Shown: positions 1 to 59,872, counted from the stretch's first letter. The stretch: 59,872 nt of DNA from a virus (IMGVR_UViG_3300024231_000697:1-59872), one strand, 5' to 3'. The notes: generated by a model not told the origin, from the letters alone. Made by a program: numbers and translations.

Positions 1-978
1 GAATCATATTCACCAGGTGATGAAATGGAAGATGGCGTAGTAAGTAATTGCTGTGGCGCTCAATTAATGGACTACAATGATGGACATGGTAGATGTTCAG
101 ATTGTAAAGAAATGGCAGCTGGCGAACGTGATGAAGAATACTACGAATCAGTTAACCCAGATAACTTAACAGAAGGTGTACTAGACGGCGATGATGAAGA
201 TGGATTCATGGCACGTAGTCAACTATACTTCATGGCACAAGATGCAATTAAACTACATGGAATAATTGGTGATAGAGATAATTTAGCACCATGGGTACAA
301 AGCAAGATAGCGCAAGCTAGCAAGGATATTGATGCAGTTAGTCGTTACACTGAATACAATGCCATGAAAGCTGAAATTGAACCACAAATGCAACCAGCTC
401 CAGAAATGGACGAAGCACAACAATTAAACGCATCAGACTATCATTGTGCTGATTGTGGCGACACAATGCACAACCCGACTACAAATTGTTCACATGATTC
501 ACATGATGAAACAGGTAGCTGGTGGAAAGATGAAAACGGCAACGGTGTTCCAGATTCATTAGAAGAAGCAATGGATCCAGCATCACCTGAACTAGTTGCA
601 ATCTTTGATAACCTAAAGCGTGGCGATAGAGTTAAAATTAAGCATGACAGTGCATTAGAAAAAGGTACTGATTATATCGAGTACGTAGTTAAAGCAAACA
701 ATGTTTTAAAGAATGGTGTTGGAAAAGCAACACTAGCAAGAGCAGATAGTCCAACAAGTGTTAAGCGTGTACTTTATAAACGCAACGGCAAAGTGACTAT
801 GGCTATTGGCGATATGGCTGCAACACTGGTTGACATTCAAGTTAGTGAAGGCAAGTACAGTACAGTTGCTGAAGAAACAAAATTTGATGATAAGCCAACA
901 AACAACAGTTTCCAAGACGTAGCTCAAGACTTATTTAAAAATGCATTAGCAAAAGCCAAACAAAAATCTAAAAAATAA
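1..978 (+). CDS. 5'-truncated modular protein, probable virion/head-internal protein with small Cys/His motifs
   Basis: Frame is open to the window edge (ESYSPGDEM...). Acidic modules are separated by LTE/LEE/VSE motifs; contains CC..CxxC, CxxC..C.H..H and DENGNGVPD motifs. Confidence 0.45.
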   Translation, partial: ESYSPGDEMEDGVVSNCCGAQLMDYNDGHGRCSDCKEMAAGERDEEYYESVNPDNLTEGVLDGDDEDGFMARSQLYFMAQDAIKLHGIIGDRDNLAPWVQSKIAQASKDIDAVSRYTEYNAMKAEIEPQMQPAPEMDEAQQLNASDYHCADCGDTMHNPTTNCSHDSHDETGSWWKDENGNGVPDSLEEAMDPASPELVAIFDNLKRGDRVKIKHDSALEKGTDYIEYVVKANNVLKNGVGKATLARADSPTSVKRVLYKRNGKVTMAIGDMAATLVDIQVSEGKYSTVAEETKFDDKPTNNSFQDVAQDLFKNALAKAKQKSKK

Positions 979-990
979 TAAGGAAATTCT

Positions 991-1722
991 ATGTCTCCTA
1001 TAGTGAAAAATATAACACAAACGTATAAAACATCACAGGGAGATATTGAAATATATGTACCAAAAGGTGCAAAACTATTAGTTAAAATATCTGGTGGAGC
1101 TGATAGTGCTATAGTATCTTATATGCTTGCCAAATATAGGCATGAAGTTGATAATACTATTAGCTTTATATTTGCAACGTCAGTTGCTGAGCCAAAAGCA
1201 TACCAAGCATTATTTGCAAGTCAAATAATAAAATGGATAAACCAGGTTTATCCGTTGGGAGAATATGAACACCGTACAAATAATAATCTTGGCGGTGATG
1301 ATTATGAGGTTGGTCAGGAAAGACTTACTAATCCAATTATGCTCCAAGTTGATCAAATGTGGACTGGAATAACATGCAATCCTCCTATGGAAGTTATGGA
1401 ACAAGAGAAACGTGTAAATGCAATCGTATCAGAACGCAATGTTCAAGTTGAACATGCTATAACACAAGACAAGCCTTTATCTGGTCCACATGGTGGCTTC
1501 TTGTTTAATGGACCGTTAATGAATACTGATAAAAAAGGTGTTGCAGAGCTTTACGATATACTTGGAGTAAGAGATACTCTATTTCCACTAACTAGAAGTT
1601 GTGAGCATCACACAAAGAACTTTACACATCATTGTGGAGAATGTTGGTTCTGTTGGGAACGAGAATGGGGTTTTGGTAAATTAGATGACTGGACAAGCAA
1701 AAGACGCAGTTTTGAAAAATAG
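991..1722 (+). CDS. QueC-like PP-loop ATPase (7-cyano-7-deazaguanine synthase-like)
   Basis: SGGADS PP-loop; C-terminal TRSC...CGECWFCWER Zn motif. Confidence 0.75.
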   Translation: MSPIVKNITQTYKTSQGDIEIYVPKGAKLLVKISGGADSAIVSYMLAKYRHEVDNTISFIFATSVAEPKAYQALFASQIIKWINQVYPLGEYEHRTNNNLGGDDYEVGQERLTNPIMLQVDQMWTGITCNPPMEVMEQEKRVNAIVSERNVQVEHAITQDKPLSGPHGGFLFNGPLMNTDKKGVAELYDILGVRDTLFPLTRSCEHHTKNFTHHCGECWFCWEREWGFGKLDDWTSKRRSFEK

Positions 1723-1736
1723 AAAAAGGATAGAAC

Positions 1737-2159
1737 ATGAAATATAATGACATATCAAATAAATTAGTAGAAGGCAAAAGCCCACATAAAAAAGGTACTA
1801 AAAAGTACAACGATCATATGGCAGCAATGCATGCAGAATCAAATGTAGAAGAAGGTACCGAAATGGGAAACATTGGAGACGTTAGTGTAAAGCAATTCGC
1901 AAGTAAAGACGGAATAGCAATACAGCTTACTGGCTCTAATGGTTATGTTCAACTTTCTAGAGAAGAAGCTGCACAACTAGCATCACGTTTAGCAAATTGG
2001 GCAGGATCAAGGATCATGGCTAGGCCAGGTGAATATGAAAGTGTACAATCTGAAACCACAGCAGGTGCAATAGGTAGCTCAATGGGCGGTGGCAATGGCT
2101 TTGCTAATGGCGGACCGGGTACAATGGCACGACCAATGACTCGGAAAAAGAAAAAATGA
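1737..2159 (+). CDS. Hypothetical protein, probable head-internal protein
   Basis: MKYNDISNKLVE start, further VEE/SE motifs, Gly-rich then basic C-terminus; AGGA RBS. Confidence 0.4.
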   Translation: MKYNDISNKLVEGKSPHKKGTKKYNDHMAAMHAESNVEEGTEMGNIGDVSVKQFASKDGIAIQLTGSNGYVQLSREEAAQLASRLANWAGSRIMARPGEYESVQSETTAGAIGSSMGGGNGFANGGPGTMARPMTRKKKK

Positions 2160-2953
2160 AATGGTTAGAAGACTATACTTGGGAAAATTATACAATCGTA
2201 GATGGTATTGAATTTCCATACACCGCTGATAAATGCAATATAGGCATTAAATTAAGTGGTGGTATTGATAGTGCAACTATTTTATATACATTAGCATGGC
2301 TACGTAAAGAGGGATATATTCATCCTGAAACTAATTTTATTCCGTTAGCTGGAGTAAATTATCACAGACCATACCAGAAGATGTATGGTGATAGAATTGT
2401 TAACACTATCAATCAGTTATTAGATACAACAATTCAATTGCCACTTGTTAGTTATGGTACTATTCTTAAAGATGTAGAAACAGCCACCCTTGAAATACAA
2501 GACCAGTTACTTAACGACGGGACTATGGATATTTGGTATGTTGGAGAATCAAAGTTTTTACCTCGTGATTATGTTAGTGGTACTAAATGGGCAGATGCAG
2601 TTACACCTGATACAGATCGTTTTAGTCCAGTTTCCTTTGCAGTATTGTTAGATGTTATGAATCCAGATAACACTTGGGCTGTTAATGATGATGACATGAA
2701 AACTAGAGCATGGGAAGCACCAGATAACACTATCTTCAATAGCCAACGTATTATACCATGGGCTAACATGCATAAAAAACATGTAAAGCAAGTAAGCGAT
2801 CATTTTGGAGTAACTGAAGAATTGTTAAATGTAACAAGAAGTTGTGAGTATAATCACGAGAATGGCACACCAATATCCTCACCTGAAATAGACTCTCACT
2901 GTGGAGCTTGTTATTGGTGTGTTGAGCGATTAGTTACATACGACCGATTATAA
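2156..2953 (+). CDS. Second QueC-like PP-loop ATPase
   Basis: SGGIDS; TRSC...HCGACYWCVER. Confidence 0.72.
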   Translation: MKWLEDYTWENYTIVDGIEFPYTADKCNIGIKLSGGIDSATILYTLAWLRKEGYIHPETNFIPLAGVNYHRPYQKMYGDRIVNTINQLLDTTIQLPLVSYGTILKDVETATLEIQDQLLNDGTMDIWYVGESKFLPRDYVSGTKWADAVTPDTDRFSPVSFAVLLDVMNPDNTWAVNDDDMKTRAWEAPDNTIFNSQRIIPWANMHKKHVKQVSDHFGVTEELLNVTRSCEYNHENGTPISSPEIDSHCGACYWCVERLVTYDRL

Positions 2954-2969
2954 TTTTATAGGAAATATT

Positions 2970-3167
2970 ATGGAAATGACAAGAAGAATTGCAGACCACA
3001 CTAGGGGTAGCTGCAATATATGTGGACATCCGAGCCATTGTGGATTGCCACGTTATGAAGAATTTCGCAATTATGCGTGTGACGGCAGCAACATTACTAA
3101 TATCAAAGTATGTAATGGTTGCTCATGCAAAGAATGCAGTAAGCCAGTTAAGAAGAAAACGGAATAA
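2970..3167 (+). CDS. Small Cys/His-rich metal-binding protein
   Basis: CxxCxHxxHC and CxxCxCxxC motifs; AGGA RBS. Confidence 0.6.
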   Translation: MEMTRRIADHTRGSCNICGHPSHCGLPRYEEFRNYACDGSNITNIKVCNGCSCKECSKPVKKKTE

Positions 3168-3171
3168 ACAA

Positions 3172-4014
3172 ATGTCAAATAATTTTAATTTTAGATTTCA
3201 TCCAGGGCATGTGAATGAACTATTGCAGTGTGGAGAGCGATCTGCAGAAAGCTGGTTCGAAGCAATGAACAATATGTTTCCAAAATACGATATTATTACA
3301 GAGCATCGTGTAGCAGGGTTTATTGCCCAAACAGCTCATGAATCTAACAAATATAATGCTCTTACTGAAAACTTAAACTATAGTGCTGCAGCATTAGATA
3401 AAATCTTTGGAAAGTATTTTAAACGAGCAGGACGAGACGCAAAACAATATCACAGACAGCCAGAGAAGATTGCAAATGTAATTTATGCAAATCGTATGGA
3501 TAACGGTGATACTGATAGTGGAGATGGCTGGCGCTTTAGAGGTGGCGGTATTCTACAATTAACAGGTCGTTACAATTATACTAAGTTTGGTAATAGTGTA
3601 GGATTGTCTGCTTTAGAAGCAACCAAGTATGTACGCACAAAGTTTGGTGCAATTGAGAGTGCTTGTTGGTTCTGGGAGTCAAATGATATTAATCGCTATT
3701 GTGATAATAATGATATTGTTGGAATGACTAAACGTATTAATGGTGGTACCATTGGACTAGAAGACAGAATACATCACTATGAGCATGCACTTGAAATACT
3801 TGGTGCACCAGTAGTTGAAAATGTAACACATAGAACACTTAAAATGGGCATGAGAGGTACTGATGTTTCTAAAATGCAAAGGGCTTTAGGTATACATGCT
3901 GATGGTGACTTTGGTCCTGGTACAGCAAAAGCAGTTAAACGTTGGCAAGCACAAAACGGTCTTACGGCAGATGGCATTGTTGGTAGACAGACATTATTAA
4001 GGCTATATAATTAA
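3172..4014 (+). CDS. Endolysin, GH19 (chitinase-like) catalytic domain plus C-terminal peptidoglycan-binding domain
   Basis: FIAQTAHES, ENLNYS, GDGWRFRGGGILQLTGRYNY, TKRINGG; C-terminal ADGDFGPGT...ADGIVG repeats. Start moved from 2989 to ATG 3172 to avoid overlap with the preceding ORF. Confidence 0.9.
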   Translation: MSNNFNFRFHPGHVNELLQCGERSAESWFEAMNNMFPKYDIITEHRVAGFIAQTAHESNKYNALTENLNYSAAALDKIFGKYFKRAGRDAKQYHRQPEKIANVIYANRMDNGDTDSGDGWRFRGGGILQLTGRYNYTKFGNSVGLSALEATKYVRTKFGAIESACWFWESNDINRYCDNNDIVGMTKRINGGTIGLEDRIHHYEHALEILGAPVVENVTHRTLKMGMRGTDVSKMQRALGIHADGDFGPGTAKAVKRWQAQNGLTADGIVGRQTLLRLYN

Positions 4015-4020
4015 TAAATA
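4013..4020 (+). promoter_or_regulatory. T4-late-like promoter (AATAAATA)
   Basis: Variant of TATAAATA at the gene boundary, upstream of AGGAG RBS of 4039. Confidence 0.4.
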
Positions 4021-4038
4021 CTGTATAGGAGATTTACA

Positions 4039-5412
4039 ATGAGAGCTGAAGAAATATTATTAGAGTCAAGGGGCGTAACAGCTAGACTACCAGGAGAAAC
4101 ATACGTTGCTGATGGTAATCCAAGTGACATATTAACAATACAAAGTATTGATGTTCTTCCATCAGAAGGACAAGGCTCTGCTTATGAATCATTAGAGGAC
4201 ATGTTAGCTGCTTTAGATGCAGCACTTCCACAAGGCGCAGTAAAAATTGAAGACAATGCAACTAATACTGGCACCAAAGCCGTATTAATAGCAACAGTAA
4301 AGCGTGAAAGCGATGGACAAATTCAGCACCATGTGAGATACATAAAAGGTATTCCTCCAACTGGTATACATACATTGTGGAAAACAATTAAAGGTTATAA
4401 ATTTTCAAAAGGTGCAGAACAAGAAAGTGTGCCTATTAAGCCAAGTGACTTAATTAAAGATGAAAATTATCGCAGTGCAGAGCAACTAGCTAATGATGTT
4501 GTAACAGGTACAAAGAAGTTAGTACAAGGTACTGGACATGATGAACTAGCCGTAGTAATGGAACAAGCAGTTAAAAATGCATTAGCAGGTACTAGCAATC
4601 CTATTCCAAATGCAGGTCAATATTTTAATGTATTACAAAAGTATGCAGGTGAGTATTTAGGACCAATTGCAATGATGAGTAATCCAAAGACTGTTGGTGG
4701 CGATACAGCTGAAATAATGAAAGCATTTGAAGTTAATAACTTTGCTGGATCAAGTTGTTCATTCCCACAAAACGTTTCAATGGAACTAATTGATAGTGTA
4801 ATAAAATTAGCGCAAGGTCCTGAAATACAAGTAAGTAGTAAAATTAGTACAAGTGGCGGTGCAGCAAGTAGCCTTAGTGGAGTATACAAACAAATGACTC
4901 CTAAGATATCTGCTGAATACCCTGCAGGATCAGAGATAATCCAAATACTTGCAACAGAGAGTTCAGTTAATGGCCCGCTTAAAGTAGCACTAAAACTTGG
5001 TATAATTGATCAAGCTGATATACAAGCTCTGGCTGATCTAGATAAAGCAAGTAAAAATATTGCTGATTTAAAAACACAACGTATGCAAGAACTAACACAA
5101 TCACAAGGTGTTGCAAAAGGTACACTAGAACGTCCAGACTATAGAGTATTTTATCATGCACTAACAGCAGTTATGAATCGAGTTATACCTCAAGTTAACC
5201 AATCTGATGAATTTAAAGCAGCAATGTTAGCAGTTTTAAACAATAACCAATATGTACAATTAGTTACCAAAGGTAAACAAGATAACAAAGGTAATGTAAC
5301 TATGGAATACTATACTAAGTTTCCAGCAGTATATGCAGGTGCTCCAGCACTTGTTAATAAAACATATTTTGCAACCGGACAAAAAGGACGCATAGGCTTT
5401 AAACTAAAATGA
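4039..5412 (+). CDS. Hypothetical virion-associated protein, possible PD-(D/E)xK nuclease fold
   Basis: MRAEEILLE N-terminus; LIDS...IQVSSK motif; late-type promoter. Confidence 0.4.
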   Translation: MRAEEILLESRGVTARLPGETYVADGNPSDILTIQSIDVLPSEGQGSAYESLEDMLAALDAALPQGAVKIEDNATNTGTKAVLIATVKRESDGQIQHHVRYIKGIPPTGIHTLWKTIKGYKFSKGAEQESVPIKPSDLIKDENYRSAEQLANDVVTGTKKLVQGTGHDELAVVMEQAVKNALAGTSNPIPNAGQYFNVLQKYAGEYLGPIAMMSNPKTVGGDTAEIMKAFEVNNFAGSSCSFPQNVSMELIDSVIKLAQGPEIQVSSKISTSGGAASSLSGVYKQMTPKISAEYPAGSEIIQILATESSVNGPLKVALKLGIIDQADIQALADLDKASKNIADLKTQRMQELTQSQGVAKGTLERPDYRVFYHALTAVMNRVIPQVNQSDEFKAAMLAVLNNNQYVQLVTKGKQDNKGNVTMEYYTKFPAVYAGAPALVNKTYFATGQKGRIGFKLK

Positions 5413-5690
5413 TCTGGGATACTATAGTAGACATGGCAACAAACAGATTATGGATCTGGACAGCACTAGCAGGAAGTATATTTGGCGCATTATTCATTTA
5501 CTGGATAAAAGACACATACATTGCTTTTTGGTCAATAAATAAATGGCAAGCCACATTAGACTTTTTAGTCAATCGTTGGGGCTGGAACTGGTTTAAACAT
5601 AATCCAGACGCATGGAAAGCAGCCAATCCAAAACTTACAAAAAAGATAGAAGAACTAGAAACTCGTATTAAAAAACTGGAAAATAAATGA
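5409..5690 (+). CDS. Small membrane protein
   Basis: One hydrophobic helix, coiled-coil-like C-terminus, overlapping coupled start. Confidence 0.6.
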   Translation: MIWDTIVDMATNRLWIWTALAGSIFGALFIYWIKDTYIAFWSINKWQATLDFLVNRWGWNWFKHNPDAWKAANPKLTKKIEELETRIKKLENK

Positions 5691-6562
5691 ACAAAGTATA
5701 CTTATTATGCACTCGAGCAGCAATTATGGCAAGTGCAGGAACTTATGTAATAAACTCTAGTCCAGACTTTTATGGCATAGTACATAATAATCTATGGATG
5801 GAAGAAACAAGTGAAGACTTTGGCTTAGCCAAAATCATTAACGATTGGTGGAATGTAAGTGACAAATTCAAAAATACTGGGTACAATGCAGATTTTAGAA
5901 ATAACAATACAATGGAAGAACAAGACTTGGTACGAGTATGTGAAGCCTGGAATAACATGGGTACTGGCAAGAATATATGCTTATTTACACATGCAACAAA
6001 TGTAGAGGACATTGTAGAGATTAGAAATAGACTTGATTTACCTATGGTTGTCATAACTACATCAATGGGACAGCATAGTGATAAGTTTATTGATCCTATA
6101 TTGCGGCGTGAATATAACCCGCTAATGAACGACTATGCTGGATTAGACGCTGCATGGGAGCATATATACAATCAATTAATCATACTAGATGAATTTTGGA
6201 AACGTCATGGCGACTTCAACATAACAATAAATGATTGGTTGAGTCATCCACAGGAGTTATATCACACCTTGGGCGTAGCATACAATCATAATGTTAATAA
6301 ATGGACCGAGCAATTTGTACTATGGAACAACGCAGAGGATTTAGAAATGACCAGTATAATGTATTCTAAAACAGATGCTTACAAAGTACAACTTCTTACT
6401 TATTTGTTTAATACATACAGTCAAGACATAGAAAATACTTCTGATAAAATAAAATTTGCTAATATTCTTATGGAAGTATATAAAGAGAATGATTGGTTTG
6501 AGTTTGATGAATTCATGGATGCTGCATTTAAAAAGTTAGGATATAACTTGACTTCTATATAA
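5687..6562 (+). CDS. Hypothetical protein, possibly degenerate sulfotransferase/P-loop fold
   Basis: YLLCTRAAIMASAGTYVINSSPD resembles the RSGSTxLxxLLNSHPD start of sulfotransferases. Confidence 0.35.
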   Translation: MNKVYLLCTRAAIMASAGTYVINSSPDFYGIVHNNLWMEETSEDFGLAKIINDWWNVSDKFKNTGYNADFRNNNTMEEQDLVRVCEAWNNMGTGKNICLFTHATNVEDIVEIRNRLDLPMVVITTSMGQHSDKFIDPILRREYNPLMNDYAGLDAAWEHIYNQLIILDEFWKRHGDFNITINDWLSHPQELYHTLGVAYNHNVNKWTEQFVLWNNAEDLEMTSIMYSKTDAYKVQLLTYLFNTYSQDIENTSDKIKFANILMEVYKENDWFEFDEFMDAAFKKLGYNLTSI

Positions 6563-6576
6563 GGACAGTGTATTAT
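6548..6576 (+). promoter_or_regulatory. Sigma70-type promoter
   Basis: TTGACT-17bp-TATTAT. Confidence 0.65.
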
Positions 6577-6602
6577 TAGTTATATTTTAATGGAGAATAC
6601 AC

Positions 6603-6857
6603 ATGTCAACTTACTCAAGCACAGACGTTAATAAACTAAAACAAATCGTACAAGAAGGTACGCACGTAATGGAAGAAGTGGAAACACTTAAAGAAGGCCT
6701 ACGTGATACAGTAAAAGCAATCTCAGAAGAACTAGGTATTAAACCATCAGTGCTAAACAAGGCGATTAGTATTGCACACAAAGCTAACTTTGGCGAGCAT
6801 AAAGATGCTTTTGATGAGCTAGAAAATATATTAGCAGTAATTGGACGTACAGAATAA
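6603..6857 (+). CDS. dsDNA-binding protein, T4 DsbA / GapR (DUF2312)-like
   Basis: 84 aa helical protein, LKQIVQE...EVETLKEGLRDTVKAISEELGIKPSVLNKAI pattern; GGAG RBS. Confidence 0.65.
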   Translation: MSTYSSTDVNKLKQIVQEGTHVMEEVETLKEGLRDTVKAISEELGIKPSVLNKAISIAHKANFGEHKDAFDELENILAVIGRTE

Positions 6858-7145
6858 ATGGTTACAGAAACTACCTATTGTGTATTAAATGTATGTTATA
6901 ACATGCATTGGAGTGATTGGGTAGGGCAAATAGGTGTCCTATTATTAATGACGGCGTTCTTCTGTTTGCAAACAGGAAAGATAGACGCTAAAGGATTAGT
7001 ATACAGTCTTGCAAATTTAGGTGTTGCAATCTTTTTAGGAATCAATTTATATTATAAACCAATACTTGCTAATATTATACTTGAGGCCTTCTGGGCAGTT
7101 ATGAGTATATACGGAATTATCCGATGGTATAAAGGAAGAAAATGA
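6858..7145 (+). CDS. Small three-helix membrane protein (CBU_0592-like)
   Basis: DWVGQIGV...LQTGKI...YSLANL...LEAFWAVMSIYG. Confidence 0.55.
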   Translation: MVTETTYCVLNVCYNMHWSDWVGQIGVLLLMTAFFCLQTGKIDAKGLVYSLANLGVAIFLGINLYYKPILANIILEAFWAVMSIYGIIRWYKGRK

Positions 7146-9820
7146 GTTACGTAGATGCATATTTAGATAGAGAGCGTGATATAATCCACGCAGTAGAGAG
7201 AGTAAACGGAAAGAGAGTATTTCGTGAATTTCCTGCAAAGTATGTATTATATTATCCAGATGCACGTGGCAAGTATACAAGTATATTTGGCGACAGCCTG
7301 ACACGAATAGTATGTAATAGTGGCAAAAAGTTTGCTACTGAGAAAAAGATAAATGCACACAAGACATTATTTGAGAGCGATACTAATCCAGTTTTTCGTT
7401 GTTTAGCAGAAAACTATGATCCCAATATTACTCCAGAACTTAATTTGTGTTTGTTTGATATTGAGACAGACTTTAATCCAGAGATAGGATATGCTCCTCC
7501 AGAAGATCCTTTTAACGCAGTTACAGCTATTGCACTTAACAATAGTTGGTTAGGCACCACAATATGTTTATCAATTAAGCCCAAAACATTAACTAAAGAT
7601 CAAGCGCAAGAAATATGCAATAAGTTTGAAGATACATTTTTGTTTGATACTGAAAAAGAAATGTTAGAAACATTCTTAGAGCTAATTGACGAGGCAGATA
7701 TCCTTAGTGGATGGAATAGTGAAGGCTTTGATATTCCATACTTAGTTAACAGAATTGCTCGTGTATTGAGTAAAAGTCACACTCGTAAGTTTTGTTTATG
7801 GGATAAAATGCCTAAGTCAAAAGCAGTATTAAAGTATGGCAAAGAAAATCCAACATTTGAACTAAGTGGACGTATACACCTAGATTACTTGGAATTGTAT
7901 CGTAAGTATACATATCATGAAATGCACAGTTATTCTCTAGATGCTATTGGTGAATATGAACTTGATGAACGTAAAGTTGAATACGAAGGCACACTAGATC
8001 AGTTGTACAACAATGATTATGAAAAGTTTCTTGCATATTCAAGACAAGATGTTGACCTACTTGTACGTTTGGATAAGAAGTTACAGTTTATTGATTTGTC
8101 AAATGTACTTGCACATTCTAATACAGTGTTGTTACAAACAACAATGGGTGCGGTTGCGCAAACAGACCAAGCTATTATTAACGAAGCACATGAACGAGGA
8201 CTTATTGTTCCTGATAAGAAACGTGGCGATGCGTTCCAGAAAGGTTATGAACGTAATGTTGCTGCGGCAGGCGCATATGTTGCGAATCCAGTAAAAGGAC
8301 TACATGAATGGATTGGCAGTATTGACCTTAACTCACTGTATCCTAGTATTATCCGTAGCGGTAACATGAGTACTGAAACTATTGTTGGACAAGTTCGACA
8401 TACAATTACTAGCCCAGGCATTGAAGAATACTTTTCCAAGTACAAAGATGGTCCAGTGCCTAAGTATTGGGAAGGTAAGTTTGCAACCGCAGAATATGAA
8501 TTGGTAATGGAACAAGACAAAGTAGAAGTGTTAAAGCTGGACTTTGAAGATGGAACTAGTCTTGATGCAACTGGTGCAGAGATATATGAGATTATCTTTA
8601 ACAGCGGGCAACCTTGGATTATTAGTGCTAATGGTACAATCTTTACATATGAGAAAAAAGGTGTTATTCCAGGCTTGCTAGAACGTTGGTATGCAGAACG
8701 TAAAGTACTACAAAAGAACGCACGTGATGCACGTGAAGAAGGTGGAGATAAATTTGACTATTGGGATAAGCGCCAGTTGGTTAAAAAGATTAACCTGAAC
8801 AGTTTGTATGGTGCGTTACTTAATCCTGGCAGTAGGTTTAATGACCCACGTTTGGGGCAGAGTACAACACTAACAGGCAGATGCATTGCCAAACACATGG
8901 CAGCAGAACTTAATCAGATACTTGCTGGCAAGTATGATCATTTGGGAGAAGCCATTGTATATGGTGATACTGACTCCACATACTTTAGTGCATATCCAAT
9001 TCTCAAAGATCAAATTGAAGCTGGAGAAGTTAACTGGAGTCGCGAAAATGTTATTGCGTATTATGATGCAGTGTGCGAGGAAGTGAACAAGACATTCCCA
9101 AGCTTTATGAACAGGGCGTTCCACACTACATTAGAACTAGGTGAAATTATTGCCGCAGGACGTGAAATGGTTGGCAGTTCTGGTATCTTTATTACTAAAA
9201 AGCGATATGCAATGTTAGTATTTGATGATGAAGGCAAGCGTGAAGATACAGATGGCAAAAAAGGCAAAATTAAAGCAATGGGGCTTGATCTAAAGCGTAG
9301 TGATACGCCAGCATTTATGCAGGAATTCCTCAAAGAAATACTATTAATGGTATTAACTTCAAAGCCTGAACGTGATGTTATTAATCGCATTATTGAATTC
9401 CGTACTGAGTTTAGAAAGAAGCCTGGTTGGGAAATGGGTACTCCTAAGCGTGTTAACAACTTGACAAATCACACAAAGATCTTTAAAAAGACAGGCAAGT
9501 GTGGTATTGGACACGCACTGGCAGCTATTAACTGGAATACACTACGTGAGCTAAATAGTGATGCACATAGTATGGAAATTACTGATGGTATGAAAACTAT
9601 TGTTTGTAAGTTAAAAACAAATCCAATGAATATGAAAAGTGTAGGTTGTCCTACTGATGAGAAACGTATTCCAGATTGGTATAAAGATTTACCTTTTGAT
9701 ACACAAGACATGGAACACTCAATTATTAGTAAAAAGATTGAAAACTTAATTGGCGTATTGAACTGGGATTTAGAATCAAGTGCGGCGAAAAATACATTTG
9801 CTGACTTGTTTGAATTTTAA
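7142..9820 (+). CDS. polB: Family B DNA polymerase (gp43-like)
   Basis: Exo motifs FDIET and GWNSEGFDIPY; pol motifs DLNSLYPS, KINLNSLYG, YGDTDS, KKRY; no intein seen. Confidence 0.97.
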   Translation: MSYVDAYLDRERDIIHAVERVNGKRVFREFPAKYVLYYPDARGKYTSIFGDSLTRIVCNSGKKFATEKKINAHKTLFESDTNPVFRCLAENYDPNITPELNLCLFDIETDFNPEIGYAPPEDPFNAVTAIALNNSWLGTTICLSIKPKTLTKDQAQEICNKFEDTFLFDTEKEMLETFLELIDEADILSGWNSEGFDIPYLVNRIARVLSKSHTRKFCLWDKMPKSKAVLKYGKENPTFELSGRIHLDYLELYRKYTYHEMHSYSLDAIGEYELDERKVEYEGTLDQLYNNDYEKFLAYSRQDVDLLVRLDKKLQFIDLSNVLAHSNTVLLQTTMGAVAQTDQAIINEAHERGLIVPDKKRGDAFQKGYERNVAAAGAYVANPVKGLHEWIGSIDLNSLYPSIIRSGNMSTETIVGQVRHTITSPGIEEYFSKYKDGPVPKYWEGKFATAEYELVMEQDKVEVLKLDFEDGTSLDATGAEIYEIIFNSGQPWIISANGTIFTYEKKGVIPGLLERWYAERKVLQKNARDAREEGGDKFDYWDKRQLVKKINLNSLYGALLNPGSRFNDPRLGQSTTLTGRCIAKHMAAELNQILAGKYDHLGEAIVYGDTDSTYFSAYPILKDQIEAGEVNWSRENVIAYYDAVCEEVNKTFPSFMNRAFHTTLELGEIIAAGREMVGSSGIFITKKRYAMLVFDDEGKREDTDGKKGKIKAMGLDLKRSDTPAFMQEFLKEILLMVLTSKPERDVINRIIEFRTEFRKKPGWEMGTPKRVNNLTNHTKIFKKTGKCGIGHALAAINWNTLRELNSDAHSMEITDGMKTIVCKLKTNPMNMKSVGCPTDEKRIPDWYKDLPFDTQDMEHSIISKKIENLIGVLNWDLESSAAKNTFADLFEF

Positions 9821-9821
9821 C

Positions 9822-9850
9822 TTGACAGTATAGCTAATCTGTGTTACTAT
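9822..9850 (+). promoter_or_regulatory. Sigma70-type promoter with extended -10
   Basis: TTGACA-17bp-TACTAT, TG upstream of -10. Confidence 0.7.
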
Positions 9851-9917
9851 TATGTGTTGCATGTAATTACATGCACCGGGCCACATAAGTCCGCAAACAT
9901 ACAAAGGGAGAAAATTT

Positions 9918-10145
9918 ATGGAAATTTTAAATAGAGTAAAAGAATGGGCTGGTAAACTAGCTGAAGTTGGCGTAAGTGTCGCTGCCCTAATGATTATCGT
10001 AGAAGTATTAGGATTTGAAGTACCATTCCTAAACACAACAGGTATTATTACAAATGTATCAGAGATTATTGGATCACTAGGCTCACAGGGTGTAGTAGGT
10101 TTAGTAGCTGTTTGGGTACTATATGAGATCTGGAACAGACGTTAA
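9918..10145 (+). CDS. Small two-helix membrane protein
   Basis: Two hydrophobic segments; GGGAG RBS. Confidence 0.7.
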   Translation: MEILNRVKEWAGKLAEVGVSVAALMIIVEVLGFEVPFLNTTGIITNVSEIIGSLGSQGVVGLVAVWVLYEIWNRR

Positions 10146-10170
10146 TTCAATTTTGAATTAAACTATTTAA

Positions 10171-10240
10171 TAACTTATTGAAAACGCAGGAAACTTTTCT
10201 TGCGTTTTTCATTGACAAGCAGAACGACTTCGTGTATATT
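10171..10240 (+). promoter_or_regulatory. Early promoter cassette copy 1 (IHF-like box, terminator-like hairpin, sigma70 promoter)
   Basis: TAACTTATTGAAA; stem AAAACGCAGG/CTTGCGTTTT; TTGACA(10212)-17bp-TATATT. Confidence 0.7.
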
Positions 10241-10273
10241 AAGTGTATAAGTTAAACAAAACGAGGTAATAAT

Positions 10274-10528
10274 ATGTCAACTGATTTACGCAATGTACCA
10301 AACTTAAACACAACAACTGAATTAACTCAAACTCGTTTTTGGGGTGGTGTTGACCGCAAGCAGTGTTTGCAAGTTACACAGAAAAAGCCACGTGGCTTTG
10401 TTACTCCTACTACATCAGATGGCTTTTTTAACCACGTTGAATTAACACGTGAACAAGCTCGTGAATTGGCAGTTGAGTTGATGTTGTTTGCAGAAGGTCG
10501 TGAAGTAGAAGAGTTTGAAGGAGCATAA
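10274..10528 (+). CDS. Hypothetical early protein
   Basis: GAGG RBS, directly behind the promoter cassette. Confidence 0.75.
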   Translation: MSTDLRNVPNLNTTTELTQTRFWGGVDRKQCLQVTQKKPRGFVTPTTSDGFFNHVELTREQARELAVELMLFAEGREVEEFEGA

Positions 10529-10529
10529 T

Positions 10530-10757
10530 ATGAATTTAATAGTATCACTATACCTATCAGTAATAGTAATTGCAACCGGAGAAGAACTGAAAGTTTTATC
10601 ACAAATGAAATTTGACACAATTGAACAATGTGAATCGTTTGTGTTAAATCAAAGCAAAGGATATGATTATTTTCGTAATAATGAAGGCGCATTAGTGTTG
10701 ACTGTTCCAGCTACTGGCAATATAATCACCGCTAAATGTTTTAGAAAAGGAAAATAG
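10530..10757 (+). CDS. Hypothetical protein with N-terminal hydrophobic segment
   Basis: AGGAG RBS before ATG 10530. Confidence 0.6.
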   Translation: MNLIVSLYLSVIVIATGEELKVLSQMKFDTIEQCESFVLNQSKGYDYFRNNEGALVLTVPATGNIITAKCFRKGK

Positions 10758-10758
10758 T

Positions 10759-11121
10759 ATGTACACAGTTAAAACAAACACGTTCCCATCAGAAACTGTC
10801 GGAATTACTTCTCGTTTAGAAGATGCACTTGCTATGTGTACTACCGTCGGTAGCGAAGCAGGTAATCATGTAAGTAATATAAGAACACTTACTAGTTTTG
10901 ATGAATATATTGATCAGCACAACGGTTATGCCTGTGTAAACGAATTATATGAAGACGATGAAGGCTTTAATAAAAATTCATATATGTATGGAAAAATTGT
11001 AGAAGCAAATGGTACAAAATTCATAAAAGATGTAGAAGACTTGGATGGATTATCAAGTAACGCATATGCTTCAAGGGAAGAAGCTTCTCGTGTATTTAAA
11101 GAAAAAATTGATATTATATAA
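10759..11121 (+). CDS. Hypothetical protein
   Basis: AAGGA RBS, tight packing. Confidence 0.7.
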   Translation: MYTVKTNTFPSETVGITSRLEDALAMCTTVGSEAGNHVSNIRTLTSFDEYIDQHNGYACVNELYEDDEGFNKNSYMYGKIVEANGTKFIKDVEDLDGLSSNAYASREEASRVFKEKIDII

Positions 11122-11130
11122 AATTAGCTA

Positions 11131-11159
11131 TTGACAATGTCAATACAATTAACTATATT
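11131..11159 (+). promoter_or_regulatory. Sigma70-type promoter overlapped by an 8-1-8 palindrome
   Basis: TTGACA-17bp-TATATT; TATTGACA-A-TGTCAATA at 11129-11145. Confidence 0.65.
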
Positions 11160-11188
11160 AGCGTTAGTAAACGAAAGGAAACTATATT

Positions 11189-11434
11189 ATGTCTAATGAA
11201 ATTGAAATGCTTGAAACATTAAAGTCAGAATACTTGGGTATGGGCTTTAATGTTGAACTAACCAAATACCACGTGGCTGGTATTGCTGAAGGTCTTGATA
11301 CTCATGAAACAATGAACTTTGTTGACTGGGAAGATGCTTGTGATTGGGGCAAACGTGCCACTGAAAACCCAGCTTGTCCTTTTGTTGTTGTGGAAATGAA
11401 TAATCCAGTAACTGGCCAAACAGTGGAGTTTTAA
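11189..11434 (+). CDS. Hypothetical protein
   Basis: AAGGA RBS, downstream of promoter. Confidence 0.7.
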   Translation: MSNEIEMLETLKSEYLGMGFNVELTKYHVAGIAEGLDTHETMNFVDWEDACDWGKRATENPACPFVVVEMNNPVTGQTVEF

Positions 11435-11435
11435 A

Positions 11436-12170
11436 ATGGATAATCAGCAAGAAAAAGAAAAGTTTTTAGATACACTCAAAGGACAACGATTTTATCGTTT
11501 TGTATTGTCTGGGTATGGTGGCGAGTCAGCTTATATCAATATTGATAATAAAGCATTTGAGTTCTGGAACGCCCATATTGAAAAGCATGAGTCAGACGCT
11601 GACCTAGTCAACTATATGACATGTGATGATTCAGAGGATTATGAGTTTAATGACCTTGAGCACGTTCCAGAAGAAGCAGATTTTTTATCCATTAAAGGTG
11701 AACAATATAAGTGGCAATGGTACGAAGCTGAAGGTGAATTTTTACATCAAATGGGTGTAGAGTACGACGGTGCATACATTACTGTAGAAGAAGTAGAAAG
11801 TGCCGATTATAATTCTAACACTATTGATATGTTAATAGAAGGTGAAAGCGTAAGCGCACTAAATGAACAAGTAGGTACTGAATCCAATTGGGAAACAGAA
11901 ATAACTGACTGGGGAGAGCCAGACGGTATTGATGATCAAGGTGATTATGTTGCACAAATGTTTTCAAGTGAAAAAGGTATATTTATAGAAGGCACTATCA
12001 CTACAGTTGGAGATTTTAATCCCAACAAGTTATCGATAAGGATTGACGAATATCCTAACGGAGATGAAGTTATTAATGGTCTTACATACAATGACATTGA
12101 ATTAGAAAACGAAGGTGGCGACACTATTGGAAAAGGCTATTATGCCCAAATATGGAGTAATATACAATGA
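11436..12170 (+). CDS. Acidic hypothetical protein
   Basis: 244 aa ORF, GGAG RBS. Confidence 0.75.
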   Translation: MDNQQEKEKFLDTLKGQRFYRFVLSGYGGESAYINIDNKAFEFWNAHIEKHESDADLVNYMTCDDSEDYEFNDLEHVPEEADFLSIKGEQYKWQWYEAEGEFLHQMGVEYDGAYITVEEVESADYNSNTIDMLIEGESVSALNEQVGTESNWETEITDWGEPDGIDDQGDYVAQMFSSEKGIFIEGTITTVGDFNPNKLSIRIDEYPNGDEVINGLTYNDIELENEGGDTIGKGYYAQIWSNIQ

Positions 12171-12319
12171 CATATCCAGTAACATTATTTTTTGCCACAT
12201 TGTGGTTAGTACTAGTAGTTTGTGTATTTAACCCTATAGTGGTTGGTGAATGGCAGGCCCAGCGTGACAACGCATATGATGCCACATTTGTAAATATATT
12301 ACAAGGAGATCTTGAATGA
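12167..12319 (+). CDS. Small membrane protein (50 aa, not in ORF track)
   Basis: ATGA overlap with upstream stop, GGAG RBS; MTYPVTLFFATLWLVLVVCVFNP... Confidence 0.6.
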   Translation: MTYPVTLFFATLWLVLVVCVFNPIVVGEWQAQRDNAYDATFVNILQGDLE

Positions 12320-12489
12320 TTAATGAACTTAAAGATATTGAAATCCTAGAAAATGCAATTAGTGCATTTACTGAAGGTGCAACTGATGATAAACGCAATG
12401 CTATTGATAGCTTAGTATCAATGCTTGAACAAAAGCAAGCATTAGTTGAACAATTCGAAAACGAATACGAAAACGAACTATCAAAATAA
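12316..12489 (+). CDS. Small acidic helical protein (57 aa, not in ORF track)
   Basis: AAGGAG RBS, ATGA overlap; MINELKDIEILENAISAF... Confidence 0.65.
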   Translation: MINELKDIEILENAISAFTEGATDDKRNAIDSLVSMLEQKQALVEQFENEYENELSK

Positions 12490-12561
12490 TTTATAACCTA
12501 TTGAAAGCGAACGATTTATTAGTTCGCTTTTTTGTTGACATCTTGGTCTAGAACTGCTAGA
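12490..12561 (+). repeat. 72-bp direct repeat (identical to 32999-33070) = early promoter cassette copy 2
   Basis: TAACCTATTGAAA; stem AAAGCGAAC/GTTCGCTTT plus T run; TTGACA(12535)-17bp-TAGACA with TGC. Confidence 0.9.
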
Positions 12562-12592
12562 CAGTATGTATAGTAACAAAAAGGAAAACACG

Positions 12593-12847
12593 ATGTTTAG
12601 AATCCCATCATTTTACGAAGACAAACCAAGTTTTGAAGATGCCTGGATCACAATGAAACAGCATGGTCGTGGCGATGTACTTGAAGGTATGAATGCTATG
12701 CAACGTGCATGGGAAGAACATTGTGCAACTCCTGGAGTACATTGTGACTTAGATGACGATGTGTTTTGGGATAATTACTCCATCGAAGCAAATGCTTACA
12801 ATATAGTATTTACAAACATGTATAAACTTTTTGGAGAAGCAGCATAA
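12593..12847 (+). CDS. Hypothetical early protein
   Basis: AAGGA RBS before ATG 12593. Confidence 0.7.
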   Translation: MFRIPSFYEDKPSFEDAWITMKQHGRGDVLEGMNAMQRAWEEHCATPGVHCDLDDDVFWDNYSIEANAYNIVFTNMYKLFGEAA

Positions 12848-13152
12848 TGATAATTAATGATGATGACACAATTACTATTGTTGATTCTTCAGTGTGGGAT
12901 GAAAGTATACTTTCCAACTGTAGTCCTACATATTCAATAGCCGAACCTGCAACTGAAATTGAAATACACCAAAGTAACGGCGAAACATTAAAGGTCGCCG
13001 CTACTATACGTCAACAAAAATATGAAATCGAAGCACTAACAGATATCATTAAAGAAATGGTAAAAACTAAAAACTTTGATGTAGAATTAGATATTGAAAA
13101 AAGAGTTGAACAAAAGAAGTTTCTTGACAAACTTGGAGAAAATCCAACATGA
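12847..13152 (+). CDS. Hypothetical protein
   Basis: Coupled TAATG overlap, GGAG RBS. Confidence 0.65.
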   Translation: MIINDDDTITIVDSSVWDESILSNCSPTYSIAEPATEIEIHQSNGETLKVAATIRQQKYEIEALTDIIKEMVKTKNFDVELDIEKRVEQKKFLDKLGENPT

Positions 13153-13592
13153 ATTATATTGAAGTAATAGGCGGAACTACTAGTCAACGTAGCAAAGTAC
13201 AGAGCATGGTTGAGTTTTGTATTAAAACCCTAATGCCACGTATGCAAACTTTGGAGATTACAATTAAATTGTGTACTCCTGAAGCAGAAGCAATGGGATA
13301 CTGTTTGGAGCTAGATACTAAACGTGAGTTTGAAATTAAAGCAGATCGCAAGTTAAAATTACGAAAGCTTTTAGAGACAATTGCACACGAAATGGTTCAT
13401 GTAAAACAGTATGCTCGCAGAGAATTGCATCCTTCAACTAATGCTTGGATGGGAAAAACTGTTAATCCAGAAAAAGTACTTTATTGGGACCTTCCTTGGG
13501 AAATAGAAGCACACGGTCGTGAAATAGGATTATTTGTACGTTGGTGTGAAGCAAACCAGTTAGGACATCTTAATTGGACACAGGAATCTTAA
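13149..13592 (+). CDS. Zincin-type metallopeptidase-like protein
   Basis: AHEMVHVKQY (HExxH) and downstream PWEIEA. Confidence 0.7.
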   Translation: MNYIEVIGGTTSQRSKVQSMVEFCIKTLMPRMQTLEITIKLCTPEAEAMGYCLELDTKREFEIKADRKLKLRKLLETIAHEMVHVKQYARRELHPSTNAWMGKTVNPEKVLYWDLPWEIEAHGREIGLFVRWCEANQLGHLNWTQES

Positions 13593-13601
13593 ATTAATTT
13601 C

Positions 13602-13681
13602 TAACCCATTGAAAAACAACAAAACCTTTTTTTATTTTTGTTCTGTTTTTTATTGACTATCTGACCTAGAACTGCTAGAAC
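13602..13681 (+). promoter_or_regulatory. Early promoter cassette copy 3
   Basis: TAACCCATTGAAA; imperfect A/T stem; TTGACT(13653)-17bp-TAGAAC within CTAGAACTGCTAGAAC. Confidence 0.75.
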
Positions 13682-13711
13682 ATATATAGTAACAAAAAAC
13701 GGAGATGCTAA

Positions 13712-14062
13712 ATGACACAGATGTATAAAGTTTACCAAATTCAAATTGATGCTAACCTTAGTGAGCTTATTAACCGTGAAGGTTGGAACTGTCACGAGAA
13801 AGCAACTGCATATGCTGATGCAATGTGCGGTATGTTTGAAATGGCATTAGCTCGTTTTGATAGTGTATACACTCACGTTGCAGACGTAATTGCAGATGAT
13901 TTAGATCACGTATTTGAAGTTGGCAACATTGGTCCAGCAGACCGCATTGTACGCAAAGACAAAATGACAAGTATTAGTGTTGGTAACATAATTGAAGATC
14001 AACAAGGCGTACGTCACATTGTTGCAAGCAATGGATTTGAACTAGTAGAGGAAACAGTATAA
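13712..14062 (+). CDS. Hypothetical early protein
   Basis: GGAG RBS behind the cassette; LDHVFEVGN...SISVGNII. Confidence 0.7.
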   Translation: MTQMYKVYQIQIDANLSELINREGWNCHEKATAYADAMCGMFEMALARFDSVYTHVADVIADDLDHVFEVGNIGPADRIVRKDKMTSISVGNIIEDQQGVRHIVASNGFELVEETV

Positions 14063-14613
14063 TGAAAAGTATCTTTACAGGTTTAATTTTTGCATTAATG
14101 ACATCAACTATCGCACATGCTGATTTTCCTTCAGTAAATAGTGATATGTTAACAATAAAAACATATGGCGAGGACGACTTACTTATATTTAAACCAGAAG
14201 AATACCCAGAAGTATATTGTTTGGCTCTAAACGTATATTACGAATCACGTGGTAGTAATTTAGCTGATCAGTATGCAGTAGCTGATGTAGTTTTAAATCG
14301 TACAAATGACAATCGTTGGCCTGATACTGTATGTGGTGTAGTAAAGCAAGGCAGAAAACATGCAAGTGGCCAGATGAAACGTAACCAGTGTCAGTTTAGC
14401 TGGTATTGTGATGGTAAGGCAGATAACCCGCAAGATGAGGACAGTTGGATACGTGCTCAGACAGTCGCATTTAAGATAGCGTACTATGGACAAATGCGTG
14501 GTATTTCAGAAGGTGCTAATCACTATCATGCATCATATGTGACGCCATCATGGGCTAAAAAATTACAGCTAGTAGGCCGTATTGGAGCTCACGTTTTTTA
14601 CCGTTGGAACTAA
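14062..14613 (+). CDS. Cell wall hydrolase, SleB/Hydrolase_2 family, with signal peptide
   Basis: CLALNVYYESRG, VADVVLNR, CQFSWYCDGK, GANHYHA, IGAHVFY. Confidence 0.9.
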   Translation: MKSIFTGLIFALMTSTIAHADFPSVNSDMLTIKTYGEDDLLIFKPEEYPEVYCLALNVYYESRGSNLADQYAVADVVLNRTNDNRWPDTVCGVVKQGRKHASGQMKRNQCQFSWYCDGKADNPQDEDSWIRAQTVAFKIAYYGQMRGISEGANHYHASYVTPSWAKKLQLVGRIGAHVFYRWN

Positions 14614-14614
14614 A

Positions 14615-15280
14615 ATGAACAAAGAACAAAGATATATTACTAGTGATTGGTTTTCAGACTTCCCTCTTGGGCAGGAGGCACCAGGCACACGTAACTGGCT
14701 AGATAATGCAGAGCGAAAACTAGGCGGTAAAGAAACCGCTGTTGAATATTACTTTAATGATTGGAGATATCGTGGAACTATTGAACCTGGATACAACACT
14801 AATGCTAGCTTTGGGTGTAGTCACACTCTTGGTTATGGTGTACAGACCCCCTACTCAGAAATAATTAGATATGCTAACATAGGTGTTAGTGGACTTAGTA
14901 ATGATGCAATTGCCAGATTAGCATATGCATATTGTGAAAACTTTGATCCTAAATGTATTGTAGTAATGTGGACAATACCTCATCGTAGAGAATATATAAA
15001 TGAAGAGGGACAAGTAGTAAAATTTAGATACGACAGGCATAATGAAAACAATATAAATCGTGAACTCATTTCATTACAAAATGATAAATGGGACGAATAC
15101 AATTTACAAAAGAATAAACTTTTTCTAATTAACTATTGTATAAGCAAAGAGATACGTCTGTTGGAATATGACTTTACAGGAAATGATAAACAAGCACGTG
15201 ATGGTATGCATCCAGGTCCTATATGGCATGCTAACATGGCTGCACAAATTCTTTTAGATATTGATGATGATTCAATTTGA
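14615..15280 (+). CDS. SGNH/GDSL-like protein
   Basis: FGCSHTLG, NIGVSG, DGMHPG blocks. Confidence 0.6.
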   Translation: MNKEQRYITSDWFSDFPLGQEAPGTRNWLDNAERKLGGKETAVEYYFNDWRYRGTIEPGYNTNASFGCSHTLGYGVQTPYSEIIRYANIGVSGLSNDAIARLAYAYCENFDPKCIVVMWTIPHRREYINEEGQVVKFRYDRHNENNINRELISLQNDKWDEYNLQKNKLFLINYCISKEIRLLEYDFTGNDKQARDGMHPGPIWHANMAAQILLDIDDDSI

Positions 15281-16088
15281 AGATGATCCTCTTGTAATTT
15301 GGTTTAACCAACACCACGATATGGGCGGAAGTGTCTATTCGTCATACTTTGATTGGAATTCAATAAAGAGCCCACAAAATACAATTGTAAAAGTTTTAGA
15401 AGATTTTATTGCATTACCTCCTCATTCAATAAGCGAGTTTATTAATGCAGATATACTAGACAATGAAATGCCCGACAGAAACATCATGGAAGATGCTAGT
15501 AAAATAGCATACCTTTGTAATGAAATGATGTTCGATACTATAAAATTTCATCCACAAGCAATACATGAACCTTGGTATGATAGATATCGTATTCATCCAG
15601 GAAGTGGTAGACTGGCGGCACTGTGGCTATGTGGGTATGAGAATTTTAAAACAATATACACACATTTTGATGAACCTGGATTTATTGTACCTAAACGATC
15701 AATTCCAATTGAAGATGAATTGCAAATGCAGAGCAATATACTTTATTCCAAAGACGACTGGCTAACTGCTCATCCAGTGGAAGTAGAAACATACTATGCT
15801 TTCCCTGCAGAAACAAAAGATTACAATCATACAGTAAGTAAGGATTCTATCTGGAAGCCAGAAATGGTGGACACATTAATGCCTTGGGAATTTTTACGAT
15901 ATAGTGAAGGTAAAAATTTTATTAACATGTGGAAACCAGCATGGCGTAACGAAGTTGTTGACCTTTACAATGAAATGAAATATGGACATTTACAGCTTGG
16001 TGAAACTTTATTTGAATTTGGTTTAGATGGAAAAATAACAAACATTATCAGAAAGAACAAAAGTATTGACATTATTGATAGAACATAA
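15261..16088 (+). CDS. Hypothetical protein (possible ParB/Srx-like motif)
   Basis: YRIHPGSGRLAAL resembles the GxxRxxA motif. Confidence 0.35.
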   Translation: MMMIQFEDDPLVIWFNQHHDMGGSVYSSYFDWNSIKSPQNTIVKVLEDFIALPPHSISEFINADILDNEMPDRNIMEDASKIAYLCNEMMFDTIKFHPQAIHEPWYDRYRIHPGSGRLAALWLCGYENFKTIYTHFDEPGFIVPKRSIPIEDELQMQSNILYSKDDWLTAHPVEVETYYAFPAETKDYNHTVSKDSIWKPEMVDTLMPWEFLRYSEGKNFINMWKPAWRNEVVDLYNEMKYGHLQLGETLFEFGLDGKITNIIRKNKSIDIIDRT

Positions 16089-16103
16089 TATAATACATAA
16101 ATA
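16066..16103 (+). promoter_or_regulatory. Consensus sigma70 promoter plus adjacent late-like CATAAATA
   Basis: TTGACA(16066)-17bp-TATAAT(16089); CATAAATA at 16096. Confidence 0.8.
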
Positions 16104-16169
16104 CACAGTGGACTTATACGTCGACCCACTTTAAACACTCCGCCGTAACAATATAAATGGAGAGATAAA

Positions 16170-16646
16170 ATGGCTTATTACAGCACAAAAACATATGGAC
16201 ATAATATTGGTTTAAGCGCAGTGTTTAGACAACCTCATGCAGATCACTCTCATTGTAAATTTTTACATGGGTATAGTTTAGGATTTAAATTTACGTTTGG
16301 ATGTAGTGAACTGGATAATAAAAACTGGGCAGTAGATTTTGGTGGATTAAAGCCACTAAAGAAATGGTTAGAAGATCACTTTGATCATAAAGTAGTAATT
16401 GATCGTGAAGATCCATTCTTGTATAAGTTTGCGGAACTAGAGAACATGGGCCTAGCAGAAATTACAGTACTAGATGGTGTTGGCGCAGAAAAGTTTGCAT
16501 ATCATGCATGGAAGTTTGCAGACGCCCTTATACGTGAAGCTACTGACAATCGTTGTTGGTGTGAATCTGCAGAATGTAGTGAGCATGGAAGTAACAGTGC
16601 AATCTACACCCCTTTTACAGTACAAAAAACTATACTACAGGAATAA
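16170..16646 (+). CDS. queD: 6-carboxytetrahydropterin synthase / PTPS family
   Basis: HCKFLHGY, VDFGGLKPLK...FDHK, SEHGSNSAIY. Confidence 0.85.
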   Translation: MAYYSTKTYGHNIGLSAVFRQPHADHSHCKFLHGYSLGFKFTFGCSELDNKNWAVDFGGLKPLKKWLEDHFDHKVVIDREDPFLYKFAELENMGLAEITVLDGVGAEKFAYHAWKFADALIREATDNRCWCESAECSEHGSNSAIYTPFTVQKTILQE

Positions 16647-16654
16647 CAATTTAA

Positions 16655-18376
16655 ATGATAATTACAGTAATTGGATGTGGATTCGTAGGATCAACAGTAG
16701 CAAACTTCTTAGAGAAGAATGGTATTGATGTTGAGAGAGTTGATCCAAAATATTATGATACTACATTAGAGGAAGCACTACGTATATCAGACGGTGCAAT
16801 CATGTGTTTGCCTACTCCAACAGTTAATGGAGTATGTGACGATAGTTATATTGCAGATGTATTTTCTGAAATAAATGAAAAAGATCTACATGTTCCAATT
16901 ATGAATAAAAGCACAGTAACACCAGACATTATCAAAAACTGGCCTGAGTATGTACTATATAATCCAGAGTTTTTACGTGAGGCAACTGCTGAAGAAGACT
17001 TTGAAAATCAACACACATTTATAATGGGTGCAACAGACACATTTGATGGGAAAAATACTGTTAAGTTTTGGAAACAGATATTTGAACCATTGTTGCCTAA
17101 TTGTGAATTTATAGTAACAGATAGATCAACAGCAAGCATGACCAAGTATGCACACAATGCGTTCTTGGCAACCAAAGTAGCATTTTTCCATGAGCTAGTT
17201 ATTAAGAACATAGATGTAGAGGTTAAAGAAGAACAGTTCAACTATGATGAACTTACTCATCTACTTGGAAGATTTGACACCATTGGTAATAATCATATGA
17301 AAGCACCAAACGCAGAAGGCAGGTTTGGATTTGGTGGTAACTGTTTTCCCAAAGATGTTGCCGCACTAACAAACTATTATCAGAAGCACGGAACTCCTGC
17401 TACAATATTAGAACAGGTCACGGAAACAAACAATATGTTAAAAAAAGAAAATAGATTAAATTATAATAGTAATTTTCCAAAAGTACCTTATATGGTTTGT
17501 ATTGGCACAAGTCACACATATGGCGAATGCAATGGTGTTCGTACTCCTTACACATTTAACAATATTATTGGTGAGAAACTAGGATTAGAAGTTGTTAATG
17601 TTGGGCTAAGTGGTGCAATGTCTAATGAAATTATGCAACTAGTAAATGAGCTAGACTACAAGGGCGTATTTGGTGATAATTGTAAATTTGTAATGTTAGA
17701 GCCACGTGTAACAGATAACTCGTATAAAATGTATTATGAACAAATGATAGATTGGCTAGATATACGATCCAAAGCAAAAGAGGATAGCCTTTTAGATATA
17801 CCATTGTTAGAAAGATCAGCACTAGGTCCTGACAGAACGTGGGATAACGGAAAAATAAGATTTAATCAGACTCTTAACGATATGTTATATTTAACAGGGC
17901 AACAGAATAGTCTAAACAAAGAGCATATAGAGATGAACGGGCAAGCATCGCTAGAAGAGTTTTATATGTCAGTACCTTCAAGTGAAATTGATGCAGCATT
18001 TAATGCCGCAGAATATCAATTAGCATTTCAAAATAAAACAATGGCTGTGGCATTTGAAGATATGCAAATTGTTGATATGATTAAAAATATGATATGCTCT
18101 AAAAATATTCCTTTTGCATGGACTTTGATTGATAGTAGATATCAATATTTGGAAGAATTAAAAGAAATATTTAATAATAAATCAGATGTATTTGATTATA
18201 TGTTACTTGGAGAATCAGTTAACCATGCAATACAAACTAATTTAGAAGCAGAACAAGATACAAGAACATTACGAGATTTGCAATGTGAATGTCATCATTA
18301 TAACTCTGATGGACACCAGTATACAGCAAAACTATTATATCCACTTGTAGACGCAGTAATAAAAAACACGAAATGA
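16655..18376 (+). CDS. UDP-glucose/GDP-mannose dehydrogenase domain fused to an SGNH-like domain
   Basis: GCGFVG, PEFLRE, KYAHNAFLATKV, GFGGNCFPKD; then IGTSHTYG, NVGLSG, HYNSDGH. Confidence 0.8.
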   Translation: MIITVIGCGFVGSTVANFLEKNGIDVERVDPKYYDTTLEEALRISDGAIMCLPTPTVNGVCDDSYIADVFSEINEKDLHVPIMNKSTVTPDIIKNWPEYVLYNPEFLREATAEEDFENQHTFIMGATDTFDGKNTVKFWKQIFEPLLPNCEFIVTDRSTASMTKYAHNAFLATKVAFFHELVIKNIDVEVKEEQFNYDELTHLLGRFDTIGNNHMKAPNAEGRFGFGGNCFPKDVAALTNYYQKHGTPATILEQVTETNNMLKKENRLNYNSNFPKVPYMVCIGTSHTYGECNGVRTPYTFNNIIGEKLGLEVVNVGLSGAMSNEIMQLVNELDYKGVFGDNCKFVMLEPRVTDNSYKMYYEQMIDWLDIRSKAKEDSLLDIPLLERSALGPDRTWDNGKIRFNQTLNDMLYLTGQQNSLNKEHIEMNGQASLEEFYMSVPSSEIDAAFNAAEYQLAFQNKTMAVAFEDMQIVDMIKNMICSKNIPFAWTLIDSRYQYLEELKEIFNNKSDVFDYMLLGESVNHAIQTNLEAEQDTRTLRDLQCECHHYNSDGHQYTAKLLYPLVDAVIKNTK

Positions 18377-18386
18377 GAAATAAAAA

Positions 18387-18692
18387 ATGAGCGCAGTAAA
18401 TGACGAAATCATTGAAAATTTAAAAGAAGTACATGATCCTGAAATTAGTATAAACGTATATGATTTGGGCTTGATATACGAAATAAATATAAACGATTCA
18501 CATGTAGATATTGTAATGACATTAACAAGTGCGTTTTGTCCAGCAGCAGATGAAATTATTGCTGATGTACACGAAGCAGTCACTAATGCAGATACGATTG
18601 AAACTTGTGATGTAAAAGTTACATTTGACCCAGCATTTACTCCAGACATGATGAGTGACGAGGCTAAAATGATTTTAGGAGTATGGGAATGA
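18387..18692 (+). CDS. Fe-S cluster assembly factor, DUF59/SufT/MIP18 family
   Basis: [43 protein letters not shown]. Confidence 0.9.
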
Positions 18693-19039
18693 CTTATCTA
18701 GTTAACGATCTTTGCATTAATTGCAAACATATGGATTGTGTAGAAGTATGTCCAGTGGACTGCTTTTATGAAGGAGAAAATACACTGGTTATTAATCCGG
18801 TCGAATGTATTGATTGTGGTGTATGTGAACCAGAGTGCCCTGCTGATGCTATTGTTGCAGATACAGAGTATGAGGGAGAAGAGTTGAAATTTTGGATGGA
18901 TATTAATCAAAAGTATTCAGATATATGGCCCAACATTACGATTGCTAGGCCAGACGACACTCCAACGGATGCTGAAGAATGGCATGGCGTTGAAGGAAAA
19001 ATTAAATATTTTAAAGAAGCACCAGGAAAGGGTGATTAA
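18689..19039 (+). CDS. fdxA: 7Fe ferredoxin
   Basis: [18 protein letters not shown]...[17 protein letters not shown] tail; AGGAG RBS favours ATG 18689. Confidence 0.92.
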
Positions 19040-19588
19040 ATGATTACAAGTTTTGTATACGTAGGGCGTGAAGCTTTAGAGATGATGTTTTTAACATTGA
19101 TGGTAATGACAGCTATTACAGCATCATGGCGAGTTTATGGCTCAGCTATTGTTGGTGTATTATCAGGTATTGTAGTAGGCTACTACGCAGGAGAACTACT
19201 AGAACCATATGAAGTAGTAATGTATGCATTGCTAAGTGCATTGATGTTTTGGTTGTTCTTTACAAGTAAAGGAATGGCAGAACATATCAAGAGTCATGTA
19301 GATGCAATTGCAACTCGACAAACAGGTGTTATTGCAGGCTTATTTGCAATTTGGTTTATATATGCACGTGAAAGTATGGAAATCTTTGTATTCATGTTCC
19401 AAGCAGTAAACAATAATCCAAATAGTTGGTTAGGCGCCGCAGTATCAGCAGCATTAGTATTTGGTAGTTTTCCAATTATCCGCAAGCATGTACAGCCAGC
19501 AACCTTATTTACAATAACACGCTATGCATTCCTAGTATTTGGACTATGGTTTGGATATGAAGCGTGGGAACATTTAGAAGGTCACTAA
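19040..19588 (+). CDS. FTR1-like iron permease (short form)
   Basis: Multi-TM protein with two RExxE motifs (REALE, RESME). Confidence 0.7.
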   Translation: MITSFVYVGREALEMMFLTLMVMTAITASWRVYGSAIVGVLSGIVVGYYAGELLEPYEVVMYALLSALMFWLFFTSKGMAEHIKSHVDAIATRQTGVIAGLFAIWFIYARESMEIFVFMFQAVNNNPNSWLGAAVSAALVFGSFPIIRKHVQPATLFTITRYAFLVFGLWFGYEAWEHLEGH

Positions 19589-19870
19589 ATGGCAGTTAAA
19601 GTATTCTTTATTGCACACATCAAGGATTTTAATGACGAATACCGAGAGTATGTAAACAAAGTAAGAGACCTGGGTGAACAACACCCGGGTTTTATCAGCC
19701 TAGAAAGTGAAGAAATTGGCGAAATTGAAATTACTATTAGCACATGGCGTAGTAGAGAAGATGTTGCTGATTGGGCGAAAGACCCAACCCATATGAGTGC
19801 TAAAGCTAAATGGCGTGAATGGTATCATTGGGTAAAAGGAATACACGTGGATGTAGTAGATGAATCCTAG
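19589..19870 (+). CDS. Antibiotic biosynthesis monooxygenase (ABM)-like protein
   Basis: HPGFISLES...ITISTW...WAKDPTHMSAK...REWY. Confidence 0.75.
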   Translation: MAVKVFFIAHIKDFNDEYREYVNKVRDLGEQHPGFISLESEEIGEIEITISTWRSREDVADWAKDPTHMSAKAKWREWYHWVKGIHVDVVDES

Positions 19871-19875
19871 TAGTA

Positions 19876-19883
19876 TATAAATA
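19876..19883 (+). promoter_or_regulatory. T4-type late promoter
   Basis: Exact TATAAATA, intergenic, followed by AAGGAG RBS. Confidence 0.6.
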
Positions 19884-19899
19884 AAAAGGAGAAGACATT

Positions 19900-20106
19900 A
19901 TGGCCATGAATCATCAGCCAAAGCCTAAAAGTCCAGATGCAGACTTAATTGCAGAATTTCTTAAAAAAGGCGGAAAAATTACTAAATGTAAAACAAAGCC
20001 AATGCCTGATGAACTTGGAATTAGTAATGTATCTTGGGGTAAAAAATTAACTAAAGTGGAAAAAGATGCAAAGCATTTACCACTAGACAATAACAAAGAC
20101 AAATGA
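19900..20106 (+). CDS. Small basic hypothetical protein
   Basis: AAGGAG RBS; LIAEFLKKGGKITKC. Confidence 0.7.
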   Translation: MAMNHQPKPKSPDADLIAEFLKKGGKITKCKTKPMPDELGISNVSWGKKLTKVEKDAKHLPLDNNKDK

Positions 20107-20330
20107 ACGTGCAAAATAATCATACATGGCCATCATGTGTTGGACTAACTTGGCAAGGTGGGAATTGGTTAAATGCAACAAACAGAACAGAAGTATGGAC
20201 TGATTTATCAAGTAGGAAGTGGCCTTTACACTTGAGATATCTTCCTACTAAATGGGTAACTTGGGACACTAATGGAGCAAGATTGAAAATTTTTAAAAGG
20301 AACAAAAAAAATGAATTCAGAAAATATTAA
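20103..20330 (+). CDS. Small Trp-rich hypothetical protein
   Basis: ATGA coupling, fills the gap between neighbours; 7 Trp in 75 aa. Confidence 0.45.
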   Translation: MNVQNNHTWPSCVGLTWQGGNWLNATNRTEVWTDLSSRKWPLHLRYLPTKWVTWDTNGARLKIFKRNKKNEFRKY

Positions 20331-20535
20331 AGGAATAGTAGTATTAATTATGGCAGTAGGACTAATGGGCCTGCTAGGTATTATAATTATAGACGAGTTT
20401 GCAATGGCATCAGAACATGATGCAGATTTAGATCAAAACATCATAGAATTACTACAAATGAGTATTACAGGTGTAATTGGTATTGTTGCTGGGTATGTTG
20501 GTGCAAAAGGCAGTTCGTGTAACTGTAAAAAGTAA
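20311..20535 (+). CDS. Small two-helix membrane protein
   Basis: Two hydrophobic segments, C-terminal CNCKK; AAGGA RBS. Confidence 0.7.
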   Translation: MNSENIKGIVVLIMAVGLMGLLGIIIIDEFAMASEHDADLDQNIIELLQMSITGVIGIVAGYVGAKGSSCNCKK

Positions 20536-20540
20536 AAACT

Positions 20541-21719
20541 ATGAAAACTCCATCTGATACATTTTGTGTTTTACCTTGGATGCATTTGGCAACAAGTGCT
20601 GGAGGAGAATTAAGGGTGTGTTGTAATAGCACCCCCAATCAAAATTTTATTAATAAAGCAGATGGAACAGCATATACTGTTTACAATGATGATATCCAAG
20701 AAGCATGGAATAGCCAAGTTTATACTGGTATAAGAAAGCAATTTTTAGATGGCGAACAGCCAGATATGTGTACTCGATGTTTTCGTGAAGAAGCATCTGG
20801 AGTTAAAAGTGCTAGAATACGTTCCAATGATAAATGGATGTTGCCTGATGCAAAGTATGAACAAGATGCAGATTTTAATATTAGGTATGTTGATATTAGA
20901 CTGGGCAATCTATGTAACCTTAAATGCCGCATGTGCAATCCTTGGGCAAGTAACCAGTGGATTAAAGAATGGACACTTATACGTCCAAATGAAACAACTG
21001 AAGAAGTTCAGCATTTAAGTAAACTAACCTGGCCTGAACATGAAAAAACTTGGGATAACTTGTTTAGTATTGTTGATAGCGTAGAGCAGATATACCTCAC
21101 AGGTGGCGAGCCAACTATTATAATGGAACAGTTAAAGCTACTGGACTATTGTATAGATAATGGTTATGCCAAGAACATTGAGCTAAAATACAACACCAAT
21201 TTAACAAACATTCCAGCTAAGTTAATTGACAGATGGAAAGAGTTTAAAATTATTAAATTGCAATGTAGTATTGATGCAGTGGGAGAGTTAGATCGTTATA
21301 TAAGGTATCCAAGTAACTGGAACAAGATACAAGAAAACTTTGATATAATACAAAGTCTAGATAACAAATATATTGAGATACATAATACCGTACAGATGTA
21401 TAATATACTTAGATTACCTGAATTCATACGATGGGCAGAGGATACTGGAAATAACATATATTTTAACATTTTAAACCATCCAAAGGAATTAAATATCAGG
21501 GTATTACCAAAATCTTTAAAGGAATTAGCTAAAAAGCAACTCCAGCCATATACACATATTGATAAAGTACAAGGCATTATTGATTATATGATGGAAGAAG
21601 ATTGGAGTGATTACTACGATGATTTTTTAAAGTATACATATGCATTAGATATGAATAGAAATGAAAACTTGTATGATTTAATACCAGAGTTTAAAATTAG
21701 TAACAGAGACAATTTATGA
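20541..21719 (+). CDS. Radical SAM protein with N-terminal SPASM/twitch-like domain (type A)
   Basis: CVLPW...RVCC...CTRC then CNLKCRMC, TGGEP, YNTN, YIRYPSNW. Confidence 0.9.
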   Translation: MKTPSDTFCVLPWMHLATSAGGELRVCCNSTPNQNFINKADGTAYTVYNDDIQEAWNSQVYTGIRKQFLDGEQPDMCTRCFREEASGVKSARIRSNDKWMLPDAKYEQDADFNIRYVDIRLGNLCNLKCRMCNPWASNQWIKEWTLIRPNETTEEVQHLSKLTWPEHEKTWDNLFSIVDSVEQIYLTGGEPTIIMEQLKLLDYCIDNGYAKNIELKYNTNLTNIPAKLIDRWKEFKIIKLQCSIDAVGELDRYIRYPSNWNKIQENFDIIQSLDNKYIEIHNTVQMYNILRLPEFIRWAEDTGNNIYFNILNHPKELNIRVLPKSLKELAKKQLQPYTHIDKVQGIIDYMMEEDWSDYYDDFLKYTYALDMNRNENLYDLIPEFKISNRDNL

Positions 21720-22789
21720 AACATTACTTGTCTACACCTGTAACACTACAAATGGAAATTAGTAGTATGTGTAATGCATTATGTCTTGGTTGTGCTAGAA
21801 CAGATACCGCTAATTATAACACTAAGCGGCCTAATATACCAAAAAAGCAGTTTATTGATCTTGATACAATACGAAAGATATTTCAAGGTTTTACTACTGT
21901 AACTGAATTAGACTTTTGTGGTACTGTAGATGATCCATTTATGCATCCGTATTTTAATCAAGTGCTGGAAATTGCACTTGATTGTGGAATAAAAAGAGTA
22001 ATAATACATACAAATGGTGGAGCTAGACAGCCAGAATATTTTAGAGAAACATCACGCATATTACAACAATTTGAAAGTGCCGTAATAAGATTTAATATAG
22101 ACGGACTTTCTGATACTAACCACTTATACAGGCAGAATACAAAATACAAAAGAATTATAGAAAATGCTACTGCATTTATACAAGAAGGTGGTCAAGCAGA
22201 ATGGCAATTTTTAGTATTTCCGTGGAACAAGCATCAATTACAAGAAGCAGAAGATTTAGCCAACTCTATGGGATTTGATAAGTTTCAGTATAGAGTGGAT
22301 CGTAGTAATGCTAGTGAAATTGGACTTGATAAAATAAACCTTGCAAAGACTGGAACCAAAATGGAGGCCTATCATTTTACACCTGAACGTTTAATGGAAA
22401 AAACTAGAGAGTTCGAAGATAATGAAATATCATGCCACTTCAGTGAAGATAAGATGTACTTTATAGACTTTAATGCTAGACTATGGCCATGTTGTTTTTT
22501 GCGTAACCAGGATTTTTTTGGAGATGGAGTAAATCATGGAGTTATTGTAAATAATAATATGTACAAAGTCTATGATGATCCTGATTGGAATAGATTGGAT
22601 ATAAACTCAGTAACAGATGTTCTTAATCATCCATTTTATGCTAATGATTTAATAGAAAGTTTTGATGCAAAATACGGATTAGGAAGAGCAAAGAAAATAA
22701 CAAAGTGCGCAATGACTTGTGGTAAAAAAGCAAGAGCTAGAGATAAAGATCATCACATGTGGAAAGAAGAAAGAGAAAATGAAAATTAG
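21716..22789 (+). CDS. Radical SAM protein with C-terminal twitch-like domain (type B)
   Basis: CNALCLGC, CGTVDDPFMHP, HTNGG, IDGL; C-terminal C..LWPCC...CAMTCG. Confidence 0.9.
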   Translation: MKHYLSTPVTLQMEISSMCNALCLGCARTDTANYNTKRPNIPKKQFIDLDTIRKIFQGFTTVTELDFCGTVDDPFMHPYFNQVLEIALDCGIKRVIIHTNGGARQPEYFRETSRILQQFESAVIRFNIDGLSDTNHLYRQNTKYKRIIENATAFIQEGGQAEWQFLVFPWNKHQLQEAEDLANSMGFDKFQYRVDRSNASEIGLDKINLAKTGTKMEAYHFTPERLMEKTREFEDNEISCHFSEDKMYFIDFNARLWPCCFLRNQDFFGDGVNHGVIVNNNMYKVYDDPDWNRLDINSVTDVLNHPFYANDLIESFDAKYGLGRAKKITKCAMTCGKKARARDKDHHMWKEERENEN

Positions 22790-23303
22790 TAAATTTATTA
22801 GAACTGTACCAGATTACCCAGTACTAGGAGTTAACTTTTATGATATGAATAGTTTGTTTAGTAGTAATGTATGGCCAGATGTGGTTAAGGATATGGCAGA
22901 CAGTATTACTTTAAATGGAGAGTTTGATTACCCAACACATATTATTGGTATTGAAAGCAGAGGATTTGTTATTGGAGCTGCATTAGCACAGGAACTAAAC
23001 ATTCCATTTACTATGGTTAGAAAAGATGGGGCTAAATACCCAGGTAAGTTACTAAAAGAAACATACGAACTTGAATATGGAAGTGATACACTGACATTAC
23101 AAGAAGGTATACTTGGTCACACTAGTAGAGTTATTATTGCAGACGATTTAGTAGCAACAGGCGGCAGTATGATGGCCACCAAACGACTAGTAGAGAAAAC
23201 AGGTGCTACTGCATTAGGCGGAGTTACTATCGTAAACTTAAAATATTTAAACAATAATATGGAAAGATTTCCAATAATAACAACATATGAGGTGACAGAA
23301 TGA
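22779..23303 (+). CDS. apt: Adenine phosphoribosyltransferase
   Basis: RTVPDYP, GIESRGF, YELEYG, PRPP-binding IADDLVATGGS. Confidence 0.9.
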   Translation: MKISKFIRTVPDYPVLGVNFYDMNSLFSSNVWPDVVKDMADSITLNGEFDYPTHIIGIESRGFVIGAALAQELNIPFTMVRKDGAKYPGKLLKETYELEYGSDTLTLQEGILGHTSRVIIADDLVATGGSMMATKRLVEKTGATALGGVTIVNLKYLNNNMERFPIITTYEVTE

Positions 23304-23677
23304 TTACAATAACAGAAAAAGCAGCAGAACATTTAAGAAACATTAGTGAAGCAAACGATGGGAAATTTCCAAAACTAGCAGTTAAAGGCGGCGGTTGTGC
23401 TGGATTTAGTTACGATTGGTCACTAGTATCTACGGATCAAATAGACGATATGAGTGATGAAGTAATTGCATTGCCTGATGGTGGTAATATGGTTGTTGAT
23501 GGTATGAGCGTTATGTACTTGTTTGGTACTCAATTAGAACTCAATACTTCATTATTTGGTACTACATTGGAAATAGTTAACCCGTCAGCACAAAGTTCAT
23601 GTGGTTGCGGAGAAAGTATCAACTTTGATATGGACGCAGTTGCAGAAAACTACGATAAATTTAATTTGCCAGAATAA
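23300..23677 (+). CDS. iscA: A-type Fe-S carrier (IscA/SufA/HesB)
   Basis: ITITEKA, GGGCAGFSY, NPSAQSSCGCGES. Confidence 0.92.
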   Translation: MITITEKAAEHLRNISEANDGKFPKLAVKGGGCAGFSYDWSLVSTDQIDDMSDEVIALPDGGNMVVDGMSVMYLFGTQLELNTSLFGTTLEIVNPSAQSSCGCGESINFDMDAVAENYDKFNLPE

Positions 23678-23693
23678 TTTGTAAAGAATTATA

Positions 23694-23722
23694 TTGACTT
23701 GTATACAAGAATAGCATATAAT
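23694..23722 (+). promoter_or_regulatory. Sigma70-type promoter
   Basis: TTGACT-17bp-TATAAT. Confidence 0.75.
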
Positions 23723-23751
23723 ATTAAAACAAACTAAAGGACAATACAATA

Positions 23752-24108
23752 ATGACTAACGTATTTGAAGACGTAAATAAATTTGGTACAGCATGTGATC
23801 AACCTGCGAGTGAAGCAAACTATAAAATGTATCTTGATCTAATCCGTGAAGAAACGGATGAACTAGAAGAAGCTATCCAAGACGAAGACAAAGTAGAACA
23901 ACTAGACGCACTAGTTGACATTCTAGTTGTAACTGTAGGTGCTATTCGTGCCGCAGGATGGGATGGCGAAGCTGCATGGCGTGAAGTAATGAACACTAAC
24001 TTTGCAAAGATTGACGCAGACACAGGCAAAGTACGCAAGCGTGAAGATGGTAAAGTGCTAAAGCCAGAAGGTTGGAAAGCACCAGAACTAGAACAGTTTG
24101 TTAAGTAA
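23752..24108 (+). CDS. MazG-like all-alpha NTP pyrophosphohydrolase
   Basis: LIREETDEL...EQLDALVD, NFAK...REDGKVLKP. Confidence 0.85.
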   Translation: MTNVFEDVNKFGTACDQPASEANYKMYLDLIREETDELEEAIQDEDKVEQLDALVDILVVTVGAIRAAGWDGEAAWREVMNTNFAKIDADTGKVRKREDGKVLKPEGWKAPELEQFVK

Positions 24109-24383
24109 TGCTATCACATAAAGATAAAGCTCTTGAAGATATGGACTTCTTTGAATCAACAGAATTTGAGAAATTCATGCTTAAAAAAGTGCTAGCTGCA
24201 AGCAAGGCTGGTATGACAGATAGAGTAATTGAACAATTACAATTCTTCCTTAGTCTTATTAGGGAACAAAAGAAAACAGCACAAGAATTAGGGCGTACTA
24301 ATTTTAATGATGGTGTAACTGTAAACTTAGGTGGTGAGGATATTCCAGAACCAACTGACGAAGACGAAGAGACGAATGACTAA
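24108..24383 (+). CDS. Hypothetical protein
   Basis: Coupled TAATG overlap; acidic C-terminus. Confidence 0.6.
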   Translation: MLSHKDKALEDMDFFESTEFEKFMLKKVLAASKAGMTDRVIEQLQFFLSLIREQKKTAQELGRTNFNDGVTVNLGGEDIPEPTDEDEETND

Positions 24384-24885
24384 AATGAACGCAAATAATC
24401 AAATGGTAATAGGTGAGCAAGATATTGTACATGGATGGCTTACCGGACGTGCAATTTCACATGCGACTGTGGAAGATATTACACCTATAAATATATACAA
24501 TGAATGGTGCAATACATTTGATTTACAAGATACAATTATTCCTACATTAGAAAATAACAATGCTGACTACGTTAACAATGCTATTGCTAACTGGAATATG
24601 CCACAAGAATACAAAGATATAAATATCGTTGAATACTTGTTGGAAAAAACGACTAACAAACAGCAACATGATCGTGTTGTTATGGAACTTGAACTATTCC
24701 TTGATAGAGGAATGGAACCAGTACTAAAATTTCTAATATACCTAGTAAACATATGTCAACAAAATGATGTAGTATTGGGCGTTGGACGTGGAAGTAGTGT
24801 TGCAAGCTATTGCTTATATCTTATAGGTATACATTGTATAGATAGTATAAAGTATGAACTAGATATAAAAGAGTTCTTAAAATAA
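24376..24885 (+). CDS. Stand-alone fragment of DNA polymerase III alpha (DnaE)-like domain
   Basis: RVVMELELF...GVGRGSSVASYCLYLIGI..IDSIKYEL...FLK. Confidence 0.75.
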   Translation: MTKMNANNQMVIGEQDIVHGWLTGRAISHATVEDITPINIYNEWCNTFDLQDTIIPTLENNNADYVNNAIANWNMPQEYKDINIVEYLLEKTTNKQQHDRVVMELELFLDRGMEPVLKFLIYLVNICQQNDVVLGVGRGSSVASYCLYLIGIHCIDSIKYELDIKEFLK

Positions 24886-24903
24886 TTACAAGGAGATTTT
24901 AAA

Positions 24904-25293
24904 ATGAAATCAATTAAAACAGCAAGGGGTCAAACACTTGATATGAGTGCATTGGCAGCTAAGAATGAAAAAACACGTGCAATCAGTAATGTGCCAGTTA
25001 ACGCACGTGGTGATATTATTGATAACCGTGGAGAAGTCAAAGTATCAAAAGAAGAATTATCAGCAGAGTTTTATAAAAATCACGTACCAGGAGCAGATGT
25101 AAAATCTGTACCAGTATCTGAAGAACCAACAACAAGTAAAACTAAAGCAAAGAAATCTACTCCAGCAGAGCCTCTTGAAATTAACAGAACTGCTAAAACA
25201 CGCAGTGATGGCTCAACATATATTGAAGTTGAATACGACGATGGCAGTATGCAAGAGCTAGATATGGAATCAGATGAAGGAAATTCACTATGA
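24904..25293 (+). CDS. Hypothetical protein
   Basis: AAGGAG RBS; TARGQTLDM...NARGDII. Confidence 0.75.
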   Translation: MKSIKTARGQTLDMSALAAKNEKTRAISNVPVNARGDIIDNRGEVKVSKEELSAEFYKNHVPGADVKSVPVSEEPTTSKTKAKKSTPAEPLEINRTAKTRSDGSTYIEVEYDDGSMQELDMESDEGNSL

Positions 25294-25607
25294 CTGAAAT
25301 AACCGCACTAAGAGGTAAGATATTAGCAGAACTGGTGGAACCACCAAATGGACATCGCACACTCGCAAGTGGACTTATTTTAAAAGATGAAGACAAAGCA
25401 CACACTGGCATTAGACCAAGATGGTTTAAAATTTATAGCGTGGGTACTGATATTGATTGGGTTAAACCAGGACAATTTGTATTCGTAGCACATGGACGCT
25501 GGAGTAATGGTGTTAAGTTAGATGATAATACTAAAATTTATCAACTAGATAATGAAGAATGCTTAATGATTAGCGACACTAACCCAGTAACAGAAACAAT
25601 TGGATAA
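25290..25607 (+). CDS. GroES/Cpn10-like co-chaperonin
   Basis: RTLASGLIL mobile-loop-like segment, SVG...VKPGQFV. Confidence 0.65.
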   Translation: MTEITALRGKILAELVEPPNGHRTLASGLILKDEDKAHTGIRPRWFKIYSVGTDIDWVKPGQFVFVAHGRWSNGVKLDDNTKIYQLDNEECLMISDTNPVTETIG

Positions 25608-26259
25608 TAAAATGAAAAACAATGCAGACCAAATAAAAGAAGCACTTTCCATTGCAATGGATATTGTAGATAATTCAAACTTAACATCAGCAGCGGCACC
25701 AAGTGGCCCACCAAAACAACCAGGAATGGTTATGTGGGAGGCTGGTATTTACTACATGAGTGACGCATTCACTGATGCTTCTTGTAAACCAATTGTAAAT
25801 TGGATTATTGAAAAGAACTTACTACCAGATAGCGAACGTCCTGAAAAACTAACATTGGTTATTAACAGTCCAGGTGGCAGTGTACATGCTGCATTTGCTC
25901 TTATTGACACAATAAAAGGTTCAGCTATTCCTGTACACACAGTAGGGCTAGGAATGATTGCAAGTTGTGGTATTTTAACATTTATGGCAGGTGCAAAAGG
26001 TCATCGTACACTTACTCCTAACACAAGTATTTTGTCACACCAATATTCATGGGGTTCAGGCGGTAAAGAACACGAACTATTTGCTCGTGTTAGAGAGTTT
26101 GAACTATCATCAGCTCGTATGTTAGAACACTATAAGAAATGTACTGGATTATCAGAAAAGAAGATTCGTGATATCTTATTGCCAGCAGAAGATGTATGGC
26201 TAACTGCTGAAGAAGCAGTCAAATATGGTATAGCAGATAAGATTACGGAAACTTACTAA
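25600..26259 (+). CDS. clpP: ClpP-like serine protease
   Basis: INSPGGSV, GMIASCG, ILSHQ, DVWLTAEEAVKYGIAD. Confidence 0.88.
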   Translation: MDNKMKNNADQIKEALSIAMDIVDNSNLTSAAAPSGPPKQPGMVMWEAGIYYMSDAFTDASCKPIVNWIIEKNLLPDSERPEKLTLVINSPGGSVHAAFALIDTIKGSAIPVHTVGLGMIASCGILTFMAGAKGHRTLTPNTSILSHQYSWGSGGKEHELFARVREFELSSARMLEHYKKCTGLSEKKIRDILLPAEDVWLTAEEAVKYGIADKITETY

Positions 26260-27693
26260 ATGACTAAAAAGCCTCAGACAGAAAAACCTCCATTCTTAGG
26301 TAAAAAAGAGATGGAAAATGTGTTGTCTGAGGCAGGCATTCCAAACCCGCATACTTTTTGTTTAGCTCCTTATATGAATGGAGATCTAGATCAAGATGGC
26401 ACAGTATATACGTGCTATCGTGGTAAAACAGAACTTGGTAATTGGAAAGAGGATCCTTTTTCTGAGTCATTTAACGGTGGCCCAATGAAAAATGTACGCC
26501 AACAATTATGGGATGGCGAAATTATAAAAAACTGTGAAAGTTGCCAGGAAGCTGAAGCAAATAACAGTATTAGTCCTAGGATTAACTTTTTTAATCGTTT
26601 ATATATTCCAGAACCTTGGGAAGATACATCTACTTTTTATGACATACTACCAGACTTACTTGAACAGATATCTGAAGATCCACAACATGGAAATATATCA
26701 GATATTCAACGCACAGAAATAAGGCCTAGTAGTCTTTGCAACCAGAGGTGCATGCATTGTAACCCAGAATCCAGCACCAAGTGGATCGAAGCTTTGTCTA
26801 AAAAAGAAAACCATGATCAAGTAATAAATCAAGTGGAAATACACACTGAAGAAGACCATCAAAGATCTGTACTAGGGCTAATGAAAGGTGGCGGAATAGT
26901 TATACCTCATGACCAACTTTCTAAATTTTATAAAGGCTCATTAACAAGTGCATCTAAGTATGAGGATGAAGTTGTATCTGTATTAAACTCAAGTAACGAG
27001 ATAGCATTTACTGGTGGTGAGCCACTTATGAATCCTGAACATGAAAGCCAACTTGATTACATTGTTAATGTATCTAAGACAGCTGGTACTAAGACACTAT
27101 CATATAATACTAATTTAAATGTAAAAGATATTAGCAGATATTTTAAGTATTGGCAAAAGTTTCAAGTTATGAATTTAAGAATAAGTATTGATAGTGATCT
27201 TGCTGGATATGAATATTTTAGAACATATGGTAATATGGAAGTGCTTAAAGAAAACTTAAAACTTGTAAAAGAACAACAAAAAATACACCCTGGACATTTT
27301 ATTTTAAGTGGTACAGTTACATTTGGTATGCTAAGTGCATTGCGTTGGAAACAAATTATAGCTGATTGGACAGAGTATGGTTTGGAATTTCACACCAGCC
27401 TAATACTTAAACACCCAATTAGTGTAAAATGGCTACCAAAGCCTCTGGCAGACAAAGCACTTGAAGAGATGCAATGGTGTCTAGATAATCTAGATACATT
27501 TGGTGATATTAGTAAAAGACAGAAAAAGAAAATAGTGCATCATACTAAAGATTGTATGGCATACATAAGTGGATTCAACAATCAATTTGATATGATGCCA
27601 CCACGTACTAGAGAATATATATTGTTTGCTGACCGGTCAAGCGGCAACAATTATAAAGATTATTATCCAGAATTAATTCCATTTATGGAATAG
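26260..27693 (+). CDS. Radical SAM protein, N-terminal twitch-like domain (type A)
   Basis: CLAPY...YTC...CESC then CNQRCMHC, TGGEP, YNTN. Confidence 0.88.
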   Translation: MTKKPQTEKPPFLGKKEMENVLSEAGIPNPHTFCLAPYMNGDLDQDGTVYTCYRGKTELGNWKEDPFSESFNGGPMKNVRQQLWDGEIIKNCESCQEAEANNSISPRINFFNRLYIPEPWEDTSTFYDILPDLLEQISEDPQHGNISDIQRTEIRPSSLCNQRCMHCNPESSTKWIEALSKKENHDQVINQVEIHTEEDHQRSVLGLMKGGGIVIPHDQLSKFYKGSLTSASKYEDEVVSVLNSSNEIAFTGGEPLMNPEHESQLDYIVNVSKTAGTKTLSYNTNLNVKDISRYFKYWQKFQVMNLRISIDSDLAGYEYFRTYGNMEVLKENLKLVKEQQKIHPGHFILSGTVTFGMLSALRWKQIIADWTEYGLEFHTSLILKHPISVKWLPKPLADKALEEMQWCLDNLDTFGDISKRQKKKIVHHTKDCMAYISGFNNQFDMMPPRTREYILFADRSSGNNYKDYYPELIPFME

Positions 27694-27697
27694 TTAC

Positions 27698-27726
27698 TTG
27701 ACTTTTCAACAACAATACATTATAAT
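27698..27726 (+). promoter_or_regulatory. Sigma70-type promoter
   Basis: TTGACT-17bp-TATAAT. Confidence 0.75.
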
Positions 27727-27755
27727 AAAAGCATAAATCAAAGAATAGGAATAAT

Positions 27756-28703
27756 TTGAATATGAAGATTATCGCAGGAAACAGTAACACTGGTCTCGCC
27801 CAGCAGATTGCAGATCATTGTTTTGCTACACTTGTACCAGCAGACATTAAAGCATTTGCTGATGGTGAGAGTAGTGTAGAATTTTTAGAAAACATACGTG
27901 GTGAAGATGTTTTTATAATCCAAAGTACAAGTACACCAGTAAACGATAATTTAATGGAATTAATGGTTATGATTGATGCTGCCAAACGTAGTAGTGCTAA
28001 ACGTATTACCGCAGTGATTCCATATTTTGGTTATGCAAGACAAGATCGTAAGAGTGCAAGTCGTACACCAATTACTGCAAAACTGGTGGCAGATTTGTTA
28101 ACAACCGCAGGTGCTAATAGAGTACTTACAATGGACTTACACGCAGGACAGATACAGGGCTTCTTTGATATTCCAGTGGACGATTTAACAAGCCGTATTG
28201 CATTTGCCAAGGATATTCAAAAGAATGTTGACACAACAGTAGGCACAGTATTTGTTTCACCAGACGCAGGTGGTACAGTACGAGCTCGTAAGTTTGCTGA
28301 TATGTTTAATGGCGACATTGCTATTGTAGACAAGCGCCGCCCACGTGCAGGTGAAAGTGAAGTAATGGGACTTATTGGTGACGTTAAAGGACAGCATGCT
28401 ATCCTAGTAGACGACATTATCGACAGCGGCGGTACATTGTGCAACGCCGCACAAGCAATTATGAACGCAGGTGCATTAAGTGTTAGAGCTTATATTACAC
28501 ATGGTGTATTAACTGGCAAGGCATGTCAGAAAGTAGAAGCTAGTGTACTAGAAGAACTTGTAATCACTGATAGTATTAATTTTAGGTGCCCTGCAAACCA
28601 TGTAAAAACACGTGTGGTAAGTGTAAGCCAAATGTTTGGTGAAGCTATTCGACGTGTAACTAACGAAGAGTCAGTAAGTAGTCTCTTCACACAGAAATTA
28701 TAG
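27756..28703 (+). CDS. prs: Ribose-phosphate pyrophosphokinase
   Basis: [44 protein letters not shown]. Confidence 0.97.
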
Positions 28704-28712
28704 GATATTAAA

Positions 28713-28943
28713 ATGGCAACAGGTAAAAATAGTAAAAAGTCTAATAAGCTACACAACATGTTTAATAAAAATCAACAACAAACTACACGGCGTAGTGAAA
28801 TTGTAGAACAATCGCATTATGTTGTAAAAATGTTTATTGGTGATACACTGGTAGAAGAACGACCAATTATTGGACACAGTAAAAGTTATGCTGAGGATTG
28901 TGCTGAAAACTGGGATAACGGAATTATTGACTTATCAAATTAA
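28713..28943 (+). CDS. Hypothetical protein
   Basis: AGGA RBS; YAEDCAENW. Confidence 0.65.
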   Translation: MATGKNSKKSNKLHNMFNKNQQQTTRRSEIVEQSHYVVKMFIGDTLVEERPIIGHSKSYAEDCAENWDNGIIDLSN

Positions 28944-28954
28944 TAGTGTATAAT
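28927..28954 (+). promoter_or_regulatory. Sigma70-type promoter
   Basis: TTGACT-16bp-TATAAT. Confidence 0.6.
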
Positions 28955-28977
28955 ACTAACAAAAGCGGAGAAAAATA

Positions 28978-29910
28978 ATGGCTAAAGACTTATGGGTAGA
29001 GAAATATCGTCCTACTGACATCAGCACATATGTATTTAAAGATGATTCACAACGTGCGCAAGTACAAAACTGGATTACAGATGGAGGTATTCCGCATCTA
29101 TTGTTTAGTGGATCTCCAGGTACTGGAAAAACTACACTAGCAAAAGTACTAATACAAGAACTAGGCGTAGAAAAAGCTGATGTAATGTACATCAACGCCA
29201 GTAGAGATAATGGTGTAGAGTTAATTCGTAAACGTATTACTGCTTTTAGTGAAACAATGCCCTGGGGCGAGTTTAAAGTTATCCTACTTGACGAGGCTGA
29301 TCACATCAGTCCAGAAGGACAAGCGGCATTACGTGGTGTAATGGAACAGTATCATGCAAGTGTAAGATTTATACTAACATGTAACTATCCTAATATGATT
29401 ATTCCTGCTTTACACAGTAGATGCCAAGGCTTTCATATCGAACAATTAGATCAAGTAGACTTTACAGTACGTGTTGCTGAAATTTTAGCAGACAACGAAG
29501 TGCTATTTGATATGGATACCTTAGACGCAATGGTACGTGCAAACTATCCAGATCTACGTAAAACTATTAATACAGTACAAATGACTATTGTAGATAATAA
29601 GTTAATGTTACCTGATGGTGGCGGCAATACTAGCGAGTGGCGCATGGAAATGGTAAGTTTATTCAAGGCTGGTAAAATTGCTGATGCCAGAAAGCTTATT
29701 GTAAAAACAGCTCGTGCTGATGAATATAATGACATTTATACTTGGCTATATCAAAACTTAGACTTATACGCAAAGGATGATTTCCAATACGACAGTTGTG
29801 TACTAGCAATACGTGAAGGGCTTATTAAGCACACGCAAGTAGCAGACCCAGAGATTAATTTAAGTGCTACAATGATTGAAATTGCTAGAGTATTTGATGA
29901 AGCCAAGTAA
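28978..29910 (+). CDS. Sliding clamp loader AAA+ subunit (RFC small / T4 gp44-like)
   Basis: LWVEKYRP, GSPGTGKTT, INASRDNG, LDEAD, LHSRC. Confidence 0.95.
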   Translation: MAKDLWVEKYRPTDISTYVFKDDSQRAQVQNWITDGGIPHLLFSGSPGTGKTTLAKVLIQELGVEKADVMYINASRDNGVELIRKRITAFSETMPWGEFKVILLDEADHISPEGQAALRGVMEQYHASVRFILTCNYPNMIIPALHSRCQGFHIEQLDQVDFTVRVAEILADNEVLFDMDTLDAMVRANYPDLRKTINTVQMTIVDNKLMLPDGGGNTSEWRMEMVSLFKAGKIADARKLIVKTARADEYNDIYTWLYQNLDLYAKDDFQYDSCVLAIREGLIKHTQVADPEINLSATMIEIARVFDEAK

Positions 29911-30973
29911 CTTAATACTAAATGTAACTTATTGGCAGGATAGTCCACAATTTAGTGGTATATTGAATCACTTATTAGGGTATAGTCCAGACATGGGTAT
30001 TATACCTTCTAAGCCATATCTAATGCATGATACCACTTATGAATCATGCTATTTTCATAATGCAAAATCTGGAAAAAAAGCTAACTTTAGATCACTCTAT
30101 AATATTGTTAGCGCAGTTAACGAGAGTGCCAACCCCCAAGAAGAAATAATAACACAATTAAGCAAATACAACGACTTTAAAGGTACGCCTGTATTTGAAA
30201 GTGACTATAAGTTTGTTTTACCACGCAGTGTTAATTACAAGCCGTTTTGTGATGGCCCGCACACACTAATTAATGGTGATTATACATCAGCTGGTTATAT
30301 TGGATTGATGGAACATACTATTAATTGCAGAAGTTGGATGCAAGATATATTTAATAATCAGACTAGTTTAGATTCTTTTGATACTGTTCTTAATGAGGAC
30401 CTTGGAGATGATTATTTTGATTTAAGAGATAGCGCAAACTATTGTAAAACAATTTTAGAGCATATAATTAAAATTAAAAATGAAAGTATTGATATAAGTG
30501 ATGCATACGAATACTTTTTTGACAAACCAATAGCAGTTGTTAAATCAGCAATTGATTATGGTATGGAATATGTCATGAATAACGGCTATGATGTCTACAA
30601 GGAGTTAATGACTAAAAAGTATGTAAATGAAACACGTCATAAACTTAATACCACTAGTATAAAACTAAAAACACTTATGCTACCTGTGCCAGATATAAGT
30701 TATATCGCATATGAGAAATTATATGATACATGTGGAATTGCAAAGAATGATGAAGCATTTCACAAGTGGCACAACTACATATTTCAAGGTGACAAATTTA
30801 AAGAAGAAGAGAGTGTGGAAGCTCTTGTTAATATTATTTCCAAAACTTTTACAGGCAAGGCATATCGAAAAGATTCATGGACCATGACTATGGCGGCAAT
30901 ATTGGAAGTAGCATTAGAAGAAAAGCAAGGAATACAAAATGGATTGCAGACATATCCAAAATATGCGTGTTGA
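29897..30973 (+). CDS. Hypothetical protein, possibly degenerate sulfotransferase-like N-terminus
   Basis: Long ORF; SPQFSGILNHLLGYSPD. Confidence 0.35.
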   Translation: MKPSNLILNVTYWQDSPQFSGILNHLLGYSPDMGIIPSKPYLMHDTTYESCYFHNAKSGKKANFRSLYNIVSAVNESANPQEEIITQLSKYNDFKGTPVFESDYKFVLPRSVNYKPFCDGPHTLINGDYTSAGYIGLMEHTINCRSWMQDIFNNQTSLDSFDTVLNEDLGDDYFDLRDSANYCKTILEHIIKIKNESIDISDAYEYFFDKPIAVVKSAIDYGMEYVMNNGYDVYKELMTKKYVNETRHKLNTTSIKLKTLMLPVPDISYIAYEKLYDTCGIAKNDEAFHKWHNYIFQGDKFKEEESVEALVNIISKTFTGKAYRKDSWTMTMAAILEVALEEKQGIQNGLQTYPKYAC

Positions 30974-31196
30974 CAATTGTCCAGATGCAACTGTATTCTA
31001 TGTATCAGGAACTGGGCGGGAAATACTAAATGCTTTGGAACCATTTCCAACAGGAGACTGTATCGTACAAAGAAATATTAAAGAAGAAACAGCTAGAGAA
31101 TTTTTAAAAAATAATCCAGTTGACTATTTTCATTTATATGTTCTGTTTGATAAAGATCCTGATCAAGCTATGCTGTTTAAACTCACATATGAGTAG
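30939..31196 (+). CDS. Hypothetical protein
   Basis: AAGGA RBS; ends AMLFKLTYE. Confidence 0.6.
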   Translation: MDCRHIQNMRVDNCPDATVFYVSGTGREILNALEPFPTGDCIVQRNIKEETAREFLKNNPVDYFHLYVLFDKDPDQAMLFKLTYE

Positions 31197-31201
31197 GACC
31201 G

Positions 31202-31209
31202 CATAAATA
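31202..31209 (+). promoter_or_regulatory. Late-like promoter CATAAATA
   Basis: Intergenic, upstream of the MotA/ExbB-like operon. Confidence 0.45.
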
Positions 31210-31226
31210 GACATATAACAACTCGA

Positions 31227-31676
31227 TTGGATTACATTATGAGAATACGGTTTATGATATGGTGGCTGGTTACAGTTACTCAACTAGTACTAATAGGAAC
31301 AGCAATTAACTATGGTGCTATAGATTTTTTACTGACAGCAGACGTAACAAGACTTAGCTTTGTAATTGTCGCAATGTGGTTTGTAGCCACAGGATTAATT
31401 GGATACATTTCATTTTACAGAAAAGGAAATTATGACCTAACTTGGTTTATGGCAGAAACTGCAATGAGCGTAGGTATGGTTGGAACATTAATAGGATTTA
31501 TGCTAATGCTTAGTGGCAGTTTAGCTGATATTGATCCAGGTAATATTGATGGTATGAAAACAGTTATAGCAGATATGGCAAATGGTATGAGTACCGCACT
31601 AGTTACTACATTATGCGGATTAATTACTAGTATCGCTATTAAAATACAAATAGTTTCACAAGAATACGGAAGATAA
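31227..31676 (+). CDS. MotA/TolQ/ExbB proton-channel family protein
   Basis: GMVGTLIGF...GMSTALVTTLCGL transmembrane signature. Confidence 0.8.
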   Translation: MDYIMRIRFMIWWLVTVTQLVLIGTAINYGAIDFLLTADVTRLSFVIVAMWFVATGLIGYISFYRKGNYDLTWFMAETAMSVGMVGTLIGFMLMLSGSLADIDPGNIDGMKTVIADMANGMSTALVTTLCGLITSIAIKIQIVSQEYGR

Positions 31677-31677
31677 A

Positions 31678-32286
31678 ATGAAGAGAATGAGAGACCAAAG
31701 CAGTAGTATGGCATTTAATGACATGCTATTTAACATTTTAATTGGATTTGTTATGCTTTTTATTATTGCCTTTCTATTAATTAACCCTATTACTAAAAAA
31801 GCTGATGTTCCTACAAAAGCTGAAGTTTTAGTAATGTTAGAATGGGATTCAGAAAGTAAATCAGACATGGATCTTTGGCTGATGCGTGAAGGCGGACGTC
31901 CAATTGGATTTACTAATAGAGAAGCAGATAATTGGTTTTTAGACAAAGATGATTTGGGAATGTCTAATGATGCAATTAGCATTGATGGTGTTTCTACAAT
32001 TATAAAAGTTAATCACGAAACTATTAGCATGCGTGGCATACTGCCAGGAATATACTATATTGCCGTACATAGTTATAGCCTACAAGAAGAAGCAGTTGGC
32101 ATGACACTTACAGTTTTAGATGTTAATCCATATAAAGAAGCATATGCTATAAAAAAATACTCAGGAACAAAGAAAGCAATTACAAGATTTCCAGCTATTG
32201 AAATAGATAGAGAAGGAAGAATTATTCGTGTGTTCAAACACAATAAACGGGTTGTACCAGTGCGTGGCTCAGCCGCCGCATTATAA
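31678..32286 (+). CDS. MotB/ExbD-like single-TM partner with soluble beta domain
   Basis: AFNDMLFNILIGFVMLF (TM Asp); EWD...DMDLW...LDKDD...ETIS...GIYYIAVH. Confidence 0.6.
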   Translation: MKRMRDQSSSMAFNDMLFNILIGFVMLFIIAFLLINPITKKADVPTKAEVLVMLEWDSESKSDMDLWLMREGGRPIGFTNREADNWFLDKDDLGMSNDAISIDGVSTIIKVNHETISMRGILPGIYYIAVHSYSLQEEAVGMTLTVLDVNPYKEAYAIKKYSGTKKAITRFPAIEIDREGRIIRVFKHNKRVVPVRGSAAAL

Positions 32287-32298
32287 TAGGAAAATACT

Positions 32299-32886
32299 AT
32301 GTTTTATATAGCAGCAACATTATTATTCACACTTGCATTAGTAAGTATATACGCATTAATTATATCTAGAAGGAAACCAGTAATTGTATTTTTACTAACT
32401 CCATTATTATTAACTGCTAGCATCTATGCTGGATGGGCAATTTATACATTAGTTGGATCTCCTATTGATGGCTTTCCAGACGGACACGTGGAAATATTAC
32501 ATGTAGAACCTGCAAGACCTCACATATACTTTTTAGTATTATCATTAGAAGAAGAAGATCCAGGTCACCCAAAATATCATCGTGTTGATTATACTGAAAA
32601 CAATAGAAGAACTATGATGGAATTGCAACAGCGTGGTGAACGTGGATTGTCAACACAAGGCCAGTTTAAACCAAAAGGTGGAGAAACAAATGGCGGTGAG
32701 AAAAACGAACAACAGTTTATCTTGGATGGTCAAGACGGTCCAATGAAAGTATCAGCCGCTAAAAAGGCAGATAATCAATATGTACCACTATCAATACGAG
32801 AAATGCAAAGAGCAGAACGTCGTCGTGAACTTGCTCGTGACACTAATCCTGAAGTATTGCGTAATACAGGTCCACATCCAGAATGA
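32299..32886 (+). CDS. Membrane-anchored hypothetical protein (third gene of module)
   Basis: Two N-terminal TM helices; AGGA RBS. Confidence 0.7.
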   Translation: MFYIAATLLFTLALVSIYALIISRRKPVIVFLLTPLLLTASIYAGWAIYTLVGSPIDGFPDGHVEILHVEPARPHIYFLVLSLEEEDPGHPKYHRVDYTENNRRTMMELQQRGERGLSTQGQFKPKGGETNGGEKNEQQFILDGQDGPMKVSAAKKADNQYVPLSIREMQRAERRRELARDTNPEVLRNTGPHPE

Positions 32887-32993
32887 TTAAATTTTTAGCT
32901 AAACTATTTAAAACTCCTAAAAATAATAGCAAAATACAAGTTTCATATATAGGCGTAGGGCGTGGCGGACAACCTTTAATATATAAAGTTTAA
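32883..32993 (+). CDS. Small ORF (36 aa, not in ORF track)
   Basis: ATGA overlap; MIKFLAKLFKTPKNNSKIQVSYIGVGRGGQPLIYKV fills the gap to the cassette. Confidence 0.45.
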   Translation: MIKFLAKLFKTPKNNSKIQVSYIGVGRGGQPLIYKV

Positions 32994-32998
32994 ATTAT

Positions 32999-33070
32999 TT
33001 TATAACCTATTGAAAGCGAACGATTTATTAGTTCGCTTTTTTGTTGACATCTTGGTCTAGAACTGCTAGA
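32999..33070 (+). repeat. 72-bp direct repeat (identical to 12490-12561) = early promoter cassette copy 4
   Basis: Base-by-base match; TTGACA(33044)-17bp-TAGAAC. Confidence 0.9.
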
Positions 33071-33100
33071 ACATATGTATAGCAACAAAGAGAGTATCAA

Positions 33101-33613
33101 ATGTCAATAGCAACTTATAACACATTCGAAACAATTACTAAAACACTTGAAACTACATTTGCAGAGTTTGATGCTAAGTTTCGTGAAGCAGAAATTAAAT
33201 ACTTTTTTGAGCGTAAAGCTGCTGTTGCTGACTTTTGGGCTAACAAAGAACTTAAAGCAGAATTAGGTGATTACGAATGGTACGAAACACTTTGGGCTAC
33301 TGCTGGTGGCAAAGGCATGTACGAAGTTGTTGCTCCTGGTTACCACAATGATGCAGGTATTACTGAAAAAGCAAATAAATTTGTAGACGGTAAAATTGCC
33401 AAACGTAACGCAACTATTGCTAACAAACTAACAAAGTTGGATATCACAGAAGTTACTGCTAGTAATGTAGAACGTAGTTCAGATGGATTTCACGGTTACT
33501 TTACTGTTGAAACTGAAGTTGGTACAAAGCATATTGATATTGAAACTATTGTTGCTGGCGGATACAATATTCAGCGTATGCACTACAGAACATTAGTAAG
33601 GGTATTAAAATAA
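33101..33613 (+). CDS. Hypothetical early protein
   Basis: Behind cassette; ends AGGYNIQRMHYRTLV. Confidence 0.75.
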   Translation: MSIATYNTFETITKTLETTFAEFDAKFREAEIKYFFERKAAVADFWANKELKAELGDYEWYETLWATAGGKGMYEVVAPGYHNDAGITEKANKFVDGKIAKRNATIANKLTKLDITEVTASNVERSSDGFHGYFTVETEVGTKHIDIETIVAGGYNIQRMHYRTLVRVLK

Positions 33614-33627
33614 ATCAAAATAATTTT

Positions 33628-33707
33628 TAACCCATTGATTTCATTGGCAACCTTTTTCATTTATTTGTCGCTTTTTTGTTGACAATTAGGTCTAGAACTG
33701 CTAGAAC
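33628..33707 (+). promoter_or_regulatory. Early promoter cassette copy 5
   Basis: TAACCCATTGATT; TTGACA(33679)-17bp-TAGAAC within CTAGAACTGCTAGAAC. Confidence 0.75.
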
Positions 33708-33742
33708 ATATGTATAAGTTAATTAAACAGAAAGATTACAAC

Positions 33743-33985
33743 ATGTCAAATTATGCAACATTAACAGAATCAATTAACACTGCAACTTTTAACTCAGAAA
33801 ACTGGAATGCTGATGGTAGCATTAACTGGAGTTTTGTTGATGCAGATGCATTTGATGAGTGTAACAAATTGTTTGACGGAACAGCAGCTTTTTACGAAGC
33901 ATTTGATGAAATCGTAACAGCTATACGCAATGAAATGCGTGAAGAAGCTGATTCAGAAGCACGTTTTGAAAGGGCAATATCTTAA
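33743..33985 (+). CDS. Hypothetical early protein
   Basis: ATG 33743 downstream of predicted TSS; ENWNADGSINWSFVDAD. Confidence 0.7.
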   Translation: MSNYATLTESINTATFNSENWNADGSINWSFVDADAFDECNKLFDGTAAFYEAFDEIVTAIRNEMREEADSEARFERAIS

Positions 33986-34203
33986 TGGAACGTATAATTA
34001 AAATTGGAGACAAAGTTAACTCCAAATTTGGTATAGCAAAAGTTACTCATATTGAATTATGTGAGAAGCGTGGTGAAAAATATGGTTCACCAGCTATATC
34101 AATAAATATTATAGACAAAGACCGTTGTGTTTTTGACTTAGACAACAAGCATTGGTGTTATGGCTATCAGATAACAGCTTTGCAATTAGTAGATGAAACT
34201 TAA
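33985..34203 (+). CDS. Hypothetical small beta-barrel-like protein
   Basis: TAATG coupling; IKIGDKV start. Confidence 0.65.
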   Translation: MERIIKIGDKVNSKFGIAKVTHIELCEKRGEKYGSPAISINIIDKDRCVFDLDNKHWCYGYQITALQLVDET

Positions 34204-34214
34204 AGGTATATAAT

Positions 34215-34493
34215 ATGAAACGCAATATCAGAACAGCATTTAATCAACTTAACAAAATTGGTGCACCAACTATTGAAGGTGGTTACAACGGCGAAGATTC
34301 ATTTCGTATTAGTGCAGAAGATAACTGCCAAGACATAAATGAAACAGTATGGGCAGACTATTACCAAATGACAGACGGTGACGGCACTGGCTTTGTGATG
34401 GGTGTTAATAACCGCATTAATGATATCTTGGATGCTAATGGACTATATGCAGAATGGATTAATCCAGGTTGTCTAGCAGTGTGTGAGGTGTAA
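34215..34493 (+). CDS. Hypothetical protein
   Basis: AAGG RBS; GLYAEWINPG. Confidence 0.7.
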   Translation: MKRNIRTAFNQLNKIGAPTIEGGYNGEDSFRISAEDNCQDINETVWADYYQMTDGDGTGFVMGVNNRINDILDANGLYAEWINPGCLAVCEV

Positions 34494-34494
34494 T

Positions 34495-34656
34495 ATGTCA
34501 ATATATACGTGGCGCATATTTTTAGATGATAATTTTCTTGGCTATACATATGCGCCAACGTCTAAAGAAGCTTGCGAACAAGCTTTAAAAAATGGGGGCA
34601 TTGCTAGTAAAATGAATGCCCAACTAAATGATCTATCTTATGAAAGGATAAATTAA
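34495..34656 (+). CDS. Small hypothetical protein (53 aa, not in ORF track)
   Basis: GAGGT RBS; MSIYTWRIFLDDNFLG... Confidence 0.6.
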   Translation: MSIYTWRIFLDDNFLGYTYAPTSKEACEQALKNGGIASKMNAQLNDLSYERIN

Positions 34657-34829
34657 TGTCAGAAATTGGAATGATAGCCGTGGCAATTGCCAAAAAGCGA
34701 GAGGACGAAGAAGCAGGTCTTGATTTTTCTGGACCGATTCCTAAAAATGCTCCTATAATGGTACTAGTGAGACGCACTAGAATACTATTTAAAAAAATAA
34801 AACGTCGACTTCGACGTCTAAGGAGCTAA
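34656..34829 (+). CDS. Small hypothetical protein with basic C-terminus (57 aa, not in ORF track)
   Basis: AAGGA RBS; TAATG coupling at both ends. Confidence 0.6.
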   Translation: MSEIGMIAVAIAKKREDEEAGLDFSGPIPKNAPIMVLVRRTRILFKKIKRRLRRLRS

Positions 34830-35263
34830 TGTTGCTGCTAAAATTAAACAAACATATAGTTAACGATATTATTAAAGATGATCCCGTTCGTCCACACATT
34901 GAAGGTGAATGGAGAACTGATCATGGTAGAGAAGTATATGGACTATATGAAGATGAAAGCTATGAAAAACTACTCGCTGTTATCTGTGTTGCATATACGG
35001 CTAATGTTCCCAAGACTGAAAAGGGAATGAACTATATTGGAAAAAATGTAGCAGTGTTCTATACTGTTTGGAGCTATGAGCGTGGTGCAGGTAGAAGTAT
35101 TGTGAACGCTGTCAGCGAACATATAAAAAAGAACCATAAAAAAGTACAAAGGCAAGTAACACTAAGTCCATTAACTGATATGGCAGAACGATTTCACACA
35201 AGAAATGGTGCAGAGTTAATTGGAAGATATAACGATTGCCAAAACTTTGAGTATAAATCATGA
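34829..35263 (+). CDS. GNAT-fold protein resembling the malonyl-CoA decarboxylase catalytic domain
   Basis: VAVFYTVWS...GAGRSIV...VTLSP. Confidence 0.45.
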   Translation: MLLLKLNKHIVNDIIKDDPVRPHIEGEWRTDHGREVYGLYEDESYEKLLAVICVAYTANVPKTEKGMNYIGKNVAVFYTVWSYERGAGRSIVNAVSEHIKKNHKKVQRQVTLSPLTDMAERFHTRNGAELIGRYNDCQNFEYKS

Positions 35264-35547
35264 AATACAATTTACCAATTGAATATAGTAAAGCAACTCC
35301 TAAACAGCGTAGAGAAGTTAGGGAACAATACATTTTTGAGCAAGCAGGATTATGTATGTGGTGCTTTTCTCCTTTGGAAGGTGATCCACACCCACAAATG
35401 CAAAAGATGGATATTAATCTAAAATTATTTCCTCCAGGTTTTTTAAAAAACCCGGTACACTTACAACATAATCATGACAGTGATTTGACAGAAGGTGCAG
35501 TTCATGCTAAGTGTAATGGAGTAATGTGGCAATATCATGGAAGGTAG
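35260..35547 (+). CDS. Endonuclease VII/HNH-like Zn-finger protein
   Basis: CMWC...HLQHNH...GAVHAKCN. Confidence 0.65.
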   Translation: MKYNLPIEYSKATPKQRREVREQYIFEQAGLCMWCFSPLEGDPHPQMQKMDINLKLFPPGFLKNPVHLQHNHDSDLTEGAVHAKCNGVMWQYHGR

Positions 35548-35549
35548 AT

Positions 35550-36011
35550 ATGAAAGTTAAAATTAGCGGGTATCCAATTTACCAATATTGGTTAGATAAA
35601 TTATCTGGGTGGAACCCCAAGCAAAAAATAAAGGTTCGTATTGATCCACATGATACGTGGAGCATGGATTATACACTCGCACATATCATTGCACCTATGC
35701 TAGTACAACTAAAAGAAACTAAGCATGGTGCTCCCATGGTTGATATGAAAGATGTTCCAAAAGAACTACGTGCTACTAAGGCACAACAGAACAATTATAT
35801 AGAAGGTGGCGATGTAGATTCCAAACACTTTGATCGTTGGGATTATATATTAGATGAAATGATCTGGGCGTTTGGACAAAAGTGTCGTGAAGATTGGATG
35901 GAAGATTACGATTACAACAAATGGGATAGCGAAGGCGTTAAGGCACATCAAGAACGAATGTCGAACGGATTCAAACTGTTTGGTAAATACTACGAAAACT
36001 TATGGGATTAA
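35550..36011 (+). CDS. Hypothetical phage protein
   Basis: DTWSMDYTLA...WDYILDEMIWAF...GFKLFGKYYENLWD. Confidence 0.75.
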   Translation: MKVKISGYPIYQYWLDKLSGWNPKQKIKVRIDPHDTWSMDYTLAHIIAPMLVQLKETKHGAPMVDMKDVPKELRATKAQQNNYIEGGDVDSKHFDRWDYILDEMIWAFGQKCREDWMEDYDYNKWDSEGVKAHQERMSNGFKLFGKYYENLWD

Positions 36012-36014
36012 AAT

Positions 36015-36368
36015 ATGGTTGAACATGAAGTAAAGGAAAGCAATGCTAAAAAAGTAGCACAAGAATATGCACAAGAACGTAAACGTTTAAAAGCAGAACT
36101 TGCTGAGTTACAAACAGAGATTGAAGATCTAACTCCAACAACACCAACTGGTACAACTGATTGGTATGTTAAATGGTTGAGTATGATCCTATGTGTTAGT
36201 GGCGTATTTCTTCTTAGTGCAGACCTGATTTTTTATGGACAGGTTGCTTATATTATTAGCTCAATGGGTTGGGTATATGTTGGTGTAACCTGGGGAGATA
36301 GAGCTATTATGATTGGTAGTAGTATTAGTGGTACCGCGGTAATGATGAACCTGGTGCAAAGTTTATAG
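36015..36368 (+). CDS. Membrane protein with N-terminal coiled coil
   Basis: DWYVKW, three hydrophobic segments, WGDRA. Confidence 0.7.
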   Translation: MVEHEVKESNAKKVAQEYAQERKRLKAELAELQTEIEDLTPTTPTGTTDWYVKWLSMILCVSGVFLLSADLIFYGQVAYIISSMGWVYVGVTWGDRAIMIGSSISGTAVMMNLVQSL

Positions 36369-36377
36369 GATGATTAA

Positions 36378-36575
36378 ATGATGAAAAGAATAAGTGATAA
36401 AAAATGGATTATTGAAGTCCAAGAAAATGGTAAAACAAAAGAGTTGTTTATTGAATTTCCAGATGATGTACTAAGCCAAATGGGTTGGGCAGAAGGTGAT
36501 GATCTTGAATGGATGGAAAATAATGACAAGTCTTGGTCAATAAAAAAGATAGTAAAAAAGAGTAAAAATAAATGA
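36378..36575 (+). CDS. AbrB/MazE-like small DNA-binding protein
   Basis: LFIEFPDDVLSQMGWAEGDDLEW. Confidence 0.65.
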   Translation: MMKRISDKKWIIEVQENGKTKELFIEFPDDVLSQMGWAEGDDLEWMENNDKSWSIKKIVKKSKNK

Positions 36576-36841
36576 AAAAATTTATGATAGAAAGCTACAA
36601 TAGTGATCCGGTTGCATTCTGGTTTGAACTGATAGGTAGCATAGCTGCAATTATAGCGAGTGCAATGCTTGCTGTTTGGGCAACTGATCCTCCAATGGCA
36701 CTAATTTATCCCTTCTATTTGGCAAGCAGTGTACTACACATAGTGGCTTCAGCTAGGCGTAAAGCTGCATGGATTACAATACTAAGTGTGTACTTTACAT
36801 TTATAAATATATACGGAATAATTAATGTAATAATAGGATAA
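36572..36841 (+). CDS. Small three-helix membrane protein
   Basis: Three hydrophobic segments, ATGA coupling. Confidence 0.7.
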   Translation: MKKFMIESYNSDPVAFWFELIGSIAAIIASAMLAVWATDPPMALIYPFYLASSVLHIVASARRKAAWITILSVYFTFINIYGIINVIIG

Positions 36842-36845
36842 TTTA

Positions 36846-37430
36846 ATGAGTGATATTTGGCTACTTAGTGATACCCATTTCAATTTCCCAGAGATGCTGG
36901 GTTTTACTGATTGGGAAGGCGAAATGACACGCCCAGGATTTGACAATGTGCAACAAATTGATGAATTTATGATCGATAATTGGAACAGTGTTGTTAAGCC
37001 AAATGATCATGTTATGCACTTGGGAGATTTTGTTCAACAAGATAGACAAAATTGGATGGACAATAATTTTCATAAGTTAAATGGTACTTGTGAGTTAATT
37101 GTCGGCAATCACGACGTTATACCAATGATGGCCAAAGGAAACTGGTTTACTAATATTAGTATGTGGCGCCAATTACAAACAGAAGAGATACTTTTAACAC
37201 ATGTTCCACTGGATGCAGGTGCTTTAATTAGACCAAGGTATGCAAATGGTGATCGTGCTGTTGACAAATATGATCAAACAAAATGGATGACTGTAACCAA
37301 TGTACACGGACACTTACATACTAATCCAAGTCCTGAAGGACCATATATATGCGTATGTGTTGAGCAAATTAACTATACACCTATAAATATAGAGGTGGTT
37401 ATGCAACAAATAGCAAAGGATAAGCTATGA
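36846..37430 (+). CDS. Calcineurin-like metallophosphoesterase
   Basis: SDTHF, HLGD, GNHD, THVP, HGHLH. Confidence 0.9.
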   Translation: MSDIWLLSDTHFNFPEMLGFTDWEGEMTRPGFDNVQQIDEFMIDNWNSVVKPNDHVMHLGDFVQQDRQNWMDNNFHKLNGTCELIVGNHDVIPMMAKGNWFTNISMWRQLQTEEILLTHVPLDAGALIRPRYANGDRAVDKYDQTKWMTVTNVHGHLHTNPSPEGPYICVCVEQINYTPINIEVVMQQIAKDKL

Positions 37431-38137
37431 TAAAAACAAAATATTGTTTTGATGTAGATGGAACACTCACTCCTAGTAGACAAAAAATGGATAAACGCTT
37501 TGCCGTATGGTTTAGTAAGTTTTGTGAAAGAAATGACGTTTATTTGGTTACAGGAAGTGATAGGCCTAGAACTATTGAACAAGTTGGCGAATGTATATAC
37601 AATACATGTACTAGAGTATATCAATGTAGTGGTGGCCAAACATATAAAGGAGATTTATGCGTAGAATCTTCTGATTGGACATTGCCAATATCTGCTAGAA
37701 ACTGGTTGGAAAATCAATTAGAGGAAAGTGCATTTGATATGCGTACTGGCAATCATATTGAGCAACGACCTTGTATGGTAAACTTTAGCATAGTAGGCAG
37801 AGGTGCTAGTATAGAACAACGTGAGGCATACGTAAAGCATGATACTGAAACTGGAGAGCGTGGCGTTATTAGAGATTTATTTAATGAGCAATTTCCACAA
37901 CTACAAGCCACAGCAGGTGGCGAAACTGGACTAGATATAGGACCAGTTGGCAGTGATAAAAGTCAAATACTTAAAGACTTTTCACTTAACGATAAAATTA
38001 TATTCTATGGCGATGCTATACAACATGGTGGTAACGATTTTCCGCTAGCAAGTGCCTTAGAAGACTATCCCAATAGTCACTCAGTCCACGTAAAAGGATG
38101 GGAAGATACATGGGATATTCTAAAGGAAATAAAGTAA
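37427..38137 (+). CDS. HAD IIB phosphomannomutase-like (eukaryote-type PMM) protein
   Basis: FDVDGTLTPSRQ, VTGSD, NFSIVGR, GGETGLDI, FYGD...GGNDFP. Confidence 0.8.
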   Translation: MIKTKYCFDVDGTLTPSRQKMDKRFAVWFSKFCERNDVYLVTGSDRPRTIEQVGECIYNTCTRVYQCSGGQTYKGDLCVESSDWTLPISARNWLENQLEESAFDMRTGNHIEQRPCMVNFSIVGRGASIEQREAYVKHDTETGERGVIRDLFNEQFPQLQATAGGETGLDIGPVGSDKSQILKDFSLNDKIIFYGDAIQHGGNDFPLASALEDYPNSHSVHVKGWEDTWDILKEIK

Positions 38138-38138
38138 A

Positions 38139-38639
38139 ATGATTAAAGCAATTATGGCATGCGATGCACAAGGTGGTATTGCGAAGAATGGAACATTGCC
38201 ATGGGATAAAAATCCAAAAGATTTAGCATGGTTTAAAAAACAAACTGCAGGTTCAGTAGTTATTATGGGAAGCAAGACATGGGATGACCCGGTTATGCCT
38301 AGTCCACTTCCTGGAAGAATTAATGTAGTGGTTACTAGTGATCCAGAAGAACACCCTGGCGCAGACCATTATATAAGTGAAAATTTGCTTGAAGGAATTG
38401 AAGACATAGCAAACAAATATAATAAAAAAGATATATGGATAATTGGCGGAGCAAATCTATTCACACAAGCTACGCCAGTAATTAGTGAAGTATATTTGAC
38501 TATTATGGATGATCAATATGACTGTGATACTTGGATTAACTTAAAAGAAATAAAAAGCATCTTTAGTAATGAGATGGCATCACAGCACGATGAAGGTATG
38601 ACAGTAATGATACTAGAAAGATTTAACGCAGATAAATGA
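38139..38639 (+). CDS. folA: Dihydrofolate reductase
   Basis: GTLPW..DLAWFK, VIMGSKTW, PLPGRINVV, IIGGA. Confidence 0.93.
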   Translation: MIKAIMACDAQGGIAKNGTLPWDKNPKDLAWFKKQTAGSVVIMGSKTWDDPVMPSPLPGRINVVVTSDPEEHPGADHYISENLLEGIEDIANKYNKKDIWIIGGANLFTQATPVISEVYLTIMDDQYDCDTWINLKEIKSIFSNEMASQHDEGMTVMILERFNADK

Positions 38640-39526
38640 AACAATATTTACAAGCACTACAACATATTTTAGACAATGGTGAAGACGTAAGCGATCGAAC
38701 AGGAACCGGTACACGTAGTGTATTTGGCTACCAAATGCGTTTTAACCTATCTCAGGGGTTTCCAGCAGTAACTACAAAAAAACTGTTATGGAAAAGTGTA
38801 GTAGGAGAACTACTATGGTTCTTGGAAGGTAGCACAGACGAACGCAGACTTGCTGAGATTACATTTGGACGCTCACGTGAAGAACTAATTGGCAAGCAAA
38901 CAATCTGGACCGCCAATGCTGATAAGCAAGGCAAAGACTTGGGATATGTAAATGATAACACTACCAAAGCACTAGGGCCAGTTTACGGTCATCAGTGGCG
39001 TAACTTTAATGGTGAACTGTATAATAGCGCACCATATTTACAAGGCACTGATCAAATTAGTTGGTTAATAGAAGAAATTAAAAATAAACCAGATAGTCGA
39101 AGGTTAATACTTTCTGCATGGAACCCAAATCAAATAAATGAAATGGCATTACCTCCCTGTCATACAATAGCACAATTTAGAGTAATGAACGGTAAACTAA
39201 GTTGTCAGTTGTATCAGAGAAGTGCTGATATGTTTCTGGGTGTACCATTTAATATTGCTAGCTATAGTTTGTTTACTCATATGTTAGCTCAAATATGTGA
39301 TTTACAAGTAGGCGAATTTGTACACACAATTGGAGATGCACACATCTATAATAACCATATGGATCAAGTAAAGCAACAATTAGAACGTACTCCTAAAGAC
39401 AAAAAGCCATTTTTAGAAATGCCAAACTTTAGATCTCTGGAGGAGTTAATAAATACACATGTTACTGATTACACCTTGATTGGATATAATCCAATGGACA
39501 GTATCAAAGCACCAATGGCAGTTTAG
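38636..39526 (+). CDS. thyA: Thymidylate synthase
   Basis: DRTGTGT, ELLWFL, GPVYGHQWR, MALPPCH, YQRSADMFLGVPFN. Confidence 0.97.
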   Translation: MKQYLQALQHILDNGEDVSDRTGTGTRSVFGYQMRFNLSQGFPAVTTKKLLWKSVVGELLWFLEGSTDERRLAEITFGRSREELIGKQTIWTANADKQGKDLGYVNDNTTKALGPVYGHQWRNFNGELYNSAPYLQGTDQISWLIEEIKNKPDSRRLILSAWNPNQINEMALPPCHTIAQFRVMNGKLSCQLYQRSADMFLGVPFNIASYSLFTHMLAQICDLQVGEFVHTIGDAHIYNNHMDQVKQQLERTPKDKKPFLEMPNFRSLEELINTHVTDYTLIGYNPMDSIKAPMAV

Positions 39527-39535
39527 GAACTTAAC

Positions 39536-40273
39536 ATGATCAGAATTAACCGCAAAATATTACCAGATTTAGCAAAATTTATTGAAATGCGTTATGGGGT
39601 AAGTTTATTAGACGAAGCGGTTAATCCAGAATTAATGCCTGCATTACTACGCTTACAATATCAGATTGATGAAACAATTTTAGATAATTACTTTGGTTAT
39701 GATAGCAGTAGTGGTGGAACAGAAGGTTATTGGAAGCAACAACTATCTTATGATACTCGAAGAACTGGAGCAGAGTTAGTTAACAGGCTAAAAGAAATGG
39801 GCGACAAAACTGAAATTCTAGATGTTGGCTGTGGTGATAACAAAATGAAAGAGCTAATTGGAGATAATGTATTTGGTATCGATCCATTTAATAATAACGC
39901 AGATGCTAAAATTGGTGTTATGGATATAAAGAGAAATACTGGTAAATGGGACGTAGTATTGTGCCTAGGAAGTATTAATTTTGGAGACGAAGCTACAATT
40001 AGATCACAAGTTATACATGTTGTTAACCAAATTAAGCCAGGCGGTAGAATATTTTGGAGATGCAATCCTGGCATCACGCACGGTCATGATAGAGCAAAAT
40101 GGATTGACTTTTTTCCTTGGACACATGAATTTATGGACAGTCTTGCAGCAGAATACAAATGTGATGTGATAGAAAATGGCTGGGATCACCCTGCAGATTT
40201 TGAAGATATTCGTTGGGGTAACAGACTGTATAGTGAATGGCAAAAGCCAGAAGTAACTTCTTTAGCAACATAA
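39536..40273 (+). CDS. Class I SAM-dependent methyltransferase
   Basis: ILDVGCG, GIDP, DVVLCLGSINFG, IKPGG. Confidence 0.8.
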   Translation: MIRINRKILPDLAKFIEMRYGVSLLDEAVNPELMPALLRLQYQIDETILDNYFGYDSSSGGTEGYWKQQLSYDTRRTGAELVNRLKEMGDKTEILDVGCGDNKMKELIGDNVFGIDPFNNNADAKIGVMDIKRNTGKWDVVLCLGSINFGDEATIRSQVIHVVNQIKPGGRIFWRCNPGITHGHDRAKWIDFFPWTHEFMDSLAAEYKCDVIENGWDHPADFEDIRWGNRLYSEWQKPEVTSLAT

Positions 40274-40311
40274 ATTTTAACTAAATACTACATAATGGGA
40301 GATTATCTAAT

Positions 40312-41571
40312 ATGAGTATTATGAATATAATAAAAATATTTGGAAAAATCAGTTTACTATTAATTGCTATTACATCTGTATCAGTAATTTCTACATCATA
40401 TCATCGCGACATACAAGAAAGAGTTAACAAATTTACAATATCTTTCTGGGAAAATAATCCAAAAGTTGCAGAAGGACTAACTTCTATACACAAGTTAGTT
40501 CTTAATGGTGAACGTTTTGACAAAGAAGCAAGAATAAAAACCACAATAAGTACACACTATAGAAGTGTAGTACTAGTATCAACAAGACCAAAAGAAGGCG
40601 CAAATCCAATGGTATCGGGTAGCGGCGGTGCATTAGGTACTGGATTCTTTATTGAGGAATCAGACACACATGCTTTAGTAATGACTAATCATCATGTAGT
40701 TGGAGATTATATAAAAAATCCAGATAGCGTAGATCTAACAATACAGACAGTTTCAGAGAGATGGCCTTATCCTGCAGAAATGGTTGGATATGACGAAGTA
40801 AGCGACATTGCTATTTTAAAAATAACTAAATTAGAAGATGAAAATTGGCCGTCGCTACCGTTTGCAGATTATAAAAGCATACGTGAGGGCGACCCAGTTG
40901 TAGTTATTGGACATGGTATGAGTATGCCGTGGACAGCAACATCTGGACATGTTACATATAACGGACGTGGTACTAGACCATATAATCTAATGCTACAAGT
41001 AGATGCAGTTGTTAACCAGGGTAACAGTGGAGGTCCAATTATAAGTTTGGAAGGTGAAGTTGTTGGTGTTGCACAAAGTATATTCAGTCCAGGAAGACAG
41101 ATTCCAGGTTGGGATGGTATTGGTTTAGGGGTACACGCAAGACATGCTAAAAAAATAATGGACTATGTAAAAACTGACAAATATAAAGAACAAGGATACG
41201 TTCCTTATGCAGCATTTCCAGTACCAGTTAATAGCTTTGTTTACGAAGATGTAAAAGATATTACTAGAGAAGATAGACATTATATTTACGTAGACTATAC
41301 ACAAGGTGCAACCAGTACTACATACGCTGCACAAGCAGCAGGATTAAAACAAGGTGACGTTATTACTGAAATAGATGGCAAGCGCATGTGGAGTAATTAT
41401 AATATACTATCAAAAACAATATATTCATTTCCAGGAGATGTAATAACATTTAAAGTTATTAGAAGCAATCCAGCAGCAATGGAAAAGCAAGAATTAGAAA
41501 TACAAGTGACGCTTGAAGAAACAAATCACGCAGAATTAATAGCACTTGTTAATAGACGTGGAGGAAGATAG
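40312..41571 (+). CDS. HtrA/DegP-like trypsin protease with PDZ domain and N-terminal anchor
   Basis: GTGF, TNHHVV, SDIAIL, GNSGGP; AQAAGLKQGDVITEIDG. Confidence 0.9.
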   Translation: MSIMNIIKIFGKISLLLIAITSVSVISTSYHRDIQERVNKFTISFWENNPKVAEGLTSIHKLVLNGERFDKEARIKTTISTHYRSVVLVSTRPKEGANPMVSGSGGALGTGFFIEESDTHALVMTNHHVVGDYIKNPDSVDLTIQTVSERWPYPAEMVGYDEVSDIAILKITKLEDENWPSLPFADYKSIREGDPVVVIGHGMSMPWTATSGHVTYNGRGTRPYNLMLQVDAVVNQGNSGGPIISLEGEVVGVAQSIFSPGRQIPGWDGIGLGVHARHAKKIMDYVKTDKYKEQGYVPYAAFPVPVNSFVYEDVKDITREDRHYIYVDYTQGATSTTYAAQAAGLKQGDVITEIDGKRMWSNYNILSKTIYSFPGDVITFKVIRSNPAAMEKQELEIQVTLEETNHAELIALVNRRGGR

Positions 41572-41613
41572 TACATAAATATTATGGGACTACCACTATA
41601 AGGATTAAAACTA

Positions 41614-42195
41614 ATGGAGAACTGGCAACAGGCGGCAGAGCAACGAACTAACACATACAAGTGGACTGATGAAATTCCAAGCGAAGCTGATATAAATGAA
41701 ATATTAGACAATTTACATTTATATTCTCCAAGTAAACAACGCAAAGTAAGATATGAAATTTTAATATATCGTAATGACGATGAGCTTAGACGTAAACAAA
41801 TATATAGAGCCTCTGCTGCAGATTTAACAGATACTGCAAGACATAATCCACAAACACTAGCACCTTGGTTACTACTTTTTAAAAAACGTAACAGTGATGA
41901 AGATTTTAATGATGCTGACATCTTTATGGATTTAGGAATTGCAACAGGAGCTATTATATGGGCCGCCGCAGATAAAGGTATTGATAGTGGTTTGAATAAA
42001 TGTGTAAACTATCCTGATCTAGTAGAAGATGCAGTTGGCTTTATGCCAGAAATGATTATTGGACTAGGATATAAAGCACCTGGACAGAGTTACTATTGCA
42101 CACATTACGAAAAAGAAGTAAGCATACCAGACAGCAATTATGATCAAAAGCCTAACAAGGATGATTATATCAGTTATTGGAGCCACAATGAATAA
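41614..42195 (+). CDS. Nitroreductase-fold protein
   Basis: SPSKQ, NPQTLAP, DLGIA...GIDSGLNKC, IGLGY; CATAAATA at 41574. Confidence 0.7.
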   Translation: MENWQQAAEQRTNTYKWTDEIPSEADINEILDNLHLYSPSKQRKVRYEILIYRNDDELRRKQIYRASAADLTDTARHNPQTLAPWLLLFKKRNSDEDFNDADIFMDLGIATGAIIWAAADKGIDSGLNKCVNYPDLVEDAVGFMPEMIIGLGYKAPGQSYYCTHYEKEVSIPDSNYDQKPNKDDYISYWSHNE

Positions 42196-42928
42196 TTTTT
42201 GGGAAACAAAAAGCCAACAGATTGAAGTTTCGATCACTACTCATTGCCAAGCAAAATGTCCAATGTGTCCACGAACAGAAATGATAGATGATGGTCTTGA
42301 ATTTAAAGTATATCATTCATCCATTGAAAGCTACAAGAAAACTATACATGAGTGGCAAGAGGATCATAGCTCTCTACATAAAAAGGTTGTAATATGTGGC
42401 GACTATGGAGATCCTATGATGCATCCAGATATTGAAGAATATATCAAAGTTACACATGATGCTAATATAGATATATCTATACACACCAATGGCGGTTTAC
42501 GATCCACAGACTTTTATAAACGCATTGGTGAAAACTATAACTGCCTTATAGTATTTGGTATCGACGGCGTAACTGCTGAATCAAATAATTTATATAGAGT
42601 CGATGTTGACTTTAACAAAGCCATGGAAAATATGTTAACATACGCTAAGTATACCATGAATAATTGTCAATGGGACTATCTCATGTTTACATATAATATA
42701 GAAGAATGCAAAGCAGCAATGCAACTAGCGGAAGAACATGGTATTCGTTTTTTTCCTAACATAAACAGACGCAAATGGAAATATAAAATAACTTCAAAAG
42801 AGGATATGGAGACTGCAAAAAAATATATGGAGATGGCTAGAAATTATTCAGGCATATCTAAAATAGTTAACTATGCTGATCCTGATAACAGATATGTTGA
42901 ACTGAGGCGCAAAAATGATAAAATGTAA
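42188..42928 (+). CDS. Radical SAM core (type B) lacking its C-terminal twitch domain
   Basis: CQAKCPMC, CGDYGDPMMHP, HTNGG, GIDG; GGAG RBS before ATG 42188. Confidence 0.88.
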   Translation: MNNFWETKSQQIEVSITTHCQAKCPMCPRTEMIDDGLEFKVYHSSIESYKKTIHEWQEDHSSLHKKVVICGDYGDPMMHPDIEEYIKVTHDANIDISIHTNGGLRSTDFYKRIGENYNCLIVFGIDGVTAESNNLYRVDVDFNKAMENMLTYAKYTMNNCQWDYLMFTYNIEECKAAMQLAEEHGIRFFPNINRRKWKYKITSKEDMETAKKYMEMARNYSGISKIVNYADPDNRYVELRRKNDKM

Positions 42929-43184
42929 AACAAAAAATGTTATCATTGATACTGATAATAGACTATGGCCATGCTGTTGGGTTTTAACTAAATCAGATCT
43001 TTCATTCTATTTGGCTGATGTTGAAAAAAGAGAACCGTTTTGGAATAGTTTAAGCCATCATACTATAAATGAAATTTTAAATCATGAAGTATATACTGAT
43101 CATTTTAATACCAAACATTGGGAAGATGAAGATGCATGTGATCCAATTTGTAAAATTGAATGTACATTGAAAGGTAGCAAATAA
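42915..43184 (+). CDS. Stand-alone twitch/SPASM-like Fe-S domain
   Basis: C..IDTDNRLWPCC...EILNH...CKIEC, matching the C-termini of 21716 and 58798. Confidence 0.75.
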   Translation: MIKCKTKNVIIDTDNRLWPCCWVLTKSDLSFYLADVEKREPFWNSLSHHTINEILNHEVYTDHFNTKHWEDEDACDPICKIECTLKGSK

Positions 43185-44440
43185 TGTCAAATAGTACGTA
43201 TTGTTCATTGCCTTTCAATCATTTAAATATTAAACAAAAAGGAAGAGTATCCTCATGTTGGAGAACTTCTGCTGAAATAGGTAACTTGAATACGCAATCC
43301 CTTGATCAGATATGGAATGACGCTCCTCTACGAGAACTTAGACGACAATTTTTAAATGGCGAAAAACCAAAACAATGCGAAAGTTGTTGGGATATGGAAG
43401 CAGCTGGTATTAGAAGTACACGACTGGGTGAACTAGAAGATAGTGAGAATACAACATATGAACAAGCTAAAGAACAAACTAACTCTAATTACGAAATGGA
43501 TACTAACAGTCTAACTATAATTGAGGTAAGATTTGACAACATGTGTAATTTAATGTGTAGACACTGCTCTCCTGTTTATAGTAGTAAATGGGAACATGTT
43601 CTAAAAAGCGATCCAGAACTTCTTGAAATTTCTGAAGAGATAGGCAACAATCAGACTGGTTGGGACAATCAGTTTAGATTGACTCAGGACACTATAGATG
43701 AAATTGGTCAATTTAAAAATTTAAAACATATAATGGTATCAGGTGGTGAGCCATTATTTCATAGTAAGCACTATGGATTTTTGGAAAACTTACTACCTAT
43801 AGCTCATAATCTTGAAATGAGTTATAGTACTAATTTGTCTTTGTTGCATTATAAAAAATATAGTATAGTTGAATTATGGAAGAAGTTTAGATTCATGGAT
43901 CTTCGTATTAGTATGGATGGTGATGATTGGTGCTATAATTACGCAAGGCCTTTTGGCAAATTATCAATTATTGAAGATAACATTAAAACAGTAACATCAG
44001 AATTAGACAATGCACACATTAGTTGCTCTTGTACTACTAGCTTATTTAATATTACTAGAATACCCCAAATATTTGAATATTTTAATAGTCTAGGAGCATA
44101 CATACATTGTAGTTTGGTGCAAGAACCATTTGCAATGAATCCACAAGCACTACCAGCAGAACTAAAAGAACAAGTTAATAAAGCCTGGGAAGAATGGTTG
44201 CCAACTGCTAGAGATACATTTAAAAAAGCAAACAACTCTCTTGATATTGATAAGCAAGTCAAGTTAGCTACTACGTGGGGAGAATATGTAATGGATTATA
44301 TGAATGGCAAAGATCTATATGAAGAATACTGGAGCGATTGGGTAAAATATGCAAATGCACAGGACAAGTATCATAACACAAATATATTAGATATATATCC
44401 TGAATATACTCCTTATTGGGACAATGGACCAATCAGTTAG
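43184..44440 (+). CDS. Radical SAM protein, N-terminal twitch-like domain (type A)
   Basis: CSLPF...SSC...CESC then CNLMCRHC, SGGEP, YSTN. Confidence 0.9.
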   Translation: MSNSTYCSLPFNHLNIKQKGRVSSCWRTSAEIGNLNTQSLDQIWNDAPLRELRRQFLNGEKPKQCESCWDMEAAGIRSTRLGELEDSENTTYEQAKEQTNSNYEMDTNSLTIIEVRFDNMCNLMCRHCSPVYSSKWEHVLKSDPELLEISEEIGNNQTGWDNQFRLTQDTIDEIGQFKNLKHIMVSGGEPLFHSKHYGFLENLLPIAHNLEMSYSTNLSLLHYKKYSIVELWKKFRFMDLRISMDGDDWCYNYARPFGKLSIIEDNIKTVTSELDNAHISCSCTTSLFNITRIPQIFEYFNSLGAYIHCSLVQEPFAMNPQALPAELKEQVNKAWEEWLPTARDTFKKANNSLDIDKQVKLATTWGEYVMDYMNGKDLYEEYWSDWVKYANAQDKYHNTNILDIYPEYTPYWDNGPIS

Positions 44441-44658
44441 TTAGTTAGTTTGCTTATAAAGTATTCCCATTCAGTATAAGTTTTTTCAACTATCCACTTG
44501 TGTTTGGGTTCAACATTAGTGTAACGTTTTATGTAATAGTAATAAGATAGCCATACCACTTTTCCACTGTCTACTTTTTTTGGAACCCATGCATATTTTC
44601 TAGTTATTTCTGGTTCTTCACTGTGTCTCAAATTATCTAATCCAAAATTTCTACGCAA
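44437..44658 (-). CDS. Small aromatic-rich hypothetical protein
   Basis: YAWVPKKVDSGKVVWLSYY; last gene of the minus block. Confidence 0.55.
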   Translation of the reverse strand: MRRNFGLDNLRHSEEPEITRKYAWVPKKVDSGKVVWLSYYYYIKRYTNVEPKHKWIVEKTYTEWEYFISKLTN

Positions 44659-45332
44659 ACTTGTTCTCTCTTTTTTACCATATAATCACAATCAGGATCA
44701 TCCTTATATTCTATTCTAGTTTTATCAGGATGTGGAACACCAATACCTACAAGCATAAAATTGGTGAACTCTAGGTTTAATAGTTTTTTAAGTGCATAGT
44801 TGTCAAAACATGTACAATATCCTGTACGATATCCAAGCATATTTGCAACTAAAACTAATTGCCCTGAACTAATACCTAAATGTCTATTTTGGTCTTGTTT
44901 AAATCCTGCTATAACCTGTTTTTGGTTACTTCCATCAGAGTTGTTAAATTGCCAAGCATTTTCTTCTACATCATGTTCTTGCATTTCTTGGTCTTCGAGA
45001 AAAGATTCAGACATTTGATCGAAGTCTTTACATTCATATACAAACACTAAGTTTGCTAATGTTTGTGAATTTGTTGCTACAGATTGTACTTTTGTTGTTT
45101 TGCTTCTAACTGTTGCACCTACTGTAAGATCGTGTATTTTGCTTATAATATCTGGGTTAGATACAACCGTTAAATTAAAATAGCTATGATTTTGTTTAGA
45201 TGGCGCTTCAGTTGCCGCATGTATCATGGGATCCAAATGCTCCTGTGGTATAGAAGCGGTTAAATCAAAATTACGATAGCAATGCTGACTGCCTGTTACC
45301 GCCTGTTCTAGTTGTTCTGTTATTTTATCCAT
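44637..45332 (-). CDS. Nitroreductase-fold protein
   Basis: HCYRNFD, APSKQN, NSQTLAN, GISSG...GYRTGYCTC, VGIG. Confidence 0.75.
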   Translation of the reverse strand: MDKITEQLEQAVTGSQHCYRNFDLTASIPQEHLDPMIHAATEAPSKQNHSYFNLTVVSNPDIISKIHDLTVGATVRSKTTKVQSVATNSQTLANLVFVYECKDFDQMSESFLEDQEMQEHDVEENAWQFNNSDGSNQKQVIAGFKQDQNRHLGISSGQLVLVANMLGYRTGYCTCFDNYALKKLLNLEFTNFMLVGIGVPHPDKTRIEYKDDPDCDYMVKKREQVCVEILD

Positions 45333-46492
45333 GTTTTGTCTCCTGGAAATAATGGCATCTGTGTGCCAGGCGCTCGTTTAGGGATCTTACTATCAGCACT
45401 ACTTACACATGAGCGTGTTGTGCAAGGTTTTGGCGCATCAAATAGTTTAAATCCAGTTTCAATATTACCTAACGGCTGATCATGACAGCTATAGCTACGC
45501 TTAACACTGCCATCTGGTTCACGTATAATAATACTACGATAACCTGAACTACATTCCCATCCTTCAAACTGATTAAAGTTAAATGCATTGAAGCGTTCAG
45601 CTTGATCCATGTAATATGGGTCACCAACTTTATCACGGAATTCAATTTGCATATGCCAAGGTACACCAGCACTTTGCTTACGATAATGATCGTCTTTATC
45701 AATTTTAAATTGTGGTTTAGGACGTTCTACTATGTTAGCAATTTTTGATTTTTCTTCAGTGTATGCACGTTGCGGCATGCCATTATGTAATTTCTTTAAC
45801 ATTTCATCTGTGTAACCATCTACGATTTTACTCGCAGTTGGATCACTCTGTGGCTTGAGTGTTACATTGATTCCTTGGTTGTGGAAGAACAATGCATTTT
45901 CCCAATCACGATCAAACCACTCAGGAACCATAACTTGGTTAATAGTAACTTGTACATCATGTTGCTGACAGAAAATTAATTTGTCAGCAAACTCTTGCAT
46001 TTTATCAGGAGTATTAACATGCTCAGTATGCAAACTAGCAGTAATACTTGCTCTATGAAATTTAGCCGCATACTCAACATAAGTTTCATGCCACTTTAAT
46101 GGGCGACTCATATTAGTTGTCATATGTACACTTGTATAATTTGTGTTGTGTGCATCATCTGCTAAATGTTTCAGCATATCTAAATACCCAGGATGAAACG
46201 TTGGTTCGCCTCCACTTAAACTAAAATGGAAACTGTTAAATCCACGTTCACGTGCTTGACGTTTAATCTCATCAATAGTTTTTAAGTTAAGCTCTGTAGG
46301 GCGATGATCTTTTCTATTACTTCTAGCATAAGGCCAACAGTAGCTACAGTTATAATTACAAAATCGACCAAGTAACCAGCTTACTGTAAACATATCACGG
46401 TATAGCATAGTACGTTGTCCTACACGAACTATATCTTCATATGGGGTAGCAGTAAAATCGTACTCGCTCCATTTTAAATCATCATTACTCAT
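45320..46492 (-). CDS. Radical SAM protein with C-terminal Cys domain (type C)
   Basis: CNYNCSYC, SGGEP, MTTN; C-terminal CSSG...SYSC...LGNI...C...C. Confidence 0.9.
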   Translation of the reverse strand: MSNDDLKWSEYDFTATPYEDIVRVGQRTMLYRDMFTVSWLLGRFCNYNCSYCWPYARSNRKDHRPTELNLKTIDEIKRQARERGFNSFHFSLSGGEPTFHPGYLDMLKHLADDAHNTNYTSVHMTTNMSRPLKWHETYVEYAAKFHRASITASLHTEHVNTPDKMQEFADKLIFCQQHDVQVTINQVMVPEWFDRDWENALFFHNQGINVTLKPQSDPTASKIVDGYTDEMLKKLHNGMPQRAYTEEKSKIANIVERPKPQFKIDKDDHYRKQSAGVPWHMQIEFRDKVGDPYYMDQAERFNAFNFNQFEGWECSSGYRSIIIREPDGSVKRSYSCHDQPLGNIETGFKLFDAPKPCTTRSCVSSADSKIPKRAPGTQMPLFPGDKTWIK

Positions 46493-46516
46493 TGGTATTC
46501 TTCCTGTTATATGTAT

Positions 46517-46544
46517 ATAATAGCATATTCTATTAGATAGTCAA
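46517..46544 (-). promoter_or_regulatory. Sigma70-type promoter for 46492
   Basis: Minus strand TTGACT-16bp-TATTAT with TGC extension. Confidence 0.55.
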
Positions 46545-46708
46545 TTAAATTTTTACTGTTTTAGACACAAGATCTGCTTGAGTTATGCCCTTTAAAGTGG
46601 TTTATAGGACTACATCTAGTAGCTAAAAACGTTTTGGCTATCCTATTACACAAATCTATAATTAACTTGCCGTTTAATTGCCCTTAAATTATTTAACTAG
46701 TGTTACTA

Positions 46709-46716
46709 TATTTATA
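46709..46716 (-). promoter_or_regulatory. T4-type late promoter
   Basis: Minus strand TATAAATA overlapping the stop of 46712-47284. Confidence 0.45.
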
Positions 46717-47284
46717 AGCCGTGTTCTGCTACTAATTCTAAATTCTTCTCGTGGTAGGCTTTAATACTAGATGTTAAATCTGCTAAACTAATATCAGACT
46801 CAAAGAAATCAATTAGTAATTGTAACGTAACTGGATTACGAAGTATGAATATATCATCATACTCTAATGATATATCTGTATGCTTGATATCTTCTTGCGC
46901 AATTTCTTTTGGATTTGCAACACCATGTATTAACGACATTATTCTATCTCCACGATAGTGATAATTAAAGTTGTTGTTTAATAAAGTTTTAAGGGCTCCT
47001 AGTAAAACTACAAAACTATTTGTCTTTGAGGAATTAACATTGATGCCAATAGACTGGTATTGCTTTAAGTATTCATAATCTTCATACCATTCCCATTCAT
47101 GCATTGTACATATTTTTTTACATCGTTCTATACTAACTTCTTTATCTCGATCGTAAATATAGTCGCGACCATCAACTTTTCCAAAGTATTCATTATTACG
47201 TTCTATCCAGTCATATGTAGGGTCTAACATAAATGAAAGGAATTGCCCACTTGCTCCACCTTGGTATACAAGTAACTTAGTCAT
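46712..47284 (-). CDS. Hypothetical protein, possibly degenerate sulfotransferase/P-loop fold
   Basis: LLVYQGGASGQFLSFML N-terminus; LEYDDIF. Confidence 0.4.
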   Translation of the reverse strand: MTKLLVYQGGASGQFLSFMLDPTYDWIERNNEYFGKVDGRDYIYDRDKEVSIERCKKICTMHEWEWYEDYEYLKQYQSIGINVNSSKTNSFVVLLGALKTLLNNNFNYHYRGDRIMSLIHGVANPKEIAQEDIKHTDISLEYDDIFILRNPVTLQLLIDFFESDISLADLTSSIKAYHEKNLELVAEHGL

Positions 47285-48506
47285 TTTTTATAAACTTTGA
47301 AAACTCTGGAGCAATCTCTAATAGATTGCCTTTTTGTAATTCGTCTGTTTTTATATTAAAGTCAACAAACTCTTTCCATCGCTTTTCATACCAATCTTCA
47401 GCCCACATATATTTAATTGTGTCTGCCACTTTTGGTATATGCAAATAAGGCTGTAAGCGTTCTTCTGCCAGTTGTTTTAATTCAGATGGAAGTGTTCTAA
47501 TATTCATACTTTCTGGATGATTAAGTATATTTAAATAAATTTGATCATCAGTAATACCTTTACTAGCAATCCAATCAAATAAATCTGACATAGCACACAT
47601 ATTTAAAACTTGTACTGTGCAATGAATTTGTATATTTACATTTGGTAATGCGTTTAGTTTATCAAATGTTTGTTCTACTTTACCCCAATTACTTGGATAA
47701 CGTATATATCTATCTCTCTCGCCGGTTGCATCAATACTACAATTTAATTGTACTCTCTTAAAGTGACTCCAATAGTCAATCATCTTTTGTGGAACATTTG
47801 TTAAGTTAGTATTATACTTTAGTTTGATGCCACTTGCTAAATCATTCTCAATGCAATAGTCAAATAATGCATACTGTGATGTTGCTAGTGTAGGCTCACC
47901 ACCTGTTAAATATATCTCTTCAATAGTATGAGCAATTTCAACAAACGTGGTTGCAGTTTGTTTACGATCTGGCCATTGTTGCATTACTTCCAAGTGATCA
48001 AATTCTTCTTGTGTTAATGGATCATTTGGTACTAGTTCTGCTGTATCAACAACTTTGTTCCAATCCTTAACCCACATACTACTGCTCCATGGATTGCACA
48101 TACGACATTTTAAGTTACATAAATTGCCCAATCGTAAATCTACGTATCGTACATCTACAGGAATTTCTTCTGCAATTTTAACACTATCTTTAAGCCATTT
48201 TTCATTATACCCAATACGAGGGCTACGTATACCTGCATCTTCTTCACGGAAACATCTTTGACATGTTTCTGGACGTTCGCCATTTATAAACTGTTTGCGA
48301 ATCTCTTTGTAATGATTGCTATTCCAAACATCGTCTATATCATCTTTGTAAATGCGATAACTTTTTGTTGGATCGTCATCACGCATAATTTTATTATTTT
48401 TTGGATTACTATTACAACATACTCTATAGCCACCGCCTGGATTGACTGCTACATGCATAAAAGGTAATACACAAAAGGTATCACTTGGTAAATCTTTACT
48501 CATCAA
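47277..48506 (-). CDS. Radical SAM protein type A (close paralog of 20541-21719)
   Basis: CVLPF...RVCC...CQRC then CNLKCRMC, TGGEP, YIRYPSNW. Confidence 0.9.
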   Translation of the reverse strand: MMSKDLPSDTFCVLPFMHVAVNPGGGYRVCCNSNPKNNKIMRDDDPTKSYRIYKDDIDDVWNSNHYKEIRKQFINGERPETCQRCFREEDAGIRSPRIGYNEKWLKDSVKIAEEIPVDVRYVDLRLGNLCNLKCRMCNPWSSSMWVKDWNKVVDTAELVPNDPLTQEEFDHLEVMQQWPDRKQTATTFVEIAHTIEEIYLTGGEPTLATSQYALFDYCIENDLASGIKLKYNTNLTNVPQKMIDYWSHFKRVQLNCSIDATGERDRYIRYPSNWGKVEQTFDKLNALPNVNIQIHCTVQVLNMCAMSDLFDWIASKGITDDQIYLNILNHPESMNIRTLPSELKQLAEERLQPYLHIPKVADTIKYMWAEDWYEKRWKEFVDFNIKTDELQKGNLLEIAPEFSKFIKND

Positions 48507-49551
48507 ATAATTCCGGGCATTCTTGCTTCATATCTGTTCCATATATTTTATCTAATGCTGACATATAGTCAACTAATTTTTTAAAGTTTTCTTCTTTATA
48601 TACAACGTCAGTTGATATATTTAACTTTTCTCTTACACTAGGATGTAAACTACTGTAGTTCATAAACTCAGGTTCTTTTAGTTGCCAATCTGTAGTGTTA
48701 TGTATATCAAGTCCATGATTGTTTGCCCATTCCTCTGTTTCATAAAACACCGCAGCATTTAGAGTTTGTGGCAAATACGTTATGCATATTTCTATGTCTA
48801 AATCTCTTTTCTTAATATTATTTATAAAGTCCTCAATATTGCTCCATTTACTGTATGGACGTATATATTCATATCTACTCCCAATGCCATCAACACTTAT
48901 ATCAATTTGGACTTCTCTATATTTACTAAAAATTTCAAACCATTCATCATCTAAAGTAACTTGCCCGTTTGATATAAATTTTAATTCAGTTGAAGAACTT
49001 GCTCCTGATTCTATTGCGTACTTACATACCTCTTTTGTATGTTTTACTAAAAAAGGCTCCCCTCCAGTAAACTTTAAATACTTAACTTTGTCAAGATTAT
49101 TTTTAACTTCACTTAAAAATTTATTATGCCAGCTAAATGGACTAGTTAATGGCTTTATAGGATCCCAATGTTTTTCAAGATTTGCATCTTTGTTAGCTTT
49201 TACTACTTTATCCCATGTACTACTAGATTTTGGAGTACACATTCTACAACTTAAATTACATGTGTTTGTAATTTTAAGATCAAATATAGTTTTTTCATCT
49301 CCAGGAACATGATATTTTGCTCTAGAGGTTCGTGGACTTGATCCATTATGAAGTTCATCTAGTCTACAGTACTCGCACTCTTTTGCCCATCCTGTTTCCA
49401 TTGTTTCTTTTAGTTCTGGAAAGCTATTTTTCCAATTAAACTCATCATAATCTTTATTACTATTGTCGCTCGGACGAATATAACAGCAAGGTCTTACAGT
49501 TCCTCCTGTTCCTATTGTAATCCCATTATCTAGGTAGGCACACTTAGGCAT
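48496..49551 (-). CDS. Radical SAM protein type A
   Basis: CAYL...RPCC...CEYC then CNLSCRMC, TGGEP. Confidence 0.9.
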   Translation of the reverse strand: MPKCAYLDNGITIGTGGTVRPCCYIRPSDNSNKDYDEFNWKNSFPELKETMETGWAKECEYCRLDELHNGSSPRTSRAKYHVPGDEKTIFDLKITNTCNLSCRMCTPKSSSTWDKVVKANKDANLEKHWDPIKPLTSPFSWHNKFLSEVKNNLDKVKYLKFTGGEPFLVKHTKEVCKYAIESGASSSTELKFISNGQVTLDDEWFEIFSKYREVQIDISVDGIGSRYEYIRPYSKWSNIEDFINNIKKRDLDIEICITYLPQTLNAAVFYETEEWANNHGLDIHNTTDWQLKEPEFMNYSSLHPSVREKLNISTDVVYKEENFKKLVDYMSALDKIYGTDMKQECPELFDE

Positions 49552-49578
49552 TTATAAATCTCCTATTCTTAAGACTAT

Positions 49579-50559
49579 TTATGTATCTAGAAACTTCTCG
49601 TAATTGGTATTATGTATACTATCAATGGTTTTTAGATGTTTTATTAATTGTGCGGCAAGTACTGGATTTTCAAGCACATTAGGACTCATGAATTCTGGAT
49701 CATAACATGTACCACATGACGACCAAAATATACCATGTTCAGCACACCAGTCAACAACTTCATGCACGTGATCTTTATTAAGTATCTGGTGTAAACTGTT
49801 AACCCTAACCTCCATATTTGTACCTATGGTTGCAGCATGTAATGCTAGTACATTTGTTTCAACTTCATTCCATTTAGCATTCTGTCTGATGTATTCATAT
49901 CGTTCGCCAATTGCATCCAAACTTATATTAAACGATACTTCACTAAAATGCTTTAATGTACTTAACTTATCTTCTAAATTTATGGTTCCGTTAGTGGTAA
50001 AATGTAGTTGTACATCTTTAGCAATATCGTTATCCACCATATACTGTACCATTTTCCAAACTTGTGGTATCATAAATGGTTCGCCACCAGTAAACTTAAC
50101 CACTTCTGCATATGCTAAATTTGGAAATACTATATCAAAATCACGATGCCATTTTTCTTTTGGTGCTTTGCCATATGCATCCATAAAGTCTTTGGGTAAA
50201 TTATTTTCTTTGGTAATTTTTTGCCAAGTACTACTGCTCCAACTGTCACACATTTTACAAGCAAGGTTGCAGGTATTGTTAATCTTTAAATCCCACCAAG
50301 CAATACCGTCACCGCAATCAGCTAGTTTTTTATTATAGTGGTCGCTCCAAGGTATACCGTCTTCTTCTTGTTTGAGTTTACATTCTATACAACCAGGAAG
50401 CCAGTCACCACTTGCACTTAGTTGTCCTAGTCTTTTGTGTTCTGATTTCCAATCATCATTAAATCTTAAAGGTTTTTCGTCACGATAATGACAACATGGG
50501 CGCACTATTCCATTAGGACCAATAGTTAGTCCATGATCAAACATTACGCAATATGGCAT
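49579..50559 (-). CDS. Radical SAM protein type A
   Basis: CVMF...RPCC...CIEC then CNLACKMC, TGGEP, TTNG. Confidence 0.9.
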   Translation of the reverse strand: MPYCVMFDHGLTIGPNGIVRPCCHYRDEKPLRFNDDWKSEHKRLGQLSASGDWLPGCIECKLKQEEDGIPWSDHYNKKLADCGDGIAWWDLKINNTCNLACKMCDSWSSSTWQKITKENNLPKDFMDAYGKAPKEKWHRDFDIVFPNLAYAEVVKFTGGEPFMIPQVWKMVQYMVDNDIAKDVQLHFTTNGTINLEDKLSTLKHFSEVSFNISLDAIGERYEYIRQNAKWNEVETNVLALHAATIGTNMEVRVNSLHQILNKDHVHEVVDWCAEHGIFWSSCGTCYDPEFMSPNVLENPVLAAQLIKHLKTIDSIHNTNYEKFLDT

Positions 50560-51320
50560 TAACAGTGCAATCCCATACTTTTGCCGTATCCGTATCTTGC
50601 TTTCTCTTTTAATAAGTCACTTTGGTCCCCATCAAATATCATGTGTATACGTGGTTCATCGCTGCGATTCCAAACTGCATGCTCGTATCCTGTGTTAATT
50701 TTAAATGCACTACCTGGTGTGTAAGGCAATTCGCCCCAACCACCCATCACTAGTTTACATCCGTCAGGATTGTTAACTGCTACATTAGTTGCACCAACTC
50801 CTGTAATTCTTGGCCTATCAGTATGTGGTGCTAGCCAACCGCCTGGCAATACTGCCATAAAGCGCACACGGGTAAATACGTCATATAGTTTACTATCCAT
50901 CATCCATTCTTTAGTACGTGGTGCAAATTTAGCTATGTCAGTCCAGTCACTTAAATCACGTTCTGCACTATCTGGTAAATTATAATCTTCTGGTACATTA
51001 GTATGTACACTACTCATACCATACATACATAAACTTAGCCAACCACTACTGTTTGGTCGATGCAATGTATAACAACTGGTGTACAATAAATGATTTGCTT
51101 CCTCAAAGATTTCTTCATGTGGCATGTCATCTATGCCTAAATCAATCCAAGGTAGTTTTGTTTTGTCTAATATTTCGTCTAGCTCGTCCTGTGCATCAGC
51201 CCATAAGTAGGCACTATCAACACCCTCAAACATAGGAGTAATATCTTCATTTGCTTCAAAAAACTCTTGAGTTTCTCTATTGGGTTCTTCCCAAGTAAGT
51301 TGTTTTCCTTCGTACCACAT
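50559..51320 (-). CDS. 2OG-Fe(II) oxygenase, Asp/Asn beta-hydroxylase-like
   Basis: RVRFM..PGG...HTD...H(AVWN)..PRIH facial triad pattern. Confidence 0.8.
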   Translation of the reverse strand: MWYEGKQLTWEEPNRETQEFFEANEDITPMFEGVDSAYLWADAQDELDEILDKTKLPWIDLGIDDMPHEEIFEEANHLLYTSCYTLHRPNSSGWLSLCMYGMSSVHTNVPEDYNLPDSAERDLSDWTDIAKFAPRTKEWMMDSKLYDVFTRVRFMAVLPGGWLAPHTDRPRITGVGATNVAVNNPDGCKLVMGGWGELPYTPGSAFKINTGYEHAVWNRSDEPRIHMIFDGDQSDLLKEKARYGYGKSMGLHC

Positions 51321-52745
51321 TTATAATATTCCTGGTAATGATCTGATATTGTGATAACTGTGATAAAAACCATGCGGAGTATCGCCAGTTAAATATACAT
51401 CTTTATTGTTTATTAATAATTCGTTTACTAAGTTTAAAAAAGCAGCCTGTGCTTGAAACGCATGAGTATTTATATAGTTAATTTCATAAGACCATATATT
51501 ACTAATTTGTAAAAATACACGATTGTCTTTCCCTACTTCTTCTACTAGCGTATTCCAATTTTTAACAATGTCAATATTTAAAAATACATGTTCTAGATTT
51601 CTAATATGATTCCAGTGTTCTAACCATTGCTCTTGGCTATCATAGCTGTCTATAAACTCGCCAACTAAGTCTACATCGTAAATAATACAATCTTGTCTGT
51701 GGAAGCCATTGTCCATAATTGTATGTATGTTATCTTCAACAAACTTCTCAAAGTTGGTACCATCCCAGTTATTTAAAACAAACTTAGTCCATTCAGTTGC
51801 ATACCAACTAAAGTCACTCCAGATAACTTTCTTTAAATTATCTCCAGCATTTGTCATATGTCTAAATTGATGCAATCCACTACACGGCGCAATTATAACA
51901 TCAACTGGCAAATCTGTTTCTTCTGGTACATCTTCTGTGTTTGTTATATACATGACATGACTATCCATAACTTTGAATCCATACATTTCACGTTTGTCTT
52001 CAGGAACCTCGTCATAATAAAACTGTGTAAGAAATTCTTTATCCTGTTTATTCCAATCTACATCCAACATCCACATTTTGGTTTGCTCAATATCATCTTC
52101 TGGATAACAACAATATTTTTCATTTCTAATATCGTAAGATAAATTTCTTACAACACAATTATTAGCAAGTGATATTGCAATTAATGCGTCAAATTCATCT
52201 CCTGCAAAATCCAATCCACCTAATGTTTTTCCTGTAGGAGTTAAGTACATTGGAGTATATTCGTCATGAAAGTTTTCTTCACTTGGAATAAATCCAGGAT
52301 AAAAATCATTCCACTCGAATTCTGGATAGTCAATCTCTGCCCATTTTTTTAAATTTAATACCACGCATTGTTTGTGCCATTCTGGTGCTTGTGCGCTAAT
52401 AAGTCTGTCAATAATATGTCCCGCACAAAACCAATCGTCCCATGTAGATACTTCTTTGAGTAACTCATCATCAAATTCAGCAGTCATTGGCCAAGTACCA
52501 TCAAACCATAATACTGCCATTTCAAAATTCATATCTGCTAATTGTCGTAGTGTAGAATATCCATCATCTGTCCAACTAGTAGTGTTTACTACTGCGTGTT
52601 GTGTAGAGTTTGTTAGATTAATTGACATGCACTTTTTTAATTTACTAGCATACTCATGTTCATTTTTAATCTCATCTACTAATATTTCACCAAATATACA
52701 ATGTGCTATTTGATTTTTAGATCCAAGTTTGATGTATGTATTCAT
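51321..52745 (-). CDS. Hypothetical two-domain protein (possible GT-A/GT8-like N-terminus), paralog of 52742-54196
   Basis: AVLWFDGTWP; CVVLNLKKW; ITNTE; ISNIWSY. Confidence 0.45.
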   Translation of the reverse strand: MNTYIKLGSKNQIAHCIFGEILVDEIKNEHEYASKLKKCMSINLTNSTQHAVVNTTSWTDDGYSTLRQLADMNFEMAVLWFDGTWPMTAEFDDELLKEVSTWDDWFCAGHIIDRLISAQAPEWHKQCVVLNLKKWAEIDYPEFEWNDFYPGFIPSEENFHDEYTPMYLTPTGKTLGGLDFAGDEFDALIAISLANNCVVRNLSYDIRNEKYCCYPEDDIEQTKMWMLDVDWNKQDKEFLTQFYYDEVPEDKREMYGFKVMDSHVMYITNTEDVPEETDLPVDVIIAPCSGLHQFRHMTNAGDNLKKVIWSDFSWYATEWTKFVLNNWDGTNFEKFVEDNIHTIMDNGFHRQDCIIYDVDLVGEFIDSYDSQEQWLEHWNHIRNLEHVFLNIDIVKNWNTLVEEVGKDNRVFLQISNIWSYEINYINTHAFQAQAAFLNLVNELLINNKDVYLTGDTPHGFYHSYHNIRSLPGIL

Positions 52746-54196
52746 TCTTCTAATCCTATAACTAGGTTATTAGTTGCACTGCCAATTACTCTGGCAGGAC
52801 ACATTAAATCAGCATCATTAACATCAGTACCAGCATACCAACTTTCATTATTAGTCTGTTGTATACGCTCTATCATATTCATAAAGCTACGCTCTAACAC
52901 AAACGGCTTGGCTAGTATTTTAGGAATAATATAACTGTAAATGTTACTAGCCCAGAAGAATGTTTTAACATCATGTAGTTTTACAAATAACTCATCTTGT
53001 CCATTGATTAAGTCTGCCTGTACTACTGTGTGATCACAAAAGCTAATTTGTGTCCAGAAGTCTTGCCAACTAGATTGCCCTCCAAATTGGTCTATTACAT
53101 TTGGCCATCTTTCAACAGTTAAGTCTAACAAATCTTTGTTAGCATCTGGATTACGTTCACACCATGCTTTTACCCAACCTGGATAGTCTTCACCATCCCA
53201 CATCTTAAGTGTTTCTCTTTTAAATTTTACACTATCTTCATCAAAGTCATACCAGACAAATCTAGTCATACCTGGGTTTACTCCATACTTGTATGCATAG
53301 TATAATAATTTAAATCCTGCTGTTGCTCCTACGTACTGATCAAACACTGTATCTTCAAGTAAACTACTTGTTGTAGGCGCACTGGGTTCAGTATTAATAA
53401 AGTAAATTGGACTACCAGGCAAGTTAATATTTTCCAATAATTTTTTACCTTGATAACTAACCTCTGTTGGATCATGAAACTCGCCACTTAGTCCTCGTTC
53501 AAGTTCATCTGTACCAAGCCAAGGTTTAATTAATGTTACACTATCCATTAAGTCATCACTAATGCCCCACACTCTCATATTACGTAGTAAACTGTATTGT
53601 ATCCAACTTGTAGCGAACGTATTCTGATGTATGTAATTTACTGCTTCTGCACGTTTCCACTTTCCGTTACTAGGGCTTAAACTATATGCACTATCTTCCC
53701 ATCTTTTAGTAACATCTGTTTCCATCCAATCAGGATGTCTTGCTGGTTCCCACAGTGGGCCTACTTGATGTTCCATCCAAGATGCTATGTTAATAATAAC
53801 AAAACTTCTACCAAGATAAGGATACATGTTTGGACGATCACTTATAATTTGACCGGATACCATCCAGTTTGGATCTTCAGCATTATATTTGTCAATCTCA
53901 TTCAATAGTTTGATATTAAAATCTTCACTTGCTGGCCAAGCACCATCAAACCAAACTACTGCATACTTATAGTCCATAGAATTCATTGCAATAATCCAAC
54001 TTGTATCAAACATGTTGTATAAATTTACAATACCGCCTCTAACATGATTATTGCATTCTACATTTTGAATTGTTTGCAATTTTTGTTTTAGTAGTGCGTG
54101 TTGGTTTAGTGCTGGATCTCTATCTAAAAAAGCATGAACTATAGGCCAGCTTTGTTCAGTATGATAGTAACTCCAGTTTTGTTGTCCTTGGATCAT
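52742..54196 (-). CDS. Hypothetical two-domain protein, paralog of 51321-52745
   Basis: AVVWFDGAWP; FVIINIASW; FINTE; ASNIYSY. Confidence 0.45.
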   Translation of the reverse strand: MIQGQQNWSYYHTEQSWPIVHAFLDRDPALNQHALLKQKLQTIQNVECNNHVRGGIVNLYNMFDTSWIIAMNSMDYKYAVVWFDGAWPASEDFNIKLLNEIDKYNAEDPNWMVSGQIISDRPNMYPYLGRSFVIINIASWMEHQVGPLWEPARHPDWMETDVTKRWEDSAYSLSPSNGKWKRAEAVNYIHQNTFATSWIQYSLLRNMRVWGISDDLMDSVTLIKPWLGTDELERGLSGEFHDPTEVSYQGKKLLENINLPGSPIYFINTEPSAPTTSSLLEDTVFDQYVGATAGFKLLYYAYKYGVNPGMTRFVWYDFDEDSVKFKRETLKMWDGEDYPGWVKAWCERNPDANKDLLDLTVERWPNVIDQFGGQSSWQDFWTQISFCDHTVVQADLINGQDELFVKLHDVKTFFWASNIYSYIIPKILAKPFVLERSFMNMIERIQQTNNESWYAGTDVNDADLMCPARVIGSATNNLVIGLEE

Positions 54197-55416
54197 TTAT
54201 TATTCTCTGCTACTATGTCCATTCCTTCTAAACTCATATTTAAATAAGTTTTTACCATGGACTTTAAGGTTGCTTCATTAGGATATCTATTTTCAATATC
54301 ACGAGTGTATTTACGCATACGTGCATATAGCATGTATACTGATGTATTGTTTTCCATGTAAGTTGCAAAGCGATCCATTTCAGGGTGACGCTTCTCTGCT
54401 GATCTTAAATGTGAAATAATACTATTTTTATAGTTGCCCTGCCATACTGCTGGACTTAAATAGTTTGGTGTTTGTAATATGTTTGCTGTAATAAATTTTA
54501 AGTCTACTGGAGACTCTTTCCAGAAGTCATAAAACTCAGGCATCTGGTATACATTATGAGCTTGTACTGTAATTCCTACTGCTAAGTCAATACCATCTAT
54601 TAATGATAATGCTAACATGTTCTCGTAAACTGTATCCCAATCGCCGTCTTGTCTAATGTAGTTATAAACTTCTCCAACGCCATCCATACTTACTTTGATA
54701 TTAACGTGTTTAAACTCACTCCATATTTTAACCAGATCGTACTTCTTAAACTTGATATAACTTAGGTTACTAGCATAGCGCAAACGTATACGCTTCTTGA
54801 TTTCTGTAGGTATACTGTCTAGTAAATCATAATGCTCTTTATTAATGATTGGCTCGCCACCAGTAAACTGTAGGGTATGTACATGATCCCAAAGCTCAGG
54901 CCACTCTGACAAGCTCTCAAATAGCGTTGTAGGGCGTAGTAAGCGTGTCTCGTATCCATCTTTTGTATACTTCTTTATAATATCTAAGTCCGCCACACGT
55001 TTGTATGAACTGTGTGTACTACACATAATGCACTTTAGGTTACAGAAGTTACTAACTTTTAGTTCAATCCAAATAGGAGGATTATCGACTGAGTAGTCAT
55101 CATTCACTTGAATAATATCAGCAAACTCTAACCAGTTGTCTTTTTCCCACTGTAACCTATTACTTACAATCCCGCTGTCCTCATTGTGCCAGCACACTTC
55201 ACAGCGTTCTGGTCTTTCTCCGTTTGCTAGGGATTTTCGTAATTCTTTATAATTTTCGTTGTTCCAAGTTTCAATAGCTGATTCGTTTGGATTGTTAAGA
55301 GGTATTTCTTGTGCCTCACAACACGGCACTAGATCGCCGCCTGCTGTACCATATATATGTACATAGGGTAGCATACAAAATGTATCGCTCTCTTTTAATT
55401 TATTTTTATCAATCAT
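54193..55416 (-). CDS. Radical SAM protein type A
   Basis: CMLPY...VPCC...CEVC then CNLKCIMC, TGGEP. Confidence 0.9.
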   Translation of the reverse strand: MIDKNKLKESDTFCMLPYVHIYGTAGGDLVPCCEAQEIPLNNPNESAIETWNNENYKELRKSLANGERPERCEVCWHNEDSGIVSNRLQWEKDNWLEFADIIQVNDDYSVDNPPIWIELKVSNFCNLKCIMCSTHSSYKRVADLDIIKKYTKDGYETRLLRPTTLFESLSEWPELWDHVHTLQFTGGEPIINKEHYDLLDSIPTEIKKRIRLRYASNLSYIKFKKYDLVKIWSEFKHVNIKVSMDGVGEVYNYIRQDGDWDTVYENMLALSLIDGIDLAVGITVQAHNVYQMPEFYDFWKESPVDLKFITANILQTPNYLSPAVWQGNYKNSIISHLRSAEKRHPEMDRFATYMENNTSVYMLYARMRKYTRDIENRYPNEATLKSMVKTYLNMSLEGMDIVAENNK

Positions 55417-55417
55417 G

Positions 55418-56602
55418 TCAATCCCAATTAATAGACGGTACGTCTAGCTCAACTAAGTCTTTAAACTTTCGCAATTCAGGCCAGCTAGTATCCAGTTGGT
55501 CTCTTATACGTAACACTTGTCTTATATCTTTCATATAATCTGTGCTATTGTCCTCTACTCCATTTGGTTTGCAAATACCATATAATAAGTCTCTTAGGGG
55601 TCGCATTTTACCTGGTTTAATTTGGTCACTAAATTGCATACGTATTGTAAACTCTAGTTTTTTCTTAAACCAATCTGGCCAATGTTGAATACTTAAATAA
55701 TGAGGCTCATAAACTGTTTGCAATATAACGTCAATATCTTTTACTATTTTTGCCCAATATACAAACTCAAACATGTAAGCTGCATTTACTACATTAACTG
55801 TAGTTGCAGTCTTTACAGTTACTTTGCCAGGATATTCTGACCTCATTGCAATCCATTTGTCAAGAGTAGCTTCAACTTGTTCCCATTTGCTAGGTGCTCT
55901 TAACGCATCATTAACACCACCATATGCATCAATACTTGCACTTATGGTAATGTGCTTAAACTGCAACAGTGCATTGTAGTCTGTTTTCTTAGGCCACCAT
56001 GTGCAATTGGTGAAAATTTCTATCTGTATGTTTGGTGCTAGTCCAGCGTCTGCCAATCTTACAACAAAGTTTAAGAATTGGCGATGTAAGAATGGCTCTC
56101 CACCTGTTACCTTAATATAACGTAAATCACGTAGCATGTCAACATTAATATCGTCCAAGTCTAATTCTTGTTTACTTTTTAACTTTTTGATAGTTTCTGC
56201 AGTTTCCATTTTTAATTTAATACTATCGTCGTCCCATGTATGACTAAAATCAGGTCCGCAACTCATACACTTTAAGTTACATAGTCTACCCACTGTAATT
56301 TCCAAATACTCTAGTTTGACGTCATCTGTAAAGTCACTAAAGAACTCATCAGCCTCAGTACGCATACTGCTACCTTTGGTTTCTTCATCTGCTTTACATT
56401 TAAAACAACCTGGATGCCATTCGTTACGCATCATAGTTTCACGTATATCTGCAAAACTTGCATCAAATGTATCCACATGTTGTCTATCTCCTTCCCCAAG
56501 GAACCTGTTGTGAAATCTACAACAAGGTGTGGCATCCACGCCATGCATTAGCATAGCACTTTTAAATGGATATGCACATGCGTTTTTGGGTAATTTACTC
56601 AA
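55418..56602 (-). CDS. Radical SAM protein type A
   Basis: CAYPF...TPCC...CFKC then CNLKCMSC, TGGEP. Start is uncertain; TTG 56602 chosen because it overlaps the upstream stop. Confidence 0.88.
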   Translation of the reverse strand: MSKLPKNACAYPFKSAMLMHGVDATPCCRFHNRFLGEGDRQHVDTFDASFADIRETMMRNEWHPGCFKCKADEETKGSSMRTEADEFFSDFTDDVKLEYLEITVGRLCNLKCMSCGPDFSHTWDDDSIKLKMETAETIKKLKSKQELDLDDINVDMLRDLRYIKVTGGEPFLHRQFLNFVVRLADAGLAPNIQIEIFTNCTWWPKKTDYNALLQFKHITISASIDAYGGVNDALRAPSKWEQVEATLDKWIAMRSEYPGKVTVKTATTVNVVNAAYMFEFVYWAKIVKDIDVILQTVYEPHYLSIQHWPDWFKKKLEFTIRMQFSDQIKPGKMRPLRDLLYGICKPNGVEDNSTDYMKDIRQVLRIRDQLDTSWPELRKFKDLVELDVPSINWD

Positions 56603-57533
56603 GGAATTTGCCTTTGTTTTTATAACGCTTAACAGCATTACGGATATTAACACGATGGTATTTTTTATCTCTATTAAACATGCTCCATTCTTCTGTCATA
56701 GGAGCGGTAGCAATATGTACTGTGTTACTTGGTTCAAGTCCATAATGTTCACACACGGCATCATGTGCTTCTTTATATTTCTTTGGTACTGTGTCTGGAC
56801 TAAAGTGTTCAAACAAGAAGTTTGCAATCATAACATTTAAATGTATACCATGGTTCCATTCAGTTTGTACACTTAAACTACCTTCGTCAATACGACTAAA
56901 CACGATACCTGCACGCCAGTTACCACAGCTAAGTCCTTTGGTTGTACTAAATGCAGCCATTGTGATACATGGTTGATCTAAGTCAACTTCAATTCCATGA
57001 CATGTTCCAAACCAAGCAAGATCAACAAATACTGGTATTTCTAATTCGTTACACTTGCCAATAATTCTATCCCACTCATCATGCTTTCTACCAGTACCAC
57101 TAAATGGTAAACTAATAATTAATGCATCACCCTTTGCTAATGGAGTTTCTTCAACATAACGTTTGTGATGCCACTCGCCTTCAAGTAATACATCACGGTT
57201 ATAAGGATATTCTCCGCGGTACATACGCAAATTATATCCATTAGCCATACAATAATAATGCCACCAATCAAGTCCTTGTGTTGTTCCCAAACTTACAAAT
57301 TTATGTGGAAAACTTTCTAAGCCAGTAATACTATTCATTTTACTACTAGTAATCCATTTTGGATATACGTCTAAAAACTTAGTAGCCGCATCACTAATAC
57401 CTTCAATACTCATTTCTGGACCAAAGAATTCGCTTTCCAATTTATCATAAAATGGTTGGTTCCATATACTATTGCCGTGATTTGCAAAGTCTTCGTTTTT
57501 AATTACTTGATTCTTGGGTGGTTTTTTAGCCAT
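56595..57533 (-). CDS. PLP-dependent fold-type I enzyme (aminotransferase/decarboxylase-like)
   Basis: GTTQG, FVDLAW, FSTTKGL...RAG (SxxK...RxG). Confidence 0.7.
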   Translation of the reverse strand: MAKKPPKNQVIKNEDFANHGNSIWNQPFYDKLESEFFGPEMSIEGISDAATKFLDVYPKWITSSKMNSITGLESFPHKFVSLGTTQGLDWWHYYCMANGYNLRMYRGEYPYNRDVLLEGEWHHKRYVEETPLAKGDALIISLPFSGTGRKHDEWDRIIGKCNELEIPVFVDLAWFGTCHGIEVDLDQPCITMAAFSTTKGLSCGNWRAGIVFSRIDEGSLSVQTEWNHGIHLNVMIANFLFEHFSPDTVPKKYKEAHDAVCEHYGLEPSNTVHIATAPMTEEWSMFNRDKKYHRVNIRNAVKRYKNKGKFLE

Positions 57534-57535
57534 TA

Positions 57536-58801
57536 TTATTTGTCCTCTTTATATGGGGCAAGCTCTGGTACTGCCGCAAATGTATCTGTCTTACGAAGCC
57601 TATCTAAGTCTCGTGTATATTGTAGGAAATGTTTCCAACGCTTTTTTTGTTCTACTGGATCTACTTCTCTTTTTAATCCATTTCTAATATCAGCAACACC
57701 TGTTTGGTATTCAAACATATCTACGTGATGGCTATCTAATGGCCAAATAGTTGATGTTGGAATATTTTCCATTTTCTTTAATGCTTGTTGTTTTAACTCT
57801 AGTGGAAGGTTTGCAATATTTAAATATGCTGGACTTACAACAACATTTGTCATTGCAATACTAGCACGTTTTCTATGGTGCTTGGCAAACCAGTCCCATA
57901 TTTTATCTAGTTCAAAAACATTAGTAGACATTACTGTCACTGCAAAAACAACCTCAACATTATCCATTTCATAAAACTGGTCAATGTTCTTGTTAAGGTC
58001 TTCCCATGTGTATTTACCACCGCGAATAATACTGTAAAGTTCATCTACTGCTTCAATACTAATCAATAGTTCTACGTGTTTAAATTCTGCAAATATATCT
58101 TTAAACTTTTGTTCAACTACGGTAGCATTTGTACTAATATCTAAACTAACATTGGCAGCTAGTCCTGCATCTACAAACCATTTAAGTACACTATAGCAAT
58201 GTTCGTCATACAATGGTTCACCGCCACGCAATGCAACTACTTCTAAATTTCTAAAATACTCTGGGTTGGCAAATAAATTATCCATAAAGGTTAAATCATC
58301 TACGCCATTATAGCCTGTTTGTGTTTCTGTCCAATATTCAGGATTTTCCTTATTAAGTGCTTTGCCGTCTTTTTTCCAACTTGTACTAACAAACGGATTG
58401 CAATGTATACATGCTAGGTTACATTTGTTGCTTAGTGTAAAATCCAAGTAACGAATATCTGGTTCCATGTCTGCACTATGCCATTCACTTTCAACACGCA
58501 ATTCATAATCCATTTTGTCCCAAAAGAACATACGTCTGCTACGTCCACTTTTTTCTTTTTTAGCACAATTCATACATGCTGGTGGAATAATTCTATTACG
58601 ATGATCTTCTCTTAGTTTTTTAAATGCATCACCATGCCAAATTTCAGCAAGGGTTTGATCATTAATATTTCCAAGCCTATCCTTATAAATGATGTCTGGT
58701 ACAACAGTGCCTCCCCATTTAATAGTGAGTGCATGCCAAGGTGCCATACAAGTTGGATACTTTTTATCATCTAAAAATCTATTTCTATATTCTTTTTTCA
58801 T
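57536..58801 (-). CDS. Radical SAM protein type A
   Basis: CMAPW...CMNC then CNLACIHC, RGGEP, STN. Confidence 0.9.
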   Translation of the reverse strand: MKKEYRNRFLDDKKYPTCMAPWHALTIKWGGTVVPDIIYKDRLGNINDQTLAEIWHGDAFKKLREDHRNRIIPPACMNCAKKEKSGRSRRMFFWDKMDYELRVESEWHSADMEPDIRYLDFTLSNKCNLACIHCNPFVSTSWKKDGKALNKENPEYWTETQTGYNGVDDLTFMDNLFANPEYFRNLEVVALRGGEPLYDEHCYSVLKWFVDAGLAANVSLDISTNATVVEQKFKDIFAEFKHVELLISIEAVDELYSIIRGGKYTWEDLNKNIDQFYEMDNVEVVFAVTVMSTNVFELDKIWDWFAKHHRKRASIAMTNVVVSPAYLNIANLPLELKQQALKKMENIPTSTIWPLDSHHVDMFEYQTGVADIRNGLKREVDPVEQKKRWKHFLQYTRDLDRLRKTDTFAAVPELAPYKEDK

Positions 58802-59844
58802 TTACAAATTCCACATATATCTCTACACTGTTTCCAGCTCGCATTTTTTACTGCTCTCTTTAGGTCAGTAGTAAACCATTCATTATTTAATACTTCAGAT
58901 AAACTATATTTTTTCAAATCATTTTCTTCTCTTGCTTCAAAAAAGCTATCATCAACCATTAAATTTAAGTCATGGTTTTCAATTGGTACACCATATAAAC
59001 TAAGATGACAACAAGGCCAAACTGTTCCCCAAGGATCAATTTGTATTTTTCTATCACTATACCAAGGACACTTATGATCCTTTTGATTGTCCATAATTTC
59101 GTCAGTGGTTTCCAAGAAAACATTTCTATCACGTAAGTCACTTATTGGTCTGTCTTCTCTATCGTTCCAGTTTACTTGATACTCGTCAATATCATAATGT
59201 CCACTAATTTCATAATTTCCATCTACTGTAACAATATTCATATGGTCACCATGACTATGTCTTAATGCAAATTGCACACACCCATTCTCATATGCCAGAT
59301 TTTCAACTTCTTTTATCTGATGCTTGTTGTGTTCAAACAATGTCATAGTATAACATGCTCTGCCGCCGCCTGCAATAAAAGCTTTACTATTTCTAATAAT
59401 TTTTTCCCATTCAGTCTTGCGCCTGTATAGAGAGTGTGTATCGCTCATTCCATCAACTGCAAACTTAACTGCATGATTGGTAAACTTTCTGCATATCTTG
59501 CCTAATGAATTCCAAAACTTTTCAGTTCTCATTGCTCCATTAGTGTGTATATACAAAGCAGTTTCAGGATGATAAGCACAATATATTTCTAGCATTTCCA
59601 CCATTTTTGGGTGCATCATTGGATCACCCCAATTACCATTTAAGCTAAGTTCAACAATATACCATCCTCTGGTATCCTCACTACATAATCGTGTCCATAC
59701 CTCCATGTCAAAATGTTCGAGAACCAGTTCTTGTTTAACCTCGTCACCATCTACATTTCTCACACAGGCACCACATCTAGCATTACAATAACTAGTTAAG
59801 TCAACTTGCAAATTATTAACAACTCTAGCCCAATCCATATTCAT
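58798..59844 (-). CDS. Radical SAM protein type B
   Basis: CNARCGAC, NGNWGDPMMHP, HTNG, VDG; C-terminal CPW..VWPCC...CRDICG. Confidence 0.9.
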   Translation of the reverse strand: MNMDWARVVNNLQVDLTSYCNARCGACVRNVDGDEVKQELVLEHFDMEVWTRLCSEDTRGWYIVELSLNGNWGDPMMHPKMVEMLEIYCAYHPETALYIHTNGAMRTEKFWNSLGKICRKFTNHAVKFAVDGMSDTHSLYRRKTEWEKIIRNSKAFIAGGGRACYTMTLFEHNKHQIKEVENLAYENGCVQFALRHSHGDHMNIVTVDGNYEISGHYDIDEYQVNWNDREDRPISDLRDRNVFLETTDEIMDNQKDHKCPWYSDRKIQIDPWGTVWPCCHLSLYGVPIENHDLNLMVDDSFFEAREENDLKKYSLSEVLNNEWFTTDLKRAVKNASWKQCRDICGICK

Positions 59845-59872
59845 TATATTAATCCTCGACTACTGATTTTAT

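Follow-up and report, generated by a model that had tools for sequence, protein, structure and literature searches.

A conserved radical SAM tailoring cassette in a large marine phage, matched by tandem arrays in Bdellovibrionota and possibly acting on sugars

Why would a phage carry 13 radical SAM enzymes? The window analysed here, a 59,872-nucleotide viral stretch (IMGVR_UViG_3300024231_000697), comes from a large marine phage, T4-like or jumbo, and 13 intact enzymes of this kind take up about a quarter of it. A sequence-only reading had proposed 13 CxxxCxxC loci with auxiliary Fe-S domains, forming a dedicated multi-step pathway. All 13 ORFs (named here by their lower coordinate) contain the motif, twice in 58798, and all match PF04055 (E <= 5.1e-5), ten of them above the curated cut-off of 29.5 bits; 21716 (27.8 bits), 26260 (23.9) and 55418 (26.5) score below it. 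They make up 13 of the 86 ORFs in a non-overlapping set, against a chance expectation of 0.16 motif-bearing ORFs (maximum 3 in 500 residue shuffles within each ORF). A six-frame scan found 16 occurrences in frames of at least 80 codons, 14 of them inside the 13 ORFs; the other two fall in short frames at 6664 (87 codons) and 30948 (97 codons). As had been claimed, the last 18 kb (42140-59844) contains ten of the 13. The ORF given as 42188 is indeed a radical SAM gene, but it begins at 42140, and 42188 is an internal Met.

The enzymes fall into three types: nine exceed the NCBIfam cut-off for NF033640 and carry an N-terminal twitch Fe-S domain, three have a C-terminal SPASM-like domain, which in one case is split over two ORFs, and one stands apart. 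The auxiliary domains are real, with PF13186 (SPASM) above cut-off in seven ORFs: 58798, where it is C-terminal, and 20541, 26260, 43184, 47277, 54193 and 57536, where it is N-terminal. In an alignment of the nine NF033640 paralogs the cluster Cys, GGEP and twitch Cys are invariant, except that Asp replaces the second twitch Cys in 57536.

Three of these nine are on the plus strand: 20541-21719 (NF033640 396.5 bits against a cut-off of 170; PF04055 43 bits; SPASM at residues 9-80; CNLKCRMC at residue 125; 49% identity to 47277), the most divergent paralog 26260-27693 (209.7 bits; SPASM at residues 34-96), which sits on a long branch in the tree described below, and 43184-44440 (284.1 bits; SPASM at residues 7-69, 46.4 bits). 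The minus strand encodes 47277-48506 (388.7 bits), the short forms 48496-49551 (197.3 bits; 31% identity to 49579) and 49579-50559 (198.9 bits; PF04055 49.4 bits), 54193-55416 (311.1 bits), 55418-56653 (226.9 bits) and 57536-58801 (270.6 bits; SPASM 47.2 bits). The start of 55418-56653 is uncertain, its GTG start overlapping 56595-57533 by 59 nt. The C-terminal SPASM type is represented by 58798-59844 on the minus strand (PF04055 34.2 bits; SPASM at residues 259-342, 23.5 bits) and its plus-strand paralog 21716-22789 (PF04055 E 3.2e-6; 28% identity, E 8e-36), which ends in LWPCC...CAMTCG. The third member is divided: 42140-42928 (plus; 262 aa; PF04055 44.6 bits; 24.5% identity to 58798) is a radical SAM core that lacks an auxiliary Cys domain, and the 89-aa ORF 42915-43184 (plus) is the detached SPASM-like domain that belongs with it. 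Its RLWPCC...CDPICKIEC has counterparts at the C-termini of 58798 and 21716, the ORF matches the C-terminal portion of a bacterial radical SAM ORF of 379 aa, and the same split is seen in a related phage contig (L001). The separate type, with a Cys-rich C-terminus, is 45320-46492 (minus; PF04055 56.1 bits).

Could these be unrelated auxiliary genes that aid host housekeeping, for instance in making cofactors or modifying tRNA? Weak matches to MoaA, NirJ, AhbD and similar families would suit this idea, as would the Fe-S-related auxiliary genes of marine phages described in one report (PMC5332604). The characterised families are, however, matched far below their cut-offs (MoaA, for example, 51 bits against 284), nine of the 13 enzymes belong to a single uncharacterised subfamily, NF033640 is above cut-off in none of 14 well-known control genomes, and the genes sit together in one conserved operon whose other members are not housekeeping genes. 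Family scores and control genomes already largely refute the housekeeping explanation, to which we give almost no credence.

Sixteen related viral contigs from IMG/VR share the synteny of that operon, which lies on the minus strand; its core order is 57536-56595-55418-54193-52742-51321-50559-(48496 or 49579)-47277...45320. Orthologs of 47277 occur in all 16 (65-83% identity) and of 45320 in 13 (76-87%); those of 54193 share 62-85% identity. CxxxCxxC and GGE are retained in 107 of 107 full-length phage copies. The cassette genes are under purifying selection, with median pairwise dN/dS of 0.069-0.432 across nine core genes (0.069 for 57536, 0.108 for 47277). Five related records hold 7, 18, 18, 21 and 25 PF04055 matches. 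In a related record more twitch enzymes lie beyond the 58798 ortholog; the minus-strand operon probably continues past the end of our window. Near-identical contigs in seawater metatranscriptomes (4 runs from 4 studies, covering 14-26 of 30 bins) indicate presence in RNA libraries, which is no proof of transcription.

The cassette is not confined to phages. It recurs as tandem arrays in the chromosomes of Bdellovibrionota, predatory bacteria, where twitch enzymes are accompanied by the 45320-type enzyme, the aminotransferase-like protein and the AspH/LpxO-type hydroxylase; at the subfamily level the phage genes are matched by these arrays. Using patterns from one subfamily, we retrieved 79 bacterial loci with 219 twitch-type ORFs, 1-8 per locus, nearly all in Bdellovibrionota MAGs, and in five bacterial genomes, 1.2-3.0 Mb in size, the number of matches ranges from 7 to 16. 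The aminotransferase is found in 13 of these loci and the hydroxylase/51321-type cluster in 9. The 45320 type is a recurrent partner of the arrays, with 36 bacterial ORFs in 29 loci, 28 of them directly adjoining a twitch enzyme. Directly beside the arrays, and oriented like them, lie GT2 genes, in several different gene orders; carbamoyltransferases occur in 8 loci. Part of the GT2 association reflects a single conserved locus that recurs in related genomes.

Phage-specific clades, a check that the sequence-only reading had proposed, did not form; the phage paralogs sit in subfamilies common to bacteria. In a FastTree phylogeny of 252 rows the nine window copies require nine label changes, and five of the nine are closer to a bacterial MAG homolog than to any window paralog, among them 54193, for which the nearer sequence is a Bdellovibrionia homolog, and, by a slight margin, 26260. 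Because the radical SAM paralogs in the window share only 19-49% identity, and given these label changes and nearer bacterial homologs, we regard them as a cassette rather than as recent duplicates. Synteny across 16 contigs, purifying selection, the intact motifs and the Bdellovibrionota arrays all bear out the claim of a dedicated multi-step pathway over host support, and we hold with high confidence that the phage carries a dedicated, conserved radical SAM tailoring cassette.

What else does the cassette contain? Embedded between twitch genes is 56595-57533 (minus), a short PLP-dependent protein of the aminotransferase fold, class I/II-like. Its atlas clusters are named aminotransferase class I/II (structure TM 0.82-0.90), the S..K, D.A and PFSG motifs are invariant in 21 homologs, and it has a PDB aminotransferase match at E 0.037, which together support the predicted PLP enzyme; 14 of 14 bacterial homologs directly adjoin a twitch enzyme. 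The predicted 2OG-Fe(II) hydroxylase is 50559-51320 (minus), an Asp/Asn beta-hydroxylase-type (AspH/LpxO family) dioxygenase (PF05118, E 3.1e-10) with homologs in 8 bacterial loci; a 1062-aa bacterial ORF in the same BLAST cluster has PF05118 at residues 364-535. Beside it lie 51321-52745 and 52742-54196 (both minus), previously read as two GT-like paralogs. They are paralogs (E 2e-21), but nothing supports a glycosyltransferase: 51321 has no Pfam or NCBIfam match and 52742 no family, name or PDB match. Bacterial 51321 homologs fall in a BLAST cluster that also contains hydroxylases, and for 52742 the atlas points weakly (feature score 0.83) to a viral cluster with PF05118 in 97% of members. 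Aligned to GT2 with hhalign, 52742 gave a probability of 0.1%.

Both expected nitroreductase folds match PF00881: 44637-45332 (minus; E 8.1e-11), the last large gene of the operon, and 41614-42195 (plus; E 3e-6), in the plus-strand sub-cluster. The supposed sulfotransferase-like ORF finds no support: 46712-47284 (minus), the sole ORF left over in that stretch, encodes a 190-aa protein within the operon that has no family match, its one homolog being in L015. The methyltransferase placed just upstream, 39536-40273 (plus), is possible, with Methyltransf_23 at 19.8 bits against a cut-off of 27 and an ortholog of 49.6% identity in L106. An HtrA-like trypsin-fold protease with PDZ, 40312-41571 (plus; PF13365 E 2e-27, and PDZ_2), is co-linear with the cluster in L106, where its ortholog lies upstream of further twitch enzymes. 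In three related phages (L004, L006 and L007) homologs of a 93-aa ORF, 19589-19870 (plus), lie within the core operon; in L004 the homolog, of 59% identity, lies between the 54193 and 52742 orthologs. Family matches uphold the UDP-sugar dehydrogenase with its SGNH/GDSL piece (16655) and the PMM (37427).

What might such a cassette act on? A sugar, nucleotide-sugar or glycoconjugate seems the most likely substrate, and we put the probability of the whole statement, dedicated cassette and carbohydrate substrate together, at roughly 45%. The core would comprise the twitch array, the two further radical SAM types, the aminotransferase-fold protein, the dioxygenase with its two partner proteins, and the nitroreductase-fold flavoproteins. 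In this scheme the paralogs would divide the unactivated C-H positions of a single growing substrate among them, each removing a hydrogen from its own site, and the twitch cluster would deal with the second electron. One or more of these oxidations could leave a ketone, which the adjacent aminotransferase would convert to an amine, following the BtrN/BtrS logic of aminoglycoside synthesis. The carbohydrate lean derives from GT2 and carbamoyltransferase genes beside the bacterial arrays and from twitch fusions: with Aminotran_3, with Sulfotransfer_3, TPR and Methyltransf_11, with an FkbM methyltransferase and, below cut-off, with an EryCIII-like glycosyltransferase domain. B12-binding domains and tandem twitch-twitch forms also occur. 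The earlier lean towards a glycan thus gains support from fusions and neighbours, and none from the GT-like and sulfotransferase-like ORFs it had invoked. In addition, two sugar-acting enzymes give matches, BtrN to the twitch domain through its own (E 2.3e-7) and BlsE to the radical SAM core.

Several observations run against a carbohydrate. No glycosyltransferase, sugar-nucleotide or sugar-aminotransferase (DegT) domain is supported among the phage cluster proteins, and the aminotransferase resembles class I/II, whose members mostly use amino and keto acids. The UDP-sugar dehydrogenase and PMM are common phage genes 2-24 kb off the nearest radical SAM genes, and the GT2 link comes from loci retrieved via one subfamily, the repeated locus included. 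The two best PDB matches of the core are the peptide maturase SkfB (E 9.3e-13) and 8VPO, from a RiPP cyclopropyl synthase study (E 8.4e-11). These matches favour an alternative that we consider unlikely, in which many radical SAM enzymes, hydroxylase, methyltransferase and protease would hypermodify one polypeptide, either a ribosomal peptide or a protein of the phage or its host, as in proteusins and polytheonamides. The AspH-type hydroxylase, the HtrA-like protease, with a ClpP also present, and the TPR repeats, found in all three methyltransferase/sulfotransferase fusions, would fit a protein or peptide as well; PF05118 includes protein hydroxylases as well as LpxO. A conserved 73-aa ORF (44437-44658, minus) follows the 45320-type enzyme in four phage loci, directly so in L001, L003 and L004. 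No homolog of it was found in the bacterial loci, however, phage and bacterial cassettes have no small ORF in common, an absence that adds to the carbohydrate lean, and no candidate for a conserved precursor peptide emerged. The Pfam scans, mostly of larger ORFs, gave no PqqD/RRE family, no peptidase or RRE is among the fused domains found, and the GT2 and carbamoyltransferase neighbours point elsewhere.

The LpxO kinship also raises the idea of lipid modification, perhaps of the lipid A/core part of LPS, in which the envelope of an infected or predatory cell would be reshaped by a hydroxylation like that of LpxO/KdoO together with radical C-C or C-H chemistry on acyl chains. A profile of the nine paralogs does match an archaeal tetraether lipid synthase structure (E 2.5e-6), and patatin-like phospholipase (6 ORFs) and LPG-synthase-TM-like genes (4 ORFs) lie near bacterial arrays. 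These matches are weak and generic, the phage cluster shows no acyltransferase or lipid A gene, and the aminotransferase suits lipids poorly, as do the fusions to sulfotransferase and methyltransferase; we judge this improbable. A hypermodified DNA base or other nucleotide, built for the phage genome, is likewise improbable. Known thymidine hypermodification pathways do include radical SAM and PLP enzymes, and the window encodes a PTPS/QueD homolog (16170), two weak QueC-like ORFs (991 and 2156), a phosphoribosyltransferase (22719) and a PRPP synthetase (27756). Direct support is lacking: the best QueE-family match among those listed reaches 23.1 bits (49579) against a cut-off of 260, the thymidylate synthase (38636) and adjoining DHFR (38139) match ordinary families with no hydroxymethylase named, no DpdA/TGT or DNA glycosylase-like gene is seen in the cluster, and small bacterial chromosomes hold 7-16 copies of the same cassette beside GT2 genes.

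Whatever the substrate, the phage itself would provide part of the cofactor logistics. An A-type Fe-S carrier of the IscA/HesB type, 23300-23677 (plus; PF01521 E 6.7e-14), retains the three carrier Cys (GGGCAGF...SSCGCGES), and a 7Fe-type ferredoxin, 18683-19039 (plus; DUF3470 E 2e-12 plus Fer4 families), with both Cys motifs intact, could serve the radical SAM enzymes as electron donor. There is a precedent from 2017, when a marine phage was described that has 12 radical SAM genes and also an Fe-S carrier.

Read from its genes, the feature is real and striking: a radical SAM/twitch tailoring pathway with a putative substrate. The 13 ORFs that an earlier sequence-only reading had named as radical SAM enzymes (ORFs are given here by their start coordinates in the window) all bear the name out: each carries CxxxCxxC, the motif for the SAM-binding [4Fe-4S] cluster, and each matches the radical SAM superfamily profile PF04055 at E <= 5.1e-5, ten of them above the 29.5-bit cut-off and three (21716, 26260 and 55418) below it. 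The motif occurs in 13 of the 86 ORFs of a non-overlapping set for the window; shuffling the residues within each ORF, repeated 500 times, yields 0.16 such ORFs on average and never more than 3. Nine of the enzymes (20541, 26260, 43184, 47277, 48496, 49579, 54193, 55418 and 57536) have an auxiliary Fe-S twitch domain at the N-terminus and belong to N_Twi_rSAM (NF033640), a named NCBIfam subfamily to which no function is assigned; they match it end to end at 197.3-396.5 bits, against a curated cut-off of 170. The remaining four comprise three paralogs that carry a C-terminal Cys-rich domain (21716, 42140 and 58798) and one enzyme of a separate type, also with a Cys-rich C-terminus (45320). Non-members 21716, 45320 and 58798 reach only 43.6-48.8 bits, and 42140 has no NF033640 match among the 25 of 26 families listed. 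Scored against prokaryotic viperin (NF038283), the best value was 42.3 bits, with a cut-off of 180.

In the nine NF033640 members the twitch Cys motif precedes the CxxxCxxC core. An alignment of these paralogs shows the twitch ligands C12, C82 and C85 to be invariant in all nine, as are the three cluster cysteines and a GGEP motif, within which GGE is the SAM-binding motif of radical SAM enzymes. The second twitch Cys, which follows a Gly turn, is present in eight and replaced by Asp in 57536; this gene (57536-58801, minus strand) has the Asp at residue about 36, yet is the most strongly conserved of the operon (median dN/dS 0.069). The SPASM/twitch profile PF13186 exceeds its 21.5-bit cut-off at the N-terminus of six ORFs (residues 7-96) and at the C-terminus of 58798, and falls short at 17.9 bits in 49579; 48496 and 55418 have no PF13186 match, but their NF033640 coverage starts at model position 2-5. 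In 42140 the Cys-rich domain is detached: a 262-aa core and an 89-aa SPASM-like Cys ORF (42915-43184) overlap slightly within 42140-43184 on the plus strand. A related viral locus, L001, has the same split (13966-14903 and 14884-15931), so the two-ORF arrangement looks kept rather than a sequencing error.

The neighbours of these enzymes were partly as the sequence-only reading had described them. Its two nitroreductase folds (44637 and 41614) match the nitroreductase family, its hydroxylase (50559) falls in PF05118, the Asp/Asn beta-hydroxylase type, and its PLP enzyme (56595) has an aminotransferase fold: the matching atlas clusters are named aminotransferase class I/II (TM 0.82-0.90), the S..K and D.A motifs are invariant across 21 homologs, and the PDB gives an aminotransferase match at E 0.037. 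The methyltransferase placed just upstream (39536) survives as a possible one, on a weak match only. Two labels are not supported. The "GT-like" pair 51321 and 52742 are mutual paralogs (E 2e-21) to which no family is assigned; neither has a Pfam, NCBIfam or PDB match, the hhalign probability against GT2 is 0.1%, that against two fused proteins with methyltransferase or sulfotransferase domains is 0.1-0.3%, and none of their 91 homologs has a Pfam domain or an informative name. An atlas lead for 52742, at a low feature score of 0.83, is a viral cluster with PF05118 in 97% of its members, and the bacterial homologs of the pair form one BLAST cluster with hydroxylase-containing ORFs of up to 1062 aa. 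Likewise, the "sulfotransferase-like" ORF 46712 matches no family, has a single homolog by jackhmmer, and gave an empty BLASTP result against a sulfotransferase-bearing protein.

An HtrA-like protease with a PDZ domain (40312) lies beside the possible methyltransferase. In a related viral record (L106; G007 47000-66500) orthologs of both are co-linear and stand upstream of three further twitch enzymes and an ortholog of 58798. Because of this co-linearity we read the plus-strand block at 39536-44440 and the minus-strand operon at 59844-44437 as one supercluster, inverted in part here and truncated by the end of the window. Relative to the core operon and compared with L106, the inverted block comprises the methyltransferase-like gene, the protease, a nitroreductase and two radical SAM genes, which places a convergent junction at about 44.4-44.6 kb.

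The operon is conserved in related viruses. Orthologs of 47277 at 65-83% identity were found in 16 IMG/VR loci, in which a recurrent gene order runs 57536, aminotransferase, 55418, 54193, 52742, 51321, hydroxylase, one or two short twitch enzymes, 47277, a variable stretch and 45320. Core orthologs are mostly 50-87% identical, 52742 and 51321 mostly 34-45% only. Additional radical SAM paralogs occupy the variable stretch, so that each locus holds 5-11 CxxxCxxC ORFs of at least 200 aa, and five whole related records contain 7, 18, 18, 21 and 25 PF04055 matches, the highest number in 184 kb. Both CxxxCxxC and GGE are kept in all 107 full-length twitch copies of the viral loci. A check of nine core genes for the decay that the sequence-only reading had raised found none: pairwise dN/dS medians were 0.069-0.432 over pairs with 0.05 < dS < 2, many of them near saturation, and it is the genes which have diverged most, with dS approaching saturation, that give the higher medians. 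Near-identical contigs, spread across the 20 kb, occur in four seawater metatranscriptome runs from four studies, which marks no more than the presence of DNA or RNA in those libraries, uncovered bins being uninformative.

A counterpart exists in predatory bacteria. Two peptide patterns from the 47277/20541 subfamily, run against a set of prokaryote genomes with the best 80 of 139 matches kept, gave 79 distinct loci, nearly all titled Bdellovibrionota MAGs and several on contigs of 0.9-3.0 Mb; the pattern-based retrieval and the selection bias both the taxonomic spread and the subfamily mix of this set. Twitch-type ORFs account for 219 of the 935 ORFs in these loci (1-8 per locus, often in tandem arrays). 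The 45320 type is represented by 36 ORFs in 29 loci, 28 of which directly adjoin a twitch enzyme, and the aminotransferase by 14 ORFs in 13 loci, every one adjoining a twitch enzyme and with up to 46% identity to 56595. A hydroxylase/51321-type cluster occurs in nine of the 79 loci and the C-terminal SPASM type in 17. One Bdellovibrionia MAG (L027/L028) has a compact set of hydroxylase, 57536-like, aminotransferase, 54193-like and 47277-like genes, next to which, on one side, lie genes for an RpoD-like sigma factor and a Ser/Thr kinase. NF033640 matches number 7-16 in each of five whole genomes of 1.2-3.0 Mb, whereas none of 14 well-known control genomes has a match above the cut-off. A 1.9-Mb Bdellovibrionales genome (G002, which holds locus L055) carries 16 NF033640 genes, a large share for its size, most of them in two tandem runs in C1 at about 792-803 kb and 1068-1092 kb.

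How are the phage copies related to the bacterial ones? The sequence-only reading had proposed a test for phage-specific clades; the idea of such clades is contradicted by a FastTree phylogeny of 252 twitch proteins, which drew on 6 of the 16 viral loci and on sequences 280-560 aa long. Nine label changes are required to place the nine window copies, and five of these copies are closer to a bacterial-MAG homolog than to any window paralog, by a slight margin in the case of 26260. Each of the pairs 47277/20541 and 48496/49579 seems to have arisen by duplication in the phage lineage. From their placement in the tree, the window paralogs are old, distinct subfamilies, a pattern that fits distinct steps of one pathway; that they serve unrelated housekeeping roles is the least likely of the alternatives we weighed. 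Twitch arrays also lie on contigs binned as Crocinitomicaceae (L025), Gammaproteobacteria (L026) and Rickettsiales (L052) MAGs. In L025 and L026 the 47277/20541 homologs are 49-68% identical to those of the window, and the 45320 homolog of L025 is 78% identical; all three contigs look phage-like and may have been assigned to bacterial MAGs by a binning error, and they were labelled apart in the tree and excluded from the neighbour sample.

What would such an array of enzymes act on? We favour a carbohydrate or glycoconjugate, at a probability of roughly 45%, judging by fusions, neighbours, domain similarity and the absence of a precursor. A Microcystis protein, named by NCBI after the NF033640 family, fuses a twitch enzyme to a class-III aminotransferase; other fusion partners of twitch enzymes are Sulfotransfer_3 with TPR and Methyltransf_11, an FkbM-type methyltransferase, a B12-binding radical SAM domain and an EryCIII-like glycosyltransferase domain, the last scoring below the cut-off, and many longer proteins are tandem twitch-twitch forms. 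In the 79 bacterial loci, a biased and partly redundant set as far as counts of GT2 genes are concerned, such genes adjoin the arrays in the same orientation and in several gene orders, in one of which they separate the 45320-type enzyme from the aminotransferase; eight of the loci have carbamoyltransferases. BtrN has a twitch domain with which the one here aligns at E 2.3e-7, and the core also matches BlsE; BtrN and BlsE are both sugar-acting enzymes. Against a carbohydrate, the 56595 aminotransferase looks class I/II, and a glycosyltransferase was not identifiable in the phage cluster.

A peptide or protein substrate, which seems unlikely to us, would account for the best solved relatives of the core, the peptide maturases SkfB (E 9.3e-13) and 8VPO, and would suit the AspH-type hydroxylases, the protease and the TPR fusions. 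It would lead one to look for a precursor, and a comparison of 995 small ORFs, taken from the window, 16 viral loci and 79 bacterial loci (96 sources in all), found none common to phage and bacterial cassettes; a 73-aa ORF (44437) occurs in four phage loci only. Nor did profile scans of the proteins and their fused forms match a PqqD-like RiPP recognition element. The known RiPP maturases (SkfB, PqqE, AlbA and the 8VPO cyclopropyl synthase) share the auxiliary Fe-S domain and include those best core relatives, but their SPASM/twitch domain is C-terminal and they come with a precursor peptide gene and usually an RRE, neither of which appeared in the small-ORF comparison or the profile scans. 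We regard a lipid, lipid A included, as very improbable, and DNA or a nucleotide likewise; scores against QueE (TIGR03963) were only 21.7-23.1 bits, with an equivalog cut-off of 260.

The closest analogy for a carbohydrate substrate, drawn from sequence comparison, is the BtrN/BtrS pair of butirosin biosynthesis. BtrN oxidises a secondary alcohol of a sugar or cyclitol by two electrons. BtrN and the window enzymes each have a single auxiliary twitch cluster, and the radical SAM-aminotransferase pairing recurs here as adjacency in 14 of 14 bacterial cases and as the fusion in Microcystis. By contrast, the twitch domain is C-terminal in BtrN and N-terminal here, BtrS is of the sugar-aminotransferase type whereas the aminotransferase here looks class I/II, and butirosin has one radical SAM enzyme where the window has many paralogs.

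Going further, we speculate that marine jumbo-type phages and predatory Bdellovibrionota have in common an undescribed pathway, in which a dozen or more twitch enzymes would functionalise C-H bonds of one sugar or glycan successively and yield a heavily tailored glycoconjugate of the surface or envelope that would represent a new chemical class, with the phage's own Fe-S carrier and ferredoxin running the pathway in an oxic-ocean host. Because the victims of phages and Bdellovibrionota alike are Gram-negative cells, the envelope interface between attacker and victim may be where the product acts. Taken as a whole this proposal is doubtful.

The Fe-S helper genes lie near 20541 and 21716, the first pair of radical SAM genes. 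One (18683-19039) encodes a 7Fe-type ferredoxin in which both Cys motifs are intact, the other (23300-23677; PF01521) an A-type Fe-S carrier that keeps its three cysteines. Adjoining the ferredoxin is a 182-aa ORF (19040-19588, plus strand) that matches the FTR1 iron permease family at 24.9 bits, just under the 25.3 cut-off, and for its position may be a candidate iron-related membrane protein. Radical SAM enzymes are costly, being oxygen-sensitive and requiring iron, sulfur and low-potential electrons; despite this cost the phage lineage devotes about a quarter of the window to such genes (14,946 of 59,872 bases). The interest of the system lies in this scale, in its self-provisioning with Fe-S helpers, and in its occurrence in both large phages and predatory bacteria. 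With 7,898 clusters at 50% identity matching at E <= 1e-30, NF033640 is a large family, for whose chemistry a defined, conserved cassette offers a concrete, expressible unit, and the Bdellovibrionota counterpart offers a cultivable route to it.

Nishimura et al. (2017, PMC5332604) reported a 183-kb environmental viral genome, marine and T4-like, which carries, like the window, an A-type carrier gene and many radical SAM genes (12), together with cas4, grx and paaD; they proposed that the Fe-S assembly genes of viruses serve the viruses' own Fe-S proteins. The bare observation of radical SAM multiplicity in a phage is thus already in print; that account, its supplementary Table S1E aside, comes without subfamily, operon structure, bacterial counterpart or function. 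Beyond it we found no literature bearing on the finding: searches for NF033640 by N-terminal twitch/SPASM terms or by accession returned no paper, and those under its NCBI name returned, by their titles, only other SPASM/twitch radical SAM enzymes. With the same supplementary table set aside, we did not find in print which subfamily the enzymes belong to, an account of the operon and of how it is conserved, a count of up to 25 matches in a record, a counterpart in Bdellovibrionota, or the fusion evidence.

The phage itself is probably large. The IMG/VR virus record that forms the window (59,872 bases, classed linear) has a CheckV completeness estimate of 12%, and five related records of 110-205 kb have estimates of 31-56%, so the full genome is probably well above 300 kb. 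The family-B DNA polymerase is 44-47% identical to those of jumbo myoviruses such as Atu_ph07, GAP32 and PBECO4, and the window further encodes a clamp loader, thymidylate synthase, endolysin, DHFR, PRPP synthetase and ClpP. The PRPP synthetase has 56-61% identity, mostly to alphaproteobacterial genes, which is only a hint at the host and does not point towards Bdellovibrionota. Cultured phages gave no megablast match to 40000-59872 and none to the 45320 protein; 56595 has one weak match, a "putative aminotransferase" of a Pelagibacter phage, and 47277 matches 28 records, most of them of KVP40-like Vibrio phages, with 20-25% identity and in neighbourhoods annotated only as hypothetical. The G+C content is 33-37% throughout, and the GC skew changes sign at ~45 kb, coinciding with the switch in gene orientation. 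Promoter and terminator signals were at or below shuffled expectation, and the gap at 46493-46711 yielded no ORF of interest.

Several genes outside the cluster merit mention. A PTPS/QueD homolog (16170-16646; E 2.7e-13), two weak QueC-like ORFs matching in the C-terminal part only (991-1722 and 2156-2953) and a phosphoribosyltransferase (22719-23303) hint at a 7-deazapurine or pterin-related pathway; neither a QueE-level radical SAM enzyme nor DpdA was seen in the window. In a 573-aa ORF (16655-18376, plus strand), residues 36-260 match a UDP-glucose/GDP-mannose dehydrogenase in its N-terminal and central domains and are joined to a weak GDSL lipase-like piece at residues 280-334, while the customary C-terminal dehydrogenase domain is absent from its matches. 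Finally, a 184-aa ORF (24331-24885, plus strand) matches nothing but part of the NTPase domain of DNA polymerase III alpha (PF07733, E 1.6e-10), which makes it an odd fragment or a small stand-alone domain.
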